Below are positions 1 to 64,000 of a stretch of DNA of 64,000 bases, piece after piece. The notes below the pieces were generated by a model that saw only the letters and a program-made list of their open reading frames with translations, ran no database searches and was not told the DNA's origin. This DNA is from Octopus bimaculoides (taxonomy: Eukaryota), in assembly GCF_001194135.2 (NCBI RefSeq), contig NC_068998.1:17559061-17623060 (forward strand), read 5' to 3'. The position numbers and the translations under genes were made by a program. How positions within the stretch are numbered: position 1 is the first letter of the stretch; each line of letters begins with the position of its first letter.

Positions 1-432
1 CCTCCTCCTTTTTTAAGATGGTCGGATTGAGATTTGACTGCTATTTTTTGTAGGTTGAATGACTGTATAGGGGTTCTTACATTGGATTGTGACTCATTAT
101 GGTTATTAGCTATTATACATGTAGTTATTGAGAACAAAAGATAGCATGTCATCTGTATCGCTTTAAAGTCAGTGAGTTAAACTTGGCTATCTTAATCAGT
201 AAAGTGATAAAGCTGGTCTTTTGCCATGTTCTGTTTCTTGTAATTATAATTTTAATGATAATTTTGACTAGTTGTCTTTGAAATAATGTTTTGTTTTTGC
301 AAGACTCCATAAGGTTGTTTGTTTATAGGTCATTTTGTTTTTTGTGACAGGAAATGTGGAGTCATTCATGAAGTTTAGAATATTTAATTTTAATGTTATC
401 ATATTTAATCTTATTTAATATTTAATTTGCAA

Positions 433-660
433 GTAAGGCAGTAAGCTGGTAGAATCATTTGTGCACTGGGCAAAATGCTTAGTGGCATTTTTGTCCATCT
501 TTACATTCTGAGTTCAAATTCTACCAAGGTTGATTTTAGCTTTCATTCCTTTTGGGGTATATAAAATAAGTACCAGTTGAGCACTGGGGTTGATAAAATC
601 GACTTTCTCCCTCCCTCGAAATTTCTGGCCTTGTGCCAAAATTTGAAACCAACATTTAAT
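433..660 (+). mobile_element. SINE family B (further copies at ~11755-11975, 21545-21745, 47490-47710, 61965-62130, 63320-63480, 63672-63800)
   Basis: Shared core aaatgcttag..tacgttctgagttcaaatt..ttgcctttcatcctt..gataaa.taagtaccagt..ctggggt. Confidence 0.85.
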
Positions 661-681
661 TTGCAAGTGGCTAAGACTTGG

Positions 682-721
<40 letters not shown>

Positions 722-729
722 TCTCTCTT

Positions 730-792
<63 letters not shown>
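682..792. repeat. (CT)n microsatellite; other simple repeats at 12765-12835 (CT), 23281-23372 (ATT/GTT), 27500-27540 (TA), 28034-28150 (CA), 30712-30771 (CA), 42545-42640 (ATT/ATC), 44925-44962 (GA), 57262-57290 (GAA)
   Basis: Direct inspection. Confidence 0.97.
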
Positions 793-794
<2 letters not shown>

Positions 795-1918
795 TAAGAG
801 TTCAAATTCTGCAAGGTCTTTGATTTTGTCATTCTTTCTAGACAAAAAACAAAAAAACAATAATATACTTGGATTAATCACTTGTCTGCATCACTACTAA
901 GCTTAGCTCTGTTATGTTTTGTAAGTATACCAATATTTACTCACTGTTTATGTAAAGATATTGCACATATTACGCAATTAACTATTTTTTTTTTCATACT
1001 TTGCTGATTGTATTTATTTATTTTATCATAGATTTGAATAATTCATTCAGCTTTGATCTGCTCAGAATAACTAAAACAAAAACTGAGACAAGGCAAGCTA
1101 ATGACTGATTTGGAATGTAATTCAAAATATTAATATTTTAGTCATTCAGTATTGCATATGTCTTTTACTGTCATTTACTCTTTCAAATTCATTTCAGCTA
1201 TATATATATTTATATAGAGAGTTTTACTAATGCAGTGTCATCTGTCTTTGTTTTATGTTTGCATATTTTTTTCTTCTCACATCAAATATTTTCTTATGTA
1301 GTTTTACCTATTTAGTCTTGTTTGTTTATTTTCTTATTTAGACATGGAAATTATTTTTGGTGCGCTCTATAGCTTTTCCAGTTCTTACCAGTTAATGTTC
1401 GTTTTGGATCTTTAGTTGTCAATGATTAAAAGAAGAGAAAATAAGCAGGGAAGGTTTGTGAGTGAAGTGCTTAATGCATAGTCAGTGGGGGTGACAGGAG
1501 AATGTATGTTTGATTGGAGGTGCTATGTTAGAAAGTTCAGAAGATGAGTAAAGATTATTACAATAATGATTGAGAAAGCAGGGAGGATGCACTTGACATA
1601 TGGGCAATATGTACAGTCTGTCTTTAATTATTTCTGTTCAACTAGCTTTGTTACACTCCCAAGATCACTCCCATTCACACACACACACATTCACACTCTT
1701 GTAAGTACTCTGTCATACATGCTCATATTCACACTCTGGTGTACACACACATACATCCACACTTTAGCCTGAAAGCACACACAGACCTTTGCACTTTGGC
1801 ATGCATACATGCACTTTCACTCAGCTACATACACACATTCTCTTGCTGGCACATCTATATGCACAGTTGTGCATTTACACATGTGCCAGGATATTTACCT
1901 GCATGCTGACATATTTTC

Positions 1919-2018
1919 ACACATGCTGGCACACTTTCTGTCACACATGCTGGCACACTTTCTGTCACACATGCTGGCACACTTTCTGTCACACATGCTG
2001 GCACACTTTCTGTCACAC
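1919..2018. repeat. Minisatellite, 24-bp unit cacatgctggcacactttctgtca, about 4 copies
   Basis: Direct inspection. Confidence 0.95.
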
Positions 2019-3834
2019 TCACTCGCTATCTTTCTTAGCTTTTAACTTACTAGTTTGCATATTGGGTTATTATATTGGCATGAGTCCACACACTTGTAAG
2101 GAAATGTCTTGACAGTTGAATCAACTACATTATATGATTTATCAACTCTGGAAGATGAAAGGCTATGTTAGTTTGGATAGAATTTGAATGTAGAATGTTG
2201 AGTCAAAACTAAATACTCTACTGTTGATTTGGCTGTTTACTTGGTGCAATTTTGTATAGTTTTTAAAGAAAAATATTATCTTTAAGCTTAATTAGCTATA
2301 TTGTCATTAGATTTTACTGTTAACAAATGTCAGCATATCTTTTTCTTTTTTTTTTTTTGTAGATTGCGTATCTTGTTCTTAATTATTGCAATTGTTAGTT
2401 TTCAAGAACAAATAGTTTAACCCATTCCAACATGTAAATGATATTTAGCTATAAATCTTACTAAAAACTTAATACTGAAAAATTACTATTAACATTAACA
2501 TCTCTATTAATGACCAGTGGTCTATAATTTTTTTTTTTTTTTCATTATTTTGACTTGATATGTTCAATGAATATTTTAATTTGTGGGCGATATGTATAAC
2601 CATGCAATTTATATAGGTAAAAATAAAATGTTATTTGTTTATCATTTTAACATTTCTTTCTTCTCTGTGCTGCCATGAGTCGGCCATGTCTGTACAACAA
2701 GTTTGTCTTGATTTTTTTTTTGTGTTTTATGTGCTGCTTATACAAAACCAGTCATCAATAAAGCCCAATACATAGAATTGGTTTTGCCACTTGATATATG
2801 ATTATATACAATTTTATTCTAAAAAATATACTGTCATTTATTTTGTTCTTTTTATGCAATTTCTTGCTTCCTTGGCTGATTTTGTTGTATTGATCAATAT
2901 GAAGACATCTGAATGAGAAACTAAACATATAAACTCGGGGAATATCTGGGAGGGCAGGGTCTGCTAATGCTTCTATTGCTGCAAGACTTCTTTTTCTTTT
3001 CCTTTCTTTTTTTCTGTTTCTGTTTTTTTTTTTTATTGCTTTCCTCTTTAAGCTATCTATAGATGTATATCAGCATTCTGCATCTGACAGCAACAATGTT
3101 TTACACATGCTGCATTATCCTTTGGATGAGACTTATTTCCTATTCAGTCTTTGATCGACCCAGTTTCTTAAATACAAAAATAAGAAGCAAAAAACTTTGA
3201 CTATTTATAAAGTACATTCACATCCATACTGTCTTCATTTATTATTTAACTTCTACTTGTACATTGTGTTGAAGTATGTAGATTTATTCCCTGTTAGTTT
3301 TTTTAAACAAGTAAATATTCTTATGTACAATATCTCCACAATTATTGTCCACTTTTTATTTTTACTGATATCATACACTTTCCTTCTGAAGTCTGTTTCA
3401 ATACTTCTATTTCTTTCACACACAAATATTCAGCTCATTTTAGAAACTGTGCACTATAAAATCATCTCTTGACATGTTTTTTTTTTCCTTCTCTTCAGCT
3501 GCAGAGAATTAATTTCTATTAAAATTTTCAATATCTCATTCAGGGTTATTTCCCATTTTATAAACATCTAACTAACCCTATTATACAGAAACATATGCAA
3601 AACTATTTTCTAATTATTGATGGATGGTAGTCTAGTAATAGTATTAACTTGGAATAGCTTTAATTTCTGTCAGTACTAATCTGGTTAGTCAAACTAAGTT
3701 AATCCAAACCCACAAACACAAAACAGGTGGTTACATGCTGATAACAGAGTATATCTAATTAAAATTTAAACAGATATTTCCAAAATAGTTTTTTCTTTTT
3801 CTTACCTGAGATACCAAGATATATGTGTGTTTTC

Positions 3835-4030
3835 ATAAGTGTGTGCAGAGGTATAGTTGTGTGATTTAATAAGTTCTTATTGCAAATATACGGTTTTGTG
3901 TTGAATAATAACTTGAGTGGAATTTGGTAGACAGAAACTGTAGAAAAGCCCATTGTGTGTGTGTGTGTGACACACACATACATATGCACACGTGCCTCAT
4001 ATGGACTCCTCTGAATGCATCTCAGTTTAT
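3835..4030 (-). mobile_element. SINE family A fragment
   Basis: Contains gagtggaatttggtagacagaaactgtagaaaagcccattgtgtg; rearranged and degenerate, so the orientation is approximate. Confidence 0.55.
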
Positions 4031-4965
4031 CTAAATTGAAGTATAACCCAGAAGAAAGGTCTGACAAATCATTATAGACAATTATAATTCAGTGTTGTGG
4101 CAAGCGTGTTTGTGTTGGTGTAAAAACAGGATGGTCAAAAATATAGCTTGGCATCTGAACAGATGTGTAGCCATAAAGTAAGTACTTAAGTCTTTCTGAT
4201 AAATAATGACTCTTGAAGGCAGTGCCCCAAGATGACCACAATCCAATGATTGAAGTTAGAAAACGAAAATATGGTATCCCAGTTTAATTCCTACTTGTTT
4301 TTTCTGTATAGGTAATACTTTAAGGAAGGCAAAGTTAACTTGCCTTTCATTTATTTTGAAGTAGCATTTTTTTTGTACACATCTGCACCTTTGTGTGTCG
4401 TACACACAAATGCAATATGTATGTGTTAGAGTTAATCTGACACCTGGTTCAATGCCACCACCTACCCTTGGGCATCTTTAGGGACAGTGGACATTGTTGC
4501 AAACATTTGAGCTAGGTTTTCTGTCTGAGACATCTCCACATGACTTCCTCTATAATGTTTTATGAAAAATTAATTTTGTCTCATCTGCAACATCTAAAAA
4601 AAATATATCATGTAGAATATCTGTAAATATTTTAAAATTTCAAATGAAAAGGGATTAAAAAAATATCTAGATATTTAGGCTTTGACATGTAATCATTTTT
4701 TTTTTTAATTAGAACTGCAATATCAAATTACAAGTAGTCTGTTTTGCTTTACTTGTTATTCAGGTCATAGGTTCATTTTGAATTATCTTAAATCCACTTC
4801 CTTATAATGATTTTAAGACTTTCTGTGAGCTTTTATTTTATAATTAATTTTGCTGTTGAATGATCATTGATGTATTTTATAGAAATCTTGTTATACTAGC
4901 ACATAACAGTCTCCAATATTTTTATGCTTATTGGTTTTGTGCTAGCATCAAATATGTATTTTCAG

Positions 4966-5054
4966 TTCCCATTTTCACTCTCTTTGAAATCTTACCAATA
5001 CTTTCATATATCACTTGATGCTATTATTTCCATCCACAAAGCCCGACCATATCT
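4966..5054 (+). other. Candidate upstream exon (5' UTR or N-terminal extension) of the SLC6-like gene
   Basis: atgtattttcag acceptor and CT|gtaagt donor. It is open in one frame (FPFSLSLKSYQYFHISLDAIISIHKARPY) and ends in phase 2, compatible with the single T before the ATG at 10126. No homology support. Confidence 0.25.
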
Positions 5055-6019
5055 GTAAGTCATATTTAGTAGATACTTTCTCTTAAATTTGTTCAACTAC
5101 AACTGTTACTACCTAAGTTTTGCTTCTAAATATGTACCATCCATAATTATAAATTCTTGAAATAGTCCCCTCCCCTTCCTTTGTAAGTTCTAAAATTTCA
5201 ACATCGCTCTCTCATCTGCTCTGGTCTGGTTTTCAAATGGAATTATACTTTGGGCAAAACATTCCAAGTTTTGGAGAAATTATGAAAAATATCAATTTAT
5301 ATTTCATTTTAAGACTCAGTCAACTGAAATTTGCAAAAAAAAAAAAAAAACTTTGTTAAAAATTTGTAAAGATTTAATTACTTTGAAACCCATGGTGCCT
5401 TGCACCACTTGCTACAGGCAGAATTTGTCTTAAATACTGACTTTATTTATATATTAGTTGCACATCAACAATGTAGTATATTTTATTTATTTAATATTGA
5501 AAAAAAAGTATGTTATTAATATAAGCATAATTATTGTCTTCCCTGTACTACTGAACATAGTAAATATTTATTATATGAGAGAGGGAGAGAGAGAGAGAGA
5601 ATGTGAAACAATCTACCCTTCACTTTTAGTGATTTTGTGTTGTAAATGTTTTCTCAAGTGGGTTTCATGAAATCTACTGAATTAATGGATAGGTTAGAAT
5701 GTAATGTGAAATGGGGAAGTAAGACATTTAGCTGCTGTCCACTTATCTAGGAGTTTGTTGTTATTAATGTACTAGCCACAGTGAAAACATTGTAATTCAG
5801 ATTGTAACAATGAAAGGGCTTTTCACAGGTTAACTAATGGTTTATTATCTTGATGACTATCACAGAGGACAGTGTCCATCAAGTTTACTTGATCATACAT
5901 TTAAATGTATGATGTATAAAATGACTGTCATACAGGTCCAAACAATAATATTGATCAATGTCAGGATCAGGTGAAAACTCGACAGAGAAACAATTAGTTA
6001 ACAGTTGAAGTATCTAGGT

Positions 6020-6770
6020 CAGTGGTTCTCAGCCATTCATAGCTCAGTGACCCCTCTCACCAAATTGCATTTTACAAACACCCTTTCATGTTTTGCAGCA
6101 TAAAAAATATTCTAATCAAGCAAAAGCCAAACCAACACAATGGTGTATTATTCTCTCCCCCAGTATTTGGCCTTCAGATATTTACATAGACTAGTGTGCC
6201 CTATGTTAATTTTTTATGCAAATTAGTAAAGGTAAAAGACTTACTGAAATTATATTATTCCTTGGCACAAAGTCATGTTTCTTCTCACGGATGACACGGT
6301 GTGCTATTCATATTTTAAACTCAACAAAGATCTTAATGAAAAAATATGTTGAAATATAAGTAGTATATTTGATTTAAATATTTTATTTTTAAGAAAATCA
6401 CGACCTGATTGCAGATAGCCACAAAGTGAGTTGTTTTTGTTATTTTTTCTTCCTTTCTTCCACTAGTCACAGAGGCCTAGTACAAACATTATGGCTATCT
6501 TTTCCTGATAAACCATTTAAAAAATTTCAAAACAATTTCCAGAACCTTCACTATTTCCAAAGAAATTAAGATCAAAAAAGCTATCTGCATAGAAAAGACT
6601 AGTAAGATATTTCTCAAAGTTTATTGGGTTAACCTGAAGATTTATTTAATCCAGTTGATTTTAAACTTAGTAATTAAAAACCATTTACCTGTCCAAGTTA
6701 AGACCCAGTGGCCCTTAATGAGCTCACACTGCATCCAAGAGAACACTGCTACCTGGGTTAAGAACCACTG
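6020..6770. mobile_element. Non-autonomous hAT-type element
   Basis: Termini cagtggttctcagcc / gggttaagaaccactg; degenerate 8-bp flanks atctaggt / gtccaggg. Confidence 0.65.
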
Positions 6771-9256
6771 GTCCAGGGGTCCAGGTGAACATTCAGATTA
6801 ATCATTAAACTTTTAGAAGTGTCTCTCCTTTGCTTTTCCTGTGCACATGACTACCTTGATGTTAATTTGTTTGTAAACAAGCTATGATGGTGATAGTTGT
6901 TTTTCGGGGGGGTTTTCGGGGTTTTTTTATCAGAAAAGAAAGGACAGTGCTCATGATCCTTTTGCTAGGCTTCTGAGATTGGAGGATAAAAGGGAGTAAG
7001 AAATCCCAACTCCTGGAAACTCTGTTAAAGGCACCTAAAAGCCAGGTGGTTTTGTTAAATTAGGTCATAGTCTCTGTCTCCCAAGTTTCATTCATACAAC
7101 TTGGGTTGATTTGAGGCTATGGAAGAAGACACTTGCCTTAGGAACATACAGCGGGATTGAACTTGGAATCATGTGATTGCTAAGAAAATTTCTTAACCAC
7201 AATATCCTGACATATAGGAATTACATTCGCTCACTTATTGATTTTATCATGATATATTCAGGGATTCAAGTTATCTTGTAAATTCAATTAAGGTTTCATT
7301 ATACATTTATAAGATATTTTAAGCTGGTGAATTAGCTGTGTTATTAGAAAGTTGGATCAAATGACTTGTAGTATTTATTCCTGCTCTCTAAACTCTGTGT
7401 TCAAATCACACAGAGATTTACTCCATCTTTCATGATATTCGTCCATTAATATAAAAAAAAATCCCAGTTCAGAATGGTGGATTAGCAGAAGTGTTAGTGT
7501 GGCACAGGATACCTTGCAATATCTGTTCTGGCTCTTTGCCTTTCCTTGGGACATCAGTAGTGTGATGAGAGTATACATGGACACTGCTTGTCTTCCACAC
7601 ATAAGAAAAAAAAACATTGCCCTGACCTGTGCATACATGTGTAGATATATGGTCGAGTTTGATTGATGGAGACTCTAGAAGGTATTAGATTTGATTAAAC
7701 TTAATTTACTGTAGAGGTATAAAGAAACACAAGTATCAAGATATTAAGAATTTAGGGTGGTTTTTTTGGGGGGGGGTTTATTTTGTTTTCTCCCTTTGTT
7801 GTTAAATTTAAGAACCTGAATATTTTTGTTTAATCTTTGACAACATAAAGTTAACTATAAATGCTCTACTTCCAAACTAAGGATGAGAACTAACCAAGTA
7901 TGCCAGGAGTGTTTCTACTGATTGCTTGATAGCATGCAATATTCTAAAACAAACAGTTAAATATTCCAAAGTCAGAAGGTATTTAGTAAGGTTGTCTTTG
8001 ACAGGTCATTCATGTGTATGTTACTTTGAAAATGTTTCTATCTTTTGATTGTTTCCTTGTTAACAAGTTTTGTAGTATTAAGCATAAATTTCTTAAAAAT
8101 ACATTTGAAAATCTCCAAAATTTAAGTATACCATGATTTCTTGCACAGGTATGAAACTTCATAAGAGAAATATTGTTTGAAGTGGTTCTCTTCTAAATAC
8201 ATTAACTGAAATAATTGCACCTGAAAATTGAAAGCAAATCAAATTTCTAATAGTTATGAACTTCTCCTGCATCTCCACATCCACCAAAAAAACAATTATG
8301 TAACACCTGTTACCAATAATGGAAAAATCATATAACTGATATTCTACTTTTCATCTTTTTGCGAATTCATATTTTGAGAATTAGATTAAAGAAAATTAAT
8401 ACCGACTCTTTATGTCTAAGAATATATAATGCAAATTAATGTTTTTCATTAGTTACATGATCAATGTGAAAACCTCCTTTGTATAGAAAAGTAAACAGGT
8501 GACTAGAGATGAGGTTTTGTATTGGCATTCTCTAGAGACTTATTTGAATTAGAAATTGCAAAGGAAAGTTTTATGTGGCTTTTAATTAAGGAACACATTA
8601 AGGTTTTTGAGATGTGTGCTGCCTGAAAATCTTTTATCACTAAAAGCATCAATCCAGGATTGTGGATTGATAGAATAATTAGGACATTGGACAAGATGAC
8701 CTTGCAGTATTTGTTCTGGCTCTTTGAGCTCTGACAATAATGCCTGTGACAACACTGATACCAAGTTGTATCAGCTTAAAGTGGTGGCCTTTCCTTTTGG
8801 ATAAGATAAGTGATGTGGAAAGAGGACACATGCATGCATGAACAATTGCTAATCTTCCATACAAAAAAATTCCAGATTGATGTCAATGATGTTAGAACAG
8901 AATACATTTTAAGAAGCATTCTGATATTGAAAAAAATAAATAAAAGGAAAGATAGTTAGTCAGGCATATAGATTAATAGAAATAATGTCAATCTTGAGTG
9001 ACACTGTCTTGTAAATTGCACTATTGCAAAATGTGGTCAAATGTTTCTTAGGCAGTATTTATGTTATCACCAAGACAAGGAAATAGTTTAGATGGAGGTT
9101 GACATGGATGAAGACGAGAATCTATTGTGGTATAGTGTGAATTAGTACTGGAATGAAGGACATCCAAGAATTAGACAGGGAAATTAATTATTAGGTTAAG
9201 GGTGTAAAATATATCAATCCAAGATATATAATTTGATGAATGATGGCTTATCATTG

Positions 9257-9324
9257 AATGTGCTACTTTATCAATGAATGTGCTACTTTATCAATGAATG
9301 TGCTACTTTATCAATGAATGTGCA
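9257..9324. repeat. Minisatellite, 20-bp unit tgaatgtgctactttatcaa, about 3 copies
   Basis: Direct inspection. Confidence 0.95.
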
Positions 9325-9680
9325 ATGGTTAGATGAGTTATCTATTCAATAATGGAGAAAGCTGCTTATTAATTAGGTATGTAACAATTACTAAAAGAAA
9401 GCAATTATTAAAGGGTTGACCATCTGGAAATATTTTTATAAATTCATGTTCTAAGAAATTTCCTATAATTTTGATTTCTCAAATTTATTGAATTTTTTTA
9501 ACTCCAATTTCTCTCAAATTTAAATATTCATTGCATTCACTGCATCCAATTCTTCACAAATTTAGATATTCATTGCATTCACTGCACAGTATTCCATTTT
9601 CATTTGCCAAGTCTTTCACTTTCTCTTTTTAAGTTTTAATTCACTATTTGGAATTGGGAATCAAATGTGAAAATATTATC

Positions 9681-10001
9681 NNNNNNNNNNNNNNNNNNNN
9701 NNNNNNNNNNNNNNNNNNNNNNNNNNNNNNNNNNNNNNNNNNNNNNNNNNNNNNNNNNNNNNNNNNNNNNNNNNNNNNNNNNNNNNNNNNNNNNNNNNNN
9801 NNNNNNNNNNNNNNNNNNNNNNNNNNNNNNNNNNNNNNNNNNNNNNNNNNNNNNNNNNNNNNNNNNNNNNNNNNNNNNNNNNNNNNNNNNNNNNNNNNNN
9901 NNNNNNNNNNNNNNNNNNNNNNNNNNNNNNNNNNNNNNNNNNNNNNNNNNNNNNNNNNNNNNNNNNNNNNNNNNNNNNNNNNNNNNNNNNNNNNNNNNNN
10001 N
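9681..10001. other. Assembly gap (N-run); others at 28369-28683, 30772-30781, 32452-32500, 36885-36894, 43480-43489, 61022-61592, 62218-62317
   Basis: Runs of N. Confidence 1.
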
Positions 10002-10126
10002 TTTACTAATGTCAAATTGATGGTCTCCAAGTGTCAGTAAAAAGCAAGTACTGACCTTGGGGGACACTAAACCTCCTACAAAACTTGCTAATCTGTGCCA
10101 AGTAAACATACTCCCATCATTTCAGT

Positions 10127-10226
10127 ATGGCTGATGGAGAAACATATAAACCACAATGGAATTTGGTAGAGTTCACATTGCTCTCAATTTTTCCTATTCA
10201 TCTTTCATTCTTTCACATACATAAAG
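10127..10226 (+). CDS. SLC6-like exon 1 (MADGETYKPQWNLVEFTLLSIFPIHLSFFHIHK; N-terminus and degenerate TM1)
   Basis: Acceptor catcatttcag ends at 10125, ATG at 10127, donor AAAG|gtatgt (phase 1) matches exon 2. W..EF.LLS resembles the SLC6 pre-TM1 W....DFLLS. Confidence 0.75.
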
Positions 10227-13200
10227 GTATGTACCAGCTGATCTAAAATTTATAAAAATGTCTTTAAATCATCTTGAAAACTTTTTGCATGGTTTCTTTT
10301 TTCCTTCTTTTTTAAGGCTAAATTAACAAATGTGTATCTTTGTTAGCATAATTTAATGTCCTCTTTCCATGCTGGCATGGGTTGGGCAGTTTGACGGGAG
10401 CTGGCAAGTCAGAAGACTGTATTAAGCTGTACTGTTGGCTTTGGCATGGTTTCTACAGCTGGATGCCCTTCCTAATGCCAAACACTTTACAGAGTGAACT
10501 GGGTGATTTTTACATGGCACCAGCAGCAGTGAAGTCCTCAAGTAACTTGCAAAATGAGACCCCTCAACTGAGTGGGGAGTAATATTGAGGAAGGTGGCTT
10601 TGTACTATGTGATGAGAGGATAGAGTATGAGCAGGAGGAGACAGAAACAGGTATCTTGCAGTTGAGAAAGTACATAGCCACCCTAGTTGGAGGGTGGGGT
10701 GAGATGACAATGATGATGAAGATTTGATGGGTTGTATCTCCATATTAAATTGTAATGCCAAGCATTAGAATTGTTAGTCAGTCCTACAACATGTTAGTCA
10801 GTCCTAAAACCAGCAAAAGATAAAATTTTTGGATTCCTTTAACAATTTTGTTTCCTTTTTTTTTTTTATGTTAACCTATCATTATTATTTAAATTGACTT
10901 TCCCTTTCTTGTTCTTTCTGATGTATCAACACTGAACATAAGAGATTCCTGGTAATTCAAGCTATTTTTCTTAGTTTGCCATTTGCTTAAAATTTAATGA
11001 CTGTCCTTAATGAGAAAAAAATAGTAACATCATTAGCACATTAATACAACATAAATTGTTTTCTTTGTGAGGATGTCATTTTACATATCCTTTATAGATT
11101 TTAAGTTATTCTTGATCCTAAGATCATAACCAGATCCAACTGTCATTAATGGAAAGGCATTCCAACTGTGACCATTCTTGTCTTTTTATCAGTCATAATG
11201 TATCTGGGAATATATTATCTGTGTCTTACCTTTTCTTTTTTTTAAAGAGAAATTTGTTCCCTATTTCTAGCAAGTTGAGTGAATAATGGCTCCTGCAAAA
11301 AGTAGTAGAAAAGATTGTAAACAGCTGACAACTGGTATGTCAGTGTTCTACTGGGCCTTAATCTTTCTCTGATTTTGTTCAGGATCAATAAAATTTTTAC
11401 AAATAATATACTAGAGTTCGTTAAATCCTCAAAACAAAGTTGACTTTATGAAATCACTGGTAATATTATAAATAATTTTGTGTAATGTTCTGTAGTGTTC
11501 TGTTTTATTGTAATCAAATTAAATAACAATCTGTTAGTGATTATATCTTAAATTATTTTTCTTTTCCATTTCAGATTTGTCAGTGATAATTCATTTCATA
11601 TTTTTATCAGTGCTTTGTATTCCCCCCTTGTTTCTACAGCTGAAGTTAGGGGGACACTTACAAAAAGGAATTGTGGGAATGCTCTCAACCTATTTTCCTA
11701 TATGGAAAGGTAAGCTTATTAATAATTATCATCATTATCAACAATTTATGAGGTAATAAGCTGGCACAATCATTAACACTTCAGACAAAATGCTTAGCAG
11801 CATTTCTTCCAGCTCTTCATGTTCTAAGTTCAAGTCTTGCCAAGGTCAGCTTTGCCTTTCCTCCTTTCAGGGTTGATAAAATAAAGTACCAGTTAAATAC
11901 TGGGGACAATGTAACTAACTCATCTCCTCACTTCGAAATTACTGGTCTTGTGCCAACATTAGAAAGAATTATTAACAGATCATAAATAATAATGAACGTG
12001 ACTGTGTGGTAAAAAGCTTGCTTCCCAACCATATGGTTCCAGGTTCAGTTCTACTGCATGGCACCTTGGGCAAGTGTCTTCTACTATAGCCTCAGGCCAA
12101 TCAAAGCTTTATGAGTGGATTTGGTAGACAGAAACTGAAAGAAGCCCGTCATATATATGTATATATTTGTGTGTTTGTTCCCCCACCATCACTTGACAAC
12201 TGATGTTGGTGTGTTTACGTCCCTGTAACTTGGCAGTTCAGCAAAAGAGAGTGATAGAATAAGTACCAGGTTTACAAAGAATAAGTCCAAGGGTCGATTA
12301 CTTCGACTAAAAGGTGGTGCTCCAGTATGACCACAGTCAAAATGACTAAAACAAGTAAAAGTATAAAAGAATAAAATATTTAGTCCCATTCTTCTAAGTT
12401 GTCTTTCCTCTTCTAATAGTGATAAAATAGATACCAGTCATGTAATAGATTAGTTTGACTGGTTTTACCATTTTTCCTTATCAACAAAATGTTATTCTGA
12501 ATTTATTATTTTAATATCAAGAGTTTTGTATTTGAAATGAAAAAGTAAGAAATATTAATATACTTATAAACTTCCATTTTCTTTTTTTAATTTGAGACTG
12601 GCTTTTTAAACACAAAAAAATTAGGTTTTCTTCAAAGAAATTTTTTTTCACAGGTAAAATATAATTAAACAAATTTCAAGTTTGAATATTTTGTGTGTTC
12701 TGTTTTCTTGTAAAATTTTTAATTATTTTTTATTTAATTTGTTGTTTTTCTCCCTCTTTTACTCTCTCTTTCTCTCTCACTCTCTCTCTCTCTCTCTCTT
12801 TCTCTCTCACTCTCTCTCTCTCTCTCTCTCTCTCTGATAAAACTAGACAATTTTCTCTATAATGCTTCCCAAATAATTAATAGCACTTTTGTGATTTTAA
12901 AAGTGCTATCTGTTTACTTATTTTTAGAATTTGTTTCCATATGATTTACACTGCAGGATAACAAATCAATGATTTTGCTGCTTTACAGCAGAATATCTAA
13001 AATAAAGCTAAGAATTAAAATTATTTTCATTCCTCCATTGCTTATTTCTTAACTGCTTCAGTTGTGTAGCATAGTCTTTCTTCTTATCCACTGATCTGTT
13101 CTTCTGAGAAAGGTTGTAGTTGGCTGATTCAGAGTGATTTTGGTTTACTGGCTAAAGGGTTAGTAGTTTATGTTCTAATCACTACTAGCTTTTTTAACCT

Positions 13201-16200
13201 AGTTGTACTAGTTACCAATCACAGACTTCTAATTCATTACAGAAGCTGCTTATTCACTGTTTTATCGAACTGGTCCCATTATTTTACTGTGTTGAGGCCA
13301 AATTTTCCCCAAAATATTGCTTGAAGTGAAATTGGTTCTTAATATTACAAGAAATGAAAGTTTTTACTTTAGTGCCTCCTATTATTAGGAGTTACAGAAC
13401 CAAGCTCATATTATCCTTAACCTTTTTCTTTTATTTTTTAACCTGGAGAGGCAGCATATCTAATAATACCCTTTCAAAGACTGGTTGAATTTAATGTATT
13501 ATTTTTATTGTATATCTCTAGTTTTATGAATAAAGATTCTCTGCTAATCACAAATACAGAAAGTATCCAGATTTCTTTTGAATTTACAAAAGCTTGAAGC
13601 TATACTATTATTACTCTCAATTTACGTTTGATAAACTCATTTAATGAACAATTTCTTTCAAATGATCATTATTGCTGTCTGAGTTTTTATAACAAGATTT
13701 GGGAATTCTATCCATTATGACATTATAGTTAATGTAATTTAAATTTTGCTTTCATAATCAGTCATTTTGAAATGCCAATGTACTATTGTTGCAAAGATTA
13801 CACCAGTATTGGACTATTGCCAATTTTCTTCCCTTGAGAAAAGCCATTTTTCTGTTGTTGGTAGATATTTTTGAAACCCCCTATCACTGATTGACACTTT
13901 ATTTAAAATTACAAAAACTCGTAATTTTCCAAACATTTCCTCATGGTTCAGTTAATAATAATTATTACCTAGCTTTTATGTCTTCGGTTTCCTAACTTTG
14001 GTATACAAAATCTCATCATCACAAGACACCATATTCTGCTTTCATGCTTAGGTTTCCTCTGCTTGTTAAAAAAAATAATGTTGCCAGTCTCCAAATTTCC
14101 TTATAAATCTCATAACTCTAATCAAATTACCTATAAGTTTTGATTGGGCTAGACACCCTTGTCTTCTGCAATGATTACTCATAATTTATATATGTACTAA
14201 TTGATAATTCATTAGGTGATGTCTGATCAAGGTTTCTTTTAGAAAACAATTTATGTTGTTGAGTTGGGTAAATTTTGATGTGCACATGTGAATGCATGTT
14301 GATGATTATTTAAAACCATGGGTTAATCCTGATTCGGCTGACCTACGATAAAAGGTATTCCAGCCGAGACCTCTCTTATTCCATTTTTTTTTTTTCTCTT
14401 TCATACTATGGTAGCTCCCAGGACTCTATGTTCCATGCTCTTCTAAATTTTTAAGACAGTAGGGTGAGATTTGAAGGAGATTTTTGGCAGGTCTAGCAAC
14501 CACAAGCTGCTCACTCATTGTTTAACAAGCCAACATGTGAAAATGTGATTTAGTATGTTATAAAAGTCAGAGCAGATGTAAGCTTAGAAAACTTTACTAA
14601 TGCATTGACAGTAGCCAGATAGATTGTTTTATTCAGACATGTCTCTTTGAGACAAAGAACTACAATATCATAAAGTGCTCTCGCCTCTGCACCAGATTCT
14701 CATGTTAATCTAAAGAATACTTAACTGTATTTTAAACATAATGTCATTTAGTTTTACATGATTAACTTTTCAGAAAAAATCAAACCTGTGCAGTCCACTT
14801 TGTAACTGATAAATAGTTGTTTTTGCTATTGGTATTAGTTTCCTTCCTTCTTTTTTATAATTAGAATGTTGTGATTGAATTTCCATGATTTTGATTTTAA
14901 AATGAAAAGGAATTAAAAAAACAAACCTTCATGCAATCAATACATTCACTTATATGTGATCAGTAACTGCTTGGTTATTTTGAATTTTGCTTTTAGTCCT
15001 GTCTTATGGATTCATTAATAATTGCTATGACTTGTGGGAATTAACCTCTTTAAATCTACACAGTAATATTGCAATTCACTTCTGAGTTTGCATTTTCTAA
15101 GTTTATATATACATATGGTTAAGAAGTTCACTTTGCAACTACAGGTTCAGTTTTTCACTAAGCTGCACCCTGGGCAAGTGTCTTTGAATATTGCCCGGGA
15201 TCAATCAATGCTTTGTGAAGGAATTTGCTATGTAGAAATACTGTGGCAGCCAATCATATATACATCTGCGTGTGTTGTGTTTATGTCCCATTTACATGAC
15301 TGTTGAACAAAAGGAGAATGATAGAATAAGTACCAGATTTAAAAATAAGAACTAGAGTTGATTTTATTGACTAAAACCCTTCAAGCCAGTGTCTTAGCAT
15401 TGCTGCAGTTCATAAATGAAACAAGTACAAAAATATGATAAAGTCTTACAAATGAAATTTATCTGTAATTATTTTGCACACACACACACAGTCATAGCCA
15501 TCATTTAGGTCTGAGATCCAATGCTATTTACATCCTTTTGTCTGTTAGTACAGTAAAATCTTATCTATTTCTATTAAAAATTTGTATTCTGTGGATTTGC
15601 ATACTACAGCAATTTTTTTAATTAAAGCAGTTTCATAATGTAGAGCTTCAGTTTCTTACAGTTCTATATTTAAGAGATGAGGAATTATGTACATTATTTA
15701 CATTCGACGGATATTTGTCCTCATCTTGTTTGTTGTTAACACGTTTCAGCTGATATACCCTCCAGCCTTCTTCAGGTATCTTGGGGGAAATTTCGAACCT
15801 GGGTTCTCATTCCTAAGGTATTTTTTGATGTTATTATTATTATTGTTGTTGTTCAGGTCACTGATTGGAATCGAACTCGGAATCTTGGGGTTAGTAGCCC
15901 ATGGGGTAATATGCCCATGGGGTAATATGCCCATAGGGTAATATACCCATGGGTATATGGTGTAGTGGTTAAGAGCGTGGGCTACTAACCCCAAGATTCC
16001 GAGTTCGATTCCAAGCAGTGACCTGAACAATAGTAATGATAATAATAATATCGAAAAATGCCTTAGGAAGGAGAACCCAGGTTCGAAATTTCCCCCAAGA
16101 CACCTGAAAAAGGCTGGAGGGTATATCAGCCGAAACGTGTTAACAACAAACAAGATGAGGGACAAATATCCGTCTAATATAAATAATGTTTCAGTTTCTT

Positions 16201-19200
16201 ATATAAACTTCTAATATCTAATTCCATTCCTTTGTTTCTTGAACTTACTTACACAGATTACTGATGGTATCGATCATGTTCAGGGATTCCCGCATTGGAG
16301 ATTGACAGTGACTTCAATGTTTTGGCCTGCTAAGCCATCATCAGGCAGTCCAGAAACTTCGAAATCACTGTCACAACATTCTTGTTTGAGAATGATAAAA
16401 CATATATATATATATATATATATTGCTTAATCAATACCAAAATAGTTTTTTGTGAAATTTGATGCTTCACTTTTTGTACATGTTTCTTATTTTTTTGTTT
16501 TTGTTTATTTCTGCAGGTGTAGGCATTGCAGCATTAGTGCATTTAATGTTAATTTGTATATACCAAGGTCCTGTTGTAGCAGAAGTGGCAAGTTATATGT
16601 TCATATCTGTAGCACAGCAGCCATATCTATGGGGTACTTGTGACAATTCATGGAATACAAATTACTGTTCTCCAGGTGTTGTAAGGTAAGATTTCCTTAA
16701 GTATATGCCCTATTTTATAATGGAACTCTTTAGTATTATTTTATATCGCAACAGGCATGAATGAAGGGTTAAATATTCCACTTCTCTGTCATGAGAGAAG
16801 GGTTTAGTTTCAATCTCACAGTGATAACACTTTTAGCAAGTATTTTCTTCTATATATTCTTGAGTGAAATTAGGTTAGCAAAAACTGTGAGGAAGCTCAC
16901 TGGATGAACTAGAGCTGTAATTCAAAAGGTTGGCTTCATCACAATGTCACACTAGGTATGCCTGAGAATTACATTAAGGATACATGTATTTGTGCGTTAC
17001 TCAACTACTTGCACTATAATATAACAGTTCCATTGATTGAGCCGTCGGATCAAAGCAGGCATTACATAGTAATTCTTAATTACATCGTGGCTCTCAGAAG
17101 TGTGTGGCTTGTAGGTCATTGGAATTTTGAAGGCTGCACAAAAAAGAAAATTATGTTGGCCAAATATTATCACAAAAGCGATGACACGATTTTTTTCTCT
17201 TTTTTTTTTTTAACCTTTTTACAACTACATTAATGATGATATTCTCTCATCTCCTACCATCATATCTTAATTAGAGCACTACAATAATTCTGCTACAGGT
17301 TGATTAGTGATTTCATCAGATGAAAGGTGCCATAAACAACAGTGTGAAAAGAAATCAATATTTGATAATGAACATTGTGTTACTTTTTTCTGTCTTCCCT
17401 ACTACTTATATTGAAATAGAGGTGTTTTGTGACCTATTTTTCAATTTGTTGCAGTTCTATAACTGGTTTGCCAGAAATGACAAAGAGATCAGCATATGAA
17501 TTCTATACGTTAGTATTATTTCTTTAACTCTTCTATATTTTCTATATTATATTAACAGTATTTATTTTAAATTTTTTTAGCTTTTTTACTTCACCAGCAG
17601 TTATGTTATTTTCTTCATAATTGTATAATTTCGCTTCGTTTTCTATAATTTACTTCATTAAATTATGAGTCTAGTTTAATGTAATTAGCAGTGTGCTTGT
17701 TTATTACATCTTTCTCAGTGAGTAACCAACAGACTTGATTGCCAATTTCTGAACATAGGTTTGATTCATTCCTCATAAACTTTATTCCTTTGCTGAGAAA
17801 ATATTTTATTAACGTTGAGTTATAATAAAAACAATTTAGTATTAAACTGAGGAATTATTCAGTACCTTTTGTAGAGTACATATTTATCATACTTTTTTCA
17901 GACTTTGAAGTCACAGTTACTACTTCTTGTAAATGTATAATGAAAATATTTTACATAGATATATCTATTTCCTGGTATATTTTAATTGATTTTCTTCTTC
18001 TTTAGTCATTTATTTTATTTTGGAGGTTGAGGGGAAAGTAGTCCAAGTATGCTGCTCAGTTTAACACATCACCTGGTCCTTGAGAGCCTCTCACATAGTT
18101 CATTCTGTTAAAAGCATTTGACAAGACTGCACTAAATGCCTAATTTGAATATCTGCAGTTCAGTTTTACCAGTTCAGGAAGGCATCACACAGTTATGAAT
18201 ACTACCCTGCTTCTCTTGTAAAAAAAAAAAAAAAAAAATTTTAATGTAATCTTCCATTGAGCTGACAGCACATACTGGTTTCAATTCTCTTATTCAAATT
18301 TATTTCAAACATACCAGTGATGCCCTTGAGAAAAGAATGACTGTCATATTCTCAATGTGCTATGAATTTGTGGCTGTATGGATTAAGTTTTTCAAAAAAT
18401 GAATATATATCAGTAAAGCAACATGTTCCTAAGCAGTTTTTTTTTTTTTTCCACAGGTTTGAATTCTGGCAGATTACTGATGGTATCGATCATGTTCATG
18501 GATTCCCGCATTGGAGATTCACAGAGACAGTCAGTCGGATGACTGTACCTATGTTGCCTATTGCGTCTGCATCAGTTTGGCTCCTGGTACTATTGATGGT
18601 AGCACTCGGCGGACGTGTCTTTGGTTGGGTTAGTACCTTTTTAATTATAACTACTTCATTACTCTACCTACTTTGTTATTGAAATAAATATTTTTCCTCA
18701 TTTGTATGACAGTTATATTTCTTCACTTCACTCCTACATCTGATAAGAAGTCATCAATCATATGAACTGTATTAGTTTCTCACAATTTCTGGAGAAAGTG
18801 ATTTACAGGCTTAATTATTCATCCAATAAGGTAATTTTGCTGTAATAAATTGCCACTTCATATATTAGCATCAAATAGAATATCTGATACTAGTGCTGCT
18901 CTTTTCCCTTTTATGTGTTAATATATAAGTTCTGGTTAGAGTAATAATAGTAATTTTTTTTTTGCGTGTTGTTGTTGTTGTAAAACATAAAGCTGATCTT
19001 TTCATCTCTAATCAATTTGTTTGCTGTGGTTCTTTTTCCCCTTTCATCATTTTCAGTCTCACAGTCTAACTATTTTCAATATCGAGGCAGATAAATATAT
19101 GTAAGTTGCAGTGTGTGTTTATATATGTGTGTGTGTGTATGTATGTGTGTATGTATGTATGTATATCTATCTATGTATGTATATATATGCACTATTAAGA

Positions 19201-22200
19201 TGAGTTATCATTAGCTTAATATGACCACTTCAGATTATTAACCTCTTCGTTTTATTTATAGTATGTTTGAATCAGTTTAGTCTCAGTCATATTTAGGGAT
19301 CTGACTCCTTCATTTAAGCATATCTTTAGTTGTGTTTAATCTTTAACCTAAGGTCTTGCAGCTCTCTTGAACTCTAACACTGGGTTTCAATGTCCCTCAC
19401 CCCTACATGTCACAGTCTGTTAATGGTTAAATGTGTTAAAAATTGTTAGAAAGGAAATTTTGGTGTCCAAACAACCTAAAGATTGTTATTGCTGTTTAGC
19501 CTCCAGTCAACTTTGATTTAGTATATCTATGATCAAAAGTGTTCCAATCGTGACCATCCTTTTTATTTCATTATCCAATATATCTTTCTTTCCCTTTTCT
19601 AAGACAGTTGGGTGAGATTTTTGTCTAACAGTTTAAGCCATGACATAAATACTTCACAGCACACATGATGATTATAGTAGAATGAACTGGTTGAAATATA
19701 GTATAGGAGAAAGATACATGTCTGGAAAATTTAGCATAGCTTTATTCTAAATAATTCACTCCATTACTGTAAATTTTACCTAATTTTGCTTTCGTACTTC
19801 ATTTCATATGACTTAAGTGAAATATAGTTGCATAGGTGCTTCTGTGCTCATCTAAAAGTTGTCAAAATAATTGTCATTTGCATTTTAAGAACAAATTAAC
19901 TCTAGTTTATCATCATTACTAGAATTAAGGCAGGGTAATAGCTGAAAGAAAAAGAAAAAAAAGAGTAATAAATTCAATATCTAGCAGTTTTTAAATTCAG
20001 GTGTCATTTCTCTACATTCTGTGTTTAAAATCCCACTGGAGTTAACTTTGCCTTCATCACTTCTGAGTCAATAAAAATAACGTGAAATAATGCCAAGTTT
20101 AATTCAATCAGCAATATCCTCTCTCTCTTTCTCTCTCAATTTATAGACCTGTGCTGATGTGAAAAGTCATTACTATTGTCTTGCAAAAGCCAAGATTTTG
20201 GGAACTGAATTGTGGTAAATTCTTCTCAATATCATATGTTCATTCTATCTTGGTCTTTTTTTTTTTTTTTTCCATTAGAATATGAAGTTTTAGATGAGAT
20301 GTTTGCTATCTCAGACAAACATATACCATAGATAGAATTTTTTTTTTTTTTTTTTGGTCATTGATTGAGGTGTAGACAACAAAGATAGCTACATTATTTG
20401 TTTTGTTGGTAACTTTTAGAAAATGATAGGAAAACACAAACTTTGTATGAGAATCGATTCTTTAGTTCATTAATATCATTGTTACATAAGACATAAAAAA
20501 TTAATGCAAATGTCTGTTTCTTTTGTGCTCAGAAATCTGAGGTGAGTTTTTTTTTTTGTTGATTTTTGTGTGTGTTTTTTTCTATGTCCCTTATTGATAA
20601 ATATCGATTTTTGAAACAATACTGTTCTTTAGTATGTGAAATATACATGTATATTAACATATAGCTATTATTTTAATGAAATATGTCTTTTGTGTGTAAC
20701 CACATAGAAACATTGAACTTTTGAACTTGGAAAATGGAAATTTCTTGGATCATGGACCTCTGATAGTATCCACTTCAAATATAGGCATTTCTTCAGTGAT
20801 TGTCTAAAAAATAAGCTTTAAATTTTTTATTAGTAATGTTGTAGCAAATGATTGCTAGGGTTGGGTCCACTGGTTTCAGCTAAAGTCATTCTGAGATTCT
20901 TTGAATCTCAAGGTCTGTAATTTTGCTTATTGATAAAATCCTTCTGGTGAAAATGATTTTCATTGATCAGTATCAATTTTCTTGTAGGTGTAGAAAATAC
21001 ATCTATTTTCATAGTGTTTTTGTTGGTTTGTAGGCTATAAATTTTGCATCAAATGAATATTAGAAAATATATGATAAATTCTATCATGAAATTTATCATC
21101 ACCATTGTCCTTTATCTTACTGGAATTTTCATGATCTCATATTCTCATTTAATTTACTTAACCAAAACTTAGTTTGTGGTCTGCCAATTAACCTTGCTTT
21201 AATTAAAATAAGACAATTATTTTGGACCTTTTCCCTGTTGAAATTATTAACTGCTATAACACATTGAAGACGTACATCTTTCATTATTATGAGCTTCAAT
21301 TTATGTCTGCAAATATAGAGAGAAATAATTAAAATTATATAACACAGGCTACAGCTATTTTCAATAAGATGTGACAACACATGTGGATATATATACACAT
21401 GCATACATATGAAATTTATCTATCATTTCTAATTCCAGTGAGTCATGCAAATATCAAGATTTGAATAATCTTCCAACCCATACTAACATAAGAAAAAACT
21501 AATGTAAAAAAGTTATTTGAAATAAAATGGTGTATGGTCAGACTTTAGTTAGCTGGCAGAGACGTTAGCATGCCAGGCGAAATGCTTAGTGGTATTTCGT
21601 CTGTCTTTACGTTCTGAGTTCAAATTCTGCCACGGTCAACTTTGCCTTTCATACTTTCAGGGTCGATAAATTAAGTACCAGTTGTGTACTGGGGTCAATC
21701 TAATCGACCTTTTGGGCCTTGTGCCTAGAGTAGAAAAGATTATTTCAAAATAAATAGATATTCTTATCTTACACCAATTATGCTACACAAATATGGAGAT
21801 ATATAAACAGTGATAAAAATAAGTTAGCTTACCATTAATATAAGCCTTTTGACATTGACTCTGGTCTTTCTTGTTTAAAGTGATCTAAATTAAAACTTTC
21901 TATTAAAATTTTTTGTGTTAATTTATGTTTCAAATACCATCTTAATAATGGCAGTTATTTTATTAAATTCTTTAATATTTTCAAGATAAATAATTCATAT
22001 AAAGGCAGTGTATTTTCAGAGAAATATGTTAACAAAGTGAAGGTATGTGGCCTAGTGGTTAAGGTATTTGGTTCACAACCATAAGGTCCTGAATTCAATA
22101 CCCAGCAGTGCACTGTGTCCTTGAGCAAGACACTTTATTTCACATTACTCCAGTCCACTCAGCTGACAAAAATGAGTTGTACCTGTATTTCAAAGGGGCA

Positions 22201-23281
22201 ACTTTGTCATATTCTATGCCGCGCTGAATCTCTTTGAGAACTACATTAAGGGTGCACGTGTCTGTGGAGTGCTCAACCACTTGCATGTTAATTTCACCCA
22301 CAGGCTGTTCTGTTGATTGGATCAACTGGAACCCTCATCGTCATAACTGACAGAGATCCAGTTTATGGTAACAAAAGGGTTAAATAGAGCATTGAAGCAT
22401 TTGATATTGTTAATCATTGAAATGCATATCAATATATGCCAAAGATAGCATGACATTAAGAAAAAAAGTAAAAAATGCAACTATATCATTAGACATTATA
22501 AGGTATATTTTTCTTTACTTTCAGATTTTAGCTGTTGTTACTCCTATTGCAATCTCCTGTACACTGGTTGTATTAGGTTATGGACTTGCACGCTTAGATC
22601 AAGAACCTACAAAAGAAATGCTGAGAATTATTTTTACAATACCAGATTTTAAACTAAGTCATTTTACATCTGAAGATATCTTTACAGTAAGTTATTGCTT
22701 TTTTTTTTTTTTTTTTTTCTCTCCCCCCACTTTCTCTGATAGTGGATATTTGAACTTAATAATCTAGGGTTTCCTAAACGCTGATTCACTGATAACTCTT
22801 ACTTGTCAGCAGTCAGTTTTACCTTTCATCCAGTCTTTAGTGGTCAATAAAATGCTAACCTGATACTGTGAAATAGCAGTTAGTTGTCAGTGAGCTAAAC
22901 ACACTGCTTAGTTTCTATTCCCATTACTTGACTATCATTCTTAGAAAGATTACAACTGTCACCACTGAAATCATTAATTCAAATATCATTGAGGAACACC
23001 AATGGTGATTACTAGTGAAGGAGGGAGAAAAGATAGATATTTAATATTTGATCTCATTTATCATTCTTACATGAGATAAATCATTCTTGTAATAAATGAT
23101 AACTAAAATCAATTTGATCAATTTTAACTCTGATTTTTAAGGAAAATATGCCTTGTGGTATTTAGATACATCTCTTTACAATGAGCTCAAATCCTGTTGT
23201 GGTTGATTTTGCTATTCATCTTCCAGGAAAGTACAGGAGTTAATTAAAACTCCATGGTTTGTACCAATTAATAAATCACCA

Positions 23282-23322
<41 letters not shown>

Positions 23323-26300
23323 TGTTGTTGTTGTTATTATTATTAGTGTTGTTGTTATTATTATTATTATTATTTGTGGTCAAGGTGTTAGTGAAGAAGC
23401 TGACGCTTGTTGTTATTGGGTTGATTGGTGAGGCACAAACGTGTTCCATCCCAAAACGATCCATCCACCACAACCTCCACCTCATGCAATACATTATAGA
23501 GGAAGTGGCTAGGGAAGCTGGCATGGGTGGGACCCAGATCAATTTAGATCAATTGAAAGCTTTTGATAGGGTCAACCATTCTCAGAGCAGCCAGTTTTCA
23601 GGGGCTGGATATCGATAATATCCAGTGGTCAAAGTCAATGGCCACCTATCAGAATTGTTTAGTATTTTACACTCAGTCCACCAAGGTTGCCTGCTCTTGC
23701 CTTTTCTGTATGTGTTAAGCTGAGAGCCATTCTTATGAAAAATGGAGGCATTGAGTGGTTTCCCACAAGACCTAGGATGTGAGAGAAGTGTGTTGGCACA
23801 TGCAGATGTCACCGTAATCGAGGCAGTCGGCACCACTCTAAAGGAATGTGAAGCAGCAACAGGAGCAAAGATTAACCTGGAGACAAATCAGTAGGTCTGC
23901 AGGTCTATGCTAGAGAGGCAGGTCTATGCTGTCCAACAGTGTTGTAGGGCACTGGACAGATGGACCGATTAAGGTACTCAGGGTTTGAGAGGAAACTGTC
24001 TCTGAAAGGTCAGGTGGAGGTGGCGAATACATACATCGCATCGTCTGACCGTCATGCCTTGCCCTGAGTCACACCTCAACAAGTTGGAGCATATACTTTT
24101 TTGCTTTATGTGGAAGGGGCAAGTTCCTCTTGTCAGGCAGTTCAACTGCTGTCAACAGCTGCTGAATGGAGGGCTGGGCATGCTGTGGTTGCTGATACGT
24201 AGGCATGTGCTGTGGCCGTGGCATCTCCAGCGTTTCCTTGATGGTGAGTAGGTGTGGTTGCTCTTTGTCAGATCTGCTTTTCCTCAACTCGTCTCCTTAA
24301 CGGAACTGCAACCCTGGGTCGAGCAGAGACGGAGGGATGGTGAGTGGCACCTTGAGTGCTGACAAGCCCTCTTAGTCGGTGGAATGTGGCTGGTGGAAAT
24401 TCTACCTTGGTGTTCTATAGGGGGTTAGTGGAGGATAGGTGCAACAACATCCTTAGGGAGGCTCTGGCCTTTGATGAGGAACAACTGAGGACTTTCAGGC
24501 CAGGGCCTATGGATAACTTTCAGAAATCCCTGACCTGGCAGTGCTACTGGGGAGCGTTGCTGGTTTGGGATAAATTCCACAGGCACGGAAGTGCTGTCAG
24601 TTGGAGCTGCCCAAGATGTGTGCAGAGCAATGGAAAAGGTTCTGAACACACTCGTCAAGTGCCCGACAATTTCTGATATGTGGGTTTATGTTGAGCACTT
24701 GCTGTCGCGTGTCGCACAGATCTGGCTATCATCCGAGTCTATTGTTAAGACTGCTCTGCTCCCTTCCGTTGGTTGGGAAGGCCAGATAGCTTCCATCTGC
24801 CTGGTGGCCATGGTGAAAGAGGTTGTATGGTGAACAAGACTGAAAGAGCTGAAGATGGGATCTTTCGTCTCCGGTGAATTTCTGATCAAGTTTTTCAGGT
24901 TTCACTTGAAGAGGCACATCAAAGTGGAGAGGGAGGTATTCCCTTCTAGCAAATTTATTGAAAGGTGGATGAGAGTGGCAAGCATGGTTTGCGTGAATGG
25001 GATTGCTCTGAGCATGCGCTTCTGAGTGGAATAAGAGAGAGAAGAAGCACTTGCCTAAGTGGTCAGGAAAACCATGATTTTCTGTGGGGTTTCCACAGTT
25101 TTCCTTTGGAAGTCCCCCCACCTTTGGGGAATTGTAATTGTTTAATTTTATTGGTTCCTTTTGTTATTGTTTTATATGTTTACATGGTAAACCCCTCCAT
25201 TTGTGATTTGTATTTGTGTCCTTGTGTGTTCAATGTAGGCCTATGTGGCCAATAAAGAAAACATTATTATTATTATTATTGGATGGTGGTGATAGTAGCG
25301 TTGGAGGTAGAAGTGATACAATTTTTCTACACTAAACATTGTGGCATAAGTATTTTATAATCTCTTAAGTTTTAGATTTCAAATTTTGTGCTTATATTTA
25401 AAAATCAACTCCAATAAAAACCATCCTACCTGTATTACATATATAAAATAGTTGAAACAGTTTCAGAATATTCTATAAAACTATATAGTTACTTGACATT
25501 ATAGCTTTTATGGCTTTATAGAATATCGAAATACACTCTTTGCAAAATAATATGTATTGATACAATCTTTTTTTTCCAGAAATGCATGAGTTCTTTCGTA
25601 CACATTCAAATGGCCTTACCATTATGGTTTGGAATTGCTCCAACAATGGGTAAAATGACAGGCTTTGGAAAAATTCATAAAAATGTGTAAGTTAATCTGC
25701 TTTTATGATACACTAAAAAATTAATGTGGAATTGAAATACTTTTGATCATTATTATATCTTGACAAGTACATATAATTAATATTGACATGAATCTGATTC
25801 TAACAGTAATCCTTGTGGGTATGAATTAATATAAAAAAAGACTTTTTCCAAATGAAAAGATCTATAATAACAAAGCTTATTAGATGATCAAACTGTGACG
25901 GAAGCAGTAGGATATTCTGCTTTGGAATGGAAACTTTCTTATCAGTTAATTAAAACTAATAAATGACATAAGTTATATTTAGTGTCTAATAAGTCAGACA
26001 GATAATTAATGATCTCAGCTCCCAGTGAAGATGTTCATTATATGGTATGACCAACTGTTTTATAAGATTATATCAAGTGCTTATTCCTTTAATTATCACA
26101 GTTGTTTTCAGGTATGGTTTTATGTAAAATATTTATACTTGGAAAAAAACACCTAAGGGAATGCCACAGTGCAATGGTATATAATGTTGGTTGTTATTGG
26201 AAATTAAAGAAAATAGATTTGTATTGATATGTGAAAAGATACAGATTCTATTGTTAGCCTTTCTTGTGCTGAGGAATAAAAATTGTGTTTATGGGAGTGA

Positions 26301-27498
26301 AAATACTACTTACTAAATACATTTTCTCTAAATCCTATATCTGACCCCCATTGATACTCAAATATTTTCATATGCTTCTCTATATCTATTTCCTTATTCA
26401 ATAATATTCTTCTTCCTCCTCCTCCTCTTCCTCCATTAACATAAATTTCTTCACATCCATTTTTATATCTTTTCCCTTTTTGCAGGTTAAATATGATGTT
26501 ACGTAAACAATTAATTTTAAGAATTAAGACAGAAGGAAACAAAAGTGCTTCAAAGACAATGGCATAGATATAATCATGATTTTGAAATTCTACCAGTTAT
26601 ATCAGCTGTCCAACTTTTAAATAATAATCTCTGCTTTACAGAAACACATTGCAATGTTTTTCATTGCAAATAAATGAAACACTTTTAGTTTTGTCATACC
26701 TCTTTCTCATCCATTTCTGAAGTCAATTCTCAATCAATTCTCATTTTTTCTCAAGATCAAAACACATTTCCAACTTTTCTTTGGCAAACTCAGCTAGATT
26801 TTGTTTAAAGTTATTGAAGCTAGCCATTTCGAGAGATCTCACTCTTGATTAGAATACAATATCTCCATAGCTATAAAACTGTGTCTCTATCCATAGCAAG
26901 GCACTATTTTAGCTTCCATATCTTGCCATCTTTTGCAGGTTAGATTACTGATAAACCACAGCTCTCACATCATGGTTGGCACCTCTCCAACTTGCCTGTA
27001 ATTTCTAGTCAGAATTCGAAGTGGCAACAGTCACATCAGAAAGTCACCTAACAGATCAGCTTAAGCTTTCTTACTCACACTCTCCCCTCTCTCTCTATCT
27101 CTCTCTCCCTCTCTATCTATCTATCATTTTTTCTCTATTAAGCTCATTCTATTATTGATATTACTGTTTTCACACAAGATATCGTTTTTTTTGTTTTGTT
27201 TTTTGTTTTTACTTTTTGGTTCGTGGAATATAAATATGTGACACACATGTACATACAGTTATCTAGACATGACTCACACTTTGACTACAGACTCTATTCA
27301 TTAGCAAGCATCTCTGCCAACATCCCTATCCACAAATACTATTGCACATTCACGCATTTTAAACTCTTTACTTTTGAAGAGAATGTGTGTGCGTTAAAGT
27401 ACATGTTTATATATGTATATTTGTAAATATATGTATATATATGTACATATGTGTATGTGTGTGTTACAGTACATGCGTCTATTTAGTTGTAATTATGC

Positions 27499-27543
<45 letters not shown>

Positions 27544-28032
27544 AGTATACGCGTATAATGTATTAAACTACATGTGTATGCATAAGTATATGCACACACA
27601 TGTACACACACATGGCTGTCTTTTTTTCTTTGCAGTCACTTAGTTCTGGCTTTATTCTCATTGTACAGCACTTGGAACATATCTAAGTAAATGAGATACA
27701 CACACACACATATATATATACATACATTTCATTATATACACTTCCTTATAACTTGGGTGTATGGGCTCTGCCCCCTCCCCTTCACATCTTCATCATCTTC
27801 TCTCTTTCCACCTGAGATTCCCACATTTATCTTCTGACAAGATGACACCTTTCTGTCATTCAGTACTACTCCCCCTCTGCTGAGAAATCTTGTCTTGCAA
27901 GTGACTTGGTGACCTCACTGGTGCTATGTAAAAGGCACCCAGTATACTCTGTAAAGTCCTTAGCATTAGGAATGGTATCCAGCCATAGAAATCATGCCAA
28001 CATGGAAAACAGACATCAATTGAGATGATGAT

Positions 28033-28066
<34 letters not shown>

Positions 28067-28130
28067 ATGGTGCAAAACAAGATGGAAAAAATAGTACACA
28101 AATACCAAAGGTAGAGTTAACACACACACA

Positions 28131-28174
<44 letters not shown>

Positions 28175-30709
28175 TAAAACACTCGCAACCAAGTTGGTAT
28201 TTTCTTTATTAAAGAAAGAAAATCAAGATTACTTTTTGATCTTTTTTCTTTGTTGTTGAAAAACAGCATCAAAAATGTCTTTTTTTATATATTTGAAGCC
28301 ATTCTGTTAATGATTTTTTTGTCTTCAACATTTATAATTTATATCATTAATATAAACATTTAATTAAANNNNNNNNNNNNNNNNNNNNNNNNNNNNNNNN
28401 NNNNNNNNNNNNNNNNNNNNNNNNNNNNNNNNNNNNNNNNNNNNNNNNNNNNNNNNNNNNNNNNNNNNNNNNNNNNNNNNNNNNNNNNNNNNNNNNNNNN
28501 NNNNNNNNNNNNNNNNNNNNNNNNNNNNNNNNNNNNNNNNNNNNNNNNNNNNNNNNNNNNNNNNNNNNNNNNNNNNNNNNNNNNNNNNNNNNNNNNNNNN
28601 NNNNNNNNNNNNNNNNNNNNNNNNNNNNNNNNNNNNNNNNNNNNNNNNNNNNNNNNNNNNNNNNNNNNNNNNNNNNNNNNNNNATGATTAGGGGGGGAAA
28701 ATACTTTTAAATGATTAGGGGGGGAAAATACTTTTTCATGAAAAATTTTTAGAAAAATGTGACAGATATATTGGAATTATCTGAAATTTTATTTCAGAGA
28801 GTAACTAAATATTTAGATCTCCAGTTTTTTTTTTTTTGTTTTTTTTTTTTCCTAAGTTATGGTATTCAGATACTTTATATTGTGAAACCTGACATTACAA
28901 ATATATATAATTTTGGAATAAGCTATTTTAATATGTTTATATTCTTTGATAGTTGTAACTATGATCCTAGTTGAAAATATGATCCTTCAATATTTTATCA
29001 TATGTACTAATATCCTTTTGTACTTGTTCTTTTTATATTATAGAACATGGTTATTAATGATACTGATGTATGGTGTCTTCTGGATGCTGCCTACATTAAC
29101 TATGGCACCCTATCTTGGCAATCTAATACAAAAATCTCAAGCAATACTTAGTGATGTTCCTCTTAGTGGTGTGTAATAGTTTCTTTTATCTAAAACATTT
29201 CTTAGTATTATTTCTTGTCAGTTTTTATATATGTATAATTTGATTAGTAAAACATTTAAACAGCTGTTTTGTATAAAATATTAGGTATTATACTTTAATC
29301 TAACCTATCAGCATACATTTTTATATTCAGTATTACTTCCAGGTTGTCTAACTTCCAACATCTGCACCATATTCTTAATTTCTTGAAGATACAGCTAATT
29401 ATCTCTTATCAATACAAAAGGCATTTTATTATCAATTAACTGTTTAGCCTCTAATTGAATGTGTGACAAATCTTATATCCTGTATAACTTGTGTCAGCTA
29501 ATGTTTGACCTGCTGTTGTATTGGATGTTTTTTGACTTCCTATTGTCTTTTTAGCTAACAAAAAAAGAACCCAAAAACTTTTCTGGTTCTATTTCATTCT
29601 TAAGGCATTCATCTATAGAAAAAAAAATTGAGAAAAACGATATTACCTAAGTGGAACTGAATCAATATAAAGTTATCCTTTTCTCCAATCTTCAACGTTT
29701 TCTGTGAAACTGTTTTCAAGATACAAATACTTCCTATTTCAACCTAACTACTTCTTGTATCTTTGTAATCATCTTGATGATATCGTAGCTTTTCTGCTAA
29801 ACTTATATTACTGAGATCTAATCAGCCCCAAACTAGCTTATACAGTCTTTGTTGAGCACTCAGTTCTTCATTTCACATGTTGAATTGCCTTTTTTTCATC
29901 ATTGATACAAGTACTTACATATTCACTCTTTACATATTCACTATGTTCTATTTTTATTTCTGTTCTATACCTTTTCCCCTTCAGTTTCCACTAGTTTCTC
30001 TTTTCTAGGGGTTCTCAACCGTTTTTTTTTTTTTTTAATCTATGGACCCCCTTTAATTACTATTTTATTCTGGTTGACCCCCATAATCATTCGATATTTA
30101 AAGACTAGTTTTATAGAATATTATTTATTAATGTTTTTCTCTGCATTAACTTGTGTAGGTTGAACTCTGTAAAAAAAATTTTCAGGGGCCCTTAAAATAC
30201 TATTGTGGATCCCCAGTTTACTATTTTGTTGTGTGGATCCCCAAAAATCTGATGTGGACCCTGGTTGAGAACCACTGTAGACAAACTATGCTACTTGTCC
30301 CTTTAGTTACTACATTATTATTATTGTATAAATAAATTGTTCTGATGTTAGTCAGGCTTCGATTTATAAAAAAATTTCTCCTGCAATAGTCTTAACATTA
30401 TTAAATTCATTATCATTAAATTAGATCATAAATTTTTTCTTAATTTGATCATTCTACTCTTCAATATCTGTTTGATTAAAACTATCATCTCAAGACCTTA
30501 GGTTGTTCACTTAATGTTTTAATTTTATCGGAAGTAAAGTTCATTTCAAATTTTCATAACTAATATTTTTTTTTTCTAATTACAGGTTATCCTCTCATTT
30601 TTGATACCATGGCTACAGCCTTCAGCTATTTGCGCATCCCACCTGCATATGCCTTGTTATTCTACCTCTCCATCTTCTTATATCATGTTTTATTTCTGGT
30701 AAGCCAATT

Positions 30710-30771
<62 letters not shown>

Positions 30772-32343
30772 NNNNNNNNNNAAGTAAAAACTCATAAAGC
30801 AGAACAATAATTTCCCATAGTAGCAATGTTATAAACCATTAATTTATTCCCAGAAAATATTTTACCAGTAAAATTTGTAATACTCGTAAATAAATGGCAA
30901 TAAAACAACAGTAGAATGTAAAGAAGATTTTATGTAAAGTAAAAGAAATGTCAAAATCATTTATTATAAAAAATATTATTATTATTATTGTTTTCTTAAT
31001 CACTCTCACTGGCACTAGACTCATGCACACCATCACTTGTAGACGCAATTGCCAATTCAGAAGCACTCATAGGTGGACTTGTAGATTTCTTTTCAAAAAA
31101 CAAGTCTAGAGTTATTTCTTAAGAAGAAGCCTTTTTTTCGCTCTCTATAAATTTCTCAGTAACACGCAGAGGCATTTGTTATGGTAGTAGAAACTTTTGC
31201 ACTTTGTTCAAAATTTGGATCTTGTGCTTGAAAAATAAAACTCATAAACCCAGTGTCTTGCAAAGTGAGTCCTCATAAAGTGAGGTATTACTGTATTTTT
31301 ATTGTTTTGCACCAGATCAAACCTGATCTAGCAGATTATGATCAGAAACATTCTAGTTGTAGTTATTCCATATTTTTTGTTTATCTTGGATTACTTTGTC
31401 TTGTACGATAGGGTGGAATTAGAGAGAGATTTGACTACTATTTCTCACACATCAAGCAGTCTCATAGAGCCTCTAGAGTTTGACTCGTTAATTTGATCTA
31501 TTACTTGAAAGAATAGAACAAGATCTCTTTGTTTATTGTAATATTTACTTCAATAGATATGATTTTTCATTAAAGCCACTTTGATAGAATTATAACATTT
31601 AGAAGGATTAATAAACAACAGAATATGGTGTCATTTGGGCAAATATCCCTTATATAATCATATCTGAAATGGCAAAATATAACCCATACAAATACATGAA
31701 GAGGTTGTAGAATTCATTATGATAACATATTGTGTGGAGTGACAGAAACTACTGTTTAAAGCACTTGTCCTTGTTCCAGAAGGAGAGAATATAGAAGTGT
31801 TATTGTTTTGGTCACAATTGTGAATGAAAAAGACTACAAAAGAATAATTATAATGTGAGAGCCAATGTAAGTAGTGTGGAGGGTGAATTATCTGGTAGGA
31901 GGTACAGAATGAGAACAGTAGGACAGAGGGGTTGGGCAAAGTCTGTTAACAAGATAGAGGTCAAGAGAAATGAGCTGGCCATTGAGAGAGTGAGGTCAAA
32001 TAAAGGTGGGAGATAGTATTAAAGAATGCATACGAAAGGAAACAGAAAAGCAAAAGGATATGCACATAGTGGCACTGCTGCACACATGAACAAAAGGGGA
32101 AAGAATGGGAAAGGGGTGATATAGGAAGCTTGCTGAAAAAATTGAGATCAGTAAGGAGTGGTCAAAGGTCATTGAGGAAGTAACAAAAATTTGTAGTAGT
32201 TTATAACAAAATCTGGGGAAGAAGCAGAGAGTAAGCATAATAAATAAAATGGTATACAAGTACAATCCAACTATATGCATTGTATATACTTTGCTCTTAC
32301 TAATATAGTGTTAGCACGGTGAGCAAACTGATATATCTATCTA

Positions 32344-32388
<45 letters not shown>

Positions 32389-34423
32389 CAAAAAATATAT
32401 ATGCATGTATACACACATATATGTATATACTTTCATCTACATGTGTATATANNNNNNNNNNNNNNNNNNNNNNNNNNNNNNNNNNNNNNNNNNNNNNNNN
32501 ACATAGGAAAACAGAAAGCCACTTGGAATTATTCATCAGCTGCCTCTATTCTAACTCGACGTTTCGAAATATATATATATATATATAATAATAATACAAA
32601 AAATATATATGCATGTATACACACATATATGTATATACTTTCATCTACATGTGTATATATATGCATATCAGGGTACAGGACGTTAGAACAATGAACTACA
32701 GACAACGGAACAAACACATACGAAAACGGAAAGCCACTTGGAATATTCCTTCATCAGCTGTCTCTATTCTAACCTGACGTATATATATATATATATATAT
32801 ATATATACCAGTTGAATCTGTAACTGTTAAACACTTCATTAACAGTTCAGATAAATCACATCTCATTAACAGAAAAAGTATTCATTTCCTCAACCTTATT
32901 CATAAAGGTAATAAAATACTTACTTAGATAACATCTTGATAACCTCTCTGCTAAACAACAAACCTCTCAAGCCATTCAAAACATTGCCCTCATTAACTCC
33001 ATTTAAGTAATTTCTCACAAACATTCTCCACTATCTCTTTCTCTTTCTCGCATCTATATTGAAATCAGAAAGTCTATAACACAGTTGAATCAATGACCTT
33101 TTACAAGTCTTTGACTCTACCACCATCATTGTTTCAAGGTCCACTTTTCCATGCTTTCATGGGTCAGACAGTGTTTCTAGAAACAGATTTTCTGTAGCCA
33201 GATTCTCTTCTTGTCACCTCTCCTTGTAGAATATTGGAAATGAATGAAACAGCTTGTATGATTATGATGCTCATTTATGACTATCACACTATTAAGACAA
33301 AGAGAGAGAGACACACACACACACACACACAAATTAACTTCTTGCAGTTTGTCTACTAAATCCATTCAGTCAGTCTGGTGCCACTCAGTAGGACTGAGCC
33401 CAAGAACGTGTGATTGAGAATCAAACTTCTTAACCACACACCCATATCTGCATGGCTTTTTTTTTTTTTTTTTTTTTTTCCAACAATTTGAAGTGGTTGG
33501 CATTTGGAAGGGCTTCCAGCTGTAAAAACCATGCCAAAACTGACCTCGCTTATGCTGGTGCCACATAAAAAAACACTCAGTCCACTCTACAGGGTGGTTG
33601 ATGTTAAGGGCATTCAGCTATAAAAACCATGTCAAAACAGACACAGTTGCCTGGTGTAATCTTCTACCTGGCCGGCTCCTGACAAACCATCCAACCCGTG
33701 CCAGCATGGAAGGCAGATGTTAAATGATGAATCTTATTTCAAGATATCTACAAAACTTACTTGGTGACTACATTTTCTTAACTTTTTGTCACAGTTCAAA
33801 TTATTAAGGAGTTGAAATTTAGAATTTCATTTGAGACTACCTTTTTAAGTTCAAATTTTCTCAGATCCAGTTTAACTAACTGCATTCATTTCACACAAAA
33901 AAAATGGTTTGTGTATCTAATCCAAATGGGTTTATACCTTTCTTATATTCTTTTACTGGGTCCAGTCGTTGGACCTTGGCCATGCTGGGGTACCACCTTC
34001 AATGGTTTTGGTGGATCACATCTTATCCCATTACTTTATTTTTTATATATTTTATCAACTCAGGGAAGCTGGAAGACAAAGTTAACTTGGATGTAAAGGG
34101 ACATAACTAAATGCTGCAAGATATTTTGTTTGATATTGAACTAGTGATTCTATCATCCTCTGTAGAGACAGATAGAGGCATACATACATACAAACACAAG
34201 TATTCAAAGAGATTAAAACTCTCACACACAGGGCTTTAGAAAAAACTCTTCTCTTGGCTACCACTCTGTGATTTCAAACTTAGAACCAAGTGATTGTGAA
34301 AGCAAACTTTTTAACTACAAGTCTGCATATGTTCCCATAATCTAAAAACAGTGAATATAATTTACTTCCAATATCCTTTAGTGCTTTGTTCAAATTAAGA
34401 AATTTAATTTATTGTTTTAAGAA

Positions 34424-34460
<37 letters not shown>

Positions 34461-37400
34461 TCTTTCAAATTGCTTGGTATTATTTCTAGAGCTGTTTCTG
34501 TTTCAGTGTGTAGCTATTCTGACTTTGGTGGACAACATTATGGAATCACTGATACCATGCTTGGAGAGAAATTCCATCAATAAGACATTCATCAATGTTG
34601 TTGTCACTTTTCTTGTTGTTGGTGTTATCAATGCTTTGGGAGTTCCACACACCACAAATGTGAGTATTACTTTTATTGTCATCTCACCAGATTTTTTGCT
34701 TTTCATTCTTTTGTGATTGATAAAATAAGTACCTACCTAGTATTGGGATTGATTTAATCATCTATAGCCTGTTTCCTGTACATATGCACACACAATAATG
34801 TGGACTAAGTTAGAAATTATCATTATTATTAAATGCAACAGGACAAGAAGCACACCAGACCTTATTTAATTTTATTATTTTGAAACTATTAATTTAAAAT
34901 TAATTTATCATTCCTCTCCCAGATATGAATAGAAGATAATATCAAGTACACAAGTCATTCAGAAAATATCATTAGAGCCATAACGAATAATGAAATACAT
35001 GTGATATTATGTGAAGTACACTTCTATCAAGTTGCTACAAACATTGGAACATTCGTGTGTTTTGTAATTTATAGATATATCAAATATGTGGAATTGTTAT
35101 TATTAACTAGTTTGGAGAGTTCATTCTAGTTTGGATGTTTGTTAAAACTTGCAATGATTGTCTAGTAAAAGAATTTGTTAAATGGCTTGTGGGACGTCAA
35201 AATAATTTTGTTAATAATTCTTTAAATTTTTTCAGTATAGTTATACATCTTCATATTAGCTACCTTAATTTATCTTAGAAGCCCAAGTAATGTCATGACT
35301 TAAATACAGCTATCGATTTATTACATTGCTTTTCTTTGTGTTATTGTAGGAATTTATAACACTAAAACGAAAAAACTTAATCATTTAAAACATTTTTTTA
35401 TTCAACATTCTTTCAACTTACTTTCAATATTTTTCTCTTAAATTCTTTAAATTCTGTTAAGAAAATAAATCGCTTTCCATAAGCTGTCAAAAGTAAACCA
35501 GTCCCATGAAATGCACATTTTTCATGCTGTGACCCTCAACTGGTTATTTGTAAAATAAAACTCTCTACTGCTTAGCAAAAAGAAAGCATTCTCTCTTAAG
35601 TGATTACCAATGATGCTGTTGATATTTAACTTTATAATGTTTTCTTTGTTTGATGTTTAGGCTGGACCCTACTTCAATACCCTAATGACTGTGTCATTGG
35701 AGCGGCTGGTATTCTTGGTGGTAGTCCTCACTTTTATTGGACTTATTGTGGTCTATGGTAAGTCATGGCAATTCACAGAGATACTTCCAATTGTATATTA
35801 TAAAATAATATTTCCTCTATACGCTGACTTACGCAAACACTGTTTAGTCATGGTTATTTTGTTTACTTTCTACATAGATGAGGTAGATATCTTCAGGACT
35901 ACAAAGATTATTACAGCTATATTATATCTATACAAACATGTAAAAACATTTAGTTCCTGAGATGTCAAAGTGAAGCATAAGTTTGACAACTTATTCATAT
36001 TTTAATGTGAAAAAAATATATTTCATAGAACTTTTTAAAAAAACCCCACTTAATCTAATGCAAGTTCTTTGTAAAGTGCTCAAAAGAATTTGATACAATG
36101 CAATATGAGACGGGGTTCAGAAGACAAAGATATTGAAATGAGTAATTTTTTTAATAGTTAATAATAATTCTCATAACGAAGCTGTAATGTTGTTATTTAT
36201 AAAAGCCATAAATGAATTTGAAATTTTGATATAATTCTTACATGGTAATACATTCCTCCCATTATATTTTCTGTCTATGACATAAAGTAACAACATTTTT
36301 GAAGAACTGAATTCACAATCTTACCAATTTTGCTACTAGAACAAGCAAAGGCATAAACATAACTTTCCATAATTCCACTTCAACAAACTAGAGATTTCAC
36401 ACCTAATTATTATGCCTTCATGATTTTATTAAGGTGTTAGTATAATGCAGTTAATTATTAATGTCCTAGAAATTATATTTGTTGCTTTCTTTCTTTCTGT
36501 ACAGCAAAGCAGAATTTTTCATTAGCTGAACGCATCATGATGGGTGTTTGGTTTGCCCTGTCCTGTTTGGCAACTGCTGTGAGTGAATCTTAAATATTTC
36601 ATGCTTATATATTTTTCTGTACTATATAGATTCAAGATATACCCATATAGATTCAGTACATTTCACTAAGAGTTTCACCTTTCACTACACAAGCACTTTC
36701 CTCCACCATGTCACCCTTGTGCATTACATGTCTATTTTACAATAAACAATTCATTCAATACCTAATTACTTGTCTTTCAAATTCACCTTACAAGCACACA
36801 CAGACAAGATGTTGCACACTGTACATGTGCTACTTGCTGAACTTGATTGCTTCTGTCTGCAACATTATACACACTTAAGTATGANNNNNNNNNNTCAAAT
36901 CGTCCAACCCATGCTAGCATGGAAAGCGGACGTTAAACGATGATGATGATGATGATGATGATATCATATTTGCAATGAAATGAAAAAAAAAAAAAATCAA
37001 GTGCTGAAGATAAATTTGGTCAAAAACAAAGGAATCAATTCTGAAATTCAAATCGGTAGAAATGTTTCCTTCATAGAGAAGACATATTATATCTGCTGTA
37101 TGAAAGCACTTTTGTGTGGCAGATTTTCATGTCACTTTTGATTCGTCTCTTCAGTTTACCAAAAAGAAAAGAGAAAAAAAAAAAGGAAAGAGAAAAAAGC
37201 CCTATTCCTCCAGTTGTTCTAAGGTCTGGAAAATATGAGTAAAACTGTGCTTCGCTGAGGTGTTCAGACAACACCAAAACATGTCTGGAGTTGTCACTGT
37301 ACTTACCAAAGATTACTATATTTCCTGATGTATAAGACACACTCTCACAGAACATGAACCTCTGCTTTTCGGGGCTGAAGAGAAAGGTATATTTTGTGGG

Positions 37401-40400
37401 AGAACAAATTTAACATGTTTCATCATACACTCATGCATTTGGTATGCGATCCGTAATACAGTCGCAGAAGACGCATTACAAGTTTTGTTACATTATAAAA
37501 CAGCGCATCACATAAAAAGTATTCCGCAGTTGTTTCCCTTGCTTCTGGCTGTTTTCAACGTTTGCCTGTTCCTCTGTTTATCACGAGTGTGGTTTTCACT
37601 AAAATGTATGGAGAAAACATTATATTGGACATGCTAGGAAAATTGCCCTTGTCATCATACAAATATAACATACCTTTCTTTTCCCTGCGCTTCGTACGAT
37701 CAGAAATAATTTATTTTGATTCGCTTTCGTGTATTAAATCTGTTCCGAACCAAAATGCTGGATTGTTGATTTGCAGACAATCGTACAAGTCATTTTATAG
37801 TTATTATTCCATTATGTAAGGTACATTACTCTGCTTTACTCAATTTTATTCTTTTCAGTTGAAAACTAGTTATTGGCCGTGCTTCCTTATATTGGTAGGG
37901 GTCAATAGTAACTAGGATTATATGTCGTAAGTCAGAGATTAATGTAAGCAAAAATTACATTTTGTAAAGAAGAAAAAATAGAATTAAGTGCAAATTTGCA
38001 AAAAAGAAAATTTTCAATCCGTCTGTGCTATGGAAAAAATCAATGCTTAGACCATAAAAAAAAAATGCAATTGGAAACGTTTTGATGTTCAAGGGAGATA
38101 ACTTGTATTTATGTCTGAAATTTCGTTTAAGTGGAGTGTTTGAATTACGCGTACATTTGTTATTAGAATTTAAAACTTTCCACTGTCCGAGTTATTCATT
38201 AAATTATGTATGTATTAACGTTTTCTTTTTGTTGTTGCTGTTCAGAAGTAAACTTCTTAACCACACAGCCATATATATATAAACCATGCACACACACACA
38301 CACACATACATACGCACACACACGTTCTGTTATTACACACACACTTGCAGACCCTCGCGCACGCACACATATTCACCTCTTTTTTCACTCTCCTGTCTTA
38401 GAAAGAACTTTTCCTCCACCACTTCCTCTTCCGGTCCTTCCACAATGTAACCTCGTGGACATCGGTGCTGATTTTTTCTTCCTCCGTTTTCCCCTTCTTT
38501 GAACTTTCCTTGTTTTCGACGAAGAGCTCCGCTCGAAACGTCATACTCTCCCTCTTTCCTTTCCCGAGCGTCTAGTAACACTATCCGTATCACGTCCTCA
38601 CGTTGTTGTTTTTTGTTATTGTTTTGTCTTTTTTTAAACTATATATATATAGAGAGAGAGAGATAGAAAGAGCATGGCAAACGGACGTTAAATGATGATG
38701 ATGAAAATAGAGAATCCTTACAGTGATTAATTATTCCCCCTTAGAGTTCTGCGTTTAAATCTTATATCATATAATCGATAAAAATAAAGTACCAGTCAAG
38801 TGTTGCTGGAGCTGTTTTAGTTAACTTTATCCTCATCAAAACTTTGTGGCCTTCTGCTGATGTTAGAAATCAATAATTTACATTGATTAAAATTTTTTAC
38901 ATGAAAAAAAACATAAATATCATCATCATCATCGTTTAGCGTCCGTTTTCCATTCTGGCATGGGTTGGATGGTATTACTGGCCTGCTGGAGAACTGCCCC
39001 AGCCCCAATTGATTGTTTTGGCATGGTTTCCAAACCTTTCCTAATGCCAACCACTTTACAGAGTGTGCTGAGTGCTATGTGGCACTGGCATAGGTGCATT
39101 TACATGGCACCAGCATAAGTGCATTTTGAGAAGACACATCAAGCTAAATAAAATCACAGCTATCCATAAATACATGCATGTCTTAACACTAAACAAAATG
39201 TCTTGGAGGGGTTTTTTTTTTCCTTTCTTTCTATATTTGCATTTCTGTATTTGCATTCGAATTCTATGTGTCTGCATTGTCTGTCAACTCCACAGGATAA
39301 ATAAAATAATTACTAGCAATACATACATTGAGTATCATTTCGCTTTGTTATATATGTTTCTTTAAATATATTTGAAGTCGGTTCACATTATGAACAAGCC
39401 TACATCTACATGCTTTGTCAATCTTCCATAAAGTAATTGAGGAGTCCTATTACAATATTTTGTTTATTGGGTGGAATGGAAGGCTTTCATGGAGGAGACC
39501 TTAAATTTCTTGTGAGATTTTAGATTGTATATAGCACAGTTATTGTACTTGTTATTAGGAGACACAAAGACAGACTTGACTAACTGCTCTGGTTTCACAT
39601 CCCACTTAGATCGTCTGTGCCTCTCTTCTTTCCTGATTCAATAAAATTGGAAATATTTTAAATGATGGAGCATGTGGATGTGGGAGAATGGATTGCAATC
39701 AACTGTAATCTCTCTCCCCAAAATGTGTGACCTTGTACTTTTATCAAAAAACCATTATTGTTATAATTAAAATGTAATTTTCAATTCTGTGGTTGTTTGT
39801 CTTTACATGGTAGAATTTCTTAAACATAATTTGGTTATTGATAATGATTCATTTTTGTTCTGCTGTTTCTTTTTCCTCAGGGTATTTGGGTTTATAAATT
39901 TGTTCATGGCCAAGACGAGCTGAATTACAAAGGCAGTGTATACTCTGAAACTTGGGAAACTATTTCATGGATTGTATCTGGTGTACCATTTGTGTTCGTA
40001 CTTGTTGGAGCCATTCATGCTATTATGGTAGGACGTGGTCCCTGTTGTCAGGTACATATCTCTTACTCTTTTATTTTCTTCCTGAGTTCGCTCATTGCAC
40101 TGTAGTGATGCCTGGAAATCACCTCCAAACAATTTAGTCAATCTTATCAAAACCCAGTAAGATTTATTCCATCAATCTATATTTACTGAGTGACCAAGTT
40201 ACTTTTTAACCAGAGCTTTTTAAACACACACTTGCACACATGAGTATACACTTACACATGTGAGCATGTATGCTTACGCACTCTGCAAGCACATACTCTC
40301 ACACACGTACACAGGCATTTCACTGTTTCTATCTATCAAACTTTTATTCACAAGATATTGTTCAACTTAAGACGTTTGTTGAAGGTGTAGCCCAAACTTA

Positions 40401-42428
40401 GAATTACAAGGTTATGAAGCAAACTTTTTAACCAAACATCAATATTTGTGTGTATTTGAAAAGCAGTTTCAGAACTCTGCTATGATACGATCTAAAGTAA
40501 TACTTTATTAAATCATCAAAAGAAAAATAATCAATGTTCTCTTTTATTCAATAAAAGAGAACCAATCTAAAACGGAATTAATTAAAAAATGTATTGTCCA
40601 TAATATATAATTTTGCATTCAAATTTCTTATAGGTAATAGTAAGTAATATCATTTCAAATTGAGTTTTCTTTTGCTCAAGAATTGATTTAATAAAAGATT
40701 ATTTTAATTGATATTACAGGGGAATTTTTTAACTACTTTTCAAATATTTCCATGTTTGAAAGCCAGAAATTAGATACAATAGTTAGCAATAATTGAGTGT
40801 GTGATTCTTTATCTTCACATTCTATGAAGTTAGAATGTTTATTTTACAGTATTTATATTTAATGTGGTTCGTAGATCAATTATCAAGTTCTGTTAGGTGT
40901 CACTTTTTTTTCCTTGATATCATGTCTGACAGAAAAAAAATTCTAAATTCCAGAAATATGTTAGTTAGTTCCATTCAAATTATAGTAATCTCATTTACTA
41001 AATTGTCACTGATTAAAAAATAACTTATGGCCTTTAAGTGATGTGGTGCTGCGGTATGATATTAATCAGCTACTGAAAACTATGAATTGTTTTTGTTTCA
41101 AGATGATTTCTTTTCTATAGGGGTTATGGTTTTGGGATTATATTACCATCCTGGTGGTCTTTGAGTTCAGATCTTGCTAATACACCCTTGATCAAAGCAT
41201 GAACCCCTTCTTGCTCTTCAATTTGACTAGTTGACAAGTAGGTTTCACTACAATTGGGTTGTATTCATGTATAAAAATAGTTGATATTGTGTAGGCATTC
41301 CAACTATGTTTGCATAAAGAACAATAAATGTAAAATACTTTATTTGATCAAACTACAATGGTTTCTATGGTCGATATCATGTAAAAATTGTACAATGACA
41401 TTTTCCATTGCAAAATTCTAATTTTTAGTTTTAAAAAATTGTTTATCTGAAGAAAAAAATGTTGCAAACTGAGTAAGGTAGCTACGAGATATTTTTTTTC
41501 TAAAGTTCACAATAGACATAAGGCTAATGAAAGGGCAAATGTGAATTATTTATTGAACTATGTCAAAAAGCAATTTACTTCGCTTGCTTGAATCTACCCA
41601 TTTTGTAGACATAACATAAGGTAATATAACGGTTATCATAATGAAATATAATGATGAAAGCAAATAATTTATATCCATCATAAAAACTGGATAGATACAT
41701 TTTCAAATTGACTACAGGTATCCCCACATTCTGGGAGCATTACACACCTGAAAATTTTGTCAGAACTTCATTGTTACATGAACGTCAATCCAAAACGTTG
41801 CTTTTGCATTGAGGAATACCATGTTATGGCAAGATTTATGTAGAAGGTGCATATATCTTTACATGTTGTATATAATGTACTTTTGAAATGTACAAAGGGG
41901 TACTGAAAAGTTCTTGGTTTTGGGTAAAAGAAAGTACAAGAGGATCAGTTAATTATCATTTTATTCACCATATTCTTCTCCCAGATTCACACACTTATTG
42001 CAACAGTCTTTCAGTTTTTCTAAACCCTGTGAAAGAACTTAGAATTCCCTTAATGCCAGGAACTTTTCAGCACCCCTTTGTAATTAGCAATTAATTGTTG
42101 ATTAAGTTTCATCAAGATATAATCTCTATATAAATATAAATTCAGAGGAACAAAGTGTTAAATGTTTGTTATATTCAAATGTTGCCATAGATTATGTTAT
42201 TTGAATATCTTGTTATTATACATACACATATGTATATTTATTTATGTTTCTGTATTTCAGCGTTTCCTTGGTACATTCCAGGAGTCTTCAAGACAATCCC
42301 GCTTAGACAATGGAAGGACGTACCATCGCGCTGAGCCTAGCGCCCCTCCGTATGTCTACATGGACGGAGATGCATTTCCCTTGGACCATTTACCATACAA
42401 GTCAGATCCAGACCTGAACCCATTGTGA
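10127..42428 (+). CDS. SLC6/NSS-family-like 12-TM membrane protein, highly divergent; 14 coding exons, 599 aa. join(10127-10226,11575-11709,16517-16685,17455-17508,18457-18628,22525-22686,25580-25686,29044-29168,30586-30698,34507-34659,35661-35757,36505-36578,39881-40051,42261-42428)
   Basis: Manual exon chaining: every intron is GT..AG, phases match at all 13 junctions, the total is 1800 nt with no internal stop, and it ends in TGA. SLC6 landmarks occur in the correct order: CIPPLFLQLKLG (cf. GIPLFFLELALG), FPIWKGVG (cf. PLFKGIG), LWGTCDNSWNTNYC (cf. LPWxxCxNxWNTxxC), SAYEFY..QITDGID (cf. SPAEEFF..ISxGI), TIPDF, LWFG, SGYPLIF (cf. SGPGLAF), AGPYF (cf. GGxYV). The family call is from motif recall. 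The 5'-most coding exon is the least certain part. Confidence 0.9.
11575..11709 (+). CDS. SLC6-like exon 2 (TM2: LSVIIHFIFLSVLCIPPLFLQLKLGGHLQKGIVGMLSTYFPIWK)
   Basis: ttttccatttcag acceptor, AAG|gtaagc donor, open in phase 1-1, IP.F.L.LG motif. Confidence 0.92.
11998..12376 (+). mobile_element. tRNA-derived SINE family A (full length, CpG-decayed)
   Basis: Head gtgactgtgtggtaa...ggttccaggttcagt, body gtggatttggtagacagaaactgaaagaagccc, tail gactaaaacaagtaaaag; homologous to the copies at 52924, 59663, 61593 and 63810. Confidence 0.9.
15100..15432 (+). mobile_element. SINE family A, degenerate copy
   Basis: Recognisable caccctgggcaagtgtct and gatagaataagtaccag segments. Confidence 0.7.
15691..16189. 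repeat. Long inverted repeat: arms 15691-15900 and 15979-16189 (~210 bp), 78-bp spacer; tRNA-headed SINE/Penelope-like unit
   Basis: The arms read directly as reverse complements with scattered mismatches (e.g. cgacggatatttgtcc / ggacaaatatccgtct; ggggttagtagccc / gggctactaacccc). The right unit has an A-box TGGTGTAGTGG and a B-box GAGTTCGATTCC. The spacer has three copies of a 16-bp unit (cccatggggtaatatg). Confidence 0.95.
16254..16312 (+). repeat. 59-nt near-identical copy of part of SLC6-like exon 5 (18470-18528)
   Basis: cagattactgatggtatcgatcatgttca(g/t)ggattcccgcattggagatt(g/c)acag(t/a)gac: three mismatches. Confidence 0.95.
16517..16685 (+). CDS. SLC6-like exon 3 (TM3 and start of EL2 with C-x8-C)
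   Basis: tttctgcag acceptor, AAG|gtaaga donor; encodes VGIAALVHLMLICIYQG...LWGTCDNSWNTNYCSPGVV; overlaps ORF 16459-16689. Confidence 0.93.
17455..17508 (+). CDS. SLC6-like exon 4 (54 nt, EL2: SITGLPEMTKRSAYEFY)
   Basis: tttgttgcag acceptor, AC|gttagt donor, phase 2-2; SAYEFY matches the SPAEEFF position of SLC6 EL2. Confidence 0.8.
18457..18628 (+). CDS. SLC6-like exon 5 (end of EL2 and TM4)
   Basis: Poly-T ccacag acceptor, TGG|gttagt donor; FEFWQITDGIDHVHGFPHW...VWLLVLLMVALGGRVFGW; overlaps ORF 18362-18682. Confidence 0.9.
22040..22372 (+). mobile_element. SINE family D with tRNA head and tgtgtccttgagcaagacacttta core (further copies at ~16775-17065, 53350-53690, 58945-59195)
   Basis: A-box tggcctagtggttaag, B-box-like ctgaattcaatacc, then gtgtccttgagcaagacactttatttcacattactccagtccactcagctg. 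Confidence 0.8.
22525..22686 (+). CDS. SLC6-like exon 6 (TM5 and EL3)
   Basis: tttactttcag acceptor, ACA|gtaagt donor, phase 0-0; ILAVVTPIAISCTLVVLGYGL...IFTIPDFKL. Confidence 0.9.
23373..25280 (+). mobile_element. 5'-truncated, decayed Tx1/L1-clade non-LTR retrotransposon (RT and C-terminal zinc-knuckle region, 3' UTR)
   Basis: VKVLVKKL..QTCSIPKRSIHHNL..INLDQLKAFDRVNH (RT), later HADV at the YADD position, CPRC near 24608, AATAAA at 25251 and an (ATT)n tail. Many stops and frameshifts. Confidence 0.9.
25580..25686 (+). CDS. SLC6-like exon 7 (TM6: KCMSSFVHIQMALPLWFGIAPTMGKMTGFGKIHKN)
   Basis: Poly-T ccag acceptor, GT|gtaagt donor, phase 0-2; HIQMALPLWFG aligns to the canonical QIFFSLGPGFG. 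Confidence 0.88.
29044..29168 (+). CDS. SLC6-like exon 8 (TM7)
   Basis: tattatag acceptor; the donor TG|gtgtgt is weak but its phase 1 is required by exon 9; TWLLMILMYGVFWMLPTLTMAPYLGNL; overlaps ORF 28946-29176. Confidence 0.85.
30006..30277. mobile_element. hAT-type MITE, same family as 52555-52850
   Basis: Termini (t)aggggttctcaacc / ggttgagaaccactg with ggacccc subterminal motifs; no clear TSD. Confidence 0.7.
30586..30698 (+). CDS. SLC6-like exon 9 (EL4 and TM8)
   Basis: ctaattacag acceptor, CTG|gtaagc donor; GYPLIFDTMATAFSYLRIPPAYALLFYLSIFLYHVLFL. Confidence 0.9.
33455..33730 (+). mobile_element. SINE family C ending in (GAT)n (same orientation at ~27860-28030, 36895-36962, 51700-51970; opposite at ~10340-10610, 38925-39120, 48190-48400)
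   Basis: Shared 3' end ccaacccatgc.agcatggaa...ggacgttaaacgatgatgatg. Confidence 0.8.
34507..34659 (+). CDS. SLC6-like exon 10 (end of TM8, IL4, TM9)
   Basis: tttctgtttcag acceptor, AAT|gtgagt donor, phase 0-0; inside ORF 34474-34716. Confidence 0.9.
35661..35757 (+). CDS. SLC6-like exon 11 (TM10: AGPYFNTLMTVSLERLVFLVVVLTFIGLIVVY)
   Basis: gatgtttag acceptor, ATG|gtaagt donor, phase 0-1. Confidence 0.9.
36505..36578 (+). CDS. SLC6-like exon 12 (IL5 and TM11 start: KQNFSLAERIMMGVWFALSCLATA)
   Basis: ttctttctgtacag acceptor, GCT|gtgagt donor, phase 1-0. Confidence 0.88.
37307..37374 (-). other. Candidate antisense exon (68 nt) inside SLC6-like intron 12
   Basis: Minus strand reads atacctttctcttcag|CCCCGAAAAG...ATCTTTG|gtaagtac, with near-consensus acceptor and donor. 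One open frame (PEKQRFMFCESVSYTSGNIVIF). Confidence 0.5.
37441..38700. promoter_or_regulatory. CpG-enriched patch inside a CpG-depleted gene body; candidate antisense or internal promoter
   Basis: Manual count gives about 40 CpG in ~1.25 kb versus about 4 in 12421-14300. A minus-strand donor AAAG|gtatgt lies at 37674/37673. Confidence 0.45.
38380..38620 (+). mobile_element. Penelope-like element terminal remnant with a minimal hammerhead-like motif (related remnants at ~16313-16395, 32500-32782, 60860-61021)
   Basis: tcgacga-a-GAGC-tcc-GCTC-gaaac-gtc at 38516-38542 matches the CUGANGA/stem II/GAAA/GUC layout of PLE-associated hammerheads, with changes at core positions 3-4. Confidence 0.55.
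39881..40051 (+). CDS. SLC6-like exon 13 (TM11 end, EL6, TM12)
   Basis: ttttcctcag acceptor, CAG|gtacat donor; GIWVYKFV...YSETWETISWIVSGVPFVFVLVGAIHAIMVGRGPCCQ (cf. YPxWAxxIGW). Confidence 0.92.
41891..42082. mobile_element. mariner-derived MITE, TA-flanked
   Basis: TIRs tacaaaggggtactgaaaagttc / gaacttttcagcacccctttgta. Confidence 0.85.
42261..42428 (+). CDS. SLC6-like exon 14 (cytoplasmic C-terminal tail, stop codon)
   Basis: tgtatttcag acceptor, 55 codons then TGA; the 3' part of ORF 42162-42428. Confidence 0.88.
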   Translation, partial: RFLGTFQESSRQSRLDNGRTYHRAEPSAPPYVYMDGDAFPLDHLPYKSDPDLNPL

Positions 42429-43700
42429 AGGAGAGCTTATATTTAAATTCCAGTTTTTTTTTTTTTTACATCTGGATGTTGACTATTTTCCCTTTCTTCT
42501 TCACAAATTGCTGCTATTTAACATGACAACAACACCAGCAATGATAGTAATAATTATCATTATTATTATTATTATTATAATATATTACTATTATTATTAT
42601 TATTATTATTATTATTATCATCATCATCATCATCATCATTTCTCCCCTATTTCTTGTTGATGTTGTTGCCATGAAAAATCTACACTGGAGTCTACACCAG
42701 AAATCAAAAAAAAAAAAAAAGAAAGAAAAGAAAAGGAAACCCTAATATGTTCCTATATTCAACTCACTTCATTGATACTGAATATGTTTTCAACTTGCAA
42801 ATACTCATATTTTTCCACCACTTGTCTCTGTATTCATGAAAGAATTCATTGGATCATGTTTATATGATCCTGGTTCAAAGATGACTTAAACAGGGAATTT
42901 TTTTTTTAATTCTAAATGTTTTTTTCTTTCTTTTTGTGTTTTTTTAAATTTTTTTTTTAAGTTTTATTTTTTTAGTTCTGTTGTTCTGTTTCTGGGACCT
43001 GTTAGCTGGATAAGGCCTGTAGGACCACTTTTGGCAGTCTCTGAAAACTATGGCATTTACATTTACATAGTGTTATATTCAGTCTAGCGCCTCTTATTCC
43101 AGACAACAACACAATTACCACTTCTGTATTATTTCTTGCTTTCCAAAACTGTCCTAGTCTATCCCTACATTACTATGCACAAAATATATGTTATTTTGTA
43201 AGCCTCATTTCAAAAGGAAAAAAAAAAAAGAATAGCTAGGACAGAATCAGTTTAGACATTCATTGAAGTATTGTCTTCCAGTATCTTTGATAAAGCCTGT
43301 CCCACCTTTCACCACCATTACCACTTACCCACCCATCTACTTCAGTATAATAGGAAAACATCATCTGACTTACTGATAATATTTGGTCTTTTTTTTTTTT
43401 TGTTTATCCTGCTTTTTTTTATCCTTTACACCTACTGTTACATTTTATATTAAGTGTTATTGTTTTAACTTTTTTTTTTNNNNNNNNNNTTTTTTTTTTT
43501 TTTTTTTTTCTTTTAGTAATTATTGAAGTCAACTATTGACACTTTATGTTCATTTACTGCTGTTTGAAATGTATAACCACCCCCTCCCTCTCCTCTCTCT
43601 TTTTCCCCCCTCTCTCTCTCTCTCTTTCTCTTAAAAATCAACTATTTTTTGCTTAATTTTACACATTTTTCTATGGAAATAAATATTTTACAGAGGCTGC
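42429..43700 (+). other. Probable 3' UTR of the SLC6-like gene with candidate poly(A) signal AATAAA at 43678-43683
   Basis: U-rich sequence with an (ATT)n/(ATC)n tract after the stop codon; AATAAA seen directly. The true transcript end is unknown. Confidence 0.4.
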
Positions 43701-44930
43701 CTGAATATGTATGTATTTATGAGTACATATATTACATACATTGAAACATACATTTAACACATATACAAGAAAATATTTTCTCAACATTTCTGTAAATAAC
43801 TTGTAAGAAAAACTCCTTTCAGTAAACTAAATCAGAATTATCTTTTTTTTTTTTCTCTTTTCTTTTAATTTGTTTTAAGAAATATGACTTATAACTATTA
43901 CAAAACATCATCTGTTCACATACAACATACATATATATATATGCAAAATTGCACTATTGCATTTGTACATTAGTAATTCTAGATTTTATGTACTATGTGG
44001 GGAAAATCCACTCAGCTGCTAAAATCAATATCCTTAACTAAAAGTTTGAAACTGCTATATTCTTGAGACTTGAAGCATTGTAAGATTGGCAGCAACTACT
44101 GATAAACAAAAGATTGTAGTGATGGTCTCCTGTTAAAACTATAAAATCCTACCCAATTCCTTTTCTCTCAATGATTCCATGATGTATTTTCTTATAATTA
44201 ATCCCCATTGCAGATTTCCATTGAAAAAGGAAGCATTTATACCACCTTCTAATTTTGTTCTACCCTCCCCTACTCTTTTATTTCTACAAATCATCAGATG
44301 ATTAAATCCTCAACATTACACTTCATGATAATCTTTGTTCTTTGTTGTTATTTGCTGCAATATCTTAATCTATTAGAATAATAATAATAATAATGTGAGC
44401 CACCTGATAATCTGTGATCAGCTCCAAGATGTGATGAGATTTACTGTCTTCTGTAATAGTTTAACTTTCTGTTGACATTTCCTTTATCTTCTGTTCTTAT
44501 TTTGGTTTGTATGCATTTATTTTCCTTGCACCAAACCAACATTGCTTTGTCATTACCAAATGTTCCAACTGAATACAACTGCAATCCCAACCTACCAATG
44601 CCGATAATGGATGGATAATTTCTTGTGAACTTTTCTACATTGTTACAACTCTTCTTTGTACAGCCTATACCATATTATCACTCTGTAACATACCACCACA
44701 ATGTATGTTTGTATGTATGTATGTAACAATTACATTGTTATAGCTTACTATCACAGGTCACCTTCGGGAGTTACCTATGGATATTTTTTTAAATTTTCAG
44801 ACAATCTATATTCATTTATAAACAATAGTTTGACTGATTGCAATCTGGGATTCTTTGCAAAAGATGCCTACAAGCCTAGCTGAGCCATATCAGTGACCAA
44901 GTAGATAATGCAAGACAGAGAGAGAAGGAA

Positions 44931-44967
<37 letters not shown>

Positions 44968-45975
44968 TTCATAGACAACTTCTACTATGTAGCAACTTTG
45001 TTCATGTGACATTCATGAATTAATTTCCTTTTCTTCTGCTAGAAATTTATTTAAGTTTGATATATCAGCAAATATAAGAGATACTTTTTGACTAGTGTGT
45101 CATTAAGGTTAATGACATTTCTTCTGCAATATCAAAATTTAAGCTAATTTCAACCAGTCAAAACCATTGTAATTCTCATGTCATACACACCACATAGGAT
45201 AGGGCACTGTTTGCTTTCATTTTTCAGAATATATTGATACATTCACACACACTCACACACACATACAGTGTCTTGCTCTTGAAGATTTATGAAATATGTT
45301 TGAAATTTCAATAGTTACCAACTACGATGTTGGTACTGTTGTAATGTGACTTTGTGGATATTCACCATTTCTAGAATATTTCTACATTTTAAAGAAAACA
45401 TTATCTATTCATTGGTTCATGTATGTGTGTGAAAGAGAGAGAGAGAGAGTTAGACAGATTGTTTATGTGTATACTTGTGTGTGTTTTAACATTTGTATGT
45501 GTATATACACACATGCTGTTATGCAAAGTATGCATACTGATATAAAAGACATTGAAAAAGTTAGTGAACTTTTACTGATTACCTGTGTACACTCACATAC
45601 GTTATGGCCAGAGCATTGCTACTGACCCTGGCTCACATAGGAAATTTAAAAAAATATATATATAAAAATAAACCTGATTGTTCAACCAGAAGTTTTAAAA
45701 CATTCTTTAATTCTTTGTGATTTCTATTCCTGAACCAAAATAAAATCTATTAAACATTTTACTTCCAGTGTTAACATCTGTTCAGAGCATTGATGACCAA
45801 GTTGATAGGTTATTGAACAACCACTCAAGAGGCTGGCTGTTCGCATCTCATCACAGGCATGGTGTTATCTTGGTACTGGGTTGCTGAAACTGTTTACTCT
45901 TAAATGAACCAAGAGAGAGAACCAGAGCCACAATATAGTCATTCACCTGCTAGACAGTAACCAAATCTTCCTTAA

Positions 45976-46203
45976 CCCTTTAGCATTCAGATTACTCTGT
46001 CAAACGTAAGGTTTATTTACTCACATTGGTGAGTAATCACATATTAATCACATATTTTCTTGTAGTTTTGAGATTTCAGTGATGTGAATGTTTATTTTTA
46101 GAGTGATATTGTAGGGTAGTTGTGAGAGGCTGGGTGTGGCTTGTCTGAATATAAAACTAGTAGAATATTTGGGCTGGATATGGCTGGCTTAAATGTTAAA
46201 GGA
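45976..46203. mobile_element. TTAA-flanked (piggyBac-type) MITE
   Basis: TTAA at 45972-45975 and 46204-46207; termini ccctttagcatt / aatgttaaagga. Confidence 0.6.
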
Positions 46204-47270
46204 TTAAATCAGAGCCTTCCATCTTAAATAATGGACAAATTAGATGATGTAATCTAAAGCATACTCCAAGAAAGAGAGGATGACTTGTCATTGGTTTCCT
46301 CAAGTTTGACTTGAAGCTAAACACCCTTAACTTACTCTCTAACTCAAACACTTGTATAAAAGAATATTCTACTCATGTATCGTATCTCTTATGATGTATT
46401 AAGGTTTAATGTTTCTATAGATGAAAGTCGCTTTCCATTAGTCAATTACACTGTATAACATGGTTTTTGTCCTTGGGTAGCAACTGTTATTTCCTATTTG
46501 CTTACTCCTAGAAAGCACAACAAATGGCTAATATTTCCTTCAAACTTTGCTTTTGTTATATTTATTCAAACCCCAAAGAATCCCTCTCAACACATGACTA
46601 TGATGCTCCCCCATTAATCCTGCTCATGATCAGAGATACACATATTGTCAGCCACTAAGGGACATGCTCAAGTGTTTATTGTCAAGCAAATCTGTGGTAT
46701 TGAGCAGAATATTTGCTATAGTGATATTTCTTATTCAGCAACACAGTGCTAAATCTGTCTGAAATGTAATGAAAAATAGGTCAGTTTCAAAACATATCCA
46801 GAAAGAAATAGAAGTAATTTCCTTTGAAATAACACTTCAAAGACGAAAAACAAAAAATAGAACAAAGATTAAAATTTACTTACATAATGTTATTTTGTGA
46901 AACTCTCCCAGCTTCCACCAGTTTCTTTTAGCCACTTCATCTTGAATTTAGGACTTTGACCAGGTTTGCTCACTCTTAGTTTTAATCAAAGACTTCTTTA
47001 TCCACAATCCCTCCAGGAAATCTCACTTCACTTACAATATCTCAGCTGTTGCTAGAACAAGTACGACAACTACTTTCTGTACATTAACCATTTGAAACTC
47101 CTTATAATCTGCATTAATCTATGAGCAGGAACTTCAAACTCCTGTGGCTGCCAGACTAGTCTACTACTACCTTGCACAGTACAGTGTTAGTAAACGTGTA
47201 TCATTTGTACTAATGTACTAGTACTTGTATTTCATTTCACTACTTAAGTAAATTTAATATTTGTTTAACA

Positions 47271-47490
47271 TACAAGGGGGTGCTGAAAAGTTCCTGGCTT
47301 TGGGTGAGAGAAACTACAGGGGGATCAATTAATTCCCATTTTATCCAGCATATTCCCCTCTCAGATTCACACACTTATTGCAGCAGCCCTTCAGTTTTTC
47401 TAAGCCCTGTAAAAGGACTCAGAAAGTTAGGCCTTCAACCAGGCTTTTTGTGATACCTTTAAAGCCAGGAACTTTCCAGCTCGCCTCGTA
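47271..47490. mobile_element. mariner-derived MITE, second copy
   Basis: TIRs tacaagggggtgctgaaaagttcctggcttt / aaagccaggaactttccagctcgcctcgta; the interior is similar to 41891-42082. Confidence 0.85.
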
Positions 47491-48446
47491 AGGTGAGAAG
47501 CTGGTAGAATTGTTAGCATGCTAGACAAAATGCTTAGAAGCATTTCTTCCATCTTTACGTTCTGAGTTCAAATGCGACCAAGGTCAACTTTGCCTTTCAT
47601 CCTTTCAGGGTCAATAATATAAGCAGCAGTTGAGCTCTGGGATCAATATTATCAACTTACCCCTCCCCTAGAACTTGCTGGCCTTGTTCCAAAATTTGAA
47701 ACCAATATTTGTTAGACTTAGAGGTGACTACCCCTGGTTCAGAAAAGACAGTAATTCGGAAAATGCTCAGTACCAAAGATTCTGGAAAATTGATGTTGTA
47801 CCTGTACGCTGAAACATCTTTTACTAGTTTCAGTCATTAGAGTGCATCATGCTGGAGCATTGCCTTGAAAGGTTTACTTAAACAAATTGATCCCAGTACT
47901 TATTTTTTTTTAAAGTCTGGTGCTTATTCTATCCAGGTCCTTTTGCTGAACCACTAAATTACAAAGATGTAAACAAACCAACACTGGTTGCCAAGCAGTG
48001 GTGGGTCACAAAGATACACACACAGACATGCATATATACATACACATACACATACACCAGGCTTTTATCATTTTTCATCTATTTCCACTATCTAAAAATA
48101 TATCGCTGATGGTATGGAAGTTCTACAAGAAGATGCTATGCCTAACTTTTGTTAGGAAAGCAAAAGACATTTATTTTCACCTGCAATTATAATCATCATT
48201 GTTTTAATGCCCACTTTTCCATTCTTGCATGGATTGGATGGAATTCATTGAAGCAGATTTTCTTTGACCAGATTCCCTTTCTGTTGCCAACCTTCATCTG
48301 TTTCCAAGCATAGTAATATTTCTCCAAGGTTGGACAAATATTCACAGGAGACTAGAAATAAAGGACATTATTTGTATCATGGTAACTTAACAACTGTCAA
48401 GGTGAGGAAGCACAAACATGCACACATACATGTGCTCACTTGTTCA

Positions 48447-48620
48447 GACATGGCTGTGTGGTAAGTTTACTTCACAGTCACATGGTCCTGGGTTCAGTCA
48501 CACTGCTTGGTACCTTAGACAAGTGTCTTCTACTATAGCTTTGGGCTGACCAAAGCCTTCTGGGTGGATTTAGTAGATGGAAACTGAAAGAAGCCCATTG
48601 TGTGTGTGTATATATATATA
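48447..48620 (+). mobile_element. SINE family A 5' half (CpG-decayed)
   Basis: catggctgtgtggtaag...caagtgtcttctactatagctttgggctgaccaaagcc...agatggaaactgaaagaagccc. Confidence 0.85.
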
Positions 48621-49021
48621 TATATTATTAGGGATAAAAATTCAAATTTACAGATAAAAAATAAATTCAATTTATTAGAAATTAAAATTAAATTAAGTTT
48701 CACAGTATAAAATATAAATACATAGTTTTAGGGAAAAAAAACCAAGGTTCATGAACTCATCAACGAAAATCCACTGTCACATATAGAAAAATTAATAAGT
48801 AAAAGCACAATAAATAGGTATAATATAATACAAAGTAAATATCATAAAATAATGATAATAATGGAAAAACCTAGCATCATAATTTTGAAATACATATAAA
48901 ACTGTCAAAAGTTCGTTTATTTTGTCTTTTTGATTTATTATTAGTGTTGCTTAATATGTTTTGCTAAAATTGCTGTTTCTTTTCAGATATCATCAGAAAA
49001 AGGTAATTAAAATTCATTAAA

Positions 49022-49897
49022 ATGTCAGATCTATGGACTTTCAAACAAGTCAAATAGTTGGTGCTCGTATGGCAGGTGGTAGTGTAACGAAAGCAGCCGA
49101 AATCTTTGGTGTATCAAGAAGTACTGTCTCGAAAGTAATGACAGCCTTTGAGAAAGAAGGAAAAACCTCCTCGTTGAAACAAAACTCCGGAAGTAAACCA
49201 AAACTTTCAGATAGGGACCGTCAGACTCTTTCGCGAATTGTTAGAAAGGATCTCGAAAGTACCGCTCCCAGGATTACTTCAGGGCTTAGTGACCACCTCG
49301 AGAACCCAGTTTCCACAAAAACTGTTTGCCGGGAGCTGCACAAAGCTGGATTTCACGGGAGGGCTGCAATCAGAAAACCACTACCTTCAAATACAAATGT
49401 TGCAAAGTGTTTAGAATGGAGTAAAAACCTACAGAATTGGTCCTTAGAGCAGTGGAAGAATGTTATTTTCTCAGACGAGTCATCCTTTACCCTATTTCTA
49501 GCCACCGGCCAAGTATACGTGTGAAGACAGCCTAAAGAAGCATTTGACCCAGACTGCCTTCTTCCAACTGTTAAACATGGATGAGGATCTGTGATGATCT
49601 CAGGGGTTATATCTTGGAAATCTGCCAGCCCAATGGTTTCCTTTCATGGCAGAATTAATAGTCAAGACTATTTAAGCATTTTATCTGATTAAATTCATTC
49701 ACACAGCTAAAGTTATTAGTGAATGGCATGAGGAACATTCTAGAGAAGTTGAATATCTTATCTGGCCACCACAGTCCCCAGATCTCAGTATTATTGAAAA
49801 ATTATGGTGCATTTTAGAAAAACAAGTAAGGAGTCAATATCCTCCACCATCATCACTACAAGAACTGGAGACTGTTTTAGCTAAAGAATGGACAAAC
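49022..49897 (+). pseudogene. Tc1-family (DD34E) transposase pseudogene
   Basis: ORF 49033-49524 has HTH and homeo-like domains (GVSRSTVSKV, SGSKPKLSDRD, AAIRKP) and VIFSDESSF. Downstream frames give LLPTVKHG, HTAKVI and WPPQSPDLSIIEKLW. There is a frameshift at the start, internal stops, and the second catalytic Asp region (QxDNAP) is deleted. Confidence 0.95.
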
Positions 49898-50614
49898 CAC
49901 CAGGCAGTTTGTTCAATATTGTAAGGATTCTGTTATGGTATTTATACCATTAGGTAATGTTAAACCAATGATTACTGACTACACATTCTATGTAATGTTG
50001 GATGCATTATCCTCACCCTTTAAAAAAGTAAAATGACCTAACAAAAGATGGTCACTCAGTCTGCTTGAAATAGCAAATTACTTTCCATTTCCATTTCCAT
50101 CAGGTAATATTCATTAAAAGCCCTCTCTAGCTGGAGACAGTATAAAATGCACCCAATTCATATTGTAAATTTGTTGGTGACAGGACTGAAATCCTGTTTA
50201 TAAAAAAAAAAAAGGAAAAAAGCTATATGCAAAACAAAGATGTTCAGGTTTTCTGTTTCAATATGTGCTTGATGTGATTAAATATTGTGAGACCCATCCA
50301 ACCCATAGTTGGATACGGATAAAGATCTTTCCCAGGTCATGTACACCCAGAGGGCTGGTCTCCTGGTTTCTGTGGCTCATATATTTTCCCCACTGGATAG
50401 GACACTGTTCTGTCACAGGATTATTTCAATATTTATTTTTGTTTACAATGGCCAGTTCTTTTGGTCAAACTATCGTATCTCCAGCTGCTTCAGATGCCAA
50501 GATATCAAAAATTGTCAAAGTGTAGTACAATGTTTTGCTGTGGAATGGTGAAACTATTTTTCCATTTTCTGAAAAAGCAATGTTTTGAACTTAAACTACT
50601 TTTGCATAATAGCA

Positions 50615-50798
50615 ATAATATATATATACATATGTATGCAATGGGCTTCTTTCAGTTTCTGTCTACTAAATTCACTCACAAGGCTTTGGTTGGCCTGAGG
50701 CTTTAGTAGAAGACACTTGCCCAAAGTGCCACACAGTAGGACTGAACCAGGAACATCTGGTTGGGAAGTAAGCTTCTTACCACACAGTCATGCCTGTG
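50615..50798 (-). mobile_element. SINE family A 5' half
   Basis: Reverse complement of the family head (gggcttctttcagtttctgtctac...cttaccacacagtcatgcc). Confidence 0.85.
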
Positions 50799-52352
50799 CC
50801 TATTGGACTACATTATTAAATGTATCCTTCTCTTTAGATAGTTAGTGTAATTTAAGGGTGATTTGACTACTATTTCAAAAACGTCAAAGGATCACAAAGG
50901 CCTTTCCTTGTCATGTGATATTACTGTGTTTAGCCCCAAGGCAGCCATAACTGAGAATACTTGTGATGAAAGATATAGGAAATAATCTGAAAGAATTCGG
51001 CTGCTATTTCTAACTTCATACAGACTGCCTTGTTGGAAACTTTTGTGGTGGTGCTTCTTGTTCTTTAGCTCCATATCAACCCTAATCAGAAGCAGACCTA
51101 TGATCAGAGGGTGTTTATAAAGAACCACATTATCCAGTGTCCTTTAAGACGGTCGGGAGTTATTTGAAGAAGACTTGGCTGTTATATCTAGCACTACAGT
51201 CAACCACATAGAGGCCTGTCTCATAGCATTACTGCATCATATTAACAAAAGTCTAAATAATTCTTTCGGACAATTGATTAAACTTTTTTTTCAATAAATT
51301 AAAATTCATCACATTTTTTAAAGCTTTGGTGATAATATTCATTGTGATAACATTCATTTTCTATTTTTTTTACAGAATTAAAATATTATGTAAATGCTGT
51401 TTACCTACATCTATTGTTCATGGTGCTCTTCATTTTTCATAGCAACATTGAATAGATTTTCACTAGTCACATCTGTTTCTCATAATATATTGTAAGTAAA
51501 GTGACAGCTGACCAATTCAACATGATGGGCTGTTGCCTGCATCGGTCGATTTCAGTCATTTTTTTTTTCTTGTTATGCAATGGAAATCAAAGAAAAAATT
51601 GAAAAAAAAGAGTTTTATTTCTAAAGTTATAATTTTAGAAAAAAATATAGAAAAACTATTGTTTCCCTTGTTTTATTAATCATACTCGGGATCAATGATA
51701 ATGTCCACTTTTCTATACTTGCATGGGTCAAACAGAATTTGTTGAGGCAGATTATCCACAACCAGAAGCCCTTTCTGTCTCCAGAGCTCGCCTGCTTCCA
51801 AGTTAGGTAATATTTCCCATGGCCAGACATGGTTTTTATGGAAGACTGGAAACAAAAAGTCACCACTTGCATAACAATGACACTTGCTTACAACTATCAT
51901 TCAATGTCATGACAATAATATTGTGTTCAACCCATGCCAGCATGGAAAACGGATGTTAAACGATGATGATGAGGAGGAGGCACAAACTCTCTCACGCACA
52001 CATATGCATACAATGAGCTTCTTTTACCTTCCATCAACTAAATCCACTAACAAGGCTTTCATTGACCCAAAGCTGTAGTAAAATACTCATGTCCAAGGTG
52101 CCACACATTAGAACTGAACCCAAAACTATGTGGTTGGGCAGCAGACATCTTAACCTCACAGTCCTGTCTGTATTTAACATTATAGAAAACATATTTTAAG
52201 CTTAAAGTTATAGTCAACTTTACGAGTTTGTTTTTAGAAGCGTTGAGATGTATTGTAAGATACAGAAATAAATTTATTTCTCAAACGCGTGATAATGCTA
52301 TAAATAGCGTGATCAGGATAAATTATCCATATATTGCAGAAAAATACGTTAC

Positions 52353-52424
52353 CGTCAGCCATGAGACTCGAACTCACATCTCTGTGATTACGCGTCAAGT
52401 GTTTTACCATTAAACTAAACTGCC
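52353..52424 (-). tRNA. tRNA-Thr(CGT)-like pseudogene or SINE head
   Basis: Minus strand GGCAGTT TA GTTT AATGGTA AAAC A CTTGA CG-CGT-AA TCACA GAGAT GTGAG TTCGAGT CTCAT GGCTGAC G. D- and T-arms pair, acceptor and anticodon stems are mismatched, and a T5 run lies ~10 nt downstream. Confidence 0.5.
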
Positions 52425-52554
52425 CAGCAACGAATTCTTTTGCAAATTTTAGAACTTATAAACGTAGCTTCATAAGATGATAATGTTAAAGTTATACTTA
52501 TATAAATCTGGAGAGCACCTAGATACCATTTATTATGCACTATTTTGTCTACAA

Positions 52555-52850
52555 CAGTGTTTCTCAACCATTTTTTGCCTATAGGTCCCACTTTGATACC
52601 TGTCATTTGGACCCTCCTAACCATTTGATGGTTAAAAAATCATATTATATTTTTATAATTAAATATTATCAGGAATTGCATTAAAAATTGTTAAAATATT
52701 TTGTGAATTGTATAAGTATAACCGATTTACTGCAGATGAATTTTAACAACAAAATTTTATAAGGACTATATGGACCTCTAAGGACTATATGGACCTCTAA
52801 GGACTATATGGACCCCTAAGGACTATATGGACCCTGATTGAGAGCCACTG
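52555..52850. mobile_element. hAT-type MITE with perfect 8-bp target-site duplication GTCTACAA
   Basis: Termini CAGTGTTTCTCAACC / TGATTGAGAGCCACTG; GTCTACAA at 52547-52554 and 52851-52858; internal ~19-bp unit ggactatatggacc(t/c)ctaa repeated about 4 times. Confidence 0.9.
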
Positions 52851-52923
52851 GTCTACAAGGTTGACAGTTCAATTATGAAGTGTCAGCTGGCCATCTGAAT
52901 TGCATCAATAGAAATTTAGCATA

Positions 52924-53309
52924 GCAGGCACAGAAGTGGCTGTGTGGTAAGTAGCTTGCTTACCAACCACATGGTTCCAGGTTCAGTCCCTCTGCATGGC
53001 ACCTTGGACAAGTGTCTTCTACTATAGCCTCAGGCCGACCATAGCCTTGTGAGTGGATTTGGTAGACGGAAACTGAAAGAAGCCCATCGGATATATGTAT
53101 ATATATATGTATGTGTGTGCTTGTCCCCACAACATCACTTGACAACCGATGCTGGTGTGTTTACGTCCCCGTAACTTAGCGGTTCGGCAAAACAGACCAA
53201 TAGAATAAGTACTAGGCTTCCAAAGAATAAGTCCTGGGTTCGATTTGCTCGACTAAAGGTGGTGCTCCAGCATGGCCACAGTCAAATGACTGAAGCAAGT
53301 AAAAGAGTA
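52924..53309 (+). mobile_element. SINE family A, full length, mostly CpG-intact
   Basis: Complete head, body and tail as in 11998-12376. Confidence 0.92.
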
Positions 53310-54029
53310 TATATGTTGTATATATATGAGCAATATACATTCATCATGTGAAGGCACATGGCTCAGTGGTTAGAGCATTGGGCTCACAGTCATGAGGTAG
53401 TGAGTTCAATTCCCAGACCAGGCTGTGTTGTGCTCTTGAACAAGATACTCTATTTCATGTTGCTCCAGTTCACTCAGCTGTAGAAATTAGTTGTAATGTC
53501 ACTGGTGCCAAGCTGTATTGACCATTGCCTTTCACTTGGATAACATCAGTGGCATGGAGAGGGGAGGCTGGTATGCATGGGTGACTGCTTGACTTCTATA
53601 AACAACCTTGTCCTGATTTGTACCTTGAAAGGGAACTTTCTACGTGCAATTCCATGATCATTCATGACCAAAGGGGATCTTTATACATTCATCATAGAGC
53701 TTTTTGCATGACTATATAAAAAAGAAAGTTAATCTACATCAAGGGGAGAAGTTGGCTCTTGATGAAAATTCATTTATTTCATACTGAGTATGTAGTATCA
53801 GCTGGTTGGCTGAATCAGATCCTGCTCTGACTGATAATATATTCATTTCACACACTACACATTAAGTATGCAATGTCAGCTAACCTTATGAACAATTTGC
53901 CTACAAAGCTGACCAATTATTTCACAGTTTCATTTTACATAACTTTTCACTGACTTGTACAGAATGAGACAACTGCATATGGCTTTTTGAGGGCTGGCAA
54001 TTTGCCATGGTCGATTGGGCATTCAGTCT

Positions 54030-54432
54030 GTTTTGGCATCAGTATGTTTTAGCACTGGCAACAACCACATGGTTTTGGGTTCCCTGCTGCATCGTTTTGG
54101 GTTCAGTCCCGCTGTGTGGTACCTTGGGCAAGTGATATCTACTATGGCCTTAGGCCGATTAATGCTTTGTGAGTAGAATTGGTAGACAGGAACTGAAAGA
54201 AGCCCATCGTATGTATATTTATGTGTATGTTTGTGTTCGAGTGCCACAACTGCATGACAACCGATGTTGGTGTGCTTATGTCCCCGTTATCTAGCGGTTC
54301 GACAAAGAGAATGATAGAATAAGCACCAGGATTTTTTTTTTAAATAGTACTGAGGTCGATTCAAAATTTCTTCAAGGAGATGCCCCAGCATAGCCGCAGT
54401 CTAATGACTGAAACAAGTAAAAGATTAAAAAT
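54030..54432 (+). mobile_element. SINE family A, degenerate full-length copy
   Basis: Head, (TG)n middle and tail are recognisable. Confidence 0.8.
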
Positions 54433-54559
54433 GAAGTAACAGACTCACAGAAATATACAAATAGACAGAGTGATGGAGACATTACAATATATCAGTTGAA
54501 TGCAATCGATGTTGACACTCATACACATAAAGAGAAATATATTCACACACAAGCCTGGT

Positions 54560-54990
54560 ACTTATTTTATCGGCTCTTTTGTCGAGCCGTTAAATTTCGG
54601 AGAACGTGAACATACCAACACCGATTGTCATGCGGTGGGACACACACACACACACATATATGTATATGCAGACAACGGGCTTCATATAGTATCTATTACA
54701 TCAATTCACAAGGCTTTTTGGTCGGCCCGGGCCTATAGCAGAAAATATTGCTCGAGGTACCACACAATGGGACTGAACTTGGAACCATGTGGTTGAGAAA
54801 CAAACTTTTTGTCACACAGCTATGACGGCACCCATACATACACACACATATATACACATACGACGGGTTTCATACAGTTTCTGTCTATTACATCAACTCA
54901 CAAGGCTTTAGTTGGGGCCCGGAGCTATAGTAGAAGACACATGTCCAAGATACCATTCAATGGGACTGAACTTGGAACCATGTGGTTGAG
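54560..54990 (-). mobile_element. Two tandem antisense SINE family A fragments
   Basis: Two reverse-complement heads ending gggactgaacttggaaccatgtggttgagaa (~54800 and ~54990). Confidence 0.75.
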
Positions 54991-55299
54991 AAGCACTATC
55001 AACCCATCAGCTTTTGGATCCGACTGGCTACAACAGATACCATCAGCATGTGTGTGCATGTGTGCTTTAAGTGTGAGTGTGTTTTAAGTGTGCAAGGGGT
55101 GAATTGCGTATAAAACCTGCTGACCCTTGAACTAACTTATCCCATAGTACTTTCTCTATCTCAATCTTTCACCTTTTCATCTCAATTCCATTATTACATC
55201 GGTTGGAATAACACAATTTTTTGCTACACATTTGCTACATATTTGCTACACATTAGATAATTAATTTCCCTGTTGTTGTATCTACCTTCAATTTAAGAT

Positions 55300-56935
55300 G
55301 TCATGAAAGAAGCTATCAAGTAGACCTGAAGGCAGTAGTGCAAAAAGGAACCGTAATGACATAACATTGGATATTAAACTTGAATGCAGGAGAAAAACTA
55401 GGTTATATTGCCAAAACATTAAATCTTGTGACGTCTACAGTAGGAACAATGTGTAACAAAGAGGAAATTATGTCGAGTGCTCAAGAAGCCACTCCGTTTA
55501 TTGACCAGACCTTATTTTTCCTTAGATCTAATCTAATGCTTGAAGACTCTTGAATGCATCTGAATCGGCGTAGTATGCCGATAAACACGATAGTAATTTT
55601 AAAAAAAGTTTATATGACGATTTGCGGAAAAAGGAAGGTGAAACTTATGAAAAACCCTTTTTGACTATTAAAAGCTAGATTGAAAGGTTTAAGGAGCGTA
55701 TGAATTTGCACAACATGAAAGTGACTGATGAAACTGCACGCGCTGATACAGAGGCTGCTACTAATTATTCTGAGTAGTAAAAGAAAATCATTGCTGAAGG
55801 GGGTTACACGTGGGAGCAAGTAAACATTGATGAAACTATACTTTTGTTTCTCGAGAAGAAAAATCAACACCAGGATTTTAAAGCTTCCAAACATCGTCTG
55901 ACACTTCTTGTGGAAAGAAATGCCACTAGTGATATGAAATTAGAATCCCTACTCGTGTACCCCTCCAAAAACATATGGGCTTTCAGGGGTTACACAAAGT
56001 TTAATCGACCTCCAATTTGGCGTTCAAATAAGAAGGCATGGACGACTAAGAGCCTTTTCAAAGAGTGGTCGACAAACATTTTTCATACTGTCGTAGAAAG
56101 ATACAGTGCCAGACATGATATTTTCAACAAAGCATTCCTTCATTCAGACAATGCACCGTGACACCCAGCGAAATTTGACGACCTTTCTGATAATGTGCGA
56201 GTAGAATTTATCCCCAATACAACTTCGTCGCTCCAGCCAATTTATCAAGGTGTGATTGCTAACTTCAAGTGATCATATGAGAAAAACATTCAAACAACTT
56301 ATGAAAGCAATCGACCGAGAGAATAAACCTACTGTTAGATGTTTCTGGAAGAAATTCAGCATAATGAGTGCAGTGAATAATAAAGCTGAGTCATAGAATG
56401 AAGCGAAACCTCAACTTTAAACAGTGCTTGGAAAAATATATGACCAAACTGTCTCCATGAAATTATAAGTTTTCCACAAGGAAAAAATCTCCATCAAATT
56501 CGGAAATATATTGTGACACTTGCAAAGGATCTAGGATTTAAAGATATCATAGAGGATGATGTGACCGAGTTACTAGTGTCTCAGAGAGAAAGTTTATCTA
56601 GCGATAAGCTGATGCTGTTAGAAAAAGAACAAGCTGAGAATACAGATGGTACCACGGGAATTCCATCTACACCACTTAATTGACTACTAAAATTATTGCT
56701 TCAGAGCTGGCATTTATAGAGAAATGTCTGCAAGTTTTTGCTGATAATAATCTTAATCGCGAACGTAACATAAAAATTACAAGAAGAGTTTACAATGAGC
56801 TCAGTTCCTACGCTGAGCTGTACAAAGAGATGATGCGTCGTAAACAACAAACAATTTTGAATAAGCTCTTCATCCATCAAGCTGATATTCATGATAATGA
56901 GCAATTAGGTAGTAAATATTTGTCCCGCAAACTCC
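55300..56935 (+). pseudogene. pogo/Tigger-family transposase pseudogene
   Basis: psq-HTH-like RNDITLDIKL..TLNLVTSTVGT, then NIDET, FKASKHRLTLLV..WRSNKKAW..LHSDNAP, and LQPIYQGVIANFK (third Asp replaced by Tyr). Multiple frameshifts. Confidence 0.92.
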
Positions 56936-57499
56936 TAGTAACGCTCATTTCACCACCATCCACCACACAATAGTTAGCATCTTTTGTAGTAAGAACATAT
57001 TCTGTGGATATTACGAAGCATATTAATTCCCTTACGTATTCCTTTAGAAAGGGTTTTGCTTTTTAATGTCTCTATATTGCACTGTATCTGTCAAGAAATA
57101 GTCATCTGTTTAGAAATAGTTATACATGTGATCGTGTTGCTTGTTCTCTGTTTTCTTGTGCTTGTCTTTTTTGAAAAAATCCGTAGGAACGCCATTTTAC
57201 TTCATAAAATGAAAATCAATAGAAAATTAATTTCACATTACGTTATTTCGCGTTGATGAGAGGAAGAAGAAGAAGAAGAAGAAGAAGAAGGGTTTCTTTA
57301 TTGACCACCAAGATCTAACTCTAACCCAAAACAATAATAATCCTCTGTGAGTGACAGATGAGTGACAACTGATGGAAAATAACGAGGACAAATTATTAAG
57401 AAGTTTGGGGTGGGGATATAGGATTGAGTATGAGAAAATTGATATGAAAAAAACCGTAGCATAAACATAAAAGAAGTGAAAGAAAAACGTTTCCTGATA

Positions 57500-58123
57500 T
57501 GGGAACAACCATCAGGAATCAAAACAGATCCTGGATTACGCTTACCATGTGCCCCTCTCTCAGTTGTGTTATGCAACGTACAGACGCATGCTAAGACTCG
57601 GGATAGGAAACACTCGCTCTTCATACCTCGCCAACACATTTTCTGCCCTCACATTCACATAGAGAAATTGATAGGGACTCGGCCAATAAGTAAAGTATAT
57701 GTTCTCAGTCCTCCCAATAACGCTCACTACACTATCTATTCACTATAGCCAGTAGGCAGAGGAAAGCTGCCTGTGTCCCGGCCAAAGTAAAGTAATAAAG
57801 GTATTTTTTTACAATGCATTTAGCTAATGACCGAATCCCTCCTTCATACAACAACGGTTGTACGGCATCTTTCCGCAAATCAGAAAAGCTCAGACACTAC
57901 ACAAACGCTTACAAGGCGGTTTCGTCGCCCTGCATACATTTTAGACAGTTTTAGTTGGCGGTACTTTGTTTGTAAAATTTATCCAGAGCAGACAATTCAG
58001 TGGTGTATTCACAATTGCAGAGCAGGGGCCATTTTATCAGACAAAGTGTATACGAACCGATAAGCATATAAACGCGCGCGCGCCCACACACACAGCACCA
58101 CATCACACCGCACCATACACGCA

Positions 58124-58150
<27 letters not shown>
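57500..58150 (-). promoter_or_regulatory. CpG-rich promoter-like segment with minus-strand donor sites
   Basis: CpG-rich non-repeat sequence with CCAAT near 57682 and a GCGCGC/(CA)n tract. Minus-strand donors CCTT|gtaagc (57913) and CATG|gtaagc (57546). Confidence 0.3.
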
Positions 58151-58161
<11 letters not shown>

Positions 58162-59662
58162 ACACACCACCACACCACACACACATTTATTGTTTTCTGA
58201 GTATACAAATAATATATGTGTACTTTTCATTTCATTTTCTTCACAAATATCCGGCATATTTAATCAGAATAATGGTTTTATTTGTCTGGAAAATGTGATG
58301 TACCATTGACCATTTTCAATAAGTGATTTTCACGCATAATTTACAGGTCAATGGAACTGGATTAGTTAATATCTACATCACATGTAGGCTAAACATTCCC
58401 TTGCTAAATAACAATTGGCATAGAACCATTGAAACTATTTTCATTTCTTTTCACATTTGAGGCAAGTACAAAAGGCTTTCACCAATGTACAGCACGCTTT
58501 GTACGAATACAACACTCCTTTCATATTAACACAAAAGGATTTTCAGCATATATGCACGAACACCCTGTAAACATGCATTCAAACTAACCAACTACTAAAA
58601 TGCATGTACCACGTAAACATTCCTCAAAAGAAAACTCTAGAAGCAATACCAAAAAAATTAAAAAATTAAAAAATAGATGCACACATATCTATAAATTTAA
58701 AATATAAATGGAGTTCTGAGTTATAAATGAAATTATGGATGTCTTATACATCAAAATTATTGAAGACAATTGAATATTCCTGGCTCAGTTTCACTGTTTA
58801 AAGATGTGGGCAAGGTAACGAGTTATTTATTGTGCTTGCCAATCCCCCAAAGTTATACCTATCAGCATATCCAATAGTACTCCCATATAAGAAAAATACT
58901 TTTCAGAGTATTTCAGAATTCATTGTATCTTTCACTTTCTTAGTGAAGGCGAGTAGCCTTGTGGTTAGGGTTTGCACTCCATGTCCGCAAGATTTGATTT
59001 CGATTCCCGGACATGACCAAAAAACACAAGAGCAAAAAACACTTTATTTCACGTTGCTCCAATCGACAGCAGTAAATGAGTAACCCTGCCATAAGATGAC
59101 ATCATTTGCTCCCCGCGTTCAGTAAGAAATGATGTCACCTCGGTAGCTTTTCCGTCAGGGAAAACGAGTAATCGATCCTACTAGCATGAGAATATGAGAC
59201 AGCAATTTGCAGGAGTTGTTGTTGATGATTCGCTTTCCTGTATAACAACACAGAACTATATGTTCAGGTTTAACTCCAAAACTATCGTAACTCCATAATA
59301 GGTTTAAATATCTGTGGTAGTTAGTGGCTTCTATAATTTTCGATGTTATTTCAATATTAATGATGTATCAGGGGAAAGTTATGATTTCTGCTCGAAAGTA
59401 GTGTTTGAATGAATATGAGATTTTACACAAGTCTGAAAAATAAAATGTTTTTTTATTTGTAAATATAATAACTGCAACGTCTATATCAGGCAAGGACAAC
59501 GTTTTTCGAAATGCAGGTTGCATGAAACATGGTTCATTATCAGGCGGGCCACTCTACAAGGTAGTTTTTCGTTAGGCGTCCCGTTCAGATAGTTAAGCGG
59601 GCCGCAGTTTTCTCATGATTGGTCTATATATTTGCAAGTCAATCAAAATTTCAGAAAATAAA

Positions 59663-60066
59663 GCGCCGGCGTGGCTCTGTGGTAAGAAGCATGCGTTCTC
59701 ACCATATGGTTCGGAGTTCAGTCCCACTGCGTGGAACCTTGGGCAAGTGTTTTCTATCATAGCCTCGGGCCGACCAAAGCCTTGTGGGTGGATTTGGTAG
59801 ACGGAAACTGAAAGAAGCCTATCGTATGTGTGTGAGTGTGTGTGTGTGTGTGTGTATGTGTGTGCGTTTGTTCCCCCACCATCGCTTGACAACCGATGCT
59901 GGTGTGTTTACGTCCCCGTAACTTAGCAGTTCGGCAAATGAGACCGATAGAATAGTTAACAGGCTTTATAAAAGCTTACTGGGGTCGATTCGTTCGACTA
60001 AAATTCTTCAAGGTGGGACCCCATCATGGCCGCAAACAAATGACTGAAACAAGTAAAAGAATAAAC
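59663..60066 (+). mobile_element. SINE family A, full length, CpG-intact
   Basis: cccactgcgtgg..gcctcgggccgacc..agacggaaac..tacgtccccgtaac. Confidence 0.92.
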
Positions 60067-60069
60067 GAA

Positions 60070-60455
60070 TAAATAAGAACTGTGACAGTAATTTTGGTTA
60101 CTGCTCCATTAACCGAAATACCTGGGAGACAATCGCCAACGATCACGCAGAGTGGCAGCAGGTCATTGTCAAGGAAACTGACCAGATGGAAAATAACAGA
60201 TGTCAAGAGGCAGAGATCAGACGTCGAAGGCGCAAAGAGCGACTCGCATTTCCTCGACACCCACCAACCCTCCCATGCGATAAACGCCCCCGGCTCTTTT
60301 ATACAGTCCTTGACCTGAATAACTACTTCAGGGACCGGCACCCTTCGCACCCATCAGGATGTAGAAGCTCAATCACTCACTGCAGATTAACTACTCGGAT
60401 ACGACGATGACGATGATGATGACTACGGTGATGACGACGATGATGACGACGATCT
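60070..60455 (+). mobile_element. 3' end of an RTE-clade LINE with (GAT/GAC)n tail
   Basis: NTWETIANDHAEWQQVI..ENNRCQEAEIRRRRRKER resembles the RTE ORF C-terminus (WExLAxDRxxWR..E..R...R.RRK.R) and is followed by a trinucleotide tail. Confidence 0.7.
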
Positions 60456-61592
60456 ATCTTGGCACATTTACAGCATGTCATTCCAACGGATATTCTAAAA
60501 ACCATCTTTGACACCTAAAAATAACAGGAAAAATGTTTTAATCTACATACGTTGATAGGCAAAGATGCAATTTTTATCACAGCAGTTAGGTATAAGTTGG
60601 TAGTCTAGAATTCATGCTGCGTTTTTTCTTCGTCGGGGGTCACCATTTTAGTTGAAAGTGGGTTATTGCAGCTCAGCGTGCTGCGTGATCGAATCACGTC
60701 GGGGGTCACCAGTATAGTAGAAAGTGGGTTATACATCTTTAGATTGTATACCTGACTTTCCTACTATAATATTAAGGAATATAAACGGAACGCTGAACTC
60801 CAGACTATCAACTTAAACAACATTTATTCAGGTGGTAAATATATACATCTTTAGTTCTTGTTGTTACAGCTTCTGTTGTTGGGACGTTGTTATGTAGGTG
60901 TGAGCGAGCTGTCGAGCGTAAGTCCTAAAGATGTAGAGAGACAGCTTAACACGTAAAGAGGCTGTCTCCAGAGTTCGAATGTTAGAGACACTCTTGACAC
61001 GTCCATTGCTCTATGCTGGCCNNNNNNNNNNNNNNNNNNNNNNNNNNNNNNNNNNNNNNNNNNNNNNNNNNNNNNNNNNNNNNNNNNNNNNNNNNNNNNN
61101 NNNNNNNNNNNNNNNNNNNNNNNNNNNNNNNNNNNNNNNNNNNNNNNNNNNNNNNNNNNNNNNNNNNNNNNNNNNNNNNNNNNNNNNNNNNNNNNNNNNN
61201 NNNNNNNNNNNNNNNNNNNNNNNNNNNNNNNNNNNNNNNNNNNNNNNNNNNNNNNNNNNNNNNNNNNNNNNNNNNNNNNNNNNNNNNNNNNNNNNNNNNN
61301 NNNNNNNNNNNNNNNNNNNNNNNNNNNNNNNNNNNNNNNNNNNNNNNNNNNNNNNNNNNNNNNNNNNNNNNNNNNNNNNNNNNNNNNNNNNNNNNNNNNN
61401 NNNNNNNNNNNNNNNNNNNNNNNNNNNNNNNNNNNNNNNNNNNNNNNNNNNNNNNNNNNNNNNNNNNNNNNNNNNNNNNNNNNNNNNNNNNNNNNNNNNN
61501 NNNNNNNNNNNNNNNNNNNNNNNNNNNNNNNNNNNNNNNNNNNNNNNNNNNNNNNNNNNNNNNNNNNNNNNNNNNNNNNNNNNNNNNNNNNN

Positions 61593-61614
61593 TATATATA
61601 TATGTATGTGTGTG

Positions 61615-61660
<46 letters not shown>

Positions 61661-61870
61661 TGTGTCTGTGTTTGTTCCCCCACCATCGCTTGACAACCGA
61701 TGCTGGTGTGTTTACGTCCCCGTAACTTAGCGGTTCGGCAAAAAAAGACCGATAGAATAAGTACTAGGCTTACGAAGAATAATTCCTGGGGTCGATTTTC
61801 TCGACTAAAGGCGGTGCTCCAGCATGGCCGCAGTCAAATGACTGAAACAAGTAAAAGAGTAAAAGAGTAA
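61593..61870 (+). mobile_element. SINE family A 3' half following a gap
   Basis: tgttcccccaccatcgcttgacaaccgatg...gactgaaacaagtaaaagagtaaaagagta. Confidence 0.9.
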
Positions 61871-63809
61871 GTGCTTCACAGAGCTCGATATAATTAACAA
61901 GACTCCTCCCCGCAAATTTCAGGTTTTGTGCCTATAGTAGAAAGAATTATACTGAAATCGATTAAAGTGGTCATTTGGCAGATTCATTAGCACATCGGAC
62001 TCAATGCTTAATGGTATTTCATCCATCATTACGTCCTGCGTTCAAAATTCATCCTTTCGGAGTCCGTGTAATCGAGTAACACCCTTTCCCAAAATTTCAG
62101 ATCTTGTATTTGCAGAAGAAAGCTAATTATACCACTTTCTTCAGAATGAACTAAAAAAAAAAATCGGTATTATCACCATCTTTTTCGACTCCAACTTGCG
62201 TCTGTCCATAGGAGAGTNNNNNNNNNNNNNNNNNNNNNNNNNNNNNNNNNNNNNNNNNNNNNNNNNNNNNNNNNNNNNNNNNNNNNNNNNNNNNNNNNNN
62301 NNNNNNNNNNNNNNNNNGCGGGAACGCTTGGTTGTTTAATTCTACGCATGCGCACAGCGTTACTACATAGGTATACATATTCTCAGCTCTCGATTGGGGT
62401 GAGCAGGTAAGGTTGTGCGGTTAAGGAGATCGCTTTGGTTTCAGGTTCAAATCCCCTGCGCGGCACTTTGAGCAAAGCCGTATATAATTGCTTCTTTATT
62501 TAATTTAATTTCGTTTATTTATTTAATGCCCTAGTTGCGTAGTTAGTGTGTAAAAGAGTAGTCCGTTCCCGGCAACGTTTTTATGAATTTTTATAAGCTT
62601 AGCGGGTGAGGAAAATTCAAGGGTAGCCCGGGCCGCTATAACGCTCCTATCTTTGAATTGTTGCCATATTTGAAGCAACTACGCCCCCTATTTTGAGAAT
62701 TGTATAGTTAGTCATGGCTGTTACTTAACATTTGATGAACCCAGCAAACAAGCGGTAAGAGAGGGTTACTTTGCCAAGAATACTATGACTCGTCATTCAT
62801 TGTATTCATGACAAAAGCACACTCAATTTTTATGTCCAGTAGACAACAATCTCAAGAATATAGCTTTACTCATCACTTCGGCATGATCCTCCTACAGACG
62901 ATGATGTAGAGGAGAATCATACTGGTAGGGATGATGCGAGTCTATTTATAATATCTTTAATTTCTGAAAATGGACATCGACCACATATATAAAAAGCAGG
63001 GTATTTTTCATGAATAACAGTAACAAATTACCACTTTATGCACACAATAGGGTCGACGGGCAATATAACATCCACAAACACGGAATTGACGACATCTAAG
63101 CTCAAAGTATTACATTTTACGATTTCGACAACTTCCTTCAATTTTAGAAGTAGTTCCAGATTTTGCTCTCCAATATTTCGTTTCCGGAAGTGACTTCTGT
63201 TTACATTCAGGTGTAGCAAAGACGGAAAAACAGAATGATGAAGTTGGAAAATCCAACAGTGTCAACAAGTGCAAAAATAAAATAAAAGTGGAACCATCCA
63301 GCACTTTATTGAAACCAGTCATCAACAGGCTTTGAGTTCAAATTCCTCCGAAGTCGACTTTGCATTTCATCCTTTTGGTGGTGGACAATAAAATAAGCAG
63401 CAGTTGAACACTGGAATTGATGCAATCGACTTAATCTCCCCTTTAAATATTTGCTGGCCTTGTGCTAAACTTTGAAACTATTATATATTTTCCCCAATCT
63501 AGGTTGAGTTAAAATCCCATCAAAGTTAAATTGACCCTCATCATTGTAATTTCTTCTCGTATTCTGATCGTCTTCTTGTAAATATCATAGTTGGCGGTCA
63601 CTCCAATTGATGATGCTTGATTGGCATTTCATGATGGAAGAAGTGCCTCTGTCATACTGAGATCGATTTAGGCGGTAAGCTTTTAGAATCGTTAGCTCAC
63701 CGAACAAAATGCCTAACAGCATTTCGTCCATTTCTACGTTCTGCGTTCAAATACTACCGAGGTCGACTTTGCCTTTCATTTTTAGGAGGGACGATGAAAA
63801 AAAGATGTA

Positions 63810-64000
63810 CGTGGCTGTGTGGTAAGTAGCTTGCTTACCAACCACATGGTTCCGGGTTCAGTCCCACTGCGTGGCACCTTGGGCAAGTGTCTTCTACTAT
63901 AGCTTCGGGCCGACCAAAGCCTTGTGAGTGGATTTGGTAGACGGAAACTGAAAGAATCCCGTCGTATATATGTATATATATATATATATATATAGATATA
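63810..64000 (+). mobile_element. SINE family A 5' half at the window end
   Basis: gtggctgtgtggtaagtagcttgcttaccaaccacatggttccgggttcagtcccactgcgtggc... Confidence 0.92.

What the first reader, a model, noticed from the sequence alone, without database searches (positions are those of the whole stretch)
10127..42428. Intact SLC6-fold gene lacking the canonical ion and substrate site motifs: candidate pseudo-transporter or transceptor
Seen: a complete 599-aa, 14-exon ORF with good splice sites and no stops, so it is not decaying. Established: SLC6 transport needs TM1 G-x-x-x-x-L-G-N-V-W-R-F-P, TM3 YYN, TM6 QIFFS, TM7 Asn/Ser and TM8 GLDS (SERT numbering: A96/D98/N101, Y176, Q332/S336, N368/S372, D437/S438). 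Seen by manual alignment: TM1 reads EFTLLSIFPIHLSFF, about 10 residues shorter within a single exon and with no GxGN; TM3 YYN is YQG; TM6 QIFFSLGPGFG is HIQMALPLWFG; the TM7 core has no Asn or Ser; TM8 GLDS is HVLF. The structural EL2 disulfide and helix spacing are kept. Inference: the fold is retained but Na+/Cl- coupling is lost, pointing to a scaffold, sensor, chaperone or ion-independent carrier role, possibly lineage-specific.
Basis: partly seen in the sequence, partly recalled or inferred. Interest (0 to 1): 0.82.

Follow-up and report, generated by a model that had tools for sequence, protein, structure and literature searches.

The report
Octopus SLC6-fold protein lacking ion sites
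This octopus gene encodes an expressed, strongly conserved relative of the sodium-driven neurotransmitter and amino-acid transporters that keeps their shape but has lost every residue they use to bind sodium and chloride, so it probably no longer pumps in the usual way and is wrongly labelled a taurine transporter in databases.

Summary
A 14-exon, 599-aa gene on the + strand runs from 10127 to 42428. All introns are GT-AG and the frame is open. The four flagged gaps lie in introns 7, 9 and 12.

An intronless octopus RNA contig shows the same 13 exon junctions. The protein is identical to Octopus bimaculoides XP_014776734.1, which RefSeq names "taurine transporter".

The protein belongs to Pfam SNF, but only weakly (65 bits), and TM1 is not matched. 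An AlphaFold model superposes on dDAT, TauT and SERT (TM-score 0.73/0.81).

Compared with canonical SLC6 proteins:
- TM1 is 8-10 residues shorter and has no GxGN.
- Most Na1, Na2 and Cl- side-chain ligands are replaced, largely by conserved bulky hydrophobic residues.

The gene is under strong purifying selection (dN/dS about 0.05). It is not lineage-restricted: it belongs to a mollusc-wide clade inside a Spiralia-wide clade of divergent SLC6-like proteins.

Within the mollusc clade, constraint has moved from the TM1/6/8 core to the cytoplasmic loops and a C-terminal PPxY motif.

My best reading is a non-transporting SLC6 derivative that acts through its cytoplasmic face. An ion-independent carrier is the main rival. 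Function is untested.

The parts
5646..5692 (+). Alternative upstream coding exon (MFSQVGFMKSTELMD + AG). It would splice to an acceptor at 10126 and add 16 aa to the N-terminus. It carries no TM1 motif.
   Evidence: The open frame and GT donor are seen in the sequence. The same 16-aa extension is present in O. vulgaris isoform P0175, CAI9736169.1.
10002..10126 (+). 5'UTR part of exon 1, which abuts the assembly gap 9681-10001.
   Evidence: L001 5'UTR nt 250-374 match at 97.6%. An in-frame stop lies upstream of the ATG.
10127..10226 (+). Exon 1 CDS (100 nt): short N-terminus plus the shortened TM1 (W11-H30 at 10157-10216).
11575..11709 (+). Exon 2 (135 nt): TM2 and IL1. The clade-invariant Q55-L-K57 lies at 11637-11645.
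   Evidence: E136->Q and A138->K in 15/15 clade members.
16517..16685 (+). Exon 3 (169 nt): TM3 (YQG at 16561-16569) and the start of EL2 with the disulfide cysteines C120 and C129 (16639-16668).
17455..17508 (+). Exon 4 (54 nt): part of EL2 (SSITGLPEMTKRSAYEFY).
   Evidence: Found with P0001 by tblastn. The junction is confirmed.
18457..18628 (+). Exon 5 (172 nt): EL2 'GFPHWRF' motif and TM4.
22525..22686 (+). Exon 6 (162 nt): TM5 and EL3.
25580..25686 (+). Exon 7 (107 nt): TM6 HIQMALPLWFG (25601-25633, with invariant P278 and W280) and the IL3 motif TMGKMTGFGK (25643-25672).
29044..29168 (+). Exon 8 (125 nt): TM7 with Y309 and W313 in place of N368 and S372, plus the invariant MAPY motif (29102-29113).
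30586..30698 (+). Exon 9 (113 nt): EL4b and TM8, with HVLF (30684-30695) in place of GLDS.
34507..34659 (+). Exon 10 (153 nt): IL4 (invariant D388 and N389) and TM9.
35661..35757 (+). Exon 11 (97 nt): TM10.
36505..36578 (+). Exon 12 (74 nt): IL5 motif KQNFSLAER and TM11.
39881..40051 (+). Exon 13 (171 nt): EL6 and TM12.
42261..42428 (+). Exon 14 (168 nt including the stop): disordered C-terminal tail with the clade-invariant PPxY-type motif EPSAPPY (42333-42353).
   Evidence: (pLDDT below 50 for residues 538-599).
42429..42577 (+). Start of the 3'UTR.
   Evidence: The L001 3'UTR aligns at 84% identity.

Best explanation
The locus is the Octopus bimaculoides gene for XP_014776734.1. It is a transcribed, strongly constrained member of a mollusc-wide clade ('clade A') of SLC6/NSS-fold proteins.

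Shown:
- The 12-helix LeuT-type fold and the EL2 disulfide are kept.
- TM1 is 8-10 residues short.
- The side-chain ligands of Na1, Na2 and Cl- are mostly replaced. N101 becomes S/T/A, N368 becomes Y/F, D437/S438 become M/L and F/Y, and Q332 and Y121 become mostly non-polar residues (His in cephalopods).
- The central-pocket columns carry conserved bulky hydrophobic residues: invariant P278, W280 and L379.

Inferred:
- The protein cannot run the canonical Na+/Cl--coupled alternating-access cycle.
- It most likely acts as a non-transporting 'pseudo-transporter'. In this reading the core is packed shut, and the conserved cytoplasmic loops (IL1, IL2, IL3, IL5) and the disordered tail with its invariant PPxY motif form the working surface. 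That would make it a membrane receptor or adaptor that binds cytoplasmic partners and is sorted by, or recruits, Nedd4-type WW-domain ubiquitin ligases.
For: Gene reality and selection:
- The exon chain is confirmed by an intronless octopus RNA contig.
- The decapodiform orthologue is assembled as transcript-sized contigs in 66 blocks of the Logan collection of sequencing-run assemblies.
- dN/dS is 0.048 (dS 0.14) and 0.06 (dS 1.26).

Fold:
- Pfam SNF scores 65 bits over HMM positions 41-515 only.
- The AlphaFold2 model has pTM 0.74. Foldseek top hits are dDAT, TauT, DAT, NET, GAT1 and SERT at TM-score 0.7-0.8.

Site loss:
- In 27 diverse canonical SLC6 proteins the ion and gate residues are 85-100% conserved. 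In 15 clade-A proteins they are replaced.
- Polar residues at the 8 ion-ligand columns number 7.5 in canonical SLC6, 3.4 in clade A and 2 in the octopus.
- Summed side-chain volume of 20 TM3/6/7/8 pocket columns is 2638±62 A3 in canonical SLC6, 2959±99 in clade A and 3168 in the octopus. Mean hydropathy is -0.06 in canonical SLC6 and +1.0 in clade A.

Shift of constraint:
- TM1 is the most conserved helix in canonical SLC6 (rank 1 of 12) and the least conserved in clade A (rank 12 of 12).
- In clade A the intracellular loops average 0.80 conservation, against 0.66 for helices and 0.54 for extracellular loops. IL2 is 0.90 and IL5 is 0.85. In canonical SLC6 the three classes are about equal.
- EPSAPPY is about 90-100% conserved inside an otherwise variable, low-pLDDT tail.

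Precedents:
- Transporter-fold proteins that only sense: Ssy1, Snf3/Rgt2 and SGLT3 (PMC5890159).
- An SLC6 member with a signalling role: C. elegans SNF-12 (PMC7043892).
Against: - No functional data exist.
- Loss of canonical ligands does not prove loss of transport. Other LeuT-fold carriers work without Na+ (my own knowledge, not tested here).
- The invariant K57 and Q55 in TM2 could be a built-in charge that replaces a cation.
- Helices TM2-TM8 are still well conserved, and P278 and W280 sit in the TM6 break. That is also what a new substrate site would look like.
- Most non-cephalopod members keep Ser at the S336 and S372 columns and Asp at the E493 column.
- The 'plugged pocket' rests on alignment columns and residue volumes. 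I could not read model coordinates, so no cavity was measured.
- The model's mean pLDDT is only 66.
- The hSERT sequence and helix boundaries used for numbering came from my memory. The key residues matched their expected positions.
- The PPxY-ligase link is motif-level only.
Confidence: 0.45

Rival explanations
1. Ion-independent, or differently coupled, carrier. The protein still alternates access but moves a substrate without Na+/Cl-. The substrate might be hydrophobic. Transport could be facilitative, or H+-coupled with the invariant TM2 Lys57/Gln55 standing in for a bound cation.
For: - The fold is complete and all 12 helices are under selection.
- TM1 is still modelled as two short helices broken at F22-P23.
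- The TM6 break keeps invariant P278 and W280. K57 is invariant in clade A and is K or R in 8 of 10 other spiralian relatives.
- Asp at the E493 column and Ser at the S336 and S372 columns persist in most molluscs.
- Na+-independent LeuT-fold transporters exist (my own knowledge).
Against: - TM1, the moving gate and substrate-binding helix of the fold, is truncated and is the least conserved helix.
- The R104 column is not conserved.
- Pocket columns gain about 320-530 A3 of hydrophobic side chain.
- Several pocket columns vary freely between mollusc classes, for example the I172 column (R/M/I/V/Q) and the Y176 column (F/M/L/Q/I).
- Conservation peaks on the cytoplasmic loops, not in the core.
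Confidence: 0.33
2. Ordinary Na+/Cl--dependent taurine (or GABA, proline or betaine) transporter, as the automatic database names say.
For: RefSeq and other pipelines name the clade members taurine, GABA (ine-like), proline, betaine or XTRP3-like transporters. The Pfam SNF hit is above the gathering score.
Against: - The names are mutually inconsistent.
- Identity to solved SLC6 transporters is 15-19%.
- Profile score to TauT is only 65 bits, against more than 560 bits within the clade.
- The clade is separate from canonical SLC6 in 100 of 100 NJ bootstraps.
- Most ion-site side-chain ligands and the TM1 GxGN motif are missing.
Confidence: 0.03
3. Decaying pseudogene, or an artefact of assembly or gene modelling across the gaps.
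For: Four N-gaps lie inside the gene span and one lies just upstream. A 59-bp duplicate of part of exon 5 sits in intron 2. The sequence is very divergent from the family.
Against: - The reading frame is open across 14 exons with canonical splice sites.
- The junctions are identical in an RNA contig.
- Orthologues of the same length (599 aa) occur in O. sinensis/vulgaris, Argonauta and a Sepia-like decapodiform.
- Omega is about 0.05.
- All gaps are intronic.
Confidence: 0.01

Closest known systems
Canonical SLC6/NSS transporters (TauT SLC6A6, BGT1, GlyT1, dDAT, SERT, B0AT1)
   Same: Homologous over TM2-TM12: Pfam SNF, and a profile E of 4e-17 to TauT. Same predicted 12-TM LeuT fold. EL2 disulfide kept. 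Exon sizes of 135, 125 and 113 nt recall conserved SLC6 exons (from my memory, not tested).
   Different: TM1 is 8-10 residues shorter with no GxGN. Na1, Na2 and Cl- ligands and the R104 gate residue are not conserved. E136->Q and A138->K. The pocket is filled with hydrophobic residues. The N-terminus is very short (10 aa). Only 15-19% identity.
inebriated (ine) subfamily of SLC6 (arthropods)
   Same: Arthropod ine and ine-like proteins are among the best-scoring motif-bearing hits to the clade profile, at about 76-98 bits. Several clade members are auto-named 'ine-like'.
   Different: ine proteins keep GLGN/S-VWRFPY, E136, the TM6 and TM8 motifs and long N-termini. The NJ tree does not place ine as the sister group, so the relationship is unresolved.
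Spiralian 'clade B' paralogues (Haliotis XP_046562757, Mya XP_052773213, Magallana XP_065925569, Lineus XP_064630502) and relatives from Lingula, Owenia and Macrostomum
   Same: They form one group with clade A (100 of 100 bootstraps). They share E136->Q, K/R at the A138 column, W at the G340 column, the PT(M/L)G motif after TM6, the APY motif in TM7, and loss of N101, D437 and S438.
   Different: They keep a full-length TM1 with a degenerate 'VGLxGxxxFPY'. They lack the PPxY tail motif. Profile scores are 150-270 bits, against more than 560 within clade A.
C. elegans SNF-12 (SLC6 member needed for STA-2 activation in epidermal immunity)
   Same: It is an SLC6-family protein described as a signalling component rather than through any transport activity (PMC7043892).
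   Different: No sequence comparison was made here. Whether SNF-12 keeps its ion sites was not examined. There is no evidence of orthology.
Non-transporting transporter-like sensors (yeast Ssy1, Snf3/Rgt2; human SGLT3)
   Same: A transporter fold is retained, transport is lost or minimal, and signalling goes through cytoplasmic parts (PMC5890159). This is the functional model proposed here.
   Different: They belong to different families (APC/AAP, MFS, SSS). They keep recognisable ligand sites and have long signalling tails. This protein has short termini, and ligand binding is unknown.
PPxY-bearing membrane adaptors and targets of Nedd4-family ligases (e.g. Ndfip, ENaC subunits; from my own knowledge)
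   Same: An invariant PPxY-type motif (APPY) sits in a disordered cytoplasmic tail.
   Different: The resemblance is at motif level only. No binding was tested, and the membrane domain is unrelated.

Membership tests
SLC6 / NSS (Pfam SNF, PF00209) | Significant match to the family profile | tested here: met
   65.4 bits, E=5e-18, gathering score 27. Only HMM positions 41-515 of 524 are matched, so TM1 is not. The profile search against PDB gives TauT E=4e-17.
SLC6 / NSS (Pfam SNF, PF00209) | 12-TM LeuT-type fold | tested here: met
   AlphaFold2 model with pTM 0.74. Foldseek against dDAT 4xph gives E=2.6e-14 and TM-score 0.73/0.81. All top 50 hits are SLC6 structures. This is a prediction, not an experimental structure.
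SLC6 / NSS (Pfam SNF, PF00209) | TM1 motif G-x-G-N-(V/I)-W-R-F-P with an unwound centre | tested here: not met
   TM1 reads WNLVEFTLLSIFPIHLSFFH and is 8-10 columns shorter. G100, N101, W103 and R104 are 25-27 of 27 in canonical SLC6 and absent or variable in clade A. A helix break at F22-P23 is still modelled.
SLC6 / NSS (Pfam SNF, PF00209) | Na1 side-chain ligands (SERT N101, S336, N368) | tested here: not met
   The octopus has S27, A276 and Y309. Clade A has S/T/A, S11/A3/T1 and Y11/F4.
SLC6 / NSS (Pfam SNF, PF00209) | Na2 ligands (SERT D437/S438 side chains plus TM1 carbonyls G94/V97) | tested here: not met
   The octopus has L377 and F378. Clade A has M13/L2 and F12/Y3. The G94 column is deleted.
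SLC6 / NSS (Pfam SNF, PF00209) | Cl- site (SERT Y121, Q332, S336, S372) | tested here: not met
   The octopus has H40, H272, A276 and W313. In clade A, Y121 is mostly V and Q332 is mostly L. Ser persists at the S336 and S372 columns in most non-cephalopods.
SLC6 / NSS (Pfam SNF, PF00209) | Conserved TM2 Glu (SERT E136) | tested here: not met
   It is Q55 in 15 of 15 clade-A proteins and 9 of 10 other spiralian relatives. It is E in 27 of 27 canonical proteins.
SLC6 / NSS (Pfam SNF, PF00209) | EL2 disulfide (SERT C200-C209) | tested here: met
   C120 and C129 are invariant in the clade and align to the two cysteines of BGT1 and SERT.
SLC6 / NSS (Pfam SNF, PF00209) | Na+/Cl--dependent substrate transport | not testable with these tools
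   Needs uptake or electrophysiology assays.
Taurine transporter (SLC6A6 orthologue), the RefSeq name | Orthology to TauT: high identity and grouping with SLC6A6 | tested here: not met
   17-19% identity to human TauT structures. The profile score of 65 bits is no better than to SERT or GlyT1. The protein groups with divergent spiralian proteins, apart from all canonical SLC6, in 100 of 100 bootstraps.
Mollusc 'clade A' of divergent SLC6-like proteins (defined here) | Short TM1; QxK in TM2; LPxW in TM6; TMGK in IL3; MAPY in TM7; VDN in IL4; KQNF..ER in IL5; EPxAPPY in the tail | tested here: met
   All motifs are present in the window protein. 71 columns are invariant across 16 sequences from cephalopods, gastropods and bivalves. 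Clade A is recovered in 100 of 100 bootstraps.
Non-transporting transporter-like receptors (transceptors) | No transport, but ligand- or state-dependent signalling through cytoplasmic partners | not testable with these tools
   Only indirect support: constraint has shifted to the cytoplasmic loops and the PPxY tail.
Nedd4-family WW-domain ligands | Accessible PPxY motif in a cytoplasmic region | tested here: met
   APPY (572-575) is about 90-100% conserved and lies in a tail with pLDDT below 50. Actual binding is not testable here.

The most novel reading that the evidence does not exclude
An ancient family of SLC6-derived membrane proteins exists across Spiralia (molluscs, brachiopods, annelids, nemerteans, flatworms). 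In it the transporter core has been disabled. In the mollusc branch the core was physically shortened in TM1 and packed with hydrophobic residues. The fold was then re-used as a receptor or adaptor that signals or sorts through conserved cytoplasmic loops and a PPxY tail. This would be the first clade-wide 'pseudo-transporter' lineage within the neurotransmitter:sodium symporter family.
Probability: 0.4. Interest if true: 0.78.

Novelty: new variant of a known kind. Interest (0 to 1): 0.62.

Why it matters
SLC6 transporters are among the best-understood secondary transporters, and the TM1/TM6/TM8 ion and substrate sites are treated as defining for the family. Here a clade has lacked them for as long as the mollusc classes have been separate, with a truncated TM1, yet is held under dN/dS of about 0.05. 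That makes it a natural experiment on what else the LeuT fold can do. It also offers a tractable candidate for a transporter-derived receptor or adaptor in animals.

There is a practical consequence too. Dozens of RefSeq and UniProt entries in molluscs, brachiopods, annelids, nemerteans and flatworms are named taurine, GABA, proline, betaine or XTRP3 transporters without sequence support. Those names will mislead transporter inventories in studies of cephalopod neurobiology and mollusc osmoregulation.

Tried and rejected
1. My first exon chain, built from weak tblastn hits with a recalled hSERT sequence, missed exons 4 and 10 and mis-assigned TM9-TM11. It was corrected with P0001.
2. An ORF piece at 33946-34056 resembles SERT TM11 (E=0.83) and lies out of order. 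Neither the canonical nor the clade HMM detects it, so I treat it as chance.
3. A 'TM11-like' ORF at about 37077-37160 is not in any transcript, and I rejected it.
4. A hidden TM1 exon in the gap 9681-10001 or upstream is rejected. The transcript 5'UTRs carry in-frame stops. The only alternative 5' exon (5646-5692) adds 16 residues with no motif.
5. A second SLC6 gene or further SLC6 exons in the window: none found on either strand, apart from a 59-bp exon-5 duplicate.
I used P0001 (9 of 599 residues different) as a proxy.
7. Sister group among canonical SLC6: ine proteins are among the best profile scorers, but the NJ tree does not confirm this. It remains unresolved, and long-branch effects are likely.
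8. Literature searches for a description of this clade found nothing relevant. The octopus SLC6 phylogeny paper discusses only the SERT orthologues.
9. ORF fragments at 23.2-25.2 kb in intron 6 looked retroelement-like by eye, but gave no Pfam hit.
10. A Biopython BLOSUM-distance tree timed out. I replaced it with Kimura-corrected distances.

Full report
**Where and what.** The window is AT-rich (34% GC) eukaryotic DNA with eight N-gaps. A recalled hSERT sequence gave only weak tblastn hits, at TM2, TM3/EL2 and a few others. I therefore first assembled a partial chain by hand from splice sites and reading frame. That 393-aa draft already hit Pfam SNF (E=1e-12).

A protein search with the draft returned two 599-aa cephalopod proteins and a set of 583-621-aa mollusc proteins at 35-37% identity. 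With P0001 as a guide, tblastn found all exons, including two I had missed.

**Final gene model.** The model has 14 exons, all GT-AG, and 1800 nt, giving 599 aa plus a stop, from 10127 to 42428.

**Gaps, tested first.** Gap 28369-28683 is in intron 7. Gaps 30772-30781 and 32452-32500 are in intron 9. Gap 36885-36894 is in intron 12.

P0001 is encoded by an intronless 2336-nt Logan contig from SRR3401912, which a paper describes as an octopus meta-transcriptome (PMC11662614). Its CDS aligns 1800:1800 nt with mine at 96.7% identity. All 13 exon junctions are identical. No exon is lost in a gap, and the exon chain is supported by RNA.

The upstream gap 9681-10001 lies in 5'UTR or upstream sequence: the transcript's 5'UTR matches 10002-10126. 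Both cephalopod transcripts carry in-frame stops before the ATG. An alternative 5' exon at 5646-5692, used in an O. vulgaris isoform model, adds 16 residues and no TM1 motif.

**Identity of the gene.** The translation is identical to XP_014776734.1 of Octopus bimaculoides, named 'sodium- and chloride-dependent taurine transporter'. The locus is CM046618.1:17.57 Mb of GCA_001194135.2.

**Is it alive?** NG86 dN/dS is 0.048 against the octopus transcript (51 synonymous and 9 non-synonymous differences). It is 0.06 against the decapodiform orthologue P0002, whose cluster contains a Sepia pharaonis protein. P0002 is assembled as transcript-sized contigs in 66 blocks of the Logan collection. Orthologues of exactly 599 aa exist in O. 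sinensis/vulgaris and Argonauta. The gene is expressed and under strong purifying selection.

**Family and fold.**
- The full protein matches Pfam SNF at 65 bits (gathering score 27), over HMM positions 41-515 only, so TM1 is not matched.
- phmmer against PDB sequences gives E of about 1e-9, mostly for TM2-EL2.
- A profile of the mollusc family aligns residues 31-544 to TauT at E=4e-17.
- An AlphaFold2 model of P0001 with the family alignment has pTM 0.74 and mean pLDDT 66, with 12 TM helices. TM1 appears as two short helices (13-19 and 22-29), and the tail from 538 on is disordered.
- Foldseek finds only SLC6 structures at the top: dDAT at TM-score 0.73/0.81, then TauT, DAT, NET, GAT1, GlyT1, SERT and B0AT1, at 15-19% identity.

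**Motifs.** I aligned the window protein with 15 clade members, 10 more distant relatives, 27 diverse motif-bearing SLC6 proteins and hSERT. The hSERT sequence came from my memory, but the key residues fell at the expected numbers.

| hSERT position | Role | Canonical SLC6 (n=27) | Mollusc clade A (n=15) | Octopus |
|---|---|---|---|---|
| G100 | S1 pocket | G 27 | variable | L26 |
| N101 | Na1/Cl- | N 25 | S11 T3 A1 | S27 |
| R104 | outer gate | R 27 | not conserved | H30 |
| E136 | TM2 | E 27 | Q 15 | Q55 |
| A138 | TM2 | mostly A/S | K 15 | K57 |
| Y176 | S1 pocket | Y 24 | F/M/L/Q/I | Q95 |
| Q332 | Cl- | Q 23 | mostly L | H272 |
| S336 | Na1/Cl- | S 26 | S11 A3 T1 | A276 |
| G338 | S1 pocket | mostly G | P 15 | P278 |
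| G340 | TM6 | A/G | W 15 | W280 |
| N368 | Na1 | N17 D8 | Y11 F4 | Y309 |
| S372 | Cl- | S 24 | S9 C4 W2 | W313 |
| D437 | Na2 | mostly D | M13 L2 | L377 |
| S438 | Na2/S1 | S19 T5 | F12 Y3 | F378 |
| T439 | S1 pocket | mostly Q | L 15 | L379 |
| E493 | outer gate | D 23 | D12 T2 I1 | T440 |

TM1 is 8-10 columns shorter in the clade. MAFFT puts the gap at the end of TM1b and EL1. The octopus is the extreme case, and the core pattern is clade-wide.

Two summary measures support this.
- Polar residues at the 8 ion-ligand columns number 7.5 in canonical SLC6, 3.4 in the clade and 2 in the octopus.
- Summed side-chain volume of 20 pocket columns in TM3/6/7/8 is 2638±62 A3 in canonical SLC6, 2959±99 in the clade and 3168 in the octopus. 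Hydropathy rises from -0.06 to +1.0.

This suggests a filled, hydrophobic core. I could not read model coordinates, so no cavity was measured.

**Distribution.** An exhaustive profile search of 1.84 billion representatives found only 22 proteins with E below 1e-30.
- Scores above 560 bits belong to the mollusc clade: cephalopods, gastropods, and bivalves including Solemya.
- Scores of 150-270 bits belong to a chiton, a nemertean, second paralogues in Haliotis, Mya and Magallana, Lingula, the annelid Owenia, and flatworms.
- Canonical SLC6 proteins score about 50-106 bits. Arthropod ine proteins are among the best of these.

An NJ tree with 100 bootstraps recovers these groups:
- clade A: 100
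- clade A plus the chiton, which also has the short TM1: 97
- 'clade B', with a full-length but degenerate TM1: 100
- all divergent spiralian proteins together: 100

The sister group among canonical SLC6 is unresolved. The loss of ion sites is therefore ancient and spiralian-wide. The TM1 truncation and the PPxY tail are specific to the mollusc branch.

**Where the constraint sits.** In canonical SLC6, TM1 is the most conserved helix, followed by TM2, TM8 and TM6. In clade A, TM1 is the least conserved. The most conserved segments are the intracellular loops: IL2 0.90, IL5 0.85, IL1 0.80 and IL3 0.77. The mean is 0.80 for intracellular loops, 0.66 for helices and 0.54 for extracellular loops. 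In canonical SLC6 the three classes are about equal.

The tail is variable except for EPSAPPY, which is about 90-100% conserved and lies in a low-pLDDT region.

**Interpretation.** Shown: this is an intact, expressed, selected SLC6-fold protein without the canonical coupling sites and with a shortened, relaxed TM1.

Inferred: it does not work as a Na+/Cl- symporter. I have high confidence in that step, roughly 0.8.

Between the two live options I favour a non-transporting protein that acts through its cytoplasmic face and PPxY tail. Three observations point that way:
- the gate and substrate helix is truncated and poorly conserved;
- pocket columns are bulky, hydrophobic and partly variable;
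- conservation peaks on the cytoplasmic loops.

Precedents exist in other transporter families (Ssy1, Snf3/Rgt2, SGLT3; PMC5890159) and in SLC6 itself (SNF-12; PMC7043892). An ion-independent carrier, perhaps using the invariant K57/Q55, is not excluded.

**Novelty.** The gene model is public. I found no paper describing this clade or its loss of sites. It is a new variant of a known family, and its database names are misleading.

Noticed in passing
window 16254-16312 (intron 2): A 59-bp copy, 94.9% identical, of an internal part of exon 5 (18470-18528, encoding QITDGIDHV.GFPHWR) sits about 2.2 kb upstream of the real exon. It is absent from the transcripts. It could be an exon-fragment duplication or an assembly artefact.
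   Followed up: partly
window 5646-5692: An intact alternative 5' coding exon (MFSQVGFMKSTELMD) with a GT donor. It matches the N-terminal extension of an O. vulgaris 615-aa isoform model, so the gene probably has two promoters or 5' ends.
   Followed up: partly
window 30657-39907 (codons 366-496, TM8-TM11; mainly exons 10-12): Synonymous divergence from the decapodiform orthologue is unusually low here (pS 0.43, against about 0.63-0.78 in most other regions). Non-synonymous divergence is also lowest here (pN 0.023). This suggests an extra constraint at the RNA level, for example an editing-related structure or splicing signals, or a local mutational cold spot.
   Followed up: no
window 49021-49521 (+) and 55781-56158 (+): Transposase remnants. 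One is a Tc1/mariner-type HTH (HTH_Tnp_Tc3_2, E=1.5e-12). The other is a pogo/Tigger-type DDE_1 fragment (E=1.2e-12). No other protein-coding gene was recognised downstream of the SLC6-like gene.
   Followed up: partly
window 10340-10600, 27860-28000 (-), 33491-33729 (-), 36895-36937 (-), 38935-39074, 51928-51960 (-): A dispersed repeat family (71-92% identity between copies) is scattered through the introns. One copy directly abuts the gap 36885-36894, so that gap probably sits inside a repeat.
   Followed up: partly
window 863-976: Nucleotides 110-231 of the octopus transcript's 5'UTR match here at 81%. This is either a non-coding first exon about 9 kb upstream or a repeat. The 18 nt between this match and the exon-1 match would fall in the gap 9681-10001.
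   Followed up: no
window 23200-25250 (intron 6): A GC-richer block (about 40% GC) has many 80-140-aa open frames on both strands that look like a decayed retroelement. Three of its + strand frames were scanned against Pfam and gave no hit.
   Followed up: partly
window 33946-34056: An open frame with 38% identity to SERT TM11 (MLGY..WFW). It lies out of order inside intron 9 and is not detected by either the canonical or the clade HMM. It is probably chance.
   Followed up: yes
related proteins (P0005-P0012, P0022-P0033, P0173-P0176): Automatic names for members of this one clade are mutually inconsistent: taurine, betaine, proline, GABA 'ine-like', XTRP3, B(0+), GABA transporter 1 or 3, glycine transporter. 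Most gastropod and bivalve members end in -T-R-I or -S-Q-I, which looks like a PDZ-binding motif. The cephalopod proteins lack it.
   Followed up: no
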